In this document: positions 1 through 61,511 of the stretch, piece by piece
Position numbering within the stretch: the stretch's first letter is position 1
Layout: each line of letters starts with the position of its first letter
NCBI GenBank assembly: GCA_020536535.1
Contig: JAHLWZ010000048.1
Span: 1 to 61,511, forward strand
Length of the DNA stretch: 61,511 bases
DNA from: Pelomyxa schiedti
Taxonomy: Eukaryota; Protista; Evosea
Direction of reading: 5' to 3'
The notes under the pieces: generated by a model
What the model saw: the letters and a program-made list of their open reading frames with translations, nothing else
Databases searched by the model: none
Told to the model about the DNA's origin: nothing
Translations under genes and position numbers: made by a program

Positions 1-3000
1 GGGATTCAGTGGGTCCACCAGTTGATGAACGAGAACACCTGTGTTGTGTGTGAGGCGCGGAAAGTGCCGCTAGAATTGGGAACAGTCACCAAAGCTCCAC
101 ACATCAGTTTTTTGGTCACACCCGGGTGGTTCCGGGAAGCTGGGACTGAACCGGCCGCTCTTATTTTTGTTATTCCGGTTGTTTCCAGCCCTGCCGGTTT
201 GATTCTGGAGCAGCGAGGGTGAACCAAGGTGTGCAAACTGAAATGAAGTGAATTTTTAGCCGGAATAAACAAACAAGGTCAAACAAACCTTTGCCCAAGG
301 GCCGGGCCCTGAATCCTGGAGGGATGTAATCCAAATGTGACCTGCGGAGTTTGTGAGAAAATAAAAAAAAAGAACCAACAACAAACCGTTTTCTGTTGCC
401 GCAACTAGTTGCTCTTTCCCATTGTCACTACGTAAGCGGGCACCAATGAAATCTACAACATTTGAGTCCCTTGGGATCTCCCTCAGAACTGATATCACCG
501 GAATCACTCTGGTTGCTGTGGCTGTAACCTCATGCCCAACTTCCAGCAGGTAAATTGTGTCAACTGTACGTTTGCGCTCTCCATTACCCTTCCCTTGCCT
601 GTGTGCAAGAGTGGCACTCCAAGTGCTTGGGTCAATCATGAAACAGGAAAGATCCGGGCAAATATCCACCAGGTTCACCTGTGTGTGAATGCCAATNNNN
701 NNNNNNNNNNNNNNNNNNNNNNNNNNNNNNNTCCATTACCCTTCCCTTGCCTGTGTGCAAGAGTGGCACTCCAAGTGCTTGGGTCAATCATGAAACAGGA
801 AAGATCCGGGCAAATATCCACCAGGTTCACCTGTGTGTGAATGCCAATAGGGGCATTCAAGGGAGATCTTTCCTGATAGCGCAGCTTTCATTACCTCACT
901 TTCTTGAAAGAAGTGAAAGTGAGAGTCATGCCAATTTTGAAGCTTCTTCTTCAAGCAATGGGGGCATGGGAAAGATTGAGACATGGTAGTGATATTATTG
1001 TCTTGGCGAAACCGGTTTATCCACATGATTGTGAGTGCCCCCAAGTTGTTGAAAGAGGGTGAACTGCCTTCAGGATTCCCAACTCCAAACGTGGTCCTCA
1101 CAAAGATGTCAACTGATGTGCAGTTGAGAGCCCTGGATGTACTCATACTTGGTGAAGCTATCATCAAGTCATGTTGTTGTGTGATCCCTCCAGTATTGCT
1201 CTTCCTGGACACCCACAATCCTGATCTCCAAAAGACCTCTGCCTCAACACCAGGGAGTTTACGCGCCATGTTCATAAGTTGAGGTAAAAACCCCTCATGA
1301 AGACCCTCAAAGACAACTGATCTTCCGCTCAGTGTGACTCGGCTCTTTCCACTGCTGCTAGGAGTAGCTGTTGATCTCGACTGCTGCTCAGTTTCCCATG
1401 AATGCAATGGATCACTGTTGGAGCTTGGAAGCAGAAAGAATGATAAGTGGATTCTACCTTGGCACATTAACATCATATCCAACTCCAGAAGGAGAGCCGA
1501 CAACCAAGAGGAAAGTCCAGGCCACAATCCACTTGATCGTACAAAGAAAGATTCTGCAAGATCAGCCATCTTATGGGAATGATTACAGCTCTTTTCCGTA
1601 TTGGCTGGCATAGGCATCAGTGCCTGAACAATATTTGCTTGGGAAGCCACTGACGTCATAGTGGTCATGATTTGATTGAACAGTGTTGGTTTGAGTACAA
1701 CGAACTCACATAATGGTCCCTTTGGTGTCCTTGAAGTCCAGAAGGGATGCCTGAAGTGGATGATGGCACCTGTGTCTGACAGGAAACCACAGCACATCTG
1801 GAGGTCAATCTCAGGGTCTCGTCCTCCTCTGTGTAATGTACCAACACCACAGTCCATGGCCAGCTTAACAAAGTCGGTCCACTTGATGACGCTGGCCTTC
1901 ACCAGTGACAGTCTTTTGGAGAATGCAATCCATCTGGGGGAAACCGGTGGTGCTGCATTTGTGGTGGTGTTCATGATCCTTTTCAGAAGTCCAGCAATTT
2001 CCGAGATTGGTTGCCGCGTTAACATGAATGGGTGAGTGAAAGGCGAAGAGACAATGCCCACTGCTTTCTCAAGACTGAGAAAGGCAAAGCCACAGAAAGT
2101 GAGGTTCTTCTTCTCCAGAAGTGGACGAATAATTGGGTCGATAACTTCATCCCTGATGCTTCTGCTGCTGCCATGGCCCCCAGCATAAAACCCAATGAAG
2201 ATTACCTGCGCATTGACCTTCACGTCGGCATGACTTTGACATCTGGAGATTTCATTCAGCCAGAAATGCACCTGTTTAAGTGGACCACATGATTCTCCCA
2301 GTGAGTCATATCTGAAGCAATACATAAATACAGATTTTCCACTGCAGTAGAAGCATGGGTAAAATGGATGCTCAGGCCCACCTGAAAAAAAAAGGGGAAT
2401 GAGTGTCGTCTGAGATAGGTGTGTGAGGATATACACACTCAAATTCCAGGCTATCCAAGTGTTATTTGATTTCTTCAGTTTGAATTCCTGTATGGACACT
2501 ACAGGTGGATCTACTGTGTGTTTTTCCCCTATGGCTTTGTTTGAGTTTTTTGCCAGGCGCCTCAAGAATGTGGCCTTTAAACTGTTGTCCTCCCCAACAA
2601 GAATCAGTTTGGAAGTGTGGAAATAGGTGGGCTCATCTCTGAAGATACAATTGTATTTCGCAACGTCCCATCTCTTTCCTTTCAGAGTGTCAGTGGGATC
2701 CAAGAGAACACTCTGAATGTGTGCATAGAACAACCACTGTGGCAAGGCTTTGATGTTGTTGTTGGAGAGGTTCAGGGTTCTACAAGAAATGCCTGCAAGA
2801 TAATCGGGAACTGAATCCAGGCCCAACTTTGACAAGTCAACATCTCTGTCTCTCAGGGATTGCGACAGAATAACTTCAGTGACTGCCGGCCAGTTCTTCA
2901 CTTGAACCCATTTCCGAAGTGCAATTGCTTCAAGTGTTGCCGGTGCATCATCGTCATCATTCGGGTGGTCATATCTATTCTGGCCATACTCCAGGTTGAG

Positions 3001-4099
3001 AAACTGGAGGAAACTCCTGACTGTCAAAGGTTTCATACCGGTGATGTCAAGTGCGGTTCCAGGTGGGATCAGGGACCAGATGGCATCCTTCTTCTTTTCT
3101 CTCTTTGGGATAACAGGTTTCGGTAGTGGGTTGCAAGGAGGAAAATCTTGATGGATGTTATCAGTAAAACTGATAAGGTTACAGTGGAAGAAAACCATAG
3201 CCCAGTATTCCTCCTATTTCCAATACTGTGGAAATCAATCCTTGCACGCACTTCATTGAATGTGGTTTCCACTTTATCAGTTTGTAGGCGTCGAGCTGTA
3301 AATGGAAGTTAGGAAGTAGAATCAAACAAATGAAAAGCCACACCTTAAAGGCCCCGCGAAATGGCTCCTTCCTGCTGGATCCAGAAGGCATAGCAGAGCT
3401 CACGTCCACAACCAGCAATCTCCCGCAAGAATCTCCCGACGCAAATAACAAAGAAGGAAGGTCCTCCCACACGTCGCTGCCACCCTCCCCAGAAATAACA
3501 ACGACAACCACAACAGCATCAGCAGCAGGCTCATCGGCACCAGGAATGCCACCCGACGTCCCTGCTTCTCCTGCTCCAGCGCCCCGTCCCCTCGTTGCCT
3601 CCCCCCCTCCGCCGCCACCAAAAATCCCCCTCACCACCCTCCCGTCCTTGAGAGCAGTAGCAGTAGCAGTAGCAGTAGCAGTAGTAGTAATAGTGCGAGT
3701 GGTACTAGGCCGCAGCCTTGGGTCGTGCCTCACCCTCACAGTAACCGCCAGCCCCTCTCCCTCTCCCTCTCCCTCTCCCTCTCCCTCTCCCTCTCCCTCT
3801 CTCTTACTGCTGCTTCTGCTGGCGGTGGTGCCCGACATCATGGGGGGATGTCGGGGAAGGGGAAGGGGGCGGGAAAAGGGGCTGCGGCCATCGCGGGGGG
3901 ATGTCGGGGCACGGGGCGGGGGCGGGGGCGGGGTCGGGAAAAGGGGCTGGCCGGGGGGCGGGCCGAGAGCGAGGACCAGGTCCGTGGGGTCGCGGGGGTC
4001 ACGGGACAGCCCCGCCACGTGGGACGCCGCCACGCTGGTGAACAAACAGTCGACTAGCTGCTCGCTCCCGGCGACCAGGCACTCAACCACCCGTATCAT
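1..4099 (-). CDS. Roco-family protein (LRR-ROC-COR-kinase-like), degenerate; runs off the window start
   Basis: LRR 'LNLSNNNIKALPQWL'; ROC-like 'SKLILVGEDNSLKATFLRRL'; COR-like 'FLSDTGAIIHF' and 'FVVLKP'; 'CPHC...CP...VNLVDICPDL' linker; then a kinase-like N-lobe. Introns at about 3296-3343, 3214-3251 and an in-frame one near 2383-2436. Apparent +1 frameshift at G4 850-853. Confidence 0.7.
3650..3800. repeat. Coding hexamer microsatellites (GCAGTA)n and (CCCTCT)n in Roco exon 1
   Basis: Visible directly; they encode TATATA and EGEGEG runs on the minus strand. Confidence 0.9.
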
Positions 4100-4302
4100 C
4101 ACCGACGAAAATCTCCGTATTTCGTGGAAATCATTGGGACAAGAACACTTGGCAGAATAAAATAATCAACAGACCGGAACACTGTAATTTTCGCTCAGGA
4201 TTGGCGGTCTGGTGTTTTTTTTATTCAGTCACTTGTGTAAAGAGAACCGCACTGAACCTTTGATGTGACATCCAATTTCCCTCATGATCGGCAGAACAAG
4301 AA

Positions 4303-4480
4303 GTGATCCCTTATCGGCAGCGTGAACACAGCCTCGTCGCAGCTCCTGAGAACCCAGTCCACAGCCCACCTCCGTCGATTGTATCCACCGAATCATCGAT
4401 GGTGGCACACAACAACAACAACAACCAACGGCGGCAGCTGGGGGCGGGGGTACGTTGCTCCGTCGTTTTCGCATTGGCTC
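4303..4480 (-). pseudogene. Decayed fragment homologous to the 11929-13254 gene
   Basis: Near-identical to 18873-19050. 'SMIRWIQS' matches 'AMIEWIRS' of the intact gene, followed by frameshifts. Confidence 0.6.
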
Positions 4481-4860
4481 TTCTAGTTTCATCGGTGACT
4501 GGGGCACACACAGATGACGGCCATCACCTGTGACTTGGCTGTGGTTCCGGCTGTTGATAGTGGTACATCAGGACAAACATGGTTATTTGTTTGTTCTCCC
4601 AAGTATGTGTTTCGAGCGATTTTGTTTGTGTACAACCACTGGTTCAAAGAAAATCTCTGCTCAAGAGATCACCTGTACATTAGAACTAGTGCAACTAACA
4701 TACCTAACTATGGTCGCTGTGGATGATGTTGTCCAATGATTTCTCGTTTTCGGTTGCCGCTCAGCGTCTTAGAAAAGTTCCCAAGAGACAAGAGCTAAAA
4801 ACCCCTCAGAGATCTCAGAAACAAGGGGTGAGTACGCCTGCACCCTCTCCAGTCATACAC

Positions 4861-5775
4861 ATGTTGTGGTTCTTCTGTGTTCGTTCCTTTGAACCTGTCA
4901 AGTTTTTGACAAACGAGCTCGAAATACAAGATCTTCAAGTTTGCGAACAGTCGCTCGACGAAGTCAAGGGCACCGAGGCGTGGTGGCGCGCCCGTGAAAT
5001 TACACTCCAGCTCGTTGCTGCCAAATTGGGGTACGTGCCGTCTTTTTTTTTTTTTTTCTTTCTCTTCGTTGTTAAACTGGAGCCACTTGTTTTAAACTGG
5101 TTTTTTCCCCTCGTTGTTCTTCGCTCTGTCTTTACTTCATCATTTTTACCTATTTCTTGTGAATCAACTCAAGAGCTAGTTATCGGTGTCTTACAATTTC
5201 TTTGATTCGATGATAGTATTTAGTTTTTTAGGCCTAACTGGTGTGATAGAAACAGAGCCGGCGGTCTGCAAGACCCTCATTTATGGAAGTATAACCTGAA
5301 AGATGCGTGGTCTCTTGTCGCCTTTTACCTGCCATACGAGGGAATGACTCCTGAGGACCAGCAGCGTGTTGTAATAGATCTCGTGAAAGCCGCTGATTGT
5401 TTTATGCATCCAATGTTTTCCCCGATCCGTTTCACACCAACAACAGTACCTTTGACAGCCACCAAAATCGGTATTGAAGTCTCACTTTTCTCAACTACTT
5501 TCTTATTCCTTGCAGGAACTGAAGTCCGAGAGTCCCTCAACCTTCCTGAAAGCCCCATCGTCCTTGACAATTCTTTTCTCATCTGGTACTCTCCACTTGA
5601 ACTGGAAGTCTCAGAAAAAGCCGTATCTTACATGCCTGGACGAATAGGTTTGAGTAAAATGCGCTGCTACTCCAAAGCCTTGAATGTTGCTGGGTGCCGA
5701 AAGCTTTTCACCAAGATTCCTCTGAAGCTGGAAGTTTCACCTCTGGTTTTCTTTGGAGCTCTCTTTCATAAGGCC
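4861..5775 (+). CDS. NRPS copy A, 5' part only (cut by gap)
   Basis: ATG 4861; introns 5031-5249 and 5471-5515; near-identical to the 5' ends of copies B, C and D. Confidence 0.8.
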
Positions 5776-5875
5776 NNNNNNNNNNNNNNNNNNNNNNNNN
5801 NNNNNNNNNNNNNNNNNNNNNNNNNNNNNNNNNNNNNNNNNNNNNNNNNNNNNNNNNNNNNNNNNNNNNNNNNNN

Positions 5876-7196
5876 CCTCATAAGTTCACAGAACCTGTGG
5901 CCACAGCAACGAAACACAAGGTCAAGAAAGCAGTTGCAATGTTGTTTCGAAGCACAAGAGCAATCAGCAAGCCCCGCCATTGTCTTCATGTTGGACGAAA
6001 TCGAAAGCATCATGTCGCTGTATTTGTGGATAAGTTATTATTATTGGAGAGAGAATGGGAATGGGGACTACTACTTACTCAGCTTGAACATCTGGGGAAT
6101 ACGTGGGTGTAGTAGTAGCTGTTACCTCTGTGGTCAGCCATGTTGTCCAGCCTGTGTGGATTTTAAATTCGGCCAGTGGAATCCACGGTGATGAGGGATG
6201 TGTGATCTTGAGTACTTTTGGTGGTGGTGGTTGTGGTGCTGGGGAACCACGGTTCACAACACAGAACCCAATTTGCACTCTGCATTGAAAAGAAGACCTG
6301 CAGCCTGTGCTGAACAGGAACACTTTCTTTGAGCAGTCCCAAGTGACGAACGAAACCACACCACAGCACTGCGTACTTCGGCGTTTTTCCACGGAGTTGT
6401 GACCCACAAACTGCAGGCGTGAGTTGAATGCAACCAGCCTCTGTGTAGCCACTTCCTCAATTTCTCCCAATACTTTGGCCATTTCGGCTGGCTTGGAAGA
6501 AGCCACTTGCAGCTCCCACCTCTTTTGGGCCACAGCCACCTTTGCAAACGCAAGTAGGGCGTTCCTCTCTGCCAGCTGCCTCTCCAAGAGTGAAACAGAT
6601 ATCTCAGAATCACTCCATCTTGGTGTAGAACCAACTGCACAAGAACTGGAATCTGCCCGGTTCATGCTGGAGAAATCCTGCTCATTCCGTGCTCTCTCTT
6701 TGCCAATAGCCCTGGAAAATACACCTCTAACTTCAATCAGCAGACTTACACGCTCACAGGCCTCTAGGCACCTACGTGAACAAAGTGCAAACTGAAACAG
6801 GCACCGAATTCCCTTGAAAGCTTCCTCGTCCTCATTCCTAGTACCCTCATTCCTTCCAGTTCCTATGCGTGGACTGAAGGAAGGAGAAGTGTACCCAGAG
6901 TGGATTTCATACTCATAATCAGGCTCTGGATTGGAGTATACTACTGTAAACTGTTCAGCAGGAAAAACGGTGTATTGTTCTTGGCTGTTGGAATGGTTAT
7001 TGTGGGAAGGATGTGGCGGCCACATTAGCATTCCCACAATGACGTCCAGCACGCCCGGGGGGAGAACGACGTCGAGGCCGCCGGGGATCGGCAAACCCAC
7101 AATTGCGTCGTCGTTGTCTCGCTGGGTCCTTCTGTGTTTTGCAGCAGTTGGTTGTTTGTAACCTGTTTCCGGGCCCCCATGTTTCGTCGTCTTCAT
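5876..7196 (-). CDS. Hypothetical protein with possible F-box-like N-terminal segment; 3' end in gap
   Basis: 373-aa ORF containing 'LPPGVLDVIVGML'. The apparent stop overlaps a GTAAGT donor (intron 6018-6078) that splices in frame to 'MMLSISSNMK'. Confidence 0.55.
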
Positions 7197-7333
7197 TTTT
7201 TACATTCGTCTGTATTTTTCCTGTTGAGTTGAACGTGCCCACTCAAGCATGTGGAGATCCGTCCAACAGTCCACCACTTCAGGATTGCTTAGTTGAGCTT
7301 GGTTAACCTAAGTTTTGTTGATCAGGAAACAAA

Positions 7334-8848
7334 ATGGATGGGAGTGGTGCCCCTGAAAGCAAAAGACCACGGCACAACAACACAACAACAACAATAAAAC
7401 CAACACCGGATGCTAAGGGGGACGAACACACAGAGGCAGCTCCTACCCGTGATGAGCACATCGAGCCCCAACAACAACTCGGCACGCGGTTTCCGCCTCC
7501 CCACCAGCCGCGAGAACAGCGTCCAATCGACGAAATTCTGGTGGTACCCAATGTGTTCCTCCACTTGCAGTTCCTGTCCCTGTGCATGTGCGCGCACGCG
7601 AGGTGCGGTGTCAACTCCCCACTCGCGAGAAACTGCAGCCTCGTTCCGGCGTTGGGATTCGCAGCTTCCTCGCTGGTTGTGAGGCTGTTGTGGTCGTGGG
7701 TGCGGTCCGCACTGAGGTGCTACAACGTGGCAGTGTTATCCACAGAAACGACGAAATCGAGAGAGGAGAGGGCTATTGAGGAGAGGTTCAGCGGGTGCAC
7801 TGCCATGGTGGCGTTTGGTGTGTCACCGTTCACACTGGGCGTTGATTGCCACAAGCTGAGGAGGTGGGTTCCCTCTTTTATGGGGAGCAGGGTGCAGTGC
7901 TCCAATCAGTACAATGAACTGGTGTGCAGCAAGGAAAGCCATTTAATCACCACAGAAATAAGGAGGTTCAAGCAGCTTCCTTGGCCAAAGCAGGAAATCC
8001 ACTCAGTACCAGAGCGGGATCACTCAACCACGCTGGCTTTCAGTGCCAAGTGGTGGATATACAGGGATGAAGAGGACAATCTCGTAATTGTGAAGTGGGA
8101 GGGAGAGCACAGGCCATTGCCTTGTGTGAGGCTTCCAGCCAAGCAAAAAGGGGGAGGAGAGTGGTTGTCAGTTTGGATTACACAAAGCAGTGATGATGAT
8201 GAGGCAATTTTCAAGGAGGTAATTTCGTCATCATCAAGTGGTGGTGGCGAAGGTGAATACGAAGAGGCAGTTCGAGATGTGAAGCTGGTTGTTGTCAACC
8301 TTGAGGAGCTTGTCTCTTCCAAACGTGCACTGGCATCGGCAACATGCAACCTTGTGGGAAAACAGAGTGGGTATGTGGCCAAGGCTCTTTGCCTTGTCAA
8401 TGAGTCTGGCCAGAGGGTTTTGGTTGTGCTGCATCAGACCTTCAGGGGATCTGTGATTTACCAGTATAATCATCAGGGAGCAGAGGAAGGAGGAGGTGGT
8501 TCTTTTTCTGTTGTGGAAACGAACTCAGTCCAACAACTTTTCTCACTCTCACAGCTGAACCCAAGGATGTACTGTGTATGGTGTGGAAGCTCAACAAAGA
8601 CTGCAGCCCCCCACTATGAGATCTGGGACTGCAACATGACAAACGGCCCCCTTCGCGTTGTTGTGCCACAACCCACTGAGGACTGGTCCGGTTTATGTGC
8701 CCACAGTGGCTTGCTGATAGGAATCCTGAATAGTCGTTTGGTGGTGTGGGATCCCCTCTCTGGTGTGAATGTGATCACCATCAACCTCACTGGGGAAATG
8801 CGGATACGTTTTCAAGCAACAACTTCTTTCCTGTACTCAAGAGAATAG
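7334..8848 (+). CDS. Lineage-expanded intronless hypothetical protein (HxRCG-motif family)
   Basis: 504-aa ORF; 'QFLSLCMCAHARCGVNSPLAR'; beta-rich C-terminus 'YEIWDCN...PLRVV' shared with the 38611 and 40997 genes. Confidence 0.8.
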   Translation: MDGSGAPESKRPRHNNTTTTIKPTPDAKGDEHTEAAPTRDEHIEPQQQLGTRFPPPHQPREQRPIDEILVVPNVFLHLQFLSLCMCAHARCGVNSPLARNCSLVPALGFAASSLVVRLLWSWVRSALRCYNVAVLSTETTKSREERAIEERFSGCTAMVAFGVSPFTLGVDCHKLRRWVPSFMGSRVQCSNQYNELVCSKESHLITTEIRRFKQLPWPKQEIHSVPERDHSTTLAFSAKWWIYRDEEDNLVIVKWEGEHRPLPCVRLPAKQKGGGEWLSVWITQSSDDDEAIFKEVISSSSSGGGEGEYEEAVRDVKLVVVNLEELVSSKRALASATCNLVGKQSGYVAKALCLVNESGQRVLVVLHQTFRGSVIYQYNHQGAEEGGGGSFSVVETNSVQQLFSLSQLNPRMYCVWCGSSTKTAAPHYEIWDCNMTNGPLRVVVPQPTEDWSGLCAHSGLLIGILNSRLVVWDPLSGVNVITINLTGEMRIRFQATTSFLYSRE

Positions 8849-8921
8849 ACAAGCCTGCTCCCTCCTCGTATTGATACGAAAAAAGAGAAAAAAAATCCTT
8901 TGCAGGGAATTTCAAATTGTA

Positions 8922-10265
8922 ATGATCGACAACGGCAACCAGTTGCAGGTAAATACAACGATACCGACAAGCGCGCAGGGGCAGTGCGTCGCCCTCGCCA
9001 CCGCCTCGTTCTCACGCCGCTGCGGGGCAGCCAGCTGGGCCAGGCTCCTCACGCCCCCGCTGGTCTCCCTCATCTGCTCCCGCCACGTCCTCCCCGCTTC
9101 CCCCGCCGCCCGCGTCGCCATCCACTTTGGCCGCGTCACCGCCAGCGACGACGACGACGACGACGGCAGCAACATAACCGCGGTGGTGGGCGTCTCCCAC
9201 ACCCGCGGCGTCACCTGCCGCGTCGTCGCCGCCCCGAGCGACGGCTGGCGCCTCCTGGGCTGGTGCGCCGGCGCATCCGCCGCCGCGGTGTACGAGAGGC
9301 GCCAGCTCGCGCAGGTGCGGGACGCCGCGACGGGGAGGGTGAGGCACGAGGTGAGGCACCGCGGGGCGATATACAGCGTCCAGGCCGGCGACGCCGTGCA
9401 CGTGAACGGGAGGTGGCTGGTCAGCGACGTGGGCAACGGGTGGACCGGCGAGAGGGAGCTGGTGGTGTGGAGGCTCGAGGGCCTCGAGGTGGATGTTGGC
9501 ATGAAGCTGTGTTTCTCTGAGCCGCGGACTGGGATGGGTATGGGCCCGGCTGTCCAGTGCAGGTGGGTGAAGCTGATGACTGATGTTGTGCCGGGAGGTG
9601 GGGGCACTGCTCATGAAAACGAGGTGGCGGCGCTAGTGTATTCGTATAATTCTGGTGAGAGGGCACTTGTGGTGGCTGATTTGGAGAAAAGCTGGAATGC
9701 ATGCACCACGCCAACGTGCTTTGGTCCGTTGGTGGCGGTGGTGGTGAGGTCATGGCCAGTCCCAGAGCTGCAGCCTTATAATTATCCCTCTCAGGCAGTC
9801 CCAATCCCAGAGCGCGACGATTACCTCGTTCCACTCACCCTGAAAGATCAACTCACTGTCTCGTTGTTCAGTGTCAAATATGGCCGTGTTGTGTCAGAGA
9901 TTCCCTGCGCATTTCATTTCAACAATTCTGCTCTCTTTGACATTGGAAATGGGCTCTTTGGTGTTCACACAACAAAAAACAAACAGAGTGTGTTTGATGG
10001 CAACGGGGATACATCAGTTCCTGTAAACACAATCACCACATTGGGTGATGTTTACCCAAGCAGCCTGTTTGGAGGTGGCGGTGTGATGTGCCTGTTCAAC
10101 GACAACTACACAGCCACTCTTGTTGATCCTGAAACATCATCCATCCTCTTCTCTGTCTCCGTTGTTGGTGGTTTCCACGTCAGATCCCAGAGGTTTTTTC
10201 CCGCTGGTTCCCAAAGCGTGCCGGGCCATTATCTATCCCGTTCTCGTCCTCCTGACCTTCATTAA
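8922..10265 (+). CDS. HxRCG-motif family protein
   Basis: Long intronless ORF; 'AQGQCVALATASFSRRCGAASWARLL'; 'VNGRWLV' and 'VVADLEKS' segments. Confidence 0.75.
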   Translation: MIDNGNQLQVNTTIPTSAQGQCVALATASFSRRCGAASWARLLTPPLVSLICSRHVLPASPAARVAIHFGRVTASDDDDDDGSNITAVVGVSHTRGVTCRVVAAPSDGWRLLGWCAGASAAAVYERRQLAQVRDAATGRVRHEVRHRGAIYSVQAGDAVHVNGRWLVSDVGNGWTGERELVVWRLEGLEVDVGMKLCFSEPRTGMGMGPAVQCRWVKLMTDVVPGGGGTAHENEVAALVYSYNSGERALVVADLEKSWNACTTPTCFGPLVAVVVRSWPVPELQPYNYPSQAVPIPERDDYLVPLTLKDQLTVSLFSVKYGRVVSEIPCAFHFNNSALFDIGNGLFGVHTTKNKQSVFDGNGDTSVPVNTITTLGDVYPSSLFGGGGVMCLFNDNYTATLVDPETSSILFSVSVVGGFHVRSQRFFPAGSQSVPGHYLSRSRPPDLH

Positions 10266-10512
10266 CGGGTGAACTCATAATACCCCACCGAAGGATTCAA
10301 AGTTATTTATTATTATGCTCCTTCTTCGTTATTCACAAACTTAGAGACCCCAACGGCGGCATTCAATGAAACAAACGTGAAACCACTCACTCAGATCCTG
10401 CAATTGTTCCGAAACTGCACTGGCCCTTCCCACACATTCGCTGTAGATTTCCCAGAAATCAGTCTTATTGGAGACGCAAAGTTGGTTCCCTCGGTTATAA
10501 TCATCAAACTCA

Positions 10513-11840
10513 ATGTCCGCTACATCTCCCACTTCTGGCCAAGTCTTTGGGGTAGCGTGTGCGCTCGACATCGGGACGTCGTGCACGGGGTACTGCTATT
10601 GCTTCGCGGACGACCGCGACAGAATCTTTTACAACGCGGCGTGGGAGGGCTACATGCAGTGCTCAAAGACAAAGACCACTTTGGCTGTGCTGGCGTCGTC
10701 TGAGGCAGTGACTTTGAAGTTTGGGGAGACTTTTGCTTTTATTATTATTTTTTCCCCCACCGTAATGACAATTGTTTTTTAGAGAAACCCGATGATTGGT
10801 TGCTGTTTGAGAAATACAAATTGGGATTGGCTCCAACAAGGCCCAGGAAAAACACATTTCAAGCTGCTGGCTCTAGCGTTACCGCCTCAATAACAAAGAT
10901 TATGGGAATGACAATGTGTCACATCAAGCACCGGTTCCTTGATGAGCTCAAATCACAGGGAAGGTTGCTCACCGCACAAGACGTTCTGTGGGTGATTACT
11001 GTTCCGGCGATTTGGGATGAACCTGCAAAACAGGTATCTCTACGCAGTTCTGACCCAATATTAATCTGTTTCTACAGGTAATGATTGATGCTGCACGGGA
11101 AGCCGGGCTGAGTAACTCTTCCAACTCCAACGTTATACTCGCTCTAGAACCGGAAGCAGCCTCCCTGTACTGCAAAAAAAAATGGCATCCCTTGGGTGGA
11201 AACCGGGAACCAGGTTAGGATGGGCCGCATCTGACAGTTACTAACTTATTGAAGGTACCTTGTTGTTGATGCAGGGGGAGGCGTAATTAACATCACTTCA
11301 CACGAAGTGTTGGCCTCTGGTGTATCGGAGCTTGCAGCTCCCTGCGGCAGCATGAACGGTTCCACAAATATTGACAAGAATATTCTCGCTCAGCTTTATG
11401 CTGAGACCGGCAGTCCGCCAGGCACTCTCGAGACCTCAGTGGAGTGCTTGGCACTGTCACGCGCAATTGAGGTATGGACAAGAGCTCTTTTTTTCTGGAT
11501 AACCATAAATTAGGGAAACAAGGAGATCTTCACACAAGGCAGGACCATGCCTTACTCATTCCCGGTAGGAAAAGGACTGCACAAAATGTCACCTGCTTCT
11601 ATGTCGCAGTGCGTTTTACCAGTCATCAACTCGGTCGTAAACGATGTGAGGAACGCAATGGCCCAGGTCTCAGGGCTGAGATACATCTTCTTGGTTGGTG
11701 GATTTGCAAAGTCTGTGCTACTTTACCAAGAGATGAAGAAGCTGGAAATACCAGGTGAACTGGACCTGATCAGACCGGCCGCTCCTGACTGTGCTGTCAT
11801 GGAAGGTGCTCTACAGTTCGCATTTCCCAACTACCCTTAG
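10513..11840 (+). CDS. HSPA12-like atypical Hsp70 (nucleotide-binding domain only), possibly a pseudogene
   Basis: Motifs ALDIGTSCTGY, WVITVPAIWDEPAKQ, LALEPEAASLYC, YLVVDAGGG, IFLVGGFAKS. Frameshift at A9 11174-11182 and an unclear first intron donor. Confidence 0.8.
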
Positions 11841-11928
11841 CTGTCCCTACCCAACGTCTACAATCCCACACTCACCAGGTTCCGCATGCAAACTCAATAA
11901 GAAATGATGATTTTCAAAAAAAGAGGTG

Positions 11929-13254
11929 ATGGGACTAAACGAATCTCTGCGGCGACGCCAACACGAAGGAGGGGTAGGACGAATACCCACAGCAACAACA
12001 ACAACGGCGCGGTCACAGGCGATGGCCCTACTCTGTGCCCCATTGTCGGAACAACGAAGATCGACTCCAACATCCACACAAGCACTCGCAGAGACACATA
12101 CACATACACATACACATCAACATCAACAATCAACGACGACGCCTGGCGCACGTCGTCCTCCTCTTCTTGGAAAGGGAGGCAGTGACGATTTTGGTGGTGG
12201 GGATGGTGCTCCCCGTCCCATTATTGCAATGATCGAGTGGATACGATCGACGGCGGTGTTTAGGGCGTGGGCTGAGGACTGGGTCCTCAGGCCGTGTGAC
12301 GAGGCCGTGTTCGGGCTGCCAATCAGGAACCACTATTTGCACGTGAGTGTGTCACCAACTCTTGGACTTGTCAGACACTCGTGGTTCGCAATCAGCAGCT
12401 TCTCCGTGGTGCACGGCTGTTTGGGGCACAACAGAGTCCTTCTCAAGTCGCACGTCACCGGGCCTTCCTTGTGTTTCACCATTGAGGAACTGGGTGCCGA
12501 TGATGGAGTGGCACCAAGGCTAGTTTCGGTGCTGGAGACGCCATGCCCTCGCCTGTATTGCAACAGGAAGTGGGTTGTGGGGTTCCCAAAGAATGGGGAG
12601 ATGTGTGTATGGAGGGTTGTTGCCGGTGCTGTAGTGCAACCTGAGATGCACTTTGAAGGGATAGAGGTGGGGAGGGGTATCTTCTCACCGTGGAGTGATG
12701 ATGTTTTGATGGTGTTTTCCTTGGCTCAGTCAAGTGGAAGCTCGGTTCCATTCTGTGACTTGCAAAGCAGCTGCAAAGAGGGGAGACTTGTTGTCACTTC
12801 GAAGGTTCCGTGCAGAGCCCGCTTTTCAAATGGTATTATTTGGAGGCCAAATGGTTCCACTTGCACAGTGAATTATGAGAATTATGAATTATCCTATTTC
12901 CTCGTGGACAGCACGAGTGGCAAGAGAGTGATTCAGTATCCACTGAATACACCTGTGATTCCAATTGGCACCAGTCACATCTTTATCAGAGAGGAGTCGC
13001 AGTTTACCATGCGCCACACAGGAGGCATCACATCAGGCACACCAACACTTTGTGTTCCTTGCACGTGGGCGTCACCATCAACAGCCAACAGCCAACAGTC
13101 GTGCCTCATTGCGTCGACATCGGACCGTCCTGTGCATGGTCAATCCGAAGCCAAGTTCTCACTTCATGATGGTCCAACAGGTCTCCACGTTGGGGATTTC
13201 ACTGTGCCCTTTGACTCTTCTCGTTTGGAATTCGACACCACATTTCTCCTGTAG
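11929..13254 (+). CDS. HxRCG-related family protein (divergent motif)
   Basis: Intronless ORF of about 441 aa; 'ARSQAMALL', 'VSVSPTLGLV', 'CNRKWVV'. Confidence 0.75.
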   Translation: MGLNESLRRRQHEGGVGRIPTATTTTARSQAMALLCAPLSEQRRSTPTSTQALAETHTHTHTHQHQQSTTTPGARRPPLLGKGGSDDFGGGDGAPRPIIAMIEWIRSTAVFRAWAEDWVLRPCDEAVFGLPIRNHYLHVSVSPTLGLVRHSWFAISSFSVVHGCLGHNRVLLKSHVTGPSLCFTIEELGADDGVAPRLVSVLETPCPRLYCNRKWVVGFPKNGEMCVWRVVAGAVVQPEMHFEGIEVGRGIFSPWSDDVLMVFSLAQSSGSSVPFCDLQSSCKEGRLVVTSKVPCRARFSNGIIWRPNGSTCTVNYENYELSYFLVDSTSGKRVIQYPLNTPVIPIGTSHIFIREESQFTMRHTGGITSGTPTLCVPCTWASPSTANSQQSCLIASTSDRPVHGQSEAKFSLHDGPTGLHVGDFTVPFDSSRLEFDTTFLL

Positions 13255-13547
13255 AGTTATGTTGCTGCAACAACAGGGGGAACCATGCCGTAAAAGTACC
13301 ATGGGCTGTGACACTACTACAAGTGTCAAATCTGCTCCGCCACGAAGATCACTGTATCTTCCTTCCCAGTTTCGGGATTAGAAGAATTGGATTTCCACAG
13401 CCCTAACTATGGTGCCTGTGGCCGATTGATCTGATGTGTCAAGGTTGTCCCTTTCGCTTTTTCTGATGTTTGTCCTTCAAGAGAAAACCCCGGTTGCCAC
13501 AGAAAGCGAGGAAAAACTCAGAGAGACAGTACCCCAAACACACAGTG

Positions 13548-16500
13548 ATGCTGTGGTTTTTCTGCCAGCAATCGTTTGATCCCCTCAAGTTTTTGGAGAA
13601 TGCAGTAGAAACACCATTGGATATTCAATTTTTCTCGCAGTCGCTAGACGAACGCAAGGGCCCCGAGGCGTGGTGGCGCGCCCGTGAAATTACACTCCAG
13701 CTCGTTGCTTCAAAATTGGGGTATGTTTTGTGTTCCCTGTTATTTTTTTTTTTCCCCCGTCGCGTTCTTCGGCTCTCTCTGTCTTTACACAATAATTAAT
13801 TATTTTGATACGAATAAATTCTGTTTGGAACGACCACCTATGTTCTTTTTTTTTTTGCTTGATTTCTCACTGCCTTTACTCATTTCCTACGGAACGCTCT
13901 TTGTGGTTTGATTTGTAGTCTTTAAGTGTTGTAGACCTAACTAATGTGACTATGGTGTGACAGAAACAGAGCTGGCGGTCTGCAAGACCCTCATTTATGG
14001 AGGTATAACCTGAAAGATGAGTGGTCTCTTGTTGCCTTTTACCTGCCATACGAGGGAATGACTCCTGAGGACCAGCAGCGTGTTGTAATAGACCTTGTGA
14101 AAGCCGCTGATTGTTTTATGCATCCGATGTTTTCCCCGATCCGTTTCACACCAACGACGGTACCTTTGACAACCACCAAGATTGGTCTCTGGTCTCTCTC
14201 ACCTTCTCAGCTACACTCTTATTCCTTGCAGGAACTGAAGTCCGAGAGTCTCTCAACCTTCCTGAAAGTCCCATCGTCCGTGACAATACTTTTCTCATCT
14301 GGTACTCTCCACTTGAACTGGAAGTCTCAGAAAAAGCCGTGTCTTGCATGCCTGGACGAATAGGTTTGACTAAAATGCGCTGCTACTCCAAAGCCTTGAA
14401 TGTTGCTGGGTGCCGAAAGCTTTTCACCAAGATTCCTCTGAAGCTGGAAGTTTCACCTCTGGTTTTCTTTGGAGCTCTCTTTCATAAGGCCATTGTATCA
14501 ATCACTGGGCATGCCCATCCAATCTGGCATCCCTGTCCCGTGCTCAAAGGCCCTTCAGAGCCAACAAAACCGTTCGCTTATGCACCTTTCTTTGAACCCA
14601 AAGATGGCTATGGCGAATTTGGTTTGGATTTCCAACAGGTTGTTTCACATTTCAATAGCCAACACCGTCATTACAGGAGAGTCCTGACGGAATCTCTCGA
14701 CACCCCAACGACAACTTCTTCTGAGGATGACCCATTCATTTTCTGCAGTGATTATGTTGCTCACAATGGCTCAGTTCTCCTCATTGTAAACGACCATATA
14801 TCTTGCCCACAGGCATATTTCGAAGATGATGCTGCAAGTATCTTAGCTCGCGGTGAACACCCATTTGCACTCACACTTATTATCACGCGACATTCAAAGG
14901 ACAATTACATCACAATCTCTTGTCTGAACTCCAAGTACACCTGTTCTCCTGTGCAGATAAATGACTTGTGTGAAAATCTTTCCGTTCTGGCGCAAAGAAT
15001 TATCAACGATTCCACTTTATGCCTCCAGGCAACAGCATTACCTTGCCTCCCTTCCAGCATTTACTTTTATGCAGCAATGAAGTGGAACTCTGATGCCAGT
15101 CGAGTCAACCATCAAGGCCCTTTTTGGCACAACAGACCCCTGATTCCAACGGAAGAGTTTATGTGGAAAGATTGGCAAAACAACCCGCGGTCATTGCAGA
15201 AGAAAGGTGGCCAACTTTGTGTATGGCCGTCTGTTAAACACTTCCGTACAAAAGTTCTACACCAGTGGAGGAATACGGTATTTCTTTTGTAAAATAGTAT
15301 TCCCTTGCTTAACGCAAGAAATCAGGTGGATTATGTTGGAGCTGTGCCGGCTAAATACATATCTGATGAGCCGGTGAACTCTGTGTCATATTTTGACAAT
15401 ACCCGTGCAAAATGGATTGTGCCACAAATACCTGGATTCTGTGACGCCGACGAAAAAACGAGAGACAGCTGGCTCCTCCAGGTCTACAATATGCGCTCAA
15501 TCAATACACTTGCCGGCAGCCGTCCTTGTTTCAAGTCTGATAGAGCCTCAGAATTCATAAATGAACTTTTGCTTCAGCCCATGAAGTTACTATCTCCAGC
15601 AGCAGAATACCGCTGGGCAGTAAAACTTGGAGAAAACAAGTATGGTACTGTCGGGAACGGACACCACGTGTGGCTGGATGGTATTGGTGGTGCTATTGAA
15701 TTTGACATTTTGTTTAGCTCTTGGTTCTTTCCCTATTGGTCAATTGCAAAATATACTTCACTCTACCAGCTTGGTCGGTTCCCTCAATTTTCTCAGTTTC
15801 ATGATGCTGTCAAACCTTTTTACACACCTTCCAGGATTTCTGCTCGGCATCAGTACTGGGAAGACACAATAAAACGGTATTCCTTGATTGTAAAGAGTTC
15901 AGTTATTTGGCCATGGAGCAGCAACTCCGAAATCCCTTGGAAGAAAGGAATACGTTCTGCTGTGTTTGAAGTGCCCTCTTCTGTTCTCATGAAATTACAC
16001 ACCCTCCGGCAGCAGGAGAACGCCACACCTTTTCATCTGTTAGCATCTTTACTGGTTTCCTTCTTATACACTCTTTCAAATCCAGAAACACAAGGGCTTT
16101 GCATTTCTTATCCAGCTTCACTGCGCCCTACTCGTAATCAATATTGGTCTGGAACTCATGCCAACATGTTGCCTTTATTTGTACAGTTTGAGAAAACAGT
16201 TACACCACGAAACATTTTGCAAGCAATCAAAACGCAAAGGAATTCAGACAGGGACAACCAACATACACTTTGGCCAGAAATTGCCAAACTCATGACTGAC
16301 AATGGCTTAGTTGTCCCCAACATAATGCTTGCTGACACCCTTTTGAACCTTTATAACCTACACCCAGCCATATCTTCCCAGATTCAGCAAACGATATATC
16401 AGTCTCACAAAGATGTACTTTATGACTTGACGTTGCTATATGAATGGGCTCCAGATAAATCAAAACTTGCCCTGAGGTGGGAATTCCGCAGGGCACTGTT

Positions 16501-18347
16501 CTTCTTTTCAACAACACCAGCCTTGTTTGAAGACTTGTTCAAAAAATTCTTGGAGGATGTTGCAGATCAACCAGATAACCCTGGCGTTTTGACCCACATG
16601 CTATTTATTCCTCCTGGTGCCTCAGTTGCGCCCACCTTATCTTTTCCGGAGGAGTTCACAGCAATGCCACAGTGGAATTGGTACGGTAAACTCCATCTCA
16701 GGCAGTCAGGTGTGAACTCTGCTCCAATTGAGTTCACCATCCCTCTGGATTCCGAAAATTCTGTTCTTCAAGACTGGCAACTGAAACTCTGTCAAACTTG
16801 GGAAGACATTCTACTGTGGGCTTCTGTTGTATACTGGAGCAAAGTCTCGGACATGAATGAAGCAGACTCCGTGATATTTGGTGCTTTGGGCAGTAGGAAT
16901 GAAGTCCACTTCATTGATGTGAGTGTGAGAAAGGTAGCCTCAGCGCTTACTCTTCAAGAGTCTCTTGAGTGCTTTTTGGCTTCCAAGAAAGATGCCTGTT
17001 GCATGGTTGGGCAGGCTGCGTTTTGCACTGTTTATGGTACGACTTCTCATGCCAATACCAATTTCAAGTCCTTGTGGGAGATGTGGGCCGCAAAGCCGGC
17101 ACTCTTCCTTGGCCTGGAGGAGGGAGCAATCAGGATTCTCTGTGACCCGTCATACAACCTTGCTCCCAGCAGATACGAGCATGCAGCACAGTCAATTTTG
17201 CATATCCTCTTGAGTGCTGCCAAATGTCCCGGAACTCCCCTCAAAGCCCTCAACTTGATTGACAACTCCCCCTCTGAGAAAGAACTCATTGGCAAAGCAT
17301 TTGTCCAATCGCATCCCTCAGATTCGCCACTTGTGACACCATGGACCACTCTGGTTGATGCTTTCATTTTTCAGGTGAAAAGGAACCCAAGCATCAAGAT
17401 ATGGATTGGAAACAAAGCAGCAGGGCCCGTCGAATCACACACTATCACAGAACTGTTTCAGCTGGCAACAGCCTTGGCCATCTCAAAGCCGATTGTTCAA
17501 CGGTGCACACACAACGACGTTGTATTTCTGTCCTTTCCCAGAGGCTGGGAAGCGATTATTGCCCTGTGGGGTGTTCTGCTTGCTGGGGGTGCATGCTGCC
17601 CTCTGGATCCTGAGATTCCGGAAGCAAGGGCACACCAATTAATTGACAAAGTGAAGTGCATGTGTAAATCCGGCCTGGAACCATTGGTGTTGACAACCTC
17701 CAAGCTTGCAGATCATGGCCTCCGGGAGAAAATTGTTCTAAAAGGAGAACTCATTGTTGTCCAACCATCTACTGCCCAACTTCCCCCACAGGAACTGGTC
17801 CCAGTGAGCACCCAAGTTCACCAACCAACACCCGACGATTTGGCCTTTGTCCTGTTTACCAGTGGGACTTCAGGGCAGCCCAAGGCAATACCAACCAGGC
17901 ACAGAGCTTGGATTTCACGAATGATAAAAAGTGCACCGTTTGTTTTCATGCTGGATAAAGAAGACCCTACTTCACTCATTTCCACCCGGCCCCGATCCTC
18001 CTCCTGTGGTTGCATGGCCCACGTGTGCTCTCCATACTTTGACGTTGCCTTATTCGAGCAGACTTTCCCTCTTGTGTTTGGAATGGATATGGGCATTGTT
18101 GGTGAGTGGGTTCCGGATTTGCATCTTTTGGCCAACTTGGCACAGCAATCCCATTTGACACACATGACAGCAGTTCCAAGTTTCCTGAAAGCACTCACTT
18201 CAAGAGAGGAGTTGTGTGCAATTGTGGCGAAGTCAATGAAATGCGTTGCCAGTGGTGGTGAAGCTCTTTCTGTCGAATTCGCAGACAAACTTGCTTCCTC
18301 GTTTCCGAATGCATCAATTGTAAATGCGTATGGACCTGCTGAGGCAG
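13548..18347 (+). CDS. NRPS copy B (half C - C - half C - A), 3' end in gap
   Basis: Introns 13721-13963, 14185-14231, 15278-15325. C-domain HHVWLDG at 15662-15682. A-domain motifs FTSGTSGQPK, FDV, GGEAL, NAYGPAE. Confidence 0.9.
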
Positions 18348-18599
18348 NNNNNNNNNNNNNNNNNNNNNNNNNNNNNNNNNNNNNNNNNNNNNNNNNNNNN
18401 NNNNNNNNNNNNNNNNNNNNNNNNNNNNNNNNNNNNNNNNNNNNNNNACGACTTGAAATCGAGGTGAACGATCAGGTAGATTTCCGCGAACTTGATTTCC
18501 TAAGATGTCAGGTCCGAGTGCTGACTCAGCAGGTCAGTCTCTCAGTCTCAGTGTTCATGCTCGTGCTCGCAGAGAGTTTGCTTGTGTATTCTACAGAAT

Positions 18600-19050
18600 C
18601 ACACACTTGGTCATTCTTACAACCATTCTAAGAACCCAATGCAGGCTGTTGGCAGTTTGCAGCCTGTTGTTGAGCCCCAACTGGCCTCGGTGCAACGCCG
18701 TAAGCATCGGCACCAACTTCCGCAATCGTGTATTCCAACGCAGAAGTCCCAGCAGCTCGGCCGAGCTCAGCAGCACCCTGTCGTTCCCCAAACAGCCACG
18801 CACAGCAGCCGAAGCCATTATGAACCAAGAGTGCCTTACAAGCATGGTAAGTGACACACTCACAAACAGGTAGTGATCCCTGATCGGCAGACTGAACACA
18901 ACCTCGTCGCAGCTCCTGAGAACCCAGTCCACAGCCCACCTCCGACGATTGTATCCACCGAATCATCGATGGTGACACACAACAGCAACAACAACCAACG
19001 GCGGCAGCTGGGGGGCGGCGGTACGTTGCTCCGTCGTTTTCGCATTGGCT
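18600..19050 (-). pseudogene. Decayed homolog of the 11929-13254 gene
   Basis: 'DWVLRSCDEVVFSLPIRDHYLFVSVSLTMLVRHSWF...GCLGNDRVLL' aligns to 'DWVLRPCDEAVFGLPIRNHYLHVSVSPTLGLVRHSWF...GCLGHNRVLL'; frameshifted and truncated. Confidence 0.8.
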
Positions 19051-19418
19051 CTGCAAGTTTCAGATGAAGGCCATCACCTGTGACTTGGCTGTGGTTCCTG
19101 CTGTTGATAAGGACCAACATGGTTATTTGTTAAGTATGTGTTTTGAGCGATTTCGTTTGTAACACTTGTTTCAAAGAAAATCTCTCCTCAAGAGATCACC
19201 TGAATATTTGCACATACATGTTCTCCTCTCCTGTACATTAGAACTAGTGCAACTAACATACCTAACTATGGTCACTGTGGATGATGTTGTCCAATGATTT
19301 CTCGTTTTCAGTTGCCGCTCAGCGTCTGAGAAAAGTTCCCAAGAGACAAGAGCTAAAAACCCCTCAGAGATCTCATAAACAAGGGGTGAGCACGCCTGCA
19401 CCCACTCCAGTCATACAC

Positions 19419-22400
19419 ATGTTGTGGTTCTTCTGTGTTCGTTCCTTCGAACCTGCCAAGTTTTTGACAAACGAGCTCGAAATACAAGATCTCCAAGTGT
19501 GCGAACAGTCGCTCGACGAAGTCAAGGGCACCGAGGCGTGGTGGTGCGCCCGTGAAATTACACTCCAGCTCGTTGCTGCCAAATTGGGGTACGTGCCGTC
19601 TTTTTTTTTTTTTTTTCTCCTCGTTGTTAAACTGGAGCCACTTGTTTAAGCTGGGTTTTTTTTTTTTTTCCCCTTCGTTGTTCTTCGCTCTGTCTTTACT
19701 TCATCATTTTTTACCTATTTCTTGTGAATCAACTCAAGGGTATTAAAATTAAAAGAGCTAGTTATCGGTGTCTTACAATTTCTTTGATTCGATGATAGTA
19801 TTTAGTTTTTTAGGCCTAACTAGTGTGACAGAAACAGAGCCGGCGGTCTGCAAGACCCTCATTTATGGAAGTATAACCTGAAAGATGCGTGGTCTCTTGT
19901 TGCCTTTTACCTGCCGTACGAGGGAATGACTCCTGAGGACCAGCAGCGTGTTGTAATAGATCTCGTGAAAGCTGCTGATTGTTTTATGCATCCAATGTTT
20001 TCCCCGATCCGTTTCACACCAACAACAGTACCTTTGACAGCCACCAAAATCGGTATTGAAGTCTCACTTTCTCAACTACTTTCTTATTCCTTGCAGGAAC
20101 TGAAGTCCGAGAGTCCCTCAACCTTCCTGAAAGTCCCATTGTCCGTGACAATTCTTTTCTCATCTGGTACTCTCCACTTGAACTGGAAGGCTCGGGAAAA
20201 GCCGTGTCTTATATGCCTGGACGAATAGGTTTGAATAAAATGCGCTGCTACTCCAAAGCCTTGAATGTTGCTGGGTCCCGCAAGCTTTTTACAAAGATTC
20301 CTCTGAGGCTAGAAGTTTCTCCTCTGGTATTTTTTGGAGCTCTCTTTCATAAGGCCATTGTATCCATCACTGGGCATTCCCATCCAATCTGGCATCCTTG
20401 TACAGTGCTCAAGAAGAAAGACCCTTCAGAGCCAACAAAACCGTTCGCTTATGCACCTTTCTTTGAACCCAAAGATGGCTATGGCGAATTTGGTTTGGAT
20501 TTCCAAAAGCTTGTTTCACATTTCCATAGTCAACACTGTCATTATAGGCAAGTCCTAACGGACTCTCTCGACACCCCAACGTCAACTTCTTCTGAGGATG
20601 ACCCATTCATTTTCTGCAGTGATTATGTTGCTCACAATGGCTCAGTTCTCCTCATTGTAAACGACCATATATCTTGCCCACAGGCATATTTTGAAGATGA
20701 TGCTGCAAGTATCTTAGCTCGCGGTGAACACCCTTTTGCACTCACACTTATTGTCACGCGACATTCCAAGGATAATTACATCACAATCTCTTGTCTGAAC
20801 TCCAAGTACACCTGTTCTCCCGTGCAGATAAATGACTTGTGTGAAAATCTTTCCGTTCTGGCACAAAGAATTATCAACGATTCCACTCTACGCCTCCAGA
20901 CCACGGCATTACCTTGCCTCCCTTCCAACATTCACTTGTATGCAGCAATGAAGTGGAACTCCGATGCCAGTCGAGTCAGCCATCAAGGCCCTTTTTGGCA
21001 CAACAGACCCCTGACTCCAACAGAAGAGTTTATGTGGAAAGACTGGCAAAACAACCCGCGGTCATTGCAGAAGAAAATTGGCTGGAATACTATCTGGCCA
21101 TCTGTTAAACACTTCCGGATGAAAGTTCTGCACCAGTGGATGAACACTGTATTTCTTTTTTTGTAAGACAGTGTTACCTTTCTTAACCAAGAAATCAGAT
21201 AGATTATGTTGGAGCTGTGTCAGCTAAATACATCCCTGATGCACCAGCGGACTCTGTGTCATTTTTGAACAGAACCCGCGCAAGATGGATTGTGCCACAA
21301 ATACCTGGATTCTGTGACGCCGACGAAAAAACGAGAGAGAGTTGGCTCCTCCAAGTCTACAATATGCGCTCAATCAACTCACTTGCTGGAAGCCGTCCTT
21401 GTTTCAAGTCAGACAGAGCCTCAGAATTCGTAAAGGAGGCACTGCTGCAGCCCATGAAGTTACGATCTCCAGCAGCGGAATACCGCGTGGCGGTAAAACT
21501 TGGAAAAAACAAGTATAGTACTGTCGGGCATGGACACCACGTGTGGCTGGATGCCCTTGGTGGTGCTATTGAAATTGACATTTTGTGTCACTCCTGGTTC
21601 TTTCCATATTGGTCAATTGCAAAATATACTTCACTCTACCAGCTTGGTCGGTTTCCTCCATTTTCACAGTATCATGATGCCGTCAGACCTTTTTACACAC
21701 CTGCCAGGATTGCAACTCGACATCAATACTGGGAAGACACAATAAAACGGTATTCCTTGATCGGAAAGAGTTCAGTTACCTGGCCATGGAGCAGCAACTC
21801 CGAAATCCCTTGGAAGAAAGGAATACGTTCTGCTGTGTTTGAGGTGCCCTCTTCTGTTCTCATTAAATTACACGCTCTCCGGCAGCAGGAGACTGCCACC
21901 CCTTTTCAGCTTCTGGCATCTTTGCTGGTTTCCTTCTTATACACTCTTTCAAATCCGGAAACACAAGGTCTGTGCATTTCTTATCCAGCTTCACTGCGCC
22001 CCACTCAGAATCAATATTGGTCCGGCACTCATGTCAACATGTTGCCTTTATTTGTACAGTTGGAGAAAACTGTGACACTCAGGAACATTTTGCGGGCAGT
22101 CAAAAAACAAAGGAATGCAGACAGGGACAACCAACACACACTTTGGCCGGAAATTGTCAAACTCATGAGTGAGAACGGCTTAGTTGTCCCCAACATAATG
22201 CTTGCTGACACCATTTTGAATGTTTATTCCCTGCACCCGACAATTTCCTCGCAGATTCAACTTTCTATGCTCCACTCTCACAAAGAGGTACTTTATGACC
22301 TTACGTTGCTTTATGAATGGGCTCCAGATAAATCAAAACTTGCCCTGAGGTGGGAATTCCGGAGGGCACTGTTCTTCTATTCAACAACGCCAGCCTTGTT

Positions 22401-23062
22401 TGAAGACTTGTTCAAAAAATTCTTGGAGGATGTTGCAGATCAACCAGATAACCCTGGCGTTTTGACCCACATGCTATTTATTCCTCCCGGTGCCTCGGTT
22501 GCTCCCACCTTATCTTTTCCAGAGGAGTTCACAGCAATGCCACAGTGGAATTGGTACGGTAGACTCTCTTCCAGGAAGACAGGTGTGAACTCTGCTCCGA
22601 TTGAGTTCACCATCCCTCTGGATTCCGAAAATTCTGTTCTTCAAGACTGGCAACTGAAACTATGTCAAACTTGGGAAGACATTCTGTTGTGGGCCTCTGT
22701 TGTTTACTGGAGCAGAGTCTCGGACATGAATGAAGCAGACTCCGTGATATTTGGTGCTTTGGGCAGTAGGAATGAAGTCCACTTCATTGATGTGAGTGTG
22801 AGAAAGGTAGCCTCAGTGCTTACTCTTCAAGAGTCTCTTGAGTGTTTTTTGGCTTCCAAGAAAGATGCCTGTTGCATGGTTGGGCAGGCTGCGTTTTGCA
22901 CTGTTTACGGTTGTCTGACTTCTCATGCCAATTTCAAGCCTTTGTGGGAGATGTGGGCTGCAAAGCCCGCACTCTTCCTTGGCCTGGAGGAGGGGGCAAT
23001 CAAGATTCTCTGCGACCCGTCATACAACCTTGCTCCCAGCAGATACGAGCATGCAGCACAGT
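19419..23062 (+). CDS. NRPS copy C (cut by gap before the A domain)
   Basis: Same exon structure as copy B (third intron 21149-21198); HHVWLDA at 21535-21555. Confidence 0.85.
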
Positions 23063-23162
23063 NNNNNNNNNNNNNNNNNNNNNNNNNNNNNNNNNNNNNN
23101 NNNNNNNNNNNNNNNNNNNNNNNNNNNNNNNNNNNNNNNNNNNNNNNNNNNNNNNNNNNNNN

Positions 23163-25468
23163 GCGACTCCGTGGCCTGCCGGCGCCCCCCGCCCACGCCG
23201 CCCGCACCTAACCCTCCTCCTCCCCCCCGCACCTTCGTCATCCCACTGCCCCCCGGGGGTATCCCTCCATCGTCGCCATGCTGCTGCTGCGACGACGCCG
23301 ACGACGAGGAGGAGTTCACGCGAGGGGAGCCTAAGCCAGCCCTTGTGAAGTGGCCGCGGCTGGAGTGGCCAGGGTCCGCGAGGGCGGCTAACACGCCGTG
23401 GAACGTGGCTCAGAAGGAGCGCCGCTACAGGTTCGAGTTGATCCGCGACATCGTGGCCGCGGCTGAAGCTCTTGGTGACCATGGTGGAAACGAAAATGCA
23501 ACTGCAACTGCAAAAGGAAATGGAAATCGAAATCGAAATGTAGTAAGTGAAGGCGGAAGTGGAAGTGGTGGTGACACGGAATCAAACACAAAAAAAAGGA
23601 GGGGGGTAAGGGTGGTGATGATACCGCTTGTGTTCCCCAACGCGGGGAGCATGCTGGAATACTTGGAGAAGAAAGTCCGCACTGAGGAATCGTGGAAATG
23701 CTTAACGGGAAGCTACTCCACCAACTGGTTCTGCCGCCTCAGGAGCACTGATGAATTCCTGCCGGCAATTCCGGATGGGGAGGAGAGAAATGTGGTGCTG
23801 AGAGAGGTCATGTCCGGGTTCAAAATGGCCAGAGTATCTCGTGGGCCTCAGCCAGAAATGCTGAGACCCAACACAACTGCTCTTCCTCCTCTGAACGTGT
23901 GTAACTTAAAATTCTGCGTAGTGATCCAATCTTTTCCTACAGGAAACCCAAATATGCTTTGTGGAGAACCGCATCAAGTGGTCCCGGAAGAGGAAGTGCA
24001 TAGCGTGGGCAAGGAGACTCATGGAATCAGGTTGCAGGGAGGTGCTACTCTCCACAGCATGTAAGCATGCGTGGGCTGACTGGTATTCCAGGGAAACCCG
24101 CTCTGTGATATTTGGAAGTCCAGCTTGGAAGCTGATTCAGCGTACTATTTTTCCGAAGATTTTGTCAAAATCTCACCAAAATCAGGATCGTGCCATATTA
24201 TTTCAAGATCCCTAGTATATTTCCTCAGTGGCACACACCCACGGGCAGGAAAAGGCAGCACCCTTTCAATCCTGGGCCGTGACGTCATTAATAATATTCT
24301 TAAGTTATACACTGGCTTTAGTTGTGACGATTATTGGCAGAAGGAGCCACCTCTTACTGAATACGAAATTTTCCTACTGCCTTCTTCACGTACATGGATT
24401 CCCCCTGCGACAGAAAAGTTTCATGTTGCTGCTTTTGGGAACTACGACGTGGATGGACACCAAGCTGATATCCCGCTTCTATCCCGTATGTGTTTCTTCA
24501 CTCTTGCCGTGCTGACACAAAAAAAAGTAATTGCTGCTTATGCTCTCCTTTATGAACAAGGACCTTTCATTTCGCTTGAAAAGTTTATTCAGGGAGCTGG
24601 TAGTCCTCAACAACCTGCTTCATCTAACTTATTGTTATCCAGAGGCCGGGAATGTTGGAAATTTACAATGTTTTGCCTGTTTCAAAAGTGGTGCCTTTGC
24701 ACACACTCCGCAGGAGAGATTTATGGCCCTAAGGCTCTGTGAAACGCTATTTGGAGTTATTGGAGAAGAAAAAGAGAATCAGGTACAGACTACATTTCCT
24801 TTTGAATTAATGCTGAATTACTCTCGACAGTTCCGCAAGTGCTTTACTGGAGATGGCCTTGTTATAATGGGAGACGGGACCCGCAAGTTCTCCAACACTA
24901 ATTCTCACCTTATTCTCACTTTTACCAGGATGGTTTCCGAGGTTCAGAGAGGAGATTATGTCCGAACAGAATCTGGTGTTAAACCAGTATCCCTTATTGA
25001 GTGCCGGACAGTCAACAGTGTGATTCCAATGTGTGAAGTACTTGGGGTTTGGTTGACTCCCGGACATCCCGTTTTCATAGTATGGTTTGATATTTTCTCC
25101 CGGCCAACAAACCCACACAACAACCCAGAATGGGATGTGGTCTCACCCATTTGAGGTGACTGCCGTTCAGGAGCGGCATGTCACCGAACTGTTCAACTTT
25201 GAACTGGTTGGTGGTCCTCTATCACCAGACCACTCTGTGTGGATAAACGGCCTACTGGTTTGTGTGCCTGTGTAACTATCATCCGGTTGTTTCTAACAGA
25301 CACTGCACACACCAGGTTTGCACACTTGGAAAGGATTGCGGTGACAGAATAACAAGAGGTTGGCCCAAGGCTGATGATCAGGCAGGCACAGGATACTGGC
25401 GAAAAGCTTCATCTAATTGGTCCAAGTACATTTCTCACACCAACTCACCCTCAGGAGAGAGCAACTGA
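23163..25468 (+). CDS. Multi-exon protein with C-terminal Vint-type Hint domain; 5' end in gap
   Basis: 'CFTGDGLVIMGDG' from 24840, 'VQRGDYVRTESG', 'LTPGHPV', 'LFNFEL...HSVWINGLLVCTLG'. Short GT-AG introns (e.g. 24083-24123) join the ORFs. Confidence 0.8.
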
Positions 25469-25720
25469 CCCATGATGCGGTCACAGCCCCGATTCCCAGA
25501 TGTATGTGAATAGTTGGAACAAATCTGAGTTCTTTTGTTGATTATTTTATTCCGCCACAAGGGTTTGTTTGTCTGGTTGCTGGTGACTGGACTCCTGACA
25601 GCGGACTTGCTAACTGCAGTTCTAAAGCTAAAGTTGTGAGTTGTAAGTATGTGATCCCAATTCCTTGATTGCTGCCGTGAGCCTCACCACTGCACACATC
25701 TTACACGCAACGATCAAAGC

Positions 25721-26306
25721 TCAGATGTACAGGATATCTTTGGAGTGGTACTGCATGTAGAGCCGCAGGAAATAAACTGTTCAGTGGGTGAGAAATCAGT
25801 GGGGGAGTACGAACTGGGGCTGGGTAGCAGGAACAGTACCGGCAGGAAGCAGGGCGATCAGGCCCAGCACCATTAGCACTATGGTGAGCAGCAGCAGGTT
25901 GCCGTTGTCGGCGAGGAGCAGCAGCCCCCCGGTGAGAATCATCGCCCCGCTGAGCCCCAGCATCGTCAGCGCGAGCACCAGCGCCCTGCGCCTGGCCCCC
26001 ATCCCCCCGCAGCACCAGCACCGGCCCCACAGCCCCTTGGCCGGCCCCCCTGCCGCCGCCTCCTTGCGCCCCCGATGACGCCCCAGAGAAGAAGTCCTCC
26101 CCGTCGTCGCCCCCAGTGGCGGCTGATGCTGGGCCAGTGGGCGATGATGATGATGATGGCGGGGAGGAGGAGCGGACGCGGGGCTTGGGGGAGGTGGCGT
26201 GGGCGAGGGCCAGGGCCGCGTTCCTCTGCGTGGGCGACACCACCTCCTCGTCGTTGTTGTAGTCGTCGGTTATGAACGCCTCGCGTTCACTCTTGCTGTG
26301 TGCCAT
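25721..26306 (-). CDS. TMEM134/TMEM230-like two-TM protein with apparent frameshift
   Basis: Acidic N-terminus and two hydrophobic helices 'ALVLALTMLGLSGAMILTGG' and 'LMVLGLIALLPA', spliced to 'VYFLRLYMQYHSKDILYI*'. A +1 shift is needed, plausibly at C6 26045-26050. Confidence 0.6.
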
Positions 26307-26335
26307 TTAGTTTCAGACAGAGAAAGAAAAAGATC

Positions 26336-26408
26336 CGCTCGGTGGGGGAATCGAACCCCCTTCAGCCTTGTGGCAGTCGGCTATTCTAACCCATTGAACT
26401 AGACAGGC
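26336..26408 (-). tRNA. tRNA-Gly(GCC)-like element, probably a pseudogene or tRNA-derived ncRNA
   Basis: A box TAGTTCAATGG, paired D stem, loop CTGCCAC, perfect T arm GGGGG-TTCGATT-CCCCC, T5 terminator. Three mismatches in the acceptor stem and two in the anticodon stem. Confidence 0.6.
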
Positions 26409-26532
26409 GGCCCAGTAGGGACGCATTTTCTTCAGAATGAGCTAAACGAAAAAAAAACTTGGAAAGCAGGAAAAAAAACTTTTCGTGGTGTGGGTGTCGA
26501 GTCAATCAACACCCATAATTGTACGGACAGGG

Positions 26533-28050
26533 ATGAGCAAGGCAGTGATATTAGTTGGCGGGTACGGGACAAGGTTGAGGCCGTTGACACTAACGACGCC
26601 GAAGCCCCTCGTCGAGTTTTGCAATGCTCCCACAATTCTCCATCAAATAAGGGCGTTGGCTGCAGTGCGTGGTTTTTTTACCTTCAATTTCCACCGTTGT
26701 GATTTCTTTTTTTTTTACTTGTCGTGTTATGTTGTATAACGAATAGAAAGAACGCATATTATTTGCATTAAGTTACAATATATACTGCATACTGGTAGTT
26801 AACGTACTATTGAAACAGGTTGGTGTAGTGGAAGTTATTCTCGCTGTGAGCTACAAGCCGGATCAAATGATGGAATACTTGGAACCACATCAAGGCAAAC
26901 TTGGTGTTAAGATAAGGTCAGCGCTGCATTATTACCTATTCCACTTACTTCTGCCTCAGGTATAGTCAGGAACTTGAACCACTTGGAACTGCCGGTCCAC
27001 TTGCTTTGTGCAGGGAATCCTTGACTGCTACAAACGATCCCTTCTTTGGTTTGCGATCTTCTATCTCCAAATTGTTAATATCCACATTCAGTGATGAATA
27101 GTGACATAACTTGCGAATTCCCACTCGCTGACATGCTTGCATTCCATAAGTATGGGCTATTGGTTTTATGTCTTACTCACGCCACACAGGAGGCACGGAC
27201 ATGAAGGCACTATTTTGGTAACTAAAGTGGAGGACCCTACAAAATATGGTGTAGTTGTCTTCGAGGAGACTGGTGGTTTGGTTTCTCGTTTTGTTGAGAA
27301 GCCAAAAACTTTTGTTGGTGATAAGATTAATGCCGGGGTTTACATACTACAACCTTCAATTCTTAACCGCATAAGGTAATTCCCTTTACCCCTCCCAACC
27401 CTAATCACGATGTAGGCCTGTGAAAACTTCAATTGAGAGGGAAGTGTTTCCTAATATGGCTTCTGAGGGCCAACTTCATGCCTTTGTTCTCCCTGGCTTC
27501 TGGATGGATGTTGGCCAGCCTAGAGACTACCTTCTCGGGACTCAGTTGTATCTTTCTCACATTGCGCAGCACAGGCCACAGCTATTGCACTCAGCCGAAG
27601 TAGTTGCATCAAATACAACAAGCACTTCCGCTTCTTCAGCTGCTGCGACAACCACTCCCCGTTATACTATAATTCAGCCGGCATTGGTGGATCCCACAGC
27701 GAGGTTGGGGGACGGGTGCGTGATTGGCCCAAATGTCTGCATAGGACCCAACTGCGTTGTGGGCGAAGGTGCTAGACTCAATAACACTACTATGCTTGAG
27801 GGCTCCATTGTCAAGGCACATGCTTGGGTACACACTTCTATCATTGGCTGGAAATCAGTTGTAGGCAAATGGGTTCGTATGGAAAACTTGTCCGTACTTG
27901 GTAAGCTTTCCTCATTTCCACACGTTGTTAATTGCCGCTTCTCTAGGGAAAGAAGTAACAATTGCCGATGAGCTCTACATCAATGGGGCTAAAGTGTTAC
28001 CATTCAAGGATGTTACAGCCTCTGTTCCTCTTCCTGAAGTTCTGATGTAA
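26533..28050 (+). CDS. GMPPB: Mannose-1-phosphate guanylyltransferase (GDP-mannose pyrophosphorylase, beta type)
   Basis: [60 protein letters not shown], hexapeptide repeats; multiple introns. Confidence 0.95.
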
Positions 28051-28149
28051 TGACACAAGCCACAACAACATTCCATTTATTATTGTGATTGCCATACAAA
28101 ACAAGAAAAAGAGGTTCTTTTTTTACATGAACACAAAAAATGACAGCTC

Positions 28150-29334
28150 TCACAAAAGGACGCATTTTCCAGAGGATGGTTTTTTCTCAGGTCCGCCAAG
28201 AGCCCGTATTTTCCTTACAACTTCAAAAAATGCTAGTTCTACATTGATTCGTTTCATAGCGGAAGCTGTATACAATTAGAAAATGAGGTGTGGTTTCAAA
28301 AAGAGAGGTTTCTTACTCTCGATATATTTGCATTGCCATTCTTGGGCCAGAGCTGTTGCATCTGCACTAGAGACTTGTCTTTCATTGTCCATGTCAGATT
28401 TATTGCCTTGTGTTAGCATTAGTTGTGGTTTGCAATTGCGTGAATTGCCGCACCTGCAAGGACCATTGGTATAGGTTCACTCAAATCTTTATCTTTCATT
28501 TTGTACAATCGCTTCCTTAGAATTGGAATGTCCTCGAACGACTGCGCTGCATTTATGGCAAACCTGTGTGGGTAAGTTAAAAGGAAACCAAAATTAGTGT
28601 TGTTTGAATTGCATACACCATCAAAAAGCCATGTCCTTCCATCATATACCGGTCCCGCATTGCTAAAAGTGGTTTTTTTCAATAAAGGAATCGTGAAGCA
28701 GAGTTACATACAGGAGTATCTAAATATACATTAAAGAGAAAAATTAAAAAAATTACACACTCGTCTTGGCCGGCTGTACAGGAACGGAGTTGTTGAATTA
28801 GTCATTGGAAATTGTAGAATAAAAGAACAATATTACCTGTATCCAGAATATCAAGCACAACGATTGTTCCGTCAATTTCCACTTGAGTTCTTAAGGCGAG
28901 GTCAAAGCATAAAGAAAGTTTGATAACAGACCTGTAACTATCTTCAATAGTCGGGTCATATATAGTGAGCTAGGTAATGACAAAAATGAAGTGAGAAACG
29001 CCATAATATCACGCAGTACATACACTGTTCATTATGTCAGGTAGGGAAATATAAAGGTGAGGTTTGTGTTTAATTTGAATAGGTAGGTTGTGGTGCTATG
29101 TAATACTAAGTTGCATTATCTGAGAAGAGGCAATACAGAAAACAACATACAATCGGTGAGAAATGAGCTGAATTGTCAGAGCAGACTTGCCAACAGAGCC
29201 AGAGCCCATAACTACAAGTTTATACAGTTGTTCCTATGCGTTTTTCAATTCATGTTTTTAGCTTTTGAAAACATTAAAAAACAGAAAACCCACAATGTCA
29301 AACAACTAAAAACACCAAAACAAACCCTAGGCAT
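28150..29334 (-). CDS. ras: Ras-subfamily small GTPase with microexons
   Basis: Spliced product [74 protein letters not shown]...NKSD...ETSA...CVLL (CAAX). Confidence 0.92.
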
Positions 29335-29531
29335 GTTTGATGCAGACTACAAAACTGAATGTTGTCGGCTGGAGGTGGTTGTGGGTTGTATCCCCAACGC
29401 AAACAAACGCCTTCTCTTCTTTGATTGATTATTGATCGCTGAGTGCTTGTTTCCGACGTTCCGTCCCGTGTCGGAATCAAAGGAATACCAGTTTCTATTT
29501 ATGGGAAGGAATTCTTAGCGGTGCACGTCCA

Positions 29532-32500
29532 CTACGGGTGCTGTTGTTCCTGCGTGGTGGTTGCTGTTGTTATTGTTGATGTTGATTGCGATGGGAATTG
29601 GTCAGTAGGTAGTAGTTGTTGTAGTGGTGGTGATGGTGGTGTAGTAGTGGTGGGAACAGTGGGTGATGGTGTTGCTGCTTGTGGTTTTGGTGCTAGATAG
29701 GCACGGCGGATGACTAGCTTGGGCTCGGGGGCCCGGGCGTGTGGTGTTTGTGGTTGGCCGGGGTTGTTGTTGTGTTGTGTGTGGGCGCTGGTGGGTATCC
29801 ATCGCTCCACGGCTAGTGCGGAACCAGAGGCCTTGCTTATGTCCAGAACGCAGAGCATTTCTAGTTGGTTTTTGGTGGGTCAGTAGTGTTGAGGTGAATG
29901 AGTTTACTACTAACCTCCGTCTCGGAAGCAAAGCGGCCGGTCGGTTACTTTGGTTTCTAGAGTGGGGAGAACCGGCCTCCTTGCTTGTTGTTGGCCTTTG
30001 CCTCCTTTGCCGGCTCCTGTTTGAGCGTTGCCCCTCTGGTTTTGCTTTTGCTGTTGGTTCTTTCCTTTATTTTTATTGGTGTTGCTGCTGCTGTTGTTTG
30101 CCGGTGTCTCTGCGGTTCCGCCAGTGGCCGGTGATTCTGTTGGGGGTGCACGGTTGTCTGTTGGGGTTTCCGTAACTGCGGGAGGAGTTTCGGGGGCAGT
30201 GGTTGTTGTTTTGGCGGCGGTATCTGGAGTAATCTGAGGTGCAGCAGTAATTTCAGTGGTTTCACTTTGTTGATGGACAATCTGTGACCACCTGGCAGCC
30301 GAAGCAGCACAGCGTGCAAGAAGCAAATTCTTGTCTTCTATATCGTACTTGGTTGCCAAAAGTGTACGTAATAGACCAAGAGTTGGAGTGGTGATGACAA
30401 TTTCTTGGTTCGGGTGGAAAAGACCTTTTCTCCAAGTAAATTAAATGATCTAAACTACAGTGGGTTCAATACCTGATTTTGGGTCCCGACAGCAACAGTA
30501 CAGTAAGATAGAGTCCGCTCCAAGGGAGATAATGGGGTCCACAGATTCGTTAACAAGCTAGTGGGGGATGTATTGATGAGATAATACGTATTCTGAGCAG
30601 ACCTCACCTGAATGGTAAGCAGTGCGTCAGAATAACCCACTTGAAGTTGCTTTAGGCTTTGCGACATCTTTCTCAAAAGTTTGCTTCCTTGCCACAGTCG
30701 AAAAATTGGTTTGTTCTACAAGAGTCATTTTCACAGTAACTACCAGAAAGATACACACCCCAGAAGGATTGGGAGGAAGTAATGGAGGGATAGTAGTGTC
30801 AAGCAATTCTCCAACAGTAGTGGAAAGCGGTACTTGGGCTTCACCAAGAAGGTTAATGTATTTACTGTGGCCGCCATTCCTCGAATCAGTATTCTTACTG
30901 TTTCGAGATGATAAAATAAGCAGGGGTGAAAAGTGCCCCGAGTACATGGTTTCATAACTGAAGGGAGTTACTACAAGCTCTCATGGTTATAATTACCTAG
31001 AGTTCTGTGATTCCTCTGCAGGTAAGTAATCGAACAGTTGGAAGCAAACCAAAGCCTCCCCTTTGGTGAGAGGCTATTGGGAATATATTTTAGTAAAGTG
31101 TTGAAGCTGTTAATAGCTCAAAACCTTTCCTTTTTCGAGAAAGATGTAGCCTCCATCAATTACTCCAGCTCTGTCTAACGGAACTGCTTCATCAACAACC
31201 AGATCTTCTCTTGGTTAGTCGTCGTGATAGGGAAAGTATCTCCAACCAGCAGGCATTTCAAAGATATCCGACTTCCGAAGCCTCACACTGCTGGCGTCAA
31301 TTCCAATTTGTTGGGCTGCAAGTTCTTTACTGTAAGTGAATTAATTGGTTAATAGAGTAACAAGATGAAGGAGACAAAACAACCATTCAGCCAGCGTGGT
31401 AGTTTTTGGGATCAACAAATTTATGACAGTCTGAGAAGCAGGAGTCTCCCCAAGAGCAGGAACATTCCACTTGACATTTACAGAATAAACTCCAGTGGCA
31501 GGTGTTCCAGGCTCGATTATGAGGCGCATACTGTCCTGCGAGGGGTTAAACACGTTTTAGAAGTTTTGTGATACTGAAATTCCGGCACTCGTGAGCTGTA
31601 TGGCATCCTCTAAAGATTCCCCAGGTGCCCCTCCAACAAGGCATCTTGAGACTTTCGATTCATTTCACTTTATTGGTTGTTTACCTTCGAAGAACTGTAG
31701 TTTCAACTGTATAATCCGCCAAGGGAACAGAATCAATCACTCTTTTTTTGAGGAAGGCAACAGCTGTGAGCTTTATTGAGAATAGTTTTGAACCAATAAA
31801 CTGGAAAAATACTAGAATCTTTTGGTACCACAATGGACCTTGAGAGCGCAGGTTGTATTGGGGTACACCAGTCGGTTATATATATTGTCATATCTGTGTC
31901 ATCGGGTATTTGTATCTAATAATTCATGAGTACAAGGCTTCGCATACTCTAGAAGTACTGGTGCATCTGTTGTTGACGACTTGGGGGCACTATCTTCTTC
32001 ATTGTTAAGAACTGACTCAAGGAAAACTTCATTGGAATCAAATAATTTGCTTTCAAATATTGTTGCCTTTTCTTCAACAAGACGAACCCTTTTGCCTCTG
32101 TCAACCTTGGGAAAATTAAGAAGGGAGCGGGAGAGAACAAAAGAACTTTGGTAATAATCTGTTGGTGAGGGGGGATTCCAGTAAGTTGATGAAGTTTTTG
32201 TCTCAAATCCGTAAGTGTTGAATTGAGGGGAATTCCAATACGAGCGCGGGCAGCTCCTTCATTTTTGCTGTGTTTCCAAGAAAGCTGGATTCTATTAATT
32301 AGTTTATTTTCGTTTAATACTATACCATGAGAAGAACGCTCGGCTGTTCTGGATTGTACAGCATTCCACTGATCATTTTCCCGTTCCATACAATAACGCT
32401 GGAGGCGGGTCTAATTGGAGTTTTCTTGATGGGAAGAGTTTTGTCATCTGTGAGATATCAGTCACAGACCCCTTGCAAAGGTGAAATACCATCTGATGTG

Positions 32501-35500
32501 CATAATAATTGGTTTATCCTAACAACACCTGAAGTTGTTTCCCACATTTCATTTAACTGATAATGTCCAATGAGAACAGGGGCTATAAATAATTTCAGAA
32601 ACAGAGGGAAGAGAATTCTTCTACCTAGCCAAGGTATTTCCGCTACCATTTTGAAGAGTGCCTCAAGGGGTTGGCGGGCATCAAAGAAAACTACTTTCTC
32701 ATTCTCTTTTTCCTCCTTTTGTGGTTACGCAAACAACGGGGGAAAACAACAAACCTTGTTTACAGTAAGGACACCATCGCACAACGTTAAATGTGCCTCA
32801 CCCCAGACATTAATGTACATCTGGTTTACTGCTGTATCGTGCTCAACTCTGATTTGTTTCAGTTTTTCATTGTGACATCGAATCTCCTTCTAAAATGCTG
32901 TTAAATAGAGGACCAAACACACTGGACACAAAACCAGACAATGCTCTGGTACTGGTGTATGGACAAAGTCTTTTGACTTGCGCCTGTAGGTGAGCATATC
33001 TGGTATGGAATTTGAGAAAGTCTATAGTTCCTATTTTAGAAACCCACATGCACACTCTTTGGAGCCACCAAAGGTAGATTCCAATTGTAACTCGGGAATG
33101 GGCGTAACAGAGGAGTCATTGAAATCGAACCACTGCTGTTCTCCCTTTTTTGAATTTATGTATGCTAAAGAAGGGAAGCCCACACTTACTTTACGAGTGA
33201 TATCGCGGATCATAGCATGGTAGTGTCCTCCGTAGGCACCACCGCTGATAGGCCGTTAAATAAGCTCTTTCCGGAATGTTACCTGTGAATCAAGACAGCA
33301 AACAAATCGTACAGCAGAGGATCAGGAGTGTGACCCGGGTCGTCCATAATCTAAGAAAATTAGTGCCTTCAGGAATATACAACCTCACCTTAGTAAAGGG
33401 AGCTAAATCGAGCACAAGGGGGAATTGAAAAGAGGTGTTTATTTTTTCTCTTCTTTGCTGGAAACAAGTTAAAGATGCCACTGCAAGTGTGTCACGCACT
33501 TGTTTGAAATTGTACTCAAAACGTTGTAATGGAAGTACCAGGATATCAGGAACTTGTGTGATTCGCACACCTTTCTTTCCGTCTACTTTCTTTCCACATT
33601 GGTCACAGGAGTATCTGGTTTTTGTTTAATGTTTTATAGTGCAACTAGATGTCCTACTGATTTTCTTTTGTTAAAGGTTCCCAATTTGTAAGAGCTTGTA
33701 GACTTTGTTCCAGTGAATCAAAACCGTGGACGATAATAGGAATGTCCTGAAATGGTTCTACATGTTCTTTGGTGTCTGAGTCAAGAAAGTTAGATGTGAC
33801 CCATCAATTATTTGCCATACTGCCACATGTCAAGCAGCACAATTGAGTGGTGGTAGTTCCTTTGTATAGATTCTCGATAATATTTTGTTGTGGCGTCCCT
33901 ACAAGGGATTCTTCAATCACCTCAAATAAGAGTCTGTGTGCACCTAATTACCAGTACTCAATATTGGGAAGCCAATACCTGTTCAACTCGTGAACATCTT
34001 GTTGCTGAGATGCCTCTGAATTTTCCCAACCAAAACTTTTTGTAAGTGGATTGGTGGATACTGCTATCTGACTCAGTTGAGAAGTTCCGATTTTACATGT
34101 GTTGGAGGGCTCACCTGATCCACTTCCTGAAGGTAGGCAAATAATCTCTGCAGTTCTATCACAATTTGCCTGGGGTTTCCTGGATCTACACCAATAAGAC
34201 TTCAATAAAGTTCGTGGTGAAGAAGAAAACTTCCGACCTGCCTGATCAGATACTGGAGATGCATCTGTTTGAGTTGTTTGAGATGGAGCCTGTGTACTGG
34301 AGCTGGGTGAAGCAGATGTCGTGGGTGGAGAATTTTCTTGTTTTGACGACGGTTCAGCTCCAACATTAGTTGTGACTGCCGATTTTTGTGCTGGCTCTAC
34401 GTCATCTGTCACCTCTACTATTGATGAGCTAAGGATGAATTTGGGAGCACACCAAGGTCATCAAATAATCTAAACTCCCCAAGTTGAATATCTGCACTGG
34501 GTTCTTTTTTCCCAGTTGTAGCACCAGATAACAACCAGTTAGCAGCATGATCAACATTATTATTGCAGATATCCAGTGCATGCTGGGCCATTTGCTCATC
34601 GAACCCCATTGCAACTAGCATGCATAAAGCGGGGACCTGCATGTGTATGAATTCCATTCTATTACTTTTTTGAAAGGTTACTTCTTCTTCAGTACTTGCC
34701 ACTGATTCTGCACTTGTTGTTGTTGTGGTTGTTGCTGTAGTTGTGTCTGTTGGTGCTGCAGTTGCTGTTGTAGTAGTTTCTTTACTTACCACTTCGTCAG
34801 GGGTTGTATTAGGTACATTAGATGGAACAGTTGATGCAGATGAAGAAGAAGAAGAAGAGTTTGCAGAGGCTGAGGCTGGTGGAGGTGGTGGTGGTGGGGG
34901 TGCCGGTGGAGGCCCAGAGGGCTTCTTGGAAAACGGATCAGGCAATTGAGACAGCTCCATCTTTAATTCTTTTTTTTAAGAAAAACAACAAGTGGTGGAT
35001 GTGGTCACACACCTTATCATCGGGGGAGATGTTAAGAAGTTCTGGTGGGAGAGAGTACATTCCGAATCGAAATTCAGGAGTCATGTACAGAGTTTGCAAT
35101 AAAGTATTGAGGTAACATGTTGCCCCTCTGAGTTACGAGCACAAAAAGAACAAAGGTAAAGATAAATAAAAAAAAAAAAGTGCAATAACAAGCACAGACA
35201 TTAGGGAATTAAAAAAAAAAGGTTCTAAAAAAAACGTACTGGTTGAGTATACCAACTAGGTTAGATTCAGAATCAGATCGCGGCGAGTAGACATATGACG
35301 GGTATAAATTCACTTTGTTATTTTGGTACGTCGTTCCTTCGCCCCTACGTGCTGCAATTAAGGGGACAACAACCCACAACGGCACAGCAACCAAAATAAC
35401 AGGGAGGAAAAAAAAAAACCCCCCACGCAATTACAAAATAAAGTAAAGAGGTTTGTCTGCGCAAACAAAACGCACGATTGCTGAGGGATTAGTGCCGGGA

Positions 35501-35543
35501 TGTCGTCATCGTCATCCACGCCCCCAAACAAGTCGGAGATCAT
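29532..35543 (-). CDS. Ubiquitin-specific protease, USP40/USP47-like, with an inserted UBA domain
   Basis: Cys box GILNQ|GATCYLNTLLQ; SFGW...QQQDVHELNR; His box GGAYGGHYHAMIRD; WFDFNDSSV; UBA 'LVAMGFDEQMAQHALDICNNNVDHAANWLL'; many introns. Confidence 0.9.
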
Positions 35544-35756
35544 TTGACGACCCGAATGATTATGATCTTTTTATTGTTTCGTAGTTTTCTGGTAATCGTC
35601 GTGGTGTGTGACTGATGGTCCCTGTGGTGAAGTAACTTGGGGGAATAATAGCCAAATGCCCTCCTTGTTCTAGTGAGTTCTGATTGGTCAACAGTGTGCT
35701 GTGTGAGGATGCCTTGGGGAATCCCAAACACCCTTGATTCTCCAATCTCTCTGGTT

Positions 35757-38268
35757 CTAGTGCCGGGCCAACACTCTGTCCAGTGCTTGCTGTGCCCTCA
35801 CATTGATTGGTGTGCCGCCACTCCCAGGCGCTAAGCAGGCCAGCTTGTACCACCTAACAGCCTCCCTGATGTCCCTGCACCTCCCAGTCCCAGTCTCGCA
35901 GCACCACCCCATGGTATCCTGTGCATAGCCAAGGCCCTGCTGAGCAGCCAGCCACATGTGCCCAAGTGCCCCCCTTGTGTCCTGCACACACCCGCTGCCT
36001 CTCAGCATCATAAGGCCCTTGTTGTTCTGGGCCAGTGCATAGCAGTGTGATGATGCCCGCTGGAAGCAGTTGTAGGCTGCACTCGAGTCTCTGGGTGTTC
36101 CATACCCACTCTCGTAGCACTGCCCGAGGTCAGACACTGCCATTATGTCACCGCTGTTGCTGGAGGCTTGGAAGAGGGTGAGTGCCTTGGGAAGGTCCCT
36201 GGGAACACCAAGCCCATCTCTGTGGCACAGCCCGCGGTAGTATTGGGCCACTGTGGAGCCCAGCTTGGATGATTCTTTGTATTTCTTGGCTGCCAGTGCG
36301 AGGTTCACAGAAGTTCCAACACCCTTGTGGTGGCAAACTCCAGACAGGAAGTGTGCAATGGATGATAGTGATGGTGCAGGGGAGCAAGAAGCCTGGTGCA
36401 GAATGTCCTTCAGGAACTTGTGTGCCTCGGAGGTGCACTGCCGAGAGTCATCAAGCAGTGACTCCCACGGATAGACAGAGCATGATGGGGTAGGGAACAG
36501 GCCCGGCTCATATATAAACACATATCTCAGCATCAAGTATGAAAGAGCGGTTGCATTCTTGAATGTGCTGGTTGGCTCCGTACTTTTAGAAAGCATTGAG
36601 TGGCAATTTGTCTGTACCAACTTGAGGTTGTAATATGAAAGGGCTTGCAAAGTTTCCAGAGCAAAGCTGTCGGCCTGCTCTTATTGTGGTGAGAAATATT
36701 TGAAAGTAACTCAAGGAATACCGTGTACAAAGAAGTCAAGAGCTAGAGTTGATCCATAGAAAAGAGAATGAGGTCCGGAGTGGGTTGGTGTGTAAAGGAT
36801 AGTGCAGGCACCAAGTGATTCTCTGGCCGCGATGATGTCACCTTCTTGGTCCCCTCTTGGACCTGACCCAGAATTAGTAACATAATGGGAACTAAGCAAG
36901 CAACCATGCACAATATGAAAACTGCACGCTGTGAGGTCTACTAGAGACGATACGAAAAGTACTTTTATTTTCATACTGACTGAAACAGCGGCAGTTCCTA
37001 TCAGGGATGCCTTGACTAAAGGAAGTTGACATTTCCTGTTAGAAGACACTCAATGGAGTGGGGAGGAAACTGAAGGGTAAGGAGCTCCATGAGCTTTTGT
37101 CCGCAACCTGTATCGCGTGGGCCTTTGTGTATGGTCAGAGGTTTTCTTTTGCTGTAAACCTTACCTGATGGCACGTGGGACTCGAGTGTGCACTGGAGAT
37201 GCAAGCGATATTGTCACAATACATTCCCTGGCAATCACAGCAAAAAACACTGAATGGCCGATTTTGACAAATGCCACAGTTTACTCTCTATAGATTGGTT
37301 TCTATAGGAAAAAAAAAGAGAAAAGCTACAATTACCATCAACTTGTCCGGTCCTTCTCCAGTTAGGAAATTGGTGTATTCCCCACACAAAGGGCACTCTA
37401 TACTGGTATACTAAGGAATACAATCAATCGAAAACACGCACTCACCCAATACACAAGCAGCATCAATAATTAATTAGCTAAGCATTCAACACTAAGCATA
37501 CACATACACATACATACATACGCACACATGCATTCCACAAATACATACATACATACCACCCTATCGCCATCTCCCCGCTGCTGATTGCGTGCCACAGCTT
37601 CCCTTAAGGCCCTTGCCACGCACCGCCCACACCCCAGATGCCACATCCACCTGCTGTGTGCACACAAGCATTAGCTACCCATTGTAATATATTATATAAG
37701 ATGTAAACCTTTTTATTTATTAATAATTATAGTAGTAGTCCCAAGCCAAACCCAACTCCAGCACATACTTGTCTGCGTTCTCGCGCCCATAATACTGTTC
37801 GGCGACTCCCCCACCGTCGACGCCCACCCTCGACACCAACTCGGGCCCGCGCCCACTGCTTTCCACTGACACTGGCACTGGCACTTCAGGAGGAGGAGGA
37901 GGAGCAGCGGGAGGAGGGGGGGGAGGAGCGAGCTCGGCCGAGTCCGGCGCGGCAGCAGGGGCAGGGGCAGGAGCAGGGACGGGTACGGCGCAGAGCCCCC
38001 AGCCGCGTCCGACCCGCGAGCACCGCAGAAGCCTGGCGTCAGCGGCGGGCTGCATGCAAAACACGCACACGGGGGGCGGCGACGCCGCTGATGGCGGAGA
38101 CGGTGACGGCGAGGGCGAGGACGAGGACGAGGGAGTGTAGGATGCGACGGTGCCGCCGCAGCCGATGGGGGGGCGGGGGGGCTCCGTGTGCCCACCACTC
38201 ACACTGTAATCGTCGGTCGTCCCCAGTGTGGCACCTGTGCCTCCACGTTGTGGCTGCGCACCTCCCAT
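35757..38268 (-). CDS. Sel1-like repeat protein with Cys/His-rich (RING-like) N-terminal region
   Basis: Repeats such as 'AQYYRGLCHRDGLGVPRDLPKA' and 'LGQCYESGYGTPRD'; upstream exons with CxxC, CxH and CPLC motifs. The 5' model is tentative. Confidence 0.75.
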
Positions 38269-38610
38269 TATCACGTTTGGCGAAGCTTGATCTTCTGTGA
38301 AAATACTACTTTGTGTGTCAGAAGCGCTAATTATATTATGTTTATGCAAGGGACAGCACAGACTCAATGCCAAACGGACCTGCTGATTTGGTTCTGCTGT
38401 TGTGTTGCTCTCCATGCTGTGTTGGATTGATGTGGAGCCATCAAACACCATGGAGCCTTGGCCAGAAAGTCTTTTTAACAGGAATCCCTTTGTTTTCGGA
38501 GTTATGACCAACCACAACATCTTTTTATTCTTGAAGTAAGAAAACCTTTGTTTGTCAATTCTAACATTTGTATTAGATGGGTGTGATGACAACACAGTGG
38601 AAGATTGCCA

Positions 38611-40029
38611 TTATTGTGCAAAGGGTGCCACACTCTCAATCTCAAGTGATGAGCCTGGTGATTTGGAATGTACTGTCAGAACAACAGAATTAGAGGCAGC
38701 TTCCATCACCTTGACCTCATTACCGGAGGAGAGTATCAGAAACCCTGATCCACCAAACACCCTTGTGGACTCTGATTCCAGTGAAACAACTCTCAGTGGT
38801 GTTGTTGTGTCATTGCAGTCAACCACTGTAATGCTCAATGAAGTGGGAGGCTTGATGCAGAACAGTGACCTGGTTATCTGACAAACCGTGGTGCGAGGGT
38901 CCAGGTTGCAGATGGAAGTTGCAACAGAGGGTGCTCCGTTGATGCCTTCCTCAACTTCATACAGAGTGGGAGGAGTTCTTGGTCCATTTCTGGTATTCTT
39001 GACAATCCACACGTTGCTGCTGATTCCGCCCTTGTTGTTGTTCCTCCTCATCAGGAACTGTTCAATTCCTCTGAATGGAAACGAACAACAAGTTGAGCTC
39101 AGCACAGTGTATGCACCACTTCGATGTGTCTGAGCCACATCCACCACCTCAAACAGCGTGTTTGTTGATTCCCCCTCACACTTGCTTCTGATCAACGCCC
39201 ACTCAGGATCCATCTTGCTCACCTCCACTTGCTCAACGATACTCCTCCCTGAGCTCGTCGGGATGCCAACCACAACACTGTGCCTCGATGCCGCAGTGCA
39301 ATCCACACCACCGCCGCCACTGCCACCGCCACTATCACCATCACCAGCAGAGACCCTCAGCAGGTCAATCACAGTCATCTTGCTCCACTGCACAGACACC
39401 CACCACCTCCTGTTGGCATCCCACAGCCTGTCGGACATCACCACGTCGCGCCAGTGCACGTCCCACTCCTTCCCGGTCACTCCTGCATCGACCATGAAGT
39501 ACCTCTCCTTCTTGCGGCTTGGTGGAGACCCGCTCGTGGGCGGGACGGTGCAGTGCCTTATGAACCGCGTCGCGTCGATCCACCGGTGGCCCCACACGCT
39601 CTGCTGGATTATGGGAGGTGGCTGGGTGGCGCCGAGAAGGAGCGGCGACACGCCGAAGCGCAAGACACAGCGGCCCAGAAGCACCCCCTCGTTGTTTCGA
39701 ACGCCAATTGTGACGCCGAACCCAGCACCACCACTCCCACAATTGAGGAACTCCCACATGACCTGAAGCAGGAAAGGCGAGCCTGGCACGCCTACGGAAT
39801 CGGCGTTCGACGATGGTGACGACGTCGTCGGTCTTGGTGTTGTGGAGGTTGTTGTCGATGTTGAGGATGTTGAGGTATCAGCAAATTGTGGGATGACGAA
39901 CAAGACTCTTGCAGGGCTTTGAGCACCACAACGAGGGTGTGATGACATCAGCAGGGCGCGAAACTGGTCAGAGGAATGCGATTTGGCTTCGACGATGAGG
40001 GGGTGGCCAAACACTGTGGTGCTGTTCAT
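38611..40029 (-). CDS. HxRCG-motif family protein
   Basis: 472-aa intronless ORF; 'DQFRALLMSSHPRCGAQSPARVL'. Confidence 0.85.
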   Translation of the reverse strand: MNSTTVFGHPLIVEAKSHSSDQFRALLMSSHPRCGAQSPARVLFVIPQFADTSTSSTSTTTSTTPRPTTSSPSSNADSVGVPGSPFLLQVMWEFLNCGSGGAGFGVTIGVRNNEGVLLGRCVLRFGVSPLLLGATQPPPIIQQSVWGHRWIDATRFIRHCTVPPTSGSPPSRKKERYFMVDAGVTGKEWDVHWRDVVMSDRLWDANRRWWVSVQWSKMTVIDLLRVSAGDGDSGGGSGGGGVDCTAASRHSVVVGIPTSSGRSIVEQVEVSKMDPEWALIRSKCEGESTNTLFEVVDVAQTHRSGAYTVLSSTCCSFPFRGIEQFLMRRNNNKGGISSNVWIVKNTRNGPRTPPTLYEVEEGINGAPSVATSICNLDPRTTVCQITRSLFCIKPPTSLSITVVDCNDTTTPLRVVSLESESTRVFGGSGFLILSSGNEVKVMEAASNSVVLTVHSKSPGSSLEIESVAPFAQ

Positions 40030-40520
40030 TGACGGAAATCTGCAATCAAAAAATTAAAATCTGCATACACATCACTTGCACTTTCTGGGTGATACTGGGT
40101 GATTCAGAAACGTAACACCCATGTGCCAAGTTCTTTCTTTCACAACAACCACATTGCAGTTCCCCCCCCAAACATTTCCACCCAAACAAACACAACCCAT
40201 AATTGTGGTGAGGGAAAAAAAATGAGGTTATTAACAGAATTGCCAATGGTGAAAACTGGGCCATCCCCCTCAAATGGGTTTCAACTACATTGCATTGAAG
40301 TGATGTAAGACCTCTTTTGGCTTTCTAACAATGTCTCAATGACTCTTGACCTTATTTGGGTTCAAAAACACATAAAAACAGAGACACGTTTTTGTACAAT
40401 TGTTTTTTGTAGCAGTGTGTTGCAGTGTGATGCATAATAAAACATACAATAGATTGAATCAACAGTAATATCTACTGTCTCATTCAAAAGTACTTCAAGT
40501 CCCACCTCAGCTACATTTGA

Positions 40521-40646
40521 GGTGATGTTAACAACGCAACATAGAAAAGTGCCAAAGGTCGTGGTGATGTTAACAACGCAACATAGAAAAGTGCCAAAGG
40601 TCGTGGTGATGTTAACAACGCAACATAGAAAAGTGCCAAAGGTCGT
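40521..40646. repeat. Perfect tandem repeat, 3 x 42 bp
   Basis: Unit GGTGATGTTAACAACGCAACATAGAAAAGTGCCAAAGGTCGT at 40521, 40563 and 40605. Confidence 0.95.
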
Positions 40647-40996
40647 TTTTTTTGTTCTGTAAGTGGCAGACACAAAACTTGTGCTCTAAATGTTGCACAA
40701 GAAGAAGAACAAATCTCCACAATTGTTAATTCAAACAACAATGACCCACACACTGTGCTGCAAATTAATCACCCAGTACTGATGTAACTCCAGTAAACTT
40801 CAAAAAAAAAACTATGTATGTTGTGGCTCTGTTGTACACATCAAGAAATCACTTGGTGTTTCACAATGCTCCTGTAACCAACAGGCAGCCCATTACCCTT
40901 TGCTACCAACAACTTCATGTTTCAAAGACAAGCCTTACCACACCAATTTCAAAATTCAAAAGAGTGGAATTATGCAAAGGCACACACCCAGGTTGC

Positions 40997-42373
40997 TCAA
41001 CAGAAGGAGGTGATGCCTTTAATTTTAACAGTAGTTTGAACTGCCAATGGGGAAGTGTTAACTGTGAGAACAACAGTGGGACTGCTGCAGGCAGCCTCAG
41101 CGACATTTATCTCATTTCTTGTTGAGAGGATCACAAACCTTGGTGCACCAACTACTTTGTGGATTTGTGGGGTCCACTGAACCACCCTCAGTGGCTTATG
41201 TGGTTCATTGCAATCATAGAATACCAGGCTCTGTGATGCCAGTGATTTCACACAGAATACTGACTTGCTTATTTGAGACACAGAGGAAAAGTCTTCCAAG
41301 AAGTAAAGGGGTGGGAGACAGCCTAACAGGCAGGAGCCTTCCTCAAGCTCATAAAGGTATGCACTGAAAGGACTTGGATGGAAACTGTGCACTATCCACA
41401 CGTTAATGCTGCGTCCACCCTTTGTCTTCCTCATCAGAAACTGGAAACTTCTGTCATACTGGAAGGTGGCAATGGATGTGCTCAACACGGTGTATTTACC
41501 ACTGCAATGTGTCTGTGCCACATCCACGACTTCCAACAAAGTGGATGATTCCCCATACCTTCTCTTCACCAGAAGCCAGTTGGGGTGAAACTTGTCCAGC
41601 TCTGCGGCCAAAACCACCCTCCTCTTTGAATTCACAGGTACAGCAACTAGAACACTGCCTTTGGCTGGAGTGTCAGAACCCCTGCCATCACCTGTCACCC
41701 TCAAGTTCAGGTCAGTAACGGTCAACTTATTACCCTCCACAGCAACCCACCACCTCTTGCTGGCATCCCACAGCCTTTCATCAATCAGGTCTCTACACCA
41801 GTGGAGGTCCCACTCCTTCCCAGTCACAGTGTCAATCATGTTATACCTCTTCCTCTCTGGGGACCATTCAGGGGAAAGTGGAACTGGGATCCTGATGAAC
41901 CTTGTGCAGTCAACATATTTCTCAGTCCACCTGGTCTCGTGAATGACAGAAGGAACAGCAGAAGTGACGCCAAGAAGGAGTGGTGACACACGGAAGCAAA
42001 CAGAGCAGTAGTCATGCACTTCTCCATTATTGCAGACATCAAGAAGGGCCCGAATTCCCACAGCACCAAAGCAGAAGTAATCCTCCCACATTATTCTCAG
42101 CAGAATTGGAGACGGTAGCACTGGCACGCCCACTCCTCCCTCGCGAGGGAGCAAGTTGTTGTCGCCGGCGGTTGAAGTTAGTGTGGTGGAGCGGCCTGAT
42201 GTTGGCGCCGTTGGTGATGCAAGTTCTAATTGTGGGACTACGGACAGGACTCTTGGGGTGCTGCGTGCCCCGCAGCGAGGGTGAGACGACATCAACAGGG
42301 CGAGGAACTGGTCTTGTGCCCTCGTTGGCCGAACAACGACCATGTCACTCACGCACCACTGTGTATCGTTCAT
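40997..42373 (-). CDS. HxRCG-motif family protein, tandem paralog of 38611-40029
   Basis: 458-aa ORF; 'DQFLALLMSSHPRCGARSTPRVL'; shares 'VTGKEWDxHW' and 'EVVDVAQTH' with its neighbour. Confidence 0.85.
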   Translation of the reverse strand: MNDTQWCVSDMVVVRPTRAQDQFLALLMSSHPRCGARSTPRVLSVVPQLELASPTAPTSGRSTTLTSTAGDNNLLPREGGVGVPVLPSPILLRIMWEDYFCFGAVGIRALLDVCNNGEVHDYCSVCFRVSPLLLGVTSAVPSVIHETRWTEKYVDCTRFIRIPVPLSPEWSPERKRYNMIDTVTGKEWDLHWCRDLIDERLWDASKRWWVAVEGNKLTVTDLNLRVTGDGRGSDTPAKGSVLVAVPVNSKRRVVLAAELDKFHPNWLLVKRRYGESSTLLEVVDVAQTHCSGKYTVLSTSIATFQYDRSFQFLMRKTKGGRSINVWIVHSFHPSPFSAYLYELEEGSCLLGCLPPLYFLEDFSSVSQISKSVFCVKSLASQSLVFYDCNEPHKPLRVVQWTPQIHKVVGAPRFVILSTRNEINVAEAACSSPTVVLTVNTSPLAVQTTVKIKGITSFC

Positions 42374-42484
42374 TATGGGAAAAGCTTTCAGGGAATGATT
42401 GGAGTCGACTCACTTGGAGGACAATGTGTTATTTTCACTTTCAAATATAAATATGCCCTCTGGTTATTTTATATAAAGTTAAAC

Positions 42485-43485
42485 CTAGAGGTGATACCAA
42501 GAACTTGGTTGTATGTGAAGCTGGTGTGCTGAGCCAGAATAGTGTCCATATTCATCCTTTAATGTGACTGTAACTTGCACCACTTTGCTGGGCATTGGGG
42601 TGTTTGCTCCAATTGTAAAAGCATGGCCAATGTAACTCTTGGAACGTGCACTGCGTTCAAGCTCAGAGGTGCAGAGGAAAACTGAAAAAGGCCCTAGCTT
42701 CTTGCTATCTTTGTCAACATTGTAGGTGATCTGGAAATCCGCACTCTTGGCTTGGGCATAAAGCTTCCTCTTAGCAATAGATAAATAGGCTGCCACTGTC
42801 CTTTCTTTTCTGTCCACTGTTACAAGCACCTTGAAGTCCATGCATGACGTAGCAATGGTGTCACCGCCTGTAAGAGTCCACCATGCTCCAATGCCACAGT
42901 CCGTGGCTTGTGCGGTGAAGGTGATCTTTTCGCATCCATGAACTGAAAAATAGAAGTTATGTTTGTACAAAAAAAAAGGAAAGGAGTCTACCTGTCCGAA
43001 CAGCGTTCCAGAACTGGAGGCAGACCGCACGAGTGGCAGAAACAGATTCCGATGGCAAAAAGCCAACGATATGTGATAAAACCGAAATTGGCAAGTCTGA
43101 GATGTGTTTCCCTTAGGAAAGTCAATCAACAAGATAAATTTGGCATGCACGCACCATGGTAAATTGAGATCCCCCTGAATTCACTCTGTAATATATACAT
43201 CAGGAGTTCTCTTGGGTAAATGAGCTGTAATTTTCGCAAGTCAGAGATTAGAGTGACAGGAACAAGAACGCACTCCCTGTTCTCCTGAGTATTCCATTAA
43301 GTTGAGTGCCTGAAGATGGTTTAACGAACTCTAAGGACGGAATCAGACCCTCTGGCTGTATTAATTGACAAGTGACACACCACCAAATTCGAATCTATTT
43401 CAGCTGTCATTTGAGCAATCCTTTTGTCAAGCAGAGAGTGGCCGACCAAAATGTGAACGGTAGTAATCACATTTTGTTTTTTCAT
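42485..43485 (-). CDS. Hypothetical multi-exon protein
   Basis: ATG at 43485 (MKKQNVITTVHILVG...), plausible short introns and a long last exon; no family recognised. Confidence 0.5.
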
Positions 43486-43589
43486 AGAAAAGTGGCTGGT
43501 AGGAAGTTCGAAATAAGTTGTTTGTAGACTACTCAGTGTGGTGATGATTACATTTCCTTTTTGTTTAGGGTTGGTTGGCGGGGCGGCCC

Positions 43590-46500
43590 CTATTGGTTTT
43601 GGTTTGTGAGTGGCTGTTGCTCCGATGGTTGCTCCTCCTGGTAGCCGCCACTGCCACTGCCACTGCCATCCCCGTCGCCGTCGCCGGCAGCCTCGTCGTA
43701 GTATTCCGTAGTGTCAGCAGCCGTGCCGCCGCCGTCGCCGCTGTTGAATGTTGTGTTGTACTCTGTGTCCGCCGCGTTGGAGTCGACGCTGGTGTCATCG
43801 TCCTCGCCTCCTCCGAGCTCAATGCTGCCGGTGGATTCTGACACGTAGTTCTCGCTGAGCTTGTCATACTTCCGGGCCCTGATCTTTTCTCGGCAGGATT
43901 CGCAGGTCTGCAGCTGGCCTGGAAGTGCGAGGGAGGCAAGGAATGCCACGCTAAGAATAACGGCAGCCAGGCCCCACGCTATCATGTATCCTTTCTCGGC
44001 AGCCCACTCCTTGTTTCCACCGGGTTAGGAGTTTTGTGAAAGGAAATTACGGGGGGGTTTATGGTTAGTACCTCAGGTGCAGTGCTACTACTGCCGGAGA
44101 TACTTTTGCTGATACTGATAATGCTAGACAGGAGTCCGCTGCTCATACTTGTGCTTGTACTGTTGGTGGATGAGCCACTGGTATCCACAAACACCCCGGA
44201 GACAATAGGTCCCATTGATCCTCCCACTATTCTGAACAAGGTATTTACAGCTTGTATATGTGAGGTGCAACAGTATTGTCTGGAAAGAGTTTTCACATAC
44301 CAGCTGCAGAAGCAAAGAATTCCAGTGGGACAGATCCGGCCATTATAACCATCACCATAGAAACTGATCCGCACATCGCGGCTCCACCCAAGGTCTGAAG
44401 GAAAACAACTTCAAAAACGGTACTATGGTAGAGCGTAGCTAGAACAAATGCGATGGCAGAAAATCCAAGGGACATTGTAATAACATTAGCTGCTCCTAAG
44501 TGAATGTGAATCGAATGAACGGCTGCGTAAAGGGTTTGTGTCGTAAAAACCTATTTTTCGGGCAAGGATAGCATTGATGGGGGCCACAATCAAACCAGGT
44601 AGCGAAGAAGGAAATAGGATTAAACCTATCTGTAATGTACTTGTATAACCAAAGGGGCCATCAGGATCGGAGAGAAAGAATGGTGCTGTCTAAATAAAAC
44701 TTGTTCCTTAGAGTACTAAAGGAAAAACAGTAACGCACAGAAGAGAGGGCAAACATCGCATAGCCAGTAGAAAAAGCAGCAATATTAAGAATGCACACAG
44801 TTCTGTTCTTCATGATTTGTGGAGGGAAAAGAGCATCGTTTTTATAGTGTAGTTCCCAGAGCACATATCCCGCCAACGCAAAGGGACATATGCATAAAAG
44901 GGTAAGTGGAGCCGGTTTCACCCACCCCTGGAGGTACTAGTTAGGTGCAGGCTGAAATTGGAGGGGGAAAACCTCTTCACCAAGTGTGATTCCAAGCAGA
45001 AATGTTGATATCGAAATGGAAAGGAAAATACATCCCAGGACATCAATCTTTTTACCCTTTTTCTTTGCTGGAGTTGCAGGGTCTTTTGCTGAAGTTATCA
45101 TAAAGCAGAGACCACCAATCACTACAATGGGTCCTACAATCCAAAATAAGCATGCCCACGAAACATCTTCTCCGTTGTATGTAAAGTGTATCCCAGCGAG
45201 TGCAGCCCCACCCCCAAGAAGTCCAATGGAGGATCCAATGGAAAATAAAGCACTGACAAACCCCAACTTAAACGGATGAATAGTGCGCAAAAATGAGATC
45301 TTTGAGTACCGTTGGGGTCATAAACTTAACGGGAAATGAGGCTTTTATCAATGTAAAACATAGGGTGAATATGCCCTGAAAGGATAAGCACTACGTCACA
45401 TGATTGATGAAGGCACACCATTCCAATCCCCTGTATACCTCGCATTGTAATCAAGACAGCAATGTTGGGCGATAAAAAAGAGAGGCCACAGCCAATGATG
45501 CCTAAAAGAGGAAAGAGAAGTTGGAGGCTTGTGGAGAGACGAATTGGTGGTACCAAAACAGTAAACGCCGAGGCAAATTGCCATAGGAAGTTGCAGACCC
45601 ATTCTCCCCGACATAGCACTGAAAATGGGTGTTGAAAGCCCTAATAAAGGTTATGAATAAGATTAGGTGCCGAGGTCAACCTCCTGTAATAAGGTAGATA
45701 GAAACTACCCAGGGAACCCATTCCTTCTGATCAGGATAATTTTGTTCGATAACGTTCAGGGCAGGAATCTGTGGTGAATAAGTATACAAACAATAAGAAC
45801 AGAAACGCATACGATCATGACTTCAATAAAACTAACAGAGAGAGACAACAAGGTCATCTCTAGAAATAAAAAGAGGTGGATCAGCTTAATTTCTTTATGT
45901 ACGTGTCCATCACTGTCCGAGGGTTCTGGTTTATTGAGCCTGAGGGAGGCACTTGTGTTAATTTCCGCCGTGAGTGGCTTCACTTCATCACTCTGGTCGG
46001 TGGGCGGAATATCAACATCATCATACACCATGCTCGTGTTGTGAAACATCGGGGCTGGGGTGATAACCCTGGCAAAAAAAGCAGTAGTGGTATCCTCAGA
46101 CAGAACCCCGCCACGAGAAGCACTCCTGACAGGAATAGGCGCCGTAAAAGACCTCACGATGGGATTCTGAAGCAGGAACGGCGGCGGCGGCGTCCTCGCC
46201 GGCGGCGGCAGCAGCAGCGTCGGCGGCGTGCTCGGCCCCCCGCCCACTGTGGGCTTGACATTCGGCGATTTCTTGGGAGCCATCGGAGGCGTCGTCGGCG
46301 GCGTCTTGGTCGTGGTGTACTTGGCCGACGAGGACGCGGTGGCGGCGCCCATGGCAGACCGCTTCGCCAAGTGCGTCGGCAGCTGCACGGCCCCCGCCGA
46401 CTGCTTCAATATCGAGTGCGTTGGTTTCGCAGCAGGCGGCGGGGCGGCGGCCGAAGCGCCGTGAGCGTCGGCGCCCTCGTCCCCGTCCCCGGCGAGAATG

Positions 46501-46829
46501 CCGGTGCCCGTGAAGCTCTTGGAGCGCAGCATGCTGCGCCTTCGGGAGGGCGAAGGGGGCAGCTTGTGGGCGACCGGCGCCGCGATGGTGATGTCCTCCA
46601 TCGTCGTCATTGTGGGACCGGCGGCCGTTGACGAGAGGGTCGCGGGATCTCGGTCGGCGGGGTCGGGGCTGGGCTCCACGATGCGGACGCGGCGCTGCGT
46701 CCGTTTTTCGTTGCGTACGAGCGGCTGTTTTTCATCGCTGGACGACGATGACGACGACGAGGACGAGCGTTTGGCGTCGGGCCGTGGGGGCGACCGCTCT
46801 TGTACGATCTCTACCTTGACTTTCTTCAT
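43590..46829 (-). CDS. MFS transporter, DHA2 (EmrB/QacA-like) type, with a long disordered N-terminus
   Basis: Exons encode 'PWVVSIYLIT', 'MRGIQGIG', 'KKIDVLG', 'DALFPPQIMKNRTV', 'AVNTLFRIVGGSMGP'. Confidence 0.85.
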
Positions 46830-47177
46830 GTGGATCTCACGACCAAGCGACACGCGCGGTAGTTGGTCACTACGCGAGATCCCCGAATTAAAAAAAATAA
46901 TCAGAAATTTCTGCTGTTCTCGGGTTTCGCGTTACATTCGTTCAGTTCCTTCTTTTGAGCTTTCGTTTTTCACACAGACTTCCGCTACTTCCTTAGAAGG
47001 GGAACAGTGCGAGCCCAACTTGGTCTTTCGTTACTGTCAGCTGCTATTTTGGCGTTTTTTTGAACATAGATCCGTGCTAGACTACGTTGAGTTTGTTTTT
47101 GTCACAATGGTGGGTGGTGATTCATTTGTTTGGGCTCTGTGGTTTATAAGATTAGGTGTTGGATTTATCTTTTGGGG

Positions 47178-49557
47178 TCAAGAAAGAAGCGAAGAGCTCT
47201 CGTCGGGGTGCTTTTTGCTGTCAGTGATGGGCACACCCTCGTCAGGTGACGGTGACTTGGAAGTGCCGGCTTGGCGGTGGTGATGGTGGTGCTTGTGGTG
47301 CTTCTTGTATAGAATACCGCATATCTTGCACTGTCCCGGCAGGAACAGAGAGCAAAGGAACCCAAATAACATCACTATGCAGCCAATAAGCCAGGCCGTC
47401 TGATAGTCTTTGATTCCGGCCCACTCCTGATAAAGTATTAGGCACCGGAAAAAGGTTATCTACACATACCGAGGATGCTGCTGGACTACTAGTAGAGACG
47501 CTTGAGAGTGAACTCGTCAGCGCGGTAGAAGATTGGTTTGTGACATTGTATATTGGTGTGTAGTCATTCATATCATCAAGGATGAATATATTTGAGATTA
47601 CGGGGCCGATAGCACCCCCTGAAATACGGAAAAGGGTGTTCACAGCTAGAGATGGTGAGAATGGAACGCGGCAGATGATATTAAGTACCAGCAGCAGTAG
47701 CAAAGTAATTCAGCTCGACTGCGGCGGACAAAACAACTACAAGCAACGACATAACCCCAGCTATGCCTACCCCAGAAAGAATTTGTATGAGCACGATTTG
47801 GGCAACCGTCTCATAGAAGTAAATTTGTAGAAGGAATGTGACAGCCATAATTAGCATTGCAAAAGAAATTATGTTCGCCGCCCCTAGTAAGTGTAAATTG
47901 CAATTTCAGTAAAGGGGTTGTACCAATTTTTTTCGATAGCATAGCTGTAAATGGCGAAACGAGCAGACCAGGTATTGACGAAGGGAACAATATAAGGCCG
48001 ATATCAAGGGTACTAGTGTATTTGAATGGCCCATCGGGATCGCTCAGGAAGAAAGGAAGAGTCTTAGAGCACGTAAGTGAGTGTAGGGAGAAAGGAAGAT
48101 AACGAGAGACCTGAAATAGTGCAAACATCCCATATCCTGTGGTGAGGGCAACAAGATTCATAAGAATTACAGTTCGATTGAGCATTAACTTGGTAGGGAA
48201 TAGTGCGTCCTCCTTCATTCTTATCTCCCACAACACAAACAAAACGAGAAAAACAGGAGTCAAGCAGAGAAGAATAATTGGCGTTGGGTCACTCCACCCC
48301 TTTTCCATTGTCAGATTGTCAAAAAAACCTTATGTTTTTACCTGCTCACCAAGTGTAACTCCAACCAAGAACGTACCAATCACAAAACAAAGGAGAATAC
48401 CACCTGTGATCAGATCAGGACAAAGTTAGAAGAAGCTACCAAAGATTCGCACCGATAAAGTCAATTCGCCTTTGTGTTCGTGCTTTGAGGCTTGCCGGTT
48501 CTTCCGTAGTGATCATAAATGCTATGACTATAAGTATAACTACAGGTCCTGTGATCCAAAACAGAGTTGCCCATGACATATTTTCACCGTCATATGTGAA
48601 GTGTATCCCTTCTAAAGCTGCCCCACCACCAAGAAGGCCGACAGCTGAACCAACTGCAAACATGGAGCTTACAATTCCAAGCTTCATTTATTTGAAGGTA
48701 AGACTAAATCAAGATAAAAACGGCCATACTGTTGGACCCATGATCTTGGGTGGGAATGAGGCTTTGATTATAGTAAAGCAAAGAGTAAAAGAACCCTGAC
48801 TAACGTTCACTGAAAGTCGAATGATATTTAGTATGTACCATTCCAAATCCTTGGAGTCCTCTTAATAAAATAAGAGCTACAATATTTGGCGACAAAAAGG
48901 ATAAGCCACAGCCTATGACACCTGGCATATGGTTAAAATTGTCTGGACAAAACAGGTAATACCAGCAATATAGAAACTTAGGCAAGTGGCAACTGTTTTT
49001 TTTACGCCAAGTTTGGTTGTTGACATCGCACTAAACATGGGTGTCGATATTCCTTTATTTTATTGAGACCCTAATTTAATAAAGGCAAGATTACCTCCAG
49101 TAATTAAATATGCGGACAATACCCACGGAACCCATTGTATTTGCTCCATATAAGCGGTTCCAATCATGCTCAACGCAGGTACCTATCAGTCAATATCCGG
49201 TGTTACCCAACGTGAAGGTATTAGTGAAACGGGAGATACCAACATTACTTCAATGAACATAACCGACAGAGTAAGAATGGTCATTTCCAGGATCAAGAAG
49301 AACAGAGTGAGCTTTCTCTTTGTAGTCAAAGGAGGAAGCGTTGCTGCGATAGCGTTGCCATCAGCACCCCACTTTTCTTCCTGTTTTTTCTGCTTGCTTC
49401 TGCTGCTGCGGTGGCTCTTGTGGGAATTCTTCCCATCAGTTGGCGCAATTACAGCGCCTTCAGTACCGGGTGAGAGATGCTGTTCCTCTTCGTCATGGCC
49501 AGGTGGTTGCGACGACAGATCGTCGAGGTTGACGCCTTCGTGGTGAGATGCCTTCAT
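47178..49557 (-). CDS. MFS transporter, DHA2-like, tandem paralog
   Basis: Same motifs and similar intron layout: 'LRGLQGFG', 'RRIDFIG', 'DALFPTKLMLNRTV', 'AVNTLFRISGGAIGP'; His-rich C-terminal tail. Confidence 0.85.
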
Positions 49558-50247
49558 AGTTGGGGCAGCGGAGAATTAAATGGCAAAAATGGTGAAATAG
49601 TGACAGAATATGAAGTGACGTAGGGACGCAGGGAACTCAGATCAAAACGCCCCGTCCCTTTGTCCGTAATAATTATTCTAAGATTTCCAAACCTTCGTTC
49701 ACGTAACAAGAGTGTTGATCCAATTGGGGAATTCCCCAAGCCTCCCCTGTTAGCCTATAATTCTGCCCGGCACTCGCAGAGTCTACTACCGTTGGATGTG
49801 CACACTCACCAACATCTTCCTGAGTGGTGACTTACACGAGATCTTCTTGTTGTTCTTGTGTGGTTTGATTTTAGATCAGTCTGCGAAGACGCTTAGTTGC
49901 GGCGAGTGACGCTTCGAAGTCGTTGGTGGTAGCGACGATTTCCTTAAATTCAAATACCAAATGCGTGCAGAATTGGAATGAACGCAATTTTCAAGATGCC
50001 AATCAATCAGCCGACCACACAACGTAATTTCACTAATAACACACAAATAATACGATCACTGCCGCATACGACAGTGCCACCCATAGAAACGATACTTCCA
50101 AGATCTTCCTGCTGTGTTGTGCAGAGGTAGAAAACAACCAACGCGCCCTATAAAAGAATGTCGGCACGAGTCACTACTACCGCATCTCCCACAATCGCGA
50201 TAGCGGCGCGACCGAGCCTTCAGCACCAGCCGCGATACGTGGTTTCC

Positions 50248-50836
50248 ATGAGCATGCCTGTCGACACCGGGAAAATGTCCTACGACGCTCTAAAGGTTTC
50301 GGTTTGATGATTTCATTCTCCATTAACCACAACAACACCTAACATTGAGTACTAAGTTCATTACAGAGAAAGTTCTTTGATATCATTAGACTGGATGTTG
50401 CACAACCACCGGCCGTCGCAATCAAAGGCAGGACAGTTATATCAACGAACCCAACCGGGATGATTCCCGTCACGCTGCCTTCTGACCCTGAACCTCGCTG
50501 TCTGTCTCTATCAGCGTCCATCCCCATCACAAGGAGTTGTGGGAGGGCCTCTGATGGTGTGTTTGTGATGGATGAATTGGACACCGAACCCACTGCCAGT
50601 AGTGGTGGCGAAATGGTGCCCAGAACCCGGAGTGATTCAGAGAGTGACTCTGACACAGATGAAAACAACCAGGTATCCCCCACTTCCACTTCAACTTTAC
50701 CTATTCACTGGTGATACTCTCCACACGCACACACAAACAGGCTTTCATACCTCCACATCTACTTGTGCAAACAAGCCCTGGCTCCACACCACCATTCTCT
50801 CTACCAGCAAGGCGCCTGTTCAACAACCTCACCTGA
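50248..50836 (+). CDS. Small three-exon protein with SASIPI, VFVMDE and FIPPHLL motifs (reminiscent of S40/DUF584-like proteins)
   Basis: MSMPVDTGKMSYDALK|RKFFDIIRL...DENNQ|AFIPPHLLVQ...NNLT* via two canonical introns. Confidence 0.55.
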
Positions 50837-51151
50837 TCAACACCCACGCAAGCACACACATCACAAACCTCCTCGCCTTTCGCAAAAAATCGGGAATACT
50901 TTTGGTCGGCGAACATTTCAGAGACACGTAAAATCAAGAAGGGCAACGACCATCGCAGTTGCGTGTACTTCTTGAAAGGAAAACGTCGGCGAACGTTTTT
51001 GATTCAGTGATTTTCGGAGCTTCCGTTCGTTTTTTGTTCAAAAAAAAAAAAGAAAAGGCAACGCTCAGAGCGAAGATCTCGGCCACGAACGAACCACAAC
51101 AAATAGTGCCGACACAGAGTGTGACAAATACAAAAGAAACAAAGGCAGCAC

Positions 51152-54100
51152 ATGTTGTGGTTTTTCTGCCGTCGGGCGTTTGATCCCGTCAAGTTTTTGA
51201 CGGGCGTGCTTGAAGTTCAAGATCTTCAAGTTTGCGAGCAGTCGCTCGACGACACCAAGGGCACCGAGGCGTGGTGGCGCGCCCGTGAAATTACCCTCCA
51301 GCTCGTTGCCTCAAAATTGGGGTATGTGTAGTCCGCCTTGTTTCTTTTTGGTTTTTTCCCCCTCCCCCCCGTCGTTTGTCTCAATTTTTCTATCGATTTC
51401 TTTTTAAACTTTAAATAATAAAATTGGGGTGTTTAAATACCCCGTTCTTTAGTTCTCCTCCGTCTTTACGCAATTCTTCCGATTTTTTTTTACTTGATTT
51501 TAATAAATCTTTTAAGTTCTAACGCTTTGTAATCCAGAAACAGAGCTGGCGGTCTGCAAGACCCTCATTTATGGAAATATAACCTGAAAGATGAGTGGTC
51601 TCTTGTTGCATTTTACTTGCCGTATGAAGGAATGACTCCGGCTGACCAGCAGCGTGTTGTAATAGATCTCGTGAAAGCTGCTGGCTGTTTTATACATACT
51701 ATGCTTTCTCCGATGCGTTTCACACCAACAACAGTACCTTTGACAGCCACCAAAATCGGTATTGAAGTCTCACTTTCTCAACTACTTTCTTATTCCTTGC
51801 AGGAACTGAAGTCCGAGAGTCCCTCAACCTTCCTGAAAGTCCCATTGTCCGTGACAATTCTTTTCTCATCTGGTACTCTCCACTTGAACTGGAAGGCTCG
51901 GGAAAAGCCGTGTCTTATATGCCTGGACGAATAGGTTTGAATAAAATGCGCTGCTACTCCAAAGCCTTGAATGTTGCTGGGTCCCGCAAGCTTTTTACAA
52001 AGATTCCTCTGAGGCTAGAAGTTTCTCCTCTGGTATTTTTTGGAGCTCTCTTTCATAAGGCCATTGTATCCATCACTGGGCATTCCCATCCAATCTGGCA
52101 TCCTTGTACAGTGCTCAAGAAGAAAGACCCTTCAGAGCCAACAAAACCGTTCGCTTATGCACCTTTCTTTGAACCCAAAGATGGCTATGGCGAATTTGGT
52201 TTGGATTTCCAAAAGCTTGTTTCACATTTCCATAGTCAACACTGTCATTATAGGCAAGTCCTAACGGACTCTCTCGACACCCCAACGTCAACTTCTTCTG
52301 AGGATGACCCATTCATTTTCTGCAGTGATTATGTTGCTCACAATGGCTCAGTTCTCCTCATTGTAAACGACCATATATCTTGCCCACAGGCATATTTTGA
52401 AGATGATGCTGCAAGTATCTTAGCTCGTGGTGAACACCCATTTGCACTCACACTTATTGTCACGCGACATTCAAAGGATAATTACATCACAATCTCTTGT
52501 CTGAACTCCAAGTACACCTGTTCTCCCGTGCAGATAAATGACTTGTGCGAAAATCTTTCCGTTCTGGCACAAAGAATTATCAACGATTCCACTCTACGCC
52601 TCCAGACCACGGCATTACCTTGTCTCCCTTCCAACATTCACTTGTATGCAGCAATGAAGTGGAACTCCGATGCCAATCGAGTCAGCCATCAAGGCCCTTT
52701 TTGGCACAACAGACCCCTGACTCCAACAGAAGAGTTTATGTGGAAAGATTGGCAAAACAACTCGCGGTCATTGCAGAAGAAAATCGGCTCGTATTGTATC
52801 TGGCCATCTGCTAAACAATTCCGGACGAAAGTCCTGCACCAGTGGATGAACGCCGTATTTCTTTGTAAAATAGTATTCCCTTGCTCAACCAAGAAATCAG
52901 GTGGACTACGTCGGAGCTGTGTCAGCTAAATACATCCCTGATGAACCGGCGAACTCTGTGTCATATTTTGACATTACCCGTGCAAAATGGATTGTGCCAC
53001 AAATACCTGGATTCCGTGATGCCGACGCTAAAACGAGAGACAGCTGGTTCCTCCAAGTCTACAATATGCGCTCAATCAACTCACTTGCCGGAAGCCGTCC
53101 TTATTTCAAGTCAGACAGAGCCTCAGAATTCGTAAATGAGGCAATGCTTCAGCCCATGAATTTACGATCTCCAACAGGAGAATACCGCTGGGCAGTAAAA
53201 CTTGGAAAAAACAGGTATAGTACTGCCGGGAGCGGACATCACGTGTGGCTGGATGCCCTTGGTGGTGCTATTGAACTTGATATTTTGTTTGACTCTTGGT
53301 TCTTTCCCTATTGGTCAGTTGCAAAATATACTTCACTCTTTCAACTTGGCCGGTTTCCTCCATTTTCACAGTATCATGACGCCGTCAAACGTTTTTACAC
53401 ACCTTCCACGATTACCACTCGACATCAATACTGGGAAGACACAATAAAACGGTATTCCTTGATTGGAAAGAGTTCAGTTATTTGGCCCTGGAGCAGCAAC
53501 TCCGAAATCCCTTGGAAGAAAGGAATACGTTCTGCTGTGTTTGAGGTGCCCTCTTCTGTTCTCATTTCATTACACACCCTCCGGCAGCAGGAGAACGCCA
53601 CCCCTTTTCATCTTCTGGCATCTTTGCTGGTTTCCTTCTTATACACTCTTTCAAATCCGGAAACACAAGGTCTGTGCATTTCTTATCCAGCTTCACTGCG
53701 CCCCACTCAGAATCAATATTGGTCCGGCACTCATGTCAACATGTTGCCTTTATTTGTGCAGTTGGAGAAAACTGTTACACTCAGGAACATTTTGCGAGCA
53801 GTCAAAACACAAAGGAATTCAGACAGGGACAACCAACAAACACTTTGGCCGGAAATTGTCCAACTCATGAGCGAGCATGGCTTAGTTGTCCCCAACATAA
53901 TGCTTGCTGATACCATTTTGAAACTTTATTCCCTTCATCCAACCATTTCCTCCCAGGTTCAACTTTCGATACTCCACTCTCACAAAGATGTACTTTATGA
54001 CTTGACGTTGCTATATGAATGGGCTCCAGATAAATCAAAGCTTGCCCTGAGGTGGGAATTCCGGAGGGCCCTGTTCTTCTACTCAACAACACCAGCGTTG

Positions 54101-56654
54101 TTTGAAGACTTGTTCAAAAAATTCTTGGAGGATGTTGCAGATCAACCAGATAACCCTGGAATTTTGACCCACAGGCTATTTATTCCTCCCGGTGCCTCAG
54201 TTGCTCCCACCTTATCTATTCCGGCGGAGTTCACAGCAATGCCACAGTGGAACTGGTACGGCAAACTCCATCCCAGGCAGTCAGGTGTGAACTCTGCTCC
54301 AATTGAGTTCACCATCCCTCTGGATTCCGAAAATTCTATTCTTCGAGACTGGCAACTGAAAATCAACCAAACATGGGAGGACATTTTGTTGTGGGCTTCT
54401 GTTGTTTTCTGGAGCAAAGTCTCTGACATGAATGAAGCAGATTCCGTGATATTTGGTGCTTTGGGCAGTAGGAATGAAGTCCACTTCATTGATGTGAGTG
54501 TGAGAAAGGTAGGATCAGTGCTTAATCTTCAAGAGTCTCTTGAGTGCTTTTTGGCTTCCAAGAAAGATGCCTGTTGCATGGTTGGGCAGGCTGCGTTTTG
54601 CACTGTTTATGGTACGACTTCTCATGCCAATACCAATTTCAAGTCCTTGTGGGAGATGTGGGCTGCAAAGCCCGCACTCTTCCTTGGCCTGGAGGAGGGG
54701 GCAATCAAGATTCTCTGCGACCCGTCATACAACCTTGCTCCCAGCAGATACGAGCATGCAGCACAGTCAATTTTGCATATCCTCTTGAGTTCTGCCAAAT
54801 GCCCCGGAACTCCCCTCAAAGCTCTCAACTTGATTGACAACTCCTCCTCTGAGAAAGAACTCATTGGCAAAGCATTTGTCCAATCACATCCCTCAGATTC
54901 GCCACTTGTGACACCATGGACAACTCTGGTCGATGCCTTCATTTTTCAGGTGAAAAGGAACCCAAGCATCAAGATATGGATTGGAAACAAAGCAGCAGGG
55001 CCCGTCGAATCACACACTATCACAGAACTGTTTCAGCTGGCAACAGCCTTGGCCATCTCAAAGCCGATTGTTCAACGGTGCACACACAACGACGTTGTAT
55101 TTCTGTCCTTTCCCAGAGGCTGGGAAGCCGTCATTGCCCTGTGGGGTGTTCTGCTTGCTGGAGGTGCATGTTGCCCTCTGGATCCTGAGATTCCAGAAGC
55201 AAGGGCACACCAATTAATTGACAAAGTGAGATTCATGTGCAAATCGGGCCTGGAGCCACTGGTGTTGACAACCTCCAAGCTGGCAGAGCACTGTCTCCGG
55301 GAGAAAATTGGTCTGAAAGGCGAGGTCAGTGTTGTCCAACCAGCCACTTCCCAGCTTCCCCCACAGGAACTGGTCCCAGTGAGCACCCAAGAACACCAAC
55401 CAACACCTGATGATTTGGCCTTTGTCCTGTTTACCAGTGGGACTTCAGGGCAGCCCAAGGCAATACCAACCAGGCACAGAGCTTGGATTTCACGAATGAT
55501 AAAAAGTGCACCATTTGTTTTCATGCTGGACAAAGAAGATCCCACTTCCCCAATTTCGACCCGGCCCCGATCCTCCTCCTGTGGTTGCATGGCCCACGTG
55601 TGCTCTCCATACTTTGACGTTGCCTTATTCGAGCAGACTTTCCCTCTTGTGTTCGGAATGGATATGGGCATTGTTGGTGAGTGGGTTCCGGATTTGCATC
55701 TTTTGGCCAATTTGGCACAGCAATCCCATTTGACACACATGACAGCAGTTCCAAGTTTCCTGAAAGCACTCACTTCAAGAGAGGAGTTGTGTGCAATTGT
55801 TGCGAAGTCAATGAAATGCGTTGCCAGTGGTGGTGAAGCTCTTTCTGTCGAATTCGCAGACAAACTTGCTTCCTCGTTTCCGAATGCATCAATTGTAAAT
55901 GCGTATGGACCTGCTGAGGCAGCATACGTTTACTCTTGTTTTGAATACCATCCTGAGAATAACAGCGCAATGTCCGATGTCGAAAAGGCCACACGGACAG
56001 TTCCGATTGGGAAACCCCTCCCCGGTGACGGTGCTATTATTCTGGATGGTGATACTCACCAACCAGTTCCGTTTGGGGTTCCTGGTGAACTGTGTATCCT
56101 CAGCCCATGTCTTACAAAAGGTTACTTGAATGACTCTGCCGAAACAGCAAAACACTTCATTCGGGCGCCTCCTGAAGTGTGTGCCATAGTTTCGCATGGA
56201 GATCTCCCTTCTTTGTTGAGGGAAGACTCAGTGTTGTACCTCACTGGCGATTATGTGAGGTGGAATGATAATTTCGAGCTGGAGTACATCCGGAGAACTT
56301 GCCAAAACAAAAATCAAGTCAAAGTGCATGGGATGAGGGTGGAAACTGAGGAAATTGCCTTTTACATCCGAAGTTACCACTCTTCAATCACTGACGTCGT
56401 TGTGTGCCTGAGCAAGGGCAACTTGATTGCCTACATTGAAAATGCCTCCATTCACAACAGCGATGAAGAGAACTCACTGCGCCGAGGGTTGCATGGAAGA
56501 CTGAAGCAGCAGCTTCCTCGCTACATGGTTCCATACTTTTATGTTATCCTTCCAACATTCCCCCACACAACATCGGGGAAGCTTGACCATAAAGCCTTTC
56601 CTCCACCGCTTCCAACCAGAGATCTTCCCCTTGACAGTGACCCACAATCTGTTG
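51152..56654 (+). CDS. NRPS copy D, most complete (full A domain; carrier domain expected in the gap)
   Basis: HHVWLDA at 53237-53257. A-domain motifs FTSGTSGQPK, NAYGPAE, PIGKP, GELCI...KGYLN, YLTGD, QVKVHGMRVE, LPRYMVP, TSGKLD. Third intron 52855-52900. Confidence 0.92.
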
Positions 56655-56754
56655 NNNNNNNNNNNNNNNNNNNNNNNNNNNNNNNNNNNNNNNNNNNNNN
56701 NNNNNNNNNNNNNNNNNNNNNNNNNNNNNNNNNNNNNNNNNNNNNNNNNNNNNN

Positions 56755-59700
56755 TGGGTATCCATCGCTCCACGGCTAGTGCGGAACCAGAGGCCTTGCT
56801 TATGTCCAGAACGCAGAGCATTTCTAGTTGGTTTTTGGTGGGTCAGTAGTGTTGAGGTGAATGAGTTTACTACTACTAACCTCCGTCTCGGAAGCAAAGC
56901 GGCCGGTCGGTTACTTTGGTTTCTAGAGTGGGGAGAACCGGCCTTCTTGCTTGTTGTTGGCCTTTGCCTCCTTTGCCGGCTCCTGTTTGAGCGTTGCCTC
57001 TCTGGTTTTGCTTTTGCTGTTGGTTCTTTCCTTTATTTTTGTTGGTGTTGTTGTTACTGTTGTTTGACGGTGTCTCTGCGGTTCCGCCAGTGGCCGGTGA
57101 TTCTGTTGGGGGTGCACTGTTGTCTGTTGGGGTTTCCGTAACTGCGGGAGGGGTTTCAGGTTCAGTGGTTGTTGTTTTGGCGGCGGTATCTGGAGTAATC
57201 TGAGGTGCAGTAGTTTCAGTGGTTTCACTTTGTTGATGGACAATCTGTGACCACCTGGCAGCCGAAGCAGCACAGCGCGCAAGAAGCAAATTCTTGTCTT
57301 CGATATCGTACTTGGTTGCCAAAAGTGTACGTAATAGACCAAGAGTTGGAGTGGTGATTACAATTTCTTGGTTCGGGTGGAAAAGGCCTTTTCTCCAAGT
57401 AAATCAAACAATATAAACTACAGTGGGTTCAATACCTGATTTTGGGTCCCGACAGCAACAGTACAGTAAGATAGAGTCCGCTCCAAGGGAGAGCATGGGG
57501 TCCACAGATTCGTTAACAAGCTAGTGGGGGATGTATGAGATAATACGTATTCTGAGTAGACCTCACCTGAATGGTAAGCAGTGCGTCAGAATAGCCCACT
57601 TGAAGTTGCTTTAGGCTTTGCGACATCTTTCTCAAAAGTTTGCTTCCTTGCCACAGTCGAATAATTGGTTTGTTCTACAAGAGTTATTTTCACAGTAACT
57701 ACCAGAAAGATGCACACCCCAGAAGGATTGGGAGGAAGTAATGGAGGGAGAGTAGTGTCAAGCAATTCTCCAACAGTAGTGGAAAGCGGTACTTGGGCTT
57801 CACCAAGAAGGTTAATGTATTTGCTGTGACCGCCATTCCTCGAATCAGTATTTTTACTGTTTCGAGATGATAAAATAAGCAGGGGTGAAAAGTGCCCCGA
57901 GTACATGCTTTCATAACTGAAGGGAGTTACCACAAGCTCTCATGGTTATAATTACCTAGAGTTCTGTGATTCCTCTGCAGGTAAGTAATCGAATAGTTGG
58001 AAGCAAACCAAAGCCTCGCCTTTGGTGAGAGGCTATTGGGAATATATTTTAGTAAAGTGTTAAAGCTGTTATTAGCTCAAAACCTTTCCTTTTTCGAGAA
58101 AGATGTAGCCTCCATCAATTACTCCAGCTCTGTCTAACGGAACTGCTTCATCAACAACCAGATCTTCTCTGGGTTAGTCGTCGTGATAGGGAAAGCATCT
58201 CCAACCAGCAGGCATTTCAAAGATATCTGCCTTCCGAAGCCTCACACTGCTGGCGTCAATTCCAATTTGTTGGGCTGCAAGTTCTTTACTGTAAGTGAAT
58301 TAATTGGTTAATAGAGTAAGGAGACAAAACAACCATTCAGCCAGCGTGGTAGTTTTTGGGATCAACAAATTTATAACAGTCTGAGAAGCAGGAGTCTCCC
58401 CAAGAGCAGGAACATTCCACTTCACATTTACAGAATAAACTCCAGTGGCAGGTGTTCCAGGCTCGATTATGAGGCGCATACTGTCCTGCGAGGGGTTAAA
58501 CACGTTTTAGAAGTTTTGTGATACTGAAATTCCTGCACTCGTGAGCTGTATAGCATCCTCTAAAGATTCCCCAGGTGCCCCTCCAACAAGGCATCTTGAG
58601 ACTTTCGATTCATTTCACTTTATTGGTTGTTTACCTTCGAAGAACTGTAGTTTCAACTGTATAATCCGCCAAGGGAACAGAATCAATCACTCTTTTTTTG
58701 AGGAATGCAACGGCTGTGAACTTTATTGAGAATAGTTTTGAACAAGAAACTGGAAAAATACTAGAATCTTTTGGTACCACAATGGACCTTGAGAGCGCAG
58801 GTTGTATTGGGGTACACCAATCGGTTATATATATTGTCATATCTGTGTCATCTGGTATTTGGATCTAATAATTCATGAGTACAAGGCTTCGCATGCACTA
58901 GAAGTACTGGTGCATCTGTTGCTGACGACTTGGGGGCACTATCTTCTTCATTAAGAACTGACTCAAGGAAAACTTCATTGGCATCAAATAATTTGCTTTC
59001 AAATATTGTTGCCTTTTCTTCAACAAGACGAACCCGCTTGCCTCTGTCAACCTTGGGAAGATTAAGAAGGAGTGGGAGAGAACAAAAGAACTTTGGTAAT
59101 AATCTGTTGATGAGGGGGGATTCCAGTAAGTTGGTGAAGTTTTTGTCTCAAATCCGTAAGTGTTGAATTGAGGGAAATTCCAATACGAGCGCGGGCAGCT
59201 GCTTCATTTTTGCTGTGTTTCCAAGAAAGCTGGATTCTATTAATTAGTTTATTTTCGTTTAATCATATACCATGAGAAGAACGCTAGGCTGTTCTGGATT
59301 GTACAGCATTCCACTGATCATTTTCCCGTTCCATACAATAACGCTGGAGGCGGGTCTAATTGGAGTTTTCTTGATGGGGAGAGTTTTGTCATCTGTGAGA
59401 TATCAGTCACAGACCCATTGCAAAGGTGAAATACCATCTGATGTGCATAATAGTTGGTTTATCCTTACAACACCTGAAGTTGTTTCCCACATTTCATTTA
59501 ACTGATAATGCCCAATGAGAACAGGGGCTATAAATAATTTCAGAAACAGAGGGAAGAGAATTTCTCTACCTAGCCAAGGTATTTCCGCTACCATTTTAAA
59601 GAGTGCCTCAAGGGGTTGGCGGGCATCAAAGAAAACTACTTTCTCATTCTCTTTTTCCTCCTTTTGTGGTTACGCAAACAACGGGGGAAAACAATAAACC

Positions 59701-61511
59701 TTGTTTACAGTAAGGACACCATCGCACAACGTTAAATGTGCCTCACCCCAGACATTAATATACATCTGGTTTACTGCTGTATCATGCTCAACTCTAATGT
59801 GTTTCAGTTTTTCATTGTGACATCGAATCTCCTTCTAAAGTGCTGTTAAATAGAGGACCAAACACACTGGACACAAAACCAGACAATGCTCTGGTACTGG
59901 TGTATGGACAAAGTCTTTTGACTTGCGCCTGTAGGTGAGCATATCTAGTATGGAAATTGAGAAAGTCTAGTTCCTATTTTAGAAACGCACATGCACACTC
60001 TTTGGAGCCACCAAAGGTAGATTCCAGTTGTAACTCGGGAATGGGCGTAACAGAGGAGTCATTGAAATCGAACCACTGCTGTTCTCCCTTTTTTGAATTT
60101 ATGTATGCTAAAGAAGGGAAGCCCACACTTACTTTACGAGTGATATCGCGGATCATAGCATGGTAGTGTCCTCCGTAGGCACCACCGCTGATAGGCCGTT
60201 AAATAAGGTCTTTCAGGAATGTTACCTGTGAATCAAGACAGCAAACAAATCGTACATAAGGGGATCAGGAGTGTGGGCTGCGTCGTCCATAATCTAAGAA
60301 AATTAGTGCCTTCAGGAATATACAGCCTCACCTTAGTAAAGGGAGCTAAATCGAGCACAAGGGGGAATTGAAAAGGGGTGTTTATTTTTTCTCTTCTTTG
60401 CTGTATACAAGTTAAAGATGCCACTGAAAGTGAGGCACGCACTTGTTTGAAATTGTACTCAAAACGTTGTAATGGAAGCACCAGGATATCAGGAACTTGT
60501 GTGATTCGCACACCTTTCTTTCCGTCTACTTTCTTTCCACATTGGTCACAGGAGTATCTGGTTTTTGTTTAATGTTTTATAGTCCAACTAGATGTCCTAC
60601 TGATTTTCTTTTGTTAAAGGTTCCCAATTTGTAAGAGCTTGTAGACTTTGTTCCAGTGAATCAAAACCGTGGACGATAATTGGAATATCCTGAAATGGTT
60701 CTACATGTTCTTTGGTGTCTGAATCAAGAAAGTTAGATGTGACCCACCAATTAGTGGCCATACTGCCACATGTCAAGCAGCACAATTGAGTGGTGGTAGT
60801 TCCTTTGTATAGATTCTCGATAATATTTTGTTGTGGCGTCCCTACAAGGGATTCTTCAATCACCTCAAATAAGAGTCTGTGTGAACCAAATTACCAGTAC
60901 TCAATATTGGGAAGTCAATACCTGTTCAACTCGTGAACATCTTGTTGCTGAGATGCCTCTGAATTTTCCCAACCAAAACTTTTTGTAAGTGGATTGGTAG
61001 ATACTGCTATCTGACACAGGTGAGAAGTTCCGATTTTACATGTGTTGGAGGGCTCACCTGGTCCACTTCCTGAAGGTAGGCAAATAATCTCTGCAGTTCT
61101 ATCACAATTTGCCTGGGGTTTCCTGGATCTACACCAATAAGACTTCAATAAAGTTCGTTGTGAAGAAAAAACTTCCAACCTGCCTGATCAGAGACTGGAG
61201 GTGCATCTGTTTGAGTTGTTTGAGATGGAGCCTGTGTACTGGAGGTGGGTGAAGCAGATGTCGTGGGTGGAGAATTTTCTTGTTTTGACGATGGTTCAGC
61301 GCCAACATTAGTTGTGACTGCCGATTTTTGGGCTGGCTCTACGTCATCTGTCATCTCTACTATTGATGAGCTAAGGATGAAATTTGGTAACACACCAAGG
61401 TCATCAAATAATCTAAACTCCCCAAGTTGAATATCTGCACTGGGTTCTTTTTTCCCAGTTGTAGCACCAGATAACAACCAGTTAGCAGCATGATCAACAT
61501 TATTATTGCAG
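56755..61511 (-). CDS. Second, partial copy of the USP40-like gene
   Basis: Colinear with 29792-34568, with scattered substitutions and small indels. Confidence 0.9.

Follow-up and report, generated by a model that had tools for sequence, protein, structure and literature searches.

Hybrid enzymes with the domain order C-A-T-KS-AT-...-T are known from bacteria, where they include the colibactin ClbB-type proteins and the terminal NRPS-to-PKS modules of cyanobacteria. The fungal enzyme TAS1 has an architecture that ends after the ketosynthase (KS), with neither AT nor ACP, and its KS carries out a cyclising release rather than an extension. TAS1 is the tenuazonic acid synthetase, a eukaryotic single-polypeptide hybrid with C-A-PCP first and the KS thereafter, whose product is a tetramic acid derived from a single amino acid (PMC4640141). 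Hybrid NRPS-PKS genes also occur in dinoflagellates (PMC4647583, PMC5725682) and, as PKS-1/NRPS-1, in C. elegans (PMC8363725); these are nuclear, intron-bearing megasynthases of protists and animals, often in multi-copy families. Assembly-line natural-product enzymes are seldom documented in heterotrophic protists. A review names a single non-ribosomal peptide from slime moulds (PMC11900508), and the literature searched contained no report of a hybrid NRPS-PKS in Archamoebae.

Pelomyxa schiedti is an anaerobic amoeba with three prokaryotic endosymbionts, a methanogen and two bacteria. Its assembly comprises 52.4 Mb in 5337 scaffolds (PMC8887013). The window analysed here is the whole of a 61,511 nt stretch of that assembly (JAHLWZ010000048.1, forward strand). 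It probably holds the 5' halves of four nuclear paralogs, each encoding a single-polypeptide hybrid NRPS-PKS with a predicted length of ~2,940 aa and the order C-A-T-KS-AT-T; the chemistry proposed below is part of this reading. The family resembles the bacterial hybrids in domain order and in the predicted passing of an aminoacyl or acyl-aminoacyl thioester to the KS for malonyl extension. However, it is just 26–32% identical to them, has three introns, a 480-aa N-terminal region and a 190-aa insert, lacks KR, DH, ER and TE, and appears as a stand-alone enzyme in at least four paralogs with no visible operon-like cluster. It differs from TAS1 in continuing past the KS into AT and ACP, and the dinoflagellate and C. 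elegans hybrids belong to other lineages and have other architectures.

Copies and gene structure

Self-BLAST and a repeat search delimited the family in the window as four paralogs, all on the + strand and starting at 4861, 13548, 19419 and 51152. The matching spans were 4295–5775 (copy A), 13548–18347 (B), 18865–23062 (C) and 51149–56654 (D), and nucleotide identity between copies was 91–94%. Only the 5' part of copy A is present (4861–5775; exons 4861–5030, 5250–5470 and 5516–5775), the gap at 5776 cutting it short. Copy B (13548–18347; exons 13548–13720, 13964–14184, 14232–15277 and 15326–18347) is truncated within the adenylation domain, right past the A5 motif YGPAEA, and copy C (19419–23062; exons 19419–19588, 19832–20052, 20097–21148 and 21199–23062) in the boundary region between the C and A domains. 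Copy D is the most complete (51152–56654; exons 51152–51321, 51538–51758, 51803–52854 and 52901–56654), ending 20 aa past the A10 motif (SGKLDHKA).

A multiple alignment mapped on D placed introns 1–3 at identical positions in every copy that reaches them, all with GT..AG ends. Intron 1 measured 216, 219, 243 and 243 nt in D, A, B and C respectively, intron 2 44, 45, 47 and 44 nt, and intron 3 46, 48 and 50 nt in D, B and C. Intron lengths did not keep to steps of three nucleotides; exon indels were all multiples of three. After splicing, frames were open up to the gaps for 217 (A), 1487 (B), 1102 (C) and 1732 codons (D), so that the four intron-sharing copies of the preliminary description were borne out.

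The family is transcribed, and the splicing of D intron 1 (51322–51537, + strand, 216 nt) is exact: one RNA-library contig (X3 record 17) joined 51178–51320 to 51537–51636 with zero mismatches, skipping 216 nt with GT..AG ends. Besides this spliced contig, seven further RNA contigs mapped to copy D and an eighth to a D-like copy; copy D was the reference for placement and coverage was sparse. Introns 2 and 3 of D were placed by conservation, GT..AG ends and frame, the RNA contigs covering intron 1 only. Intron 2 (51759–51802, +, 44 nt, GTATTG...TTGCAG, phase 1) occupies a position common to A, B, C and D, and the 1- and 3-nt indels occur within it only. Intron 3 (52855–52900, +, 46 nt, GTATTT...ATCAG, phase 0) lies 73 codons upstream of the first Pfam-matched residue, close to where the condensation domain begins; a TAA seen in copy C falls inside that copy's intron 3. 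In the predicted gene, three short 5' exons are followed by a single uninterrupted exon of ~7.4 kb; the genome average for P. schiedti is 7.4 introns per gene. The joined spliced model served for frame and stop checks and for dN/dS, while homology searches used the exons separately.

These features bear on whether bacterial or endosymbiont DNA was mis-binned into the amoeba assembly. Pelomyxa does host three prokaryotes, and outside Pelomyxa the A and KS-AT regions have their nearest relatives in bacteria. However, the genes carry three GT..AG introns, one of them proven spliced; copy D and genes of eukaryotic type (UBA/UCH, GMPPB and Sel1) lie together in one block free of gaps; gene GC (46.6%) equals that of the surroundings (window, 47.3%); and a search with an alignment of the C domain found no relative in JGI metagenomes or across the genomes of 185,579 species of bacteria and archaea. 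Mis-binning is given practically no credence, and the eukaryotic nature of the genes, first proposed from the shared introns, stands.

Condensation and adenylation domains

Matches to Pfam and intact motifs agreed with the description of these paralogs as carrying a condensation HHxxxD motif and adenylation motifs. The condensation domain of copy D (53120–54157, +; PF00668) is divergent, with HHVWLD at 53237–53254. PF00668 scored 36–49 bits in the big exon of B, C and D against a cut-off of 30.6 (copy C, 48.8), and the motif HHVWLDA was invariant in all three. The best PDB match to the domain, 4zxh, reached only E = 0.07, and a word-based search of 5.8 billion proteins with residues 1–720 returned zero matches.

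The adenylation domain of copy D (55076–56581, +) comprises a core and a C-terminal subdomain, matching PF00501 and TIGR01733. AMP-binding scored 127–178 bits across the big exons (PF00501, 178 bits in D); TIGR01733 scored 244 bits, under its trusted cut-off of 317, and there was a weak AMP-binding_C match in copy D. Motifs A3 to A10 could be read in the translation (A3 TSGTSGQPKA, A4 YFDVA, A5 NAYGPAEA, A7 YLTGDY, A10 SGKLDHK), and both Asp235 (FDxS motif) and the lysine of A10 are present.

Orphan regions

Two regions had no recognisable homology. Exon 3 (51803–52854, or 51805–52854 as a feature; + strand in copy D) forms the bulk of the ~480-aa N-terminal region and was without Pfam, NCBIfam or PDB match; within the genome it was present in the NRPS-PKS family alone, in four or five distinct versions. 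The ~190-aa insert between C and A (54191–54760, +, copy D) was likewise without sequence homology. Neither exon 2, exon 3 nor the insert matched any of 390 NRPS and PKS proteins (phmmer, filters off). A language-model search of exon 3 pointed to Condensation-like features (score 0.96), and for the insert to Condensation-like clusters likewise; both are leads only. Comparison of exon 3 with the C domain by hhalign gave a probability of 0.3% (HSHPIWH against GHHVWLD, not significant), BLASTP found no match between exons 3 and 4, and the AlphaFold2 model of exon 3, built from a three-paralog alignment, was unusable (pLDDT 33).

Gaps and the location of the 3' halves

As described at first, every copy terminates at an assembly gap, each exactly at a run of 100 N: 5776–5875 (A), 18348–18447 (B), 23063–23162 (C) and 56655–56754 (D). 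Sequence overlap was found across none of the four gaps, the sequence past each gap fails to match the equivalent part of D or of scaffold C176, and in the window tblastn located coding sequence for T, KS, AT or ACP only in the last 40 aa of D; therefore, the flanks of the gaps are not continuous. The sequence following the last gap (56755–61511) is a 96.7% copy of 29792–34568. Open reading frames that seemingly cross gaps were artefacts of translating N.

The true continuation of copy D is on scaffold C176. The last 121 nt of D (56534–56654) are 100% identical to C176:2261–2381, 121 being the last k-mer size in the SPAdes run behind the assembly. From there, C176:2261–3473 is one gap-free stretch that encodes, in a single frame, the end of the A domain, a PP-binding domain and ketoacyl-synt. 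A second 121-nt identity (C176:3353–3473 = 3574–3694, 100%) carries the path on through KS_C, AT and PP-binding as far as a stop at 6228. Identical 121-mers common to the paralogs mark where the assembler broke each copy, the 3' halves being gathered on C176; near-identity of the 3' parts among copies accounts for the breaks, in line with the earlier suggestion of near-identical copies or a collapsed repetitive 3' end. At least four distinct 3' ends were observed (C176 at 6228, 12434 and 13901, plus C3044), and similarity among paralogs stops 13–30 nt past the stop codon.

The assembly used pooled reads from seven whole-genome-amplified cells and was scaffolded with P_RNA_scaffolder. The four copies lie on one scaffold in the same orientation, each join being a 100-N gap without overlap; these joins probably come from RNA-pair scaffolding, which could cross-map between paralogs, and the tandem arrangement may have arisen as an artefact of scaffolding. 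In the published assembly each gene is divided between two scaffolds, and automatic annotation consequently sees fragments only. GenBank carries automatic names for the 3' fragments, e.g., 'polyketide synthase type I [Pelomyxa schiedti]', while no paper discussing a Pelomyxa NRPS-PKS family was found in the literature searched; the earlier word 'undescribed' is half right.

The polyketide synthase half

The carrier domain foreseen downstream of the A domain is present on C176. A PCP (PF00550, 23.6–24.9 bits against a cut-off of 20.8) was identified on both C176:2261–3473 and 1602–2160, which run in frame past A10 and have identical overlaps with D of 121 and 102 nt respectively; its serine context, LINSL, is atypical. 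The ketosynthase (PF00109, 115 bits; PF02801, 90 bits) has an intact Cys-His-His triad (DAAC, ECHGAA, NIGHS). The acyltransferase (PF00698, 38.9 bits) has AHSLGE where GHSLGE is usual, and PSHS in place of HAFH or YASH, so that its substrate choice is not predictable. The ACP scored 24.9–26.6 bits (PF00550) with the serine context GGAASM; the carrier domains are weak overall (23–27 bits), with unusual serine motifs (LINSL, GAASM). After the ACP there was no release domain (TE, reductase or terminal C), just 53 low-complexity residues and then the stop.

The preliminary description had envisaged a C-A-type NRPS whose lost 3' ends would hold a TE or reductase, and in this it has to be revised to C-A-T-KS-AT-T hybrids without a release domain. 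A plain C-A(-T-TE/R) family, with NRPS domains only in the missing 3' ends, would agree with the window itself, where C and A domains are the only ones seen. However, the sole sequences in the genome that overlap the 3' end of D run in frame into PP-binding and then a ketosynthase, and the path onward leads to AT, ACP and a stop with no TE or reductase found there; a plain NRPS is therefore highly improbable. The order is also the reverse of that in fungal-type PKS-NRPS hybrids, where the PKS is upstream (KS-AT-...-ACP-C-A-T-R). The full-length model was traced from one k-mer overlap to the next, no single contig carrying the whole gene; as predicted from these sequences, the union of NRPS and PKS modules in one frame holds for the family, while the path of any single copy could mix paralogs.

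Divergence and selection

The copies might instead be allelic or strain-level versions of just one or two loci, repeatedly assembled from the seven pooled amplified cells. The pooling itself is compatible with this, as are a set of D-like small contigs (C3807, C3182, C5265 and C176:1–1501) at 95–98% identity to D, D-like variants in the DNA runs (95–99%), and the 96.7% pair 56755–61511 and 29792–34568, which could be haplotigs. Against it, A, B, C and D differ by 6–9% in nucleotides with pairwise dS of 0.13–0.30; intron 1 is unalignable between the B, D and A/C lineages; the upstream flanks are mutually unrelated save ~560 bp common to A and C only (4295–4858 matches 18865–19416); and exon 3 exists in its four or five versions. 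Allelism of the four copies is quite unlikely on this evidence, and distinct flanks and divergence contradict a reading as one or two alleles; one D-like set of small contigs (97–98% identical) may be allelic. Judged by dS and intron 1, the family is not very recent, and to call it 'recently expanded', as was done initially, is too strong.

Pairwise dN/dS was 0.12–0.31 with no stops, indicative of purifying selection, and fell to 0.03–0.10 in the A domain. dN among copies peaks at codons 400–650, and it is the first half of the C domain in which the copies differ most. Copy C is identical to D over codons 150–300, a gene-conversion tract. These values weigh on the possibility that the family is decaying and non-functional, the remnant of an old gene transfer with noise-level transcription and no product. 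In keeping with decay, a release domain is absent, the carriers and the AT have unusual motifs, the RNA contigs give very sparse coverage and copy A is known as a 5' fragment only. However, the spliced frames are all open (217–1732 codons), dN/dS is low, exon indels are in frame, and C, A, KS and AT have all retained their catalytic residues. Decay is accordingly quite unlikely, and a maintained family of hybrids remains the preferred reading.

Relatives

The closest matches to A and KS-AT outside Pelomyxa were bacterial NRPS and type I PKS proteins at ≤32% identity, in a search whose length filter excluded long eukaryotic megasynthases; given this filter, such best matches do not prove a bacterial origin. 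HMMER, run with the C-A region against 1.84 billion representatives, gave no ortholog-like match among the best 150, which were all giant multi-module NRPSs (4,789–7,864 aa) with scores summed over several A domains. The best solved structures were bacterial PKS and NRPS (7zma, 8xjy, CurL 4mz0, LgrA 6mfy). The closest relatives of the PKS half are two stand-alone KS-AT-ACP proteins of P. schiedti itself, P0152 (C151) and P0153 (C753), at 36–39% identity; these have no NRPS module, are only distantly related to the hybrid, and are 78% identical to each other.

Proposed chemistry

A product can be outlined from domain order only. The protein would begin with the ~480 aa without recognisable homology, derived from the three short exons, and continue through the ~7.4 kb exon with a divergent C domain, the 190-aa insert, A, PCP, KS, AT, ACP and a short low-complexity tail. 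The A domain would load one amino acid onto the PCP, apparently the same one in all copies, since B, D and the D-like copy do not differ in the A4–A5 pocket stretch. The C domain would then acylate the amine, the donor being either an acyl-CoA or a carrier that delivers an acyl or peptidyl group in trans, and the copies may take different donors, given their divergence in the N-terminal half of this domain. KS-AT-ACP would add one malonyl unit without reduction, giving a beta-keto-gamma-(acyl)amino thioester. Since there is no release domain, release would take place in trans or spontaneously; a trans-acting enzyme, or cyclisation into a tetramate/pyrrolinone-type ring, would be the route. TAS1 provides the best analogy, one of architecture and product, for this predicted chemistry. 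The search for a PPTase that had been advised located an Sfp-type gene on C561 (motif FWCLKESYIKA).

Implications

Hybrid NRPS-PKS enzymes are a kind well known in bacteria and fungi and, as far as found, not described in the amoeba group to which Pelomyxa belongs. With a bacterial-type, intron-free core behind an intron-rich 5' region, these genes are a candidate for a transferred gene that gained a host-type 5' end. It is conceivable, if doubtful, that this lineage-specific family makes a few metabolites derived from acyl amino acids, tetramate- or pyrrolinone-like and with varying donors, which act on symbionts or prey; Archamoebae would then have their first characterised assembly line for secondary metabolites. 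Symbiont control, prey handling and defence, the uses first suggested, are hypothetical roles. More generally, a transcribed and selectively maintained family of at least four hybrids suggests small-molecule chemistry in an anaerobic amoeba, and points to small molecules of host origin in a consortium of amoeba, methanogen and two bacteria.

Structure of the gene copies

Self-comparison of the window resolved four gene copies, A (4295–5775), B (13548–18347), C (18865–23062) and D (51149–56654), which were 91–94% identical in nucleotide sequence. With start codons at 4861, 13548, 19419 and 51152, this agreed with the preliminary description of the locus. A multiple alignment mapped on copy D, the most complete, gave a gene structure of four exons separated by three introns, whose positions agreed exactly in every copy and whose ends were GT..AG throughout. 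Intron lengths differed among copies by amounts that were not multiples of three (216/219/243/243, 44/45/47/44 and 46/48/50 nt); exon indels were multiples of three without exception. Spliced frames were open as far as the assembly gaps, for 217 (A), 1487 (B), 1102 (C) and 1732 (D) codons, while an in-frame TAA in copy C fell inside intron 3. The large fourth exon (from 52901 in D) contained the Pfam domains Condensation, above the cut-off, and AMP-binding; HHVWLD was invariant across B, C and D, and the core motifs of the adenylation domain were present. The common intron positions and the condensation and adenylation motifs reported previously were thus borne out.

Assembly gaps and artefacts

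The published single-cell assembly of Pelomyxa schiedti comprises 52.4 Mb in 5337 scaffolds (PMC8887013). The assembly searched here had 52,367,397 bases in 5,337 scaffolds, the window being scaffold C48, and for its sister scaffolds, namely C176, C151 and C753, NCBI labels proteins '[Pelomyxa schiedti]'. Pooled reads from seven amplified cells, plus Nanopore reads, had been assembled with SPAdes (k up to 121) and then scaffolded with P_RNA_scaffolder; these pooling, k-mer and RNA-scaffolding methods explain most oddities of the window's assembly.

Each of the four copies terminated at a gap of 100 N, as had been noted before. Flank comparison identified no overlap at any of the four gaps, the right-hand flanks were unrelated to the gene content expected at those points, and tblastn for downstream domains in the window found nothing beyond the last 40 aa of D. 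Therefore, the two sides of each gap are not continuous. ORFs seemingly crossing the gaps are artefacts, and the window holds 5' halves only, for all four copies. Given joins without overlap and scaffolding by RNA pairs, cross-mapping among paralogs could have chained the contigs, and the order of copies as a tandem array could be its product.

Two further anomalies were observed. The flanks of a 35-N gap at 697–731 overlapped by 117 identical bases; this gap is artefactual and sequence is duplicated across it. A 4.8-kb stretch, whose minus strand bears a UBA/UCH deubiquitinase-like gene, occurred twice in the same orientation (29792–34568 and 56755–61511, 96.7% identity). The latter interval, which is the last block of the scaffold and was placed after the gap of copy D, may represent an allelic or strain variant among the pooled cells, a haplotig that RNA-pair scaffolding attached at this point; alternatively, it may reflect a genuine segmental duplication.

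Elsewhere in the window, a proline-rich open frame of 300 aa without family match (23165–24064) lay upstream of an ORF that matched the Vint (Hint-like) family (24531–25154, plus strand, E = 1.8e-6). Long ORFs of 440–800 aa without Pfam match occurred at 784–3198, 38611–40029 and 40997–42373 on the minus strand, and at 7334–8848, 8871–10265 and 11926–13254 on the plus strand, an orphan count unusually high for 60 kb.

The 3' halves and domain order

A whole-assembly search with the large exon of D identified scaffold C176. Its positions 2261–3473 were gap-free, their first 121 nt being 100% identical to the last 121 nt of D, and in the same frame as D they ran on through the A10 motif and a PP-binding domain into the N-terminal part of a ketosynthase. 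The segment 3353–3473 was identical to 3574–3694 (121 nt), and from 3574 the order continued with KS_C, a KS-AT linker, an acyltransferase, a second PP-binding domain and a stop at 6228. Both overlaps equal the last k-mer size of the assembler, 121, and hence mark neighbouring nodes of the assembly graph; the 100-N 'gaps' that separate them are spurious.

With this continuation of D, the family encodes a hybrid NRPS-PKS, comprising an N-terminal region, C, a 190-aa insert, A, T, KS, AT and T. The earlier designation as a C-A-type NRPS holds for the C and A domains, but the frame continues through T-KS-AT-T. The carrier domain anticipated downstream was found; neither a thioesterase nor a reductase, nor KR, DH or ER, was present in the family's reading frame up to the stop. 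The Cys-His-His triad of the ketosynthase was intact (DAAC, ECHGAA, NIGHS), the AT active-site motif read AHSLGE, and the serine was kept in both carrier domains. The uninterrupted frame ran for ~7.4 kb from 52901 to the stop, and with exons 1–3 the predicted protein would be ~2,940 aa. The full-length path via overlaps may be a mixture of paralogs; the exons were searched singly. Similarity between paralogs stopped 13–30 nt past the stop codon.

C176 was the counterpart of the window, in that it strung together a number of the family's 3' halves, all facing the same way, with 100-N gaps between them, some flanked by 121-nt identical overlaps. A SAM-domain gene was located at 7841–8800, downstream of the first stop.

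Paralogy, selection and gene conversion

The 5' part was present in A, B, C and D and in small D-like contigs (C3807, C3182, C5265 and C176:1–1501) that were 95–98% identical to D; of the 3' end, four or more versions could be told apart (with stops on C176 at 6228, 12434 and 13901, plus C3044). That A–D might be alleles was contradicted, since their upstream flanks were unrelated, save 560 bp common to A and C, and intron 1 was unalignable between the lineages B, D and A/C; the four copies are paralogs. For the D-like fragments, allelic or strain variation among the pooled cells is a possible source.

Pairwise dS among copies was 0.13–0.30 and dN/dS 0.12–0.31. Along the gene dS ranged from 0 to 0.5, and C and D were identical over codons 150–300, which indicates gene conversion between paralogs; gene conversion in turn explains the assembler's failure at the copies. 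Comparison of 19832–21148 with 51538–52854 showed C and D to be identical over ~150 codons, 98% identical over exon 3 and 8% different elsewhere. dN peaked at codons 400–650, a span that takes in the last part of exon 3 together with the C domain's N-terminal half, where omega reached 0.5–0.6, still below 1. The A domain was strongly constrained (omega 0.03–0.2). Its A4–A5 pocket stretch was identical in B, D and a D-like copy, which makes a common amino-acid substrate probable for the copies.

Expression and a phosphopantetheinyl transferase gene

RNA-seq showed that copy D is transcribed. In a single-cell library from the same study, one RNA contig joined 51178–51320 to 51537–51636 with no mismatch, removing the 216-nt intron 1 exactly at GT..AG. 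Seven more RNA contigs matched exons 3 and 4 of D, and one other better fitted a D-like copy. A search for a phosphopantetheinyl transferase gene, as previously proposed, located an Sfp-type gene on scaffold C561. Two near-identical Sfp-type fragments (FWCLKESYIKAVGIGLGFDL) lay there 3.6 kb apart (21307–21441 and 24953–25231), one adjoining an N run; the pair is probably another scaffolding duplicate.

Relatives and origin

Residues 1–720 of the large exon had no match in a word-based search. With a search tool whose length filter excludes long eukaryotic megasynthases, the A domain matched bacterial proteins only, at no more than 32% identity, and KS-AT-ACP matched Pelomyxa paralogs (36%) and bacterial type I PKS (at most 31%). 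Multi-module NRPSs crowded the results of an exhaustive search, and neither bacterial genomes nor JGI metagenomes yielded a close relative when scanned. Introns are absent from the enzyme core, against a genome average of 7.4 introns per gene; bacterial gene transfer is a plausible origin of the family. Exon 3 and the insert had no sequence similarity to anything searched. A protein-language-model search returned Condensation-like clusters for both, which provides a lead; hhalign of exon 3 against the C domain was not significant, and the AF2 model of exon 3 was too poor to use.

The closest relatives of the PKS half (36–39%) were P0152 (C151:14116–16716) and P0153 (C753:22782–25325), a pair of KS-AT-ACP proteins that stand alone, are 1118 and 1143 aa long and share 78% identity. 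NRPS modules occur on both scaffolds as well, so these loci may be biosynthetic clusters. The genome contained at least 36 Condensation-domain matches, on contigs including C1181, C424, C753, C151, C123, C259 and C318, and several PKS families. Many Condensation matches, with E down to 4e-90, were far more canonical than those of the family in the window and fell in stop-free open frames of 2,400–2,545 aa; many lay at contig ends.

Proposed chemistry and significance

Domain order and known systems such as TAS1 (PMC4640141) suggest a route in which the A domain would load an amino acid onto the PCP, and the C domain would acylate it from a donor that is a CoA ester or is held on another carrier protein. 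KS-AT-ACP would then add one unreduced C2 unit, and release, in trans or by cyclisation, would yield a tetramate or pyrrolinone-type product.

In the literature searched, no paper tied an NRPS or PKS to Pelomyxa, Mastigamoeba or Archamoebae; PKS fragments are automatically named in GenBank. Bacteria commonly carry hybrid NRPS-PKS enzymes, and examples are known from fungi, from dinoflagellates (PMC4647583, PMC5725682) and from C. elegans (PMC8363725).

The preliminary observation therefore stands and its interpretation does so in part, the genes encoding not a plain NRPS but a hybrid NRPS-PKS. The family has two unexplained regions, exon 3 and the insert, and no release domain. It is real, expressed, selectively maintained and specific to its lineage, and the hybrid NRPS-PKS that it encodes belongs to a known kind of enzyme of which the literature searched described none in this lineage.

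Follow-up and report, generated by a model that had tools for sequence, protein, structure and literature searches.

A probable one-nucleotide exon in a Ras-family GTPase gene of the amoebozoan Pelomyxa schiedti

A single nucleotide is the physical minimum of an exon, and the documented exons of this size come from a few genes of plants and fungi only. A one-base nuclear exon was described in APC11 of Arabidopsis (PMC4674806), conserved one-base exons are known from APC11 and VPS55 of land plants (PMC8831610), the one found in CYP621A of Fusarium was called the second example by its authors (PMC12940212), and long-read annotation of Coprinopsis cinerea placed one-base exons in 13 genes (PMC12230235). 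These four reports bear out the original prediction in that one-base exons are rare and escape annotation. In the literature on one-base exons, searched without aiming at Amoebozoa, we met no amoebozoan case.

Here we describe a Ras-like gene of Pelomyxa schiedti whose third exon is, in all likelihood, a single T. As in plant APC11 and VPS55, one nucleotide lies between canonical GT-AG introns, the reading frame depends on it, annotation overlooks it, and there are homologues in which the base is fused to the neighbouring exon. The plant exons, however, have been demonstrated with RT-PCR, reporter constructs and junction reads, whereas the Pelomyxa case is built on sequence and paralogue comparison; moreover, the host is here an amoebozoan with introns of 40-130 nt, and the gene belongs to the Ras-family GTPases. 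With the exons of Fusarium and Coprinopsis it shares short introns, what would be intron-defined splicing, and a base placed inside the codon for a conserved residue, as well as the form of the argument, namely, phase compatibility together with an orthologue without the introns. Read or long-read support is available for the fungal exons, whereas Pelomyxa offers two paralogues with one intron each.

The window that we analysed comprises positions 1-61,511 of contig JAHLWZ010000048.1, and positions refer to it unless another contig is named. The assembly was built with SPAdes from Illumina and Nanopore reads of amplified single cells, five Smart-seq2 libraries are available, and the genome carries 7.43 introns per gene (PMC8887013). 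A run of about 34 X residues in the open reading frame translations at approximately 23063-23164 of the window corresponds to about 100 N, that is, to a scaffolding gap. The Ras-like gene occupies 28150-29334 on the minus strand, and our model divides it into 11 exons encoding 188 residues. On the plus strand, at 27420-28121, lies a convergent neighbour whose hexapeptide-repeat C-terminus resembles nucleotidyl- or acyltransferases; RNA contigs of two runs, X3 and X4, cover this neighbour and extend to 28121, within 30 nt of the Ras stop codon (28150).

The predicted product is a Ras-family GTPase (PF00071), and a divergent, lineage-specific paralogue within that family. All five nucleotide-binding motifs, G1-G5, are present in the spliced model, which contains the P-loop GSGSVGKS, the effector loop YDPTIEDSY, DTAGQ, NKSD, SAM and the C-terminal lipidation signal CVLL. 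The Pfam model was searched exon by exon, with a cut-off of 21.6 bits: exon 2 matched model positions 1-21 with 20.4 bits, and exon 10 matched positions 112-140 with 23.3 bits, above the cut-off. P-loop, effector loop, SAM and C-terminal CaaX box are common to this protein and to the Ras-family GTPases with the nearest structures, Rit1, KRas and HRas. Its identity to the two closest relatives from the same genome is 63% and 49%, and we place it at the level of the Ras family.

Ahead of exon 2 the frame is closed by a TAG, and an upstream exon with an ATG is therefore needed. The likely start is a short exon 1 at 29326-29334 on the minus strand, which would read ATG CCT AGG (Met-Pro-Arg) and be followed by GTTTGT; intron 1 would then extend over 29234-29325 (92 nt, GTTTGT...CATAG). 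Exon 2 itself (29151-29233, 83 nt), placed by Pfam and PDB matches, encodes 27 residues and ends on TT, the first two bases of a Phe codon, since the minus strand reads CTCACCGATT at 29160-29151 and continues with GTATGT at 29150-29145. Exon 4 (28932-28969, 38 nt), placed by alignment with KRas and by our local model, encodes 12 residues of switch I plus AG; its first base, 28969, falls within the minus-strand stretch 28975-28960, which reads ACCTAGCTCACTATAT (ACCTAG, then CTCACTATAT). We thus recovered the exon end at 29151 and the exon start at 28969 given in the original prediction, one base out of phase with each other.

Between these two exons the minus strand reads GAACAGTGTAT at 29030-29020 (GAACAG-T-GTAT), with the T at 29024, and AACAG, T and GTATGT stand where they had been reported, as a canonical acceptor, a lone base and a canonical donor. 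Hence two canonical GT...AG introns are separated by exactly one base. The upstream one, intron A (29025-29150, 126 nt, GTATGT...CCTGACATAATGAACAG, ending in AACAG), lies in phase 2 inside the Phe codon, and the downstream one, intron B (28970-29023, 54 nt, GTATGT...CATTACCTAG, ending in CCTAG), lies in phase 0 after it. The T between them, proposed as exon 3, would supply the third base of the conserved Phe28 codon, TTT, and restore the frame.

A local script was used to splice the model with and without this base. With the T, the 11 exons give an open coding sequence of 567 nt, or 189 codons including the stop, in which Phe28 is encoded, within the stretch of 19 residues that the original prediction had aligned with Ras without a gap. 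When the T is omitted, so that the end of exon 2, CACCGATT, is joined straight to CTCACT, the frame breaks right after Phe28 and then runs into stops. Retention of intron B gives TTT GTA TGT ACT GCG TGA, the TGA that the original prediction expected arriving as the sixth codon. Accordingly, the frame is open either with the T, which completes the Phe28 codon TTT, or with a weak alternative donor discussed below. A count over the 52.4-Mb genome, both strands included, gives 580 copies of the 9-mer AGTGTATGT, that is, of the T with its flanking splice signals, from which about 0.001 occurrences would be expected by chance in a stretch of 181 nt.

Comparison with solved structures, in which each exon was compared with PDB chains separately, so that the two flanking exons were matched independently, locates the residue that these two exons leave out. 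The best match of exon 2 is Rit1 (yklvvmgsgsvgksaltiqlishr), and it reaches the last residue of the exon, while matches to KRas, HRas and NRas extend up to native residue 26; the PDB matches as a whole end at Ras residues 26-27. The Rit1 residue that follows ISHR we take to be Phe, from the human RIT1 sequence. On the other side, ten residues of the exon 4/5 piece align with residues 33-42 of the KRas chain, which are native residues 32-41, and the fourth residue of exon 4, Tyr, aligns with KRas Tyr32, so that exon 4 starts at Ras residue 29. Exactly one residue is therefore missing between exons 2 and 4, namely, Phe28, and the split codon at the end of exon 2 already supplies its TT.

The strongest support for the one-base exon comes from two paralogues, each of which has an intron at one of the two positions. 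They were found by searching the same genome with the exon 2 and exon 4/5 pieces, which returned one close and one distant relative at the protein level; at the DNA level, no close paralogue was found in the genome. First, the closest paralogue (contig C709, 14047-17151, minus strand), with 62.7% protein identity, reads TCA CAC CAT TTT, an intron of 50 nt (GTAAGT...CCAAAG), and GTT TCG GTG TAC GAC CCT. It thus has the whole Phe codon followed by a phase-0 intron, which is position B only. From Phe28 through the G5 region (ETSA), all other intron positions of this paralogue match those of the Ras gene, including the ones that delimit the 13-nt and 8-nt exons described below. Second, the distant paralogue (contig C448, 118100-119100, minus strand), a Ras of 202 residues with 49% identity, reads ATG TCT CAC TT, an intron of 72 nt (GTACGG...CGTTTAG), and C ATT GAA TCA TAT GAT CCC. 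This is the only canonical splice solution that keeps the YDPTIED frame, it yields Phe again, and it places the intron inside the Phe codon in phase 2, which is position A only. With introns at both of these positions, the single base between them in the Ras gene would be an exon by homology on each side.

Among the Ras-family relatives in the genome, no homologue carrying both introns was found, other family members having their introns elsewhere in the Phe28 region, and the metagenome contigs gave no match to the last 29 nt of exon 2. Protein word searches with the stop-free pieces around exons 2 and 9 also returned nothing, which carries little weight because their length filter did not extend to a protein of 188 residues. 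The C709 gene has the CaaX box CCML and, towards its 3' end, an additional intron; the contig holds two copies of its 5' exon at a distance of about 15.5 kb, the second, identical 5' end lying at C709:8-106. The C448 gene has a K-Ras4B-like polybasic tail, the CaaX box CSVM and only two introns (72 and 112 nt).

Several further Ras-like loci were encountered in the genome. Rap1-like genes are present in several near-identical copies (L005-L011); in one of them (positions 958-1596 of locus L011, on contig C613, minus strand) the 63-nt intron that follows ...IEDSY preserves the frame and contains no stop, so that the unspliced gene reads as a single open reading frame of 212 residues. Leucine-rich-repeat-like sequence joined to a Ras-like domain was seen on contigs C795 (L016) and C4 (L015), the former with an apparent GC-AG intron (GCATGA...TTACAG, at about 1637-1699 of L016) after ...LDT, and the latter with an exon of 13 nt at DTAGQ, where the gene studied here also has one. 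Another Ras-like gene (L027; contig C520, 1-1200; MYKVVVVGDGGVGKSAITIQLTQ...) has an apparent 18-nt exon encoding the residues around Phe28.

To score splice signals, we built a donor matrix from 23 homology-supported introns of Ras-family genes of the same genome, 5 of them RNA-confirmed; an unsupervised intron finder run on about 85 kb of the genome converged on false signals, and the homology-supported set was used instead. On this matrix GTATGT, the donor of both intron A and intron B, attains the top score of 8.3 bits. The 23 family introns measure 39-92 nt (median 48 nt): intron B, at 54 nt, falls inside this range, intron A, at 126 nt, exceeds all of them, and a single undivided intron at the site would measure 177-181 nt. 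Branch-like YTNAY motifs stand 6-40 nt from the 3' end of the family introns, mostly at 9-24 nt; the corresponding motifs are CTGAC in intron A, where the A stands at 12 nt, and, in intron B, CTCAC (22 nt) and TTCAT (17 nt). These signals and lengths support two short introns over one long intron as the probable arrangement. As for the source of intron A, no other copy of it was found in the genome, which rules out the mobile 'introner' origin that we had considered.

The one-long-intron alternative that survives best would use a second donor, GTTGTT at 29146, 4 nt downstream of the end of exon 2, together with the acceptor at 28970. The resulting mRNA would read CGATTGTAT and then CTCACT, exchanging Phe28 for Leu-Tyr and making the loop one residue longer (HRLYLTIYDP). 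Such an intron would be canonical GT-AG and in frame, the downstream protein would be intact, and a T at position +3 does occur in donors of this genome (GTTTGT, GTTGGT, GTTTCA). However, GTTGTT scores 1.6 bits, with only 2 of the 23 family donors below it, and it overlaps the perfect GTATGT; the intron would span 177 nt against the 39-92 nt of the family; the Phe kept in both paralogues, in Ras and in Rit1 would be lost; and a residue would be added where both paralogues and the compared Ras and Rit1 sequences hold the spacing. In addition, the branch site inside the intron and the run of AACAG, T and GTATGT would have to be a one-in-a-thousand coincidence, and the paralogue introns at the two positions flanking the T would stay unexplained. 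We therefore regard the use of this donor as improbable, and the one-base exon as the better account of the site.

DNA reads bear on whether the base is merely missing from exon 2. The original prediction would have been refuted by genomic reads showing that a base is missing at either exon boundary. Logan contigs of two DNA runs, with word depths of 29 and 37, match the window at 27950-29550 identically and without insertion or deletion, and exon 2 ends on TT and not TTT in these reads, which makes the loss of a base by an assembly slip unlikely. Since both runs come from one sample, possibly the very source of the assembly, this agreement rules out a slip of the assembly, though not a true frameshifted allele.

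RNA contigs, for their part, cover the downstream half of the gene. A contig of 357 nt from run X3, with adapter at both ends, covers 28321-28887 and ends 82 nt short of the T; nothing on the Ras gene was found among the RNA contigs of run X4, and none of the contigs of X3 and X4 covers 28888-29334. The X3 contig begins at 28887, inside exon 5 (28837-28889, 53 nt), whose 3' boundary at 28837 it shows. Between 28662 and 28837 it contains 21 letters, the reverse complement of which is CCGGCCAAGACGA followed by ATACTCCT, that is, a 13-nt exon 6 (28761-28773) and an 8-nt microexon 7 (28712-28719), which encode part of switch II without a gap relative to Ras. The donor that the first reading had assigned to the 13-nt exon proved to be 2 nt off. 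Exon 8 (28617-28662, 46 nt) is bounded by the RNA joints 28662/28837 and 28561/28615 (cut at +2), and the latter joint also delimits exon 9 (28454-28563, 110 nt), which is 68% identical to the corresponding paralogue exon. A further joint, 28405/28453, leads into exon 10 (28317-28406, 90 nt), which carries NKSD, the G4 motif, and the Pfam match; splicing at both 28405/28453 and 28561/28615 is precise. The last exon, 11 (28150-28265), with the G5 motif SAM, the CaaX box and the TGA stop, follows from our local model. The gene is hence expressed, and two microexons in succession are spliced into its transcript. Taken together, the structures, the two paralogues, the splice signals and intron lengths, and the DNA reads with the RNA-supported microexons argue for the one-base exon as originally proposed.

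A second alternative is a real one-base frameshift, from TTT to TT, which would make the gene a non-functional allele or a pseudogene of recent origin, with the 181 nt forming one intron and AG-T-GTATGT present by coincidence. The paralogue on C709 has TTT followed by GT at the homologous place, so that loss of one T would yield the exon end that we observe, and the RNA contig stops before the site. Against this, the ten other exons are intact, with G1-G5 and the CaaX box in place, and the transcript is precisely spliced; the coincidence would have a probability of about 0.001, before a branch site 12 nt upstream is also demanded; an intron of 181 nt is outside the family range; and the C448 paralogue, with TT followed by GT, indicates that this is a genuine intron position. 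We give the frameshift a slimmer chance still.

Finally, the frame could be restored by a 10-nt exon, TGTATGTACT, which starts like the T after intron A, is the only other stop-free, frame-restoring, AG-flanked microexon in the 181 nt, and would use the GC donor GCGTGA, or by a non-canonical TA-AG or GT-TA intron giving TTG (Leu), but the former, although GC-AG introns make up 1.59% of the introns of this genome next to 98.4% GT-AG (PMC8887013), would pass over a perfect GTATGT for a rare GC donor and lengthen a loop of fixed size by three residues (Phe-Val-Cys-Thr), and the latter is at odds with a genome in which a single GT-GG intron is the only one beyond GT-AG and GC-AG among 149,016 (PMC8887013), so that we consider both the least credible of all.

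Under the one-base exon, two splicing reactions would take place at nearly the same point. In organisms with short introns, splice sites are recognised by intron definition, that is, across the intron. We suggest that each of the two introns would be recognised as a unit through its own donor, branch site and acceptor, in which case recognition across the exon would be unnecessary. Only one base separates the acceptor of intron A from the donor of intron B, so that both could hardly be bound simultaneously, and removal of the two introns would probably be sequential. Either order may work: if intron A were removed first, exon 2 would read ...CGATTT directly followed by GTATGT, and if intron B were removed first, ...AACAG would be followed by TCTCACT, each of these being an ordinary substrate for the second step. 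Skipping of the T would give a frameshifted message. The mature mRNA would most likely retain the T.

This arrangement resembles two described types of splicing. At the ratchet point (zero-nucleotide exon) of recursive splicing, one long intron is removed in steps and no base is left in the mRNA; in fungal stwintrons, the inner intron sits within the donor, branch site or acceptor of the outer one. The Pelomyxa site shares with both that two reactions take place at nearly one location, probably one after the other, and that the first removal puts a donor directly against the upstream exon. It would nevertheless be neither: unlike at a recursive splice site, a base needed for the frame stands between AG and GT and would be retained, and unlike in a stwintron, donor, branch-like motif and acceptor are complete in each intron before the other is removed.

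The distribution of the two introns also suggests how the exon may have arisen. The Ras gene and the C709 gene are each other's closest relatives, and the C448 gene is more distant; position A is common to the Ras gene and C448, and position B to the Ras gene and C709. On the simplest histories, drawn here from pairwise relationships, both introns and the one-base exon would have been present in the ancestor of the Ras gene and C709, with a later loss of intron A from C709. The one-base exon would thus be ancestral and not a recent accident. It is tempting to speculate, although we advance this only tentatively, that the exon is old and that the spliceosome of P. schiedti routinely handles exons of 1-3 nt, a view in keeping with the RNA-supported 8-nt and 13-nt exons of this transcript.

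The paralogues, one with the first intron, one with the second, and the Ras gene with both, show a possible origin of a one-base exon, namely, two intron positions that lie one base apart. The exon leaves Ras biology as such unchanged. As standard gene finders and read aligners cannot model an exon of one base, correct annotation of this Ras gene, and probably of others in such an intron-dense genome, will require methods that take microexons into account; for the plant exons, RNA-seq reads had to be mapped with the junctions given to the aligner (PMC8831610). An amoebozoan case would extend one-base exons to a third eukaryotic supergroup. If the tentative view of an old exon and a tolerant spliceosome is true, a one-base exon has been kept through about 37% protein divergence, and P. 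schiedti would be a natural system in which to study the lower limit of exon size.
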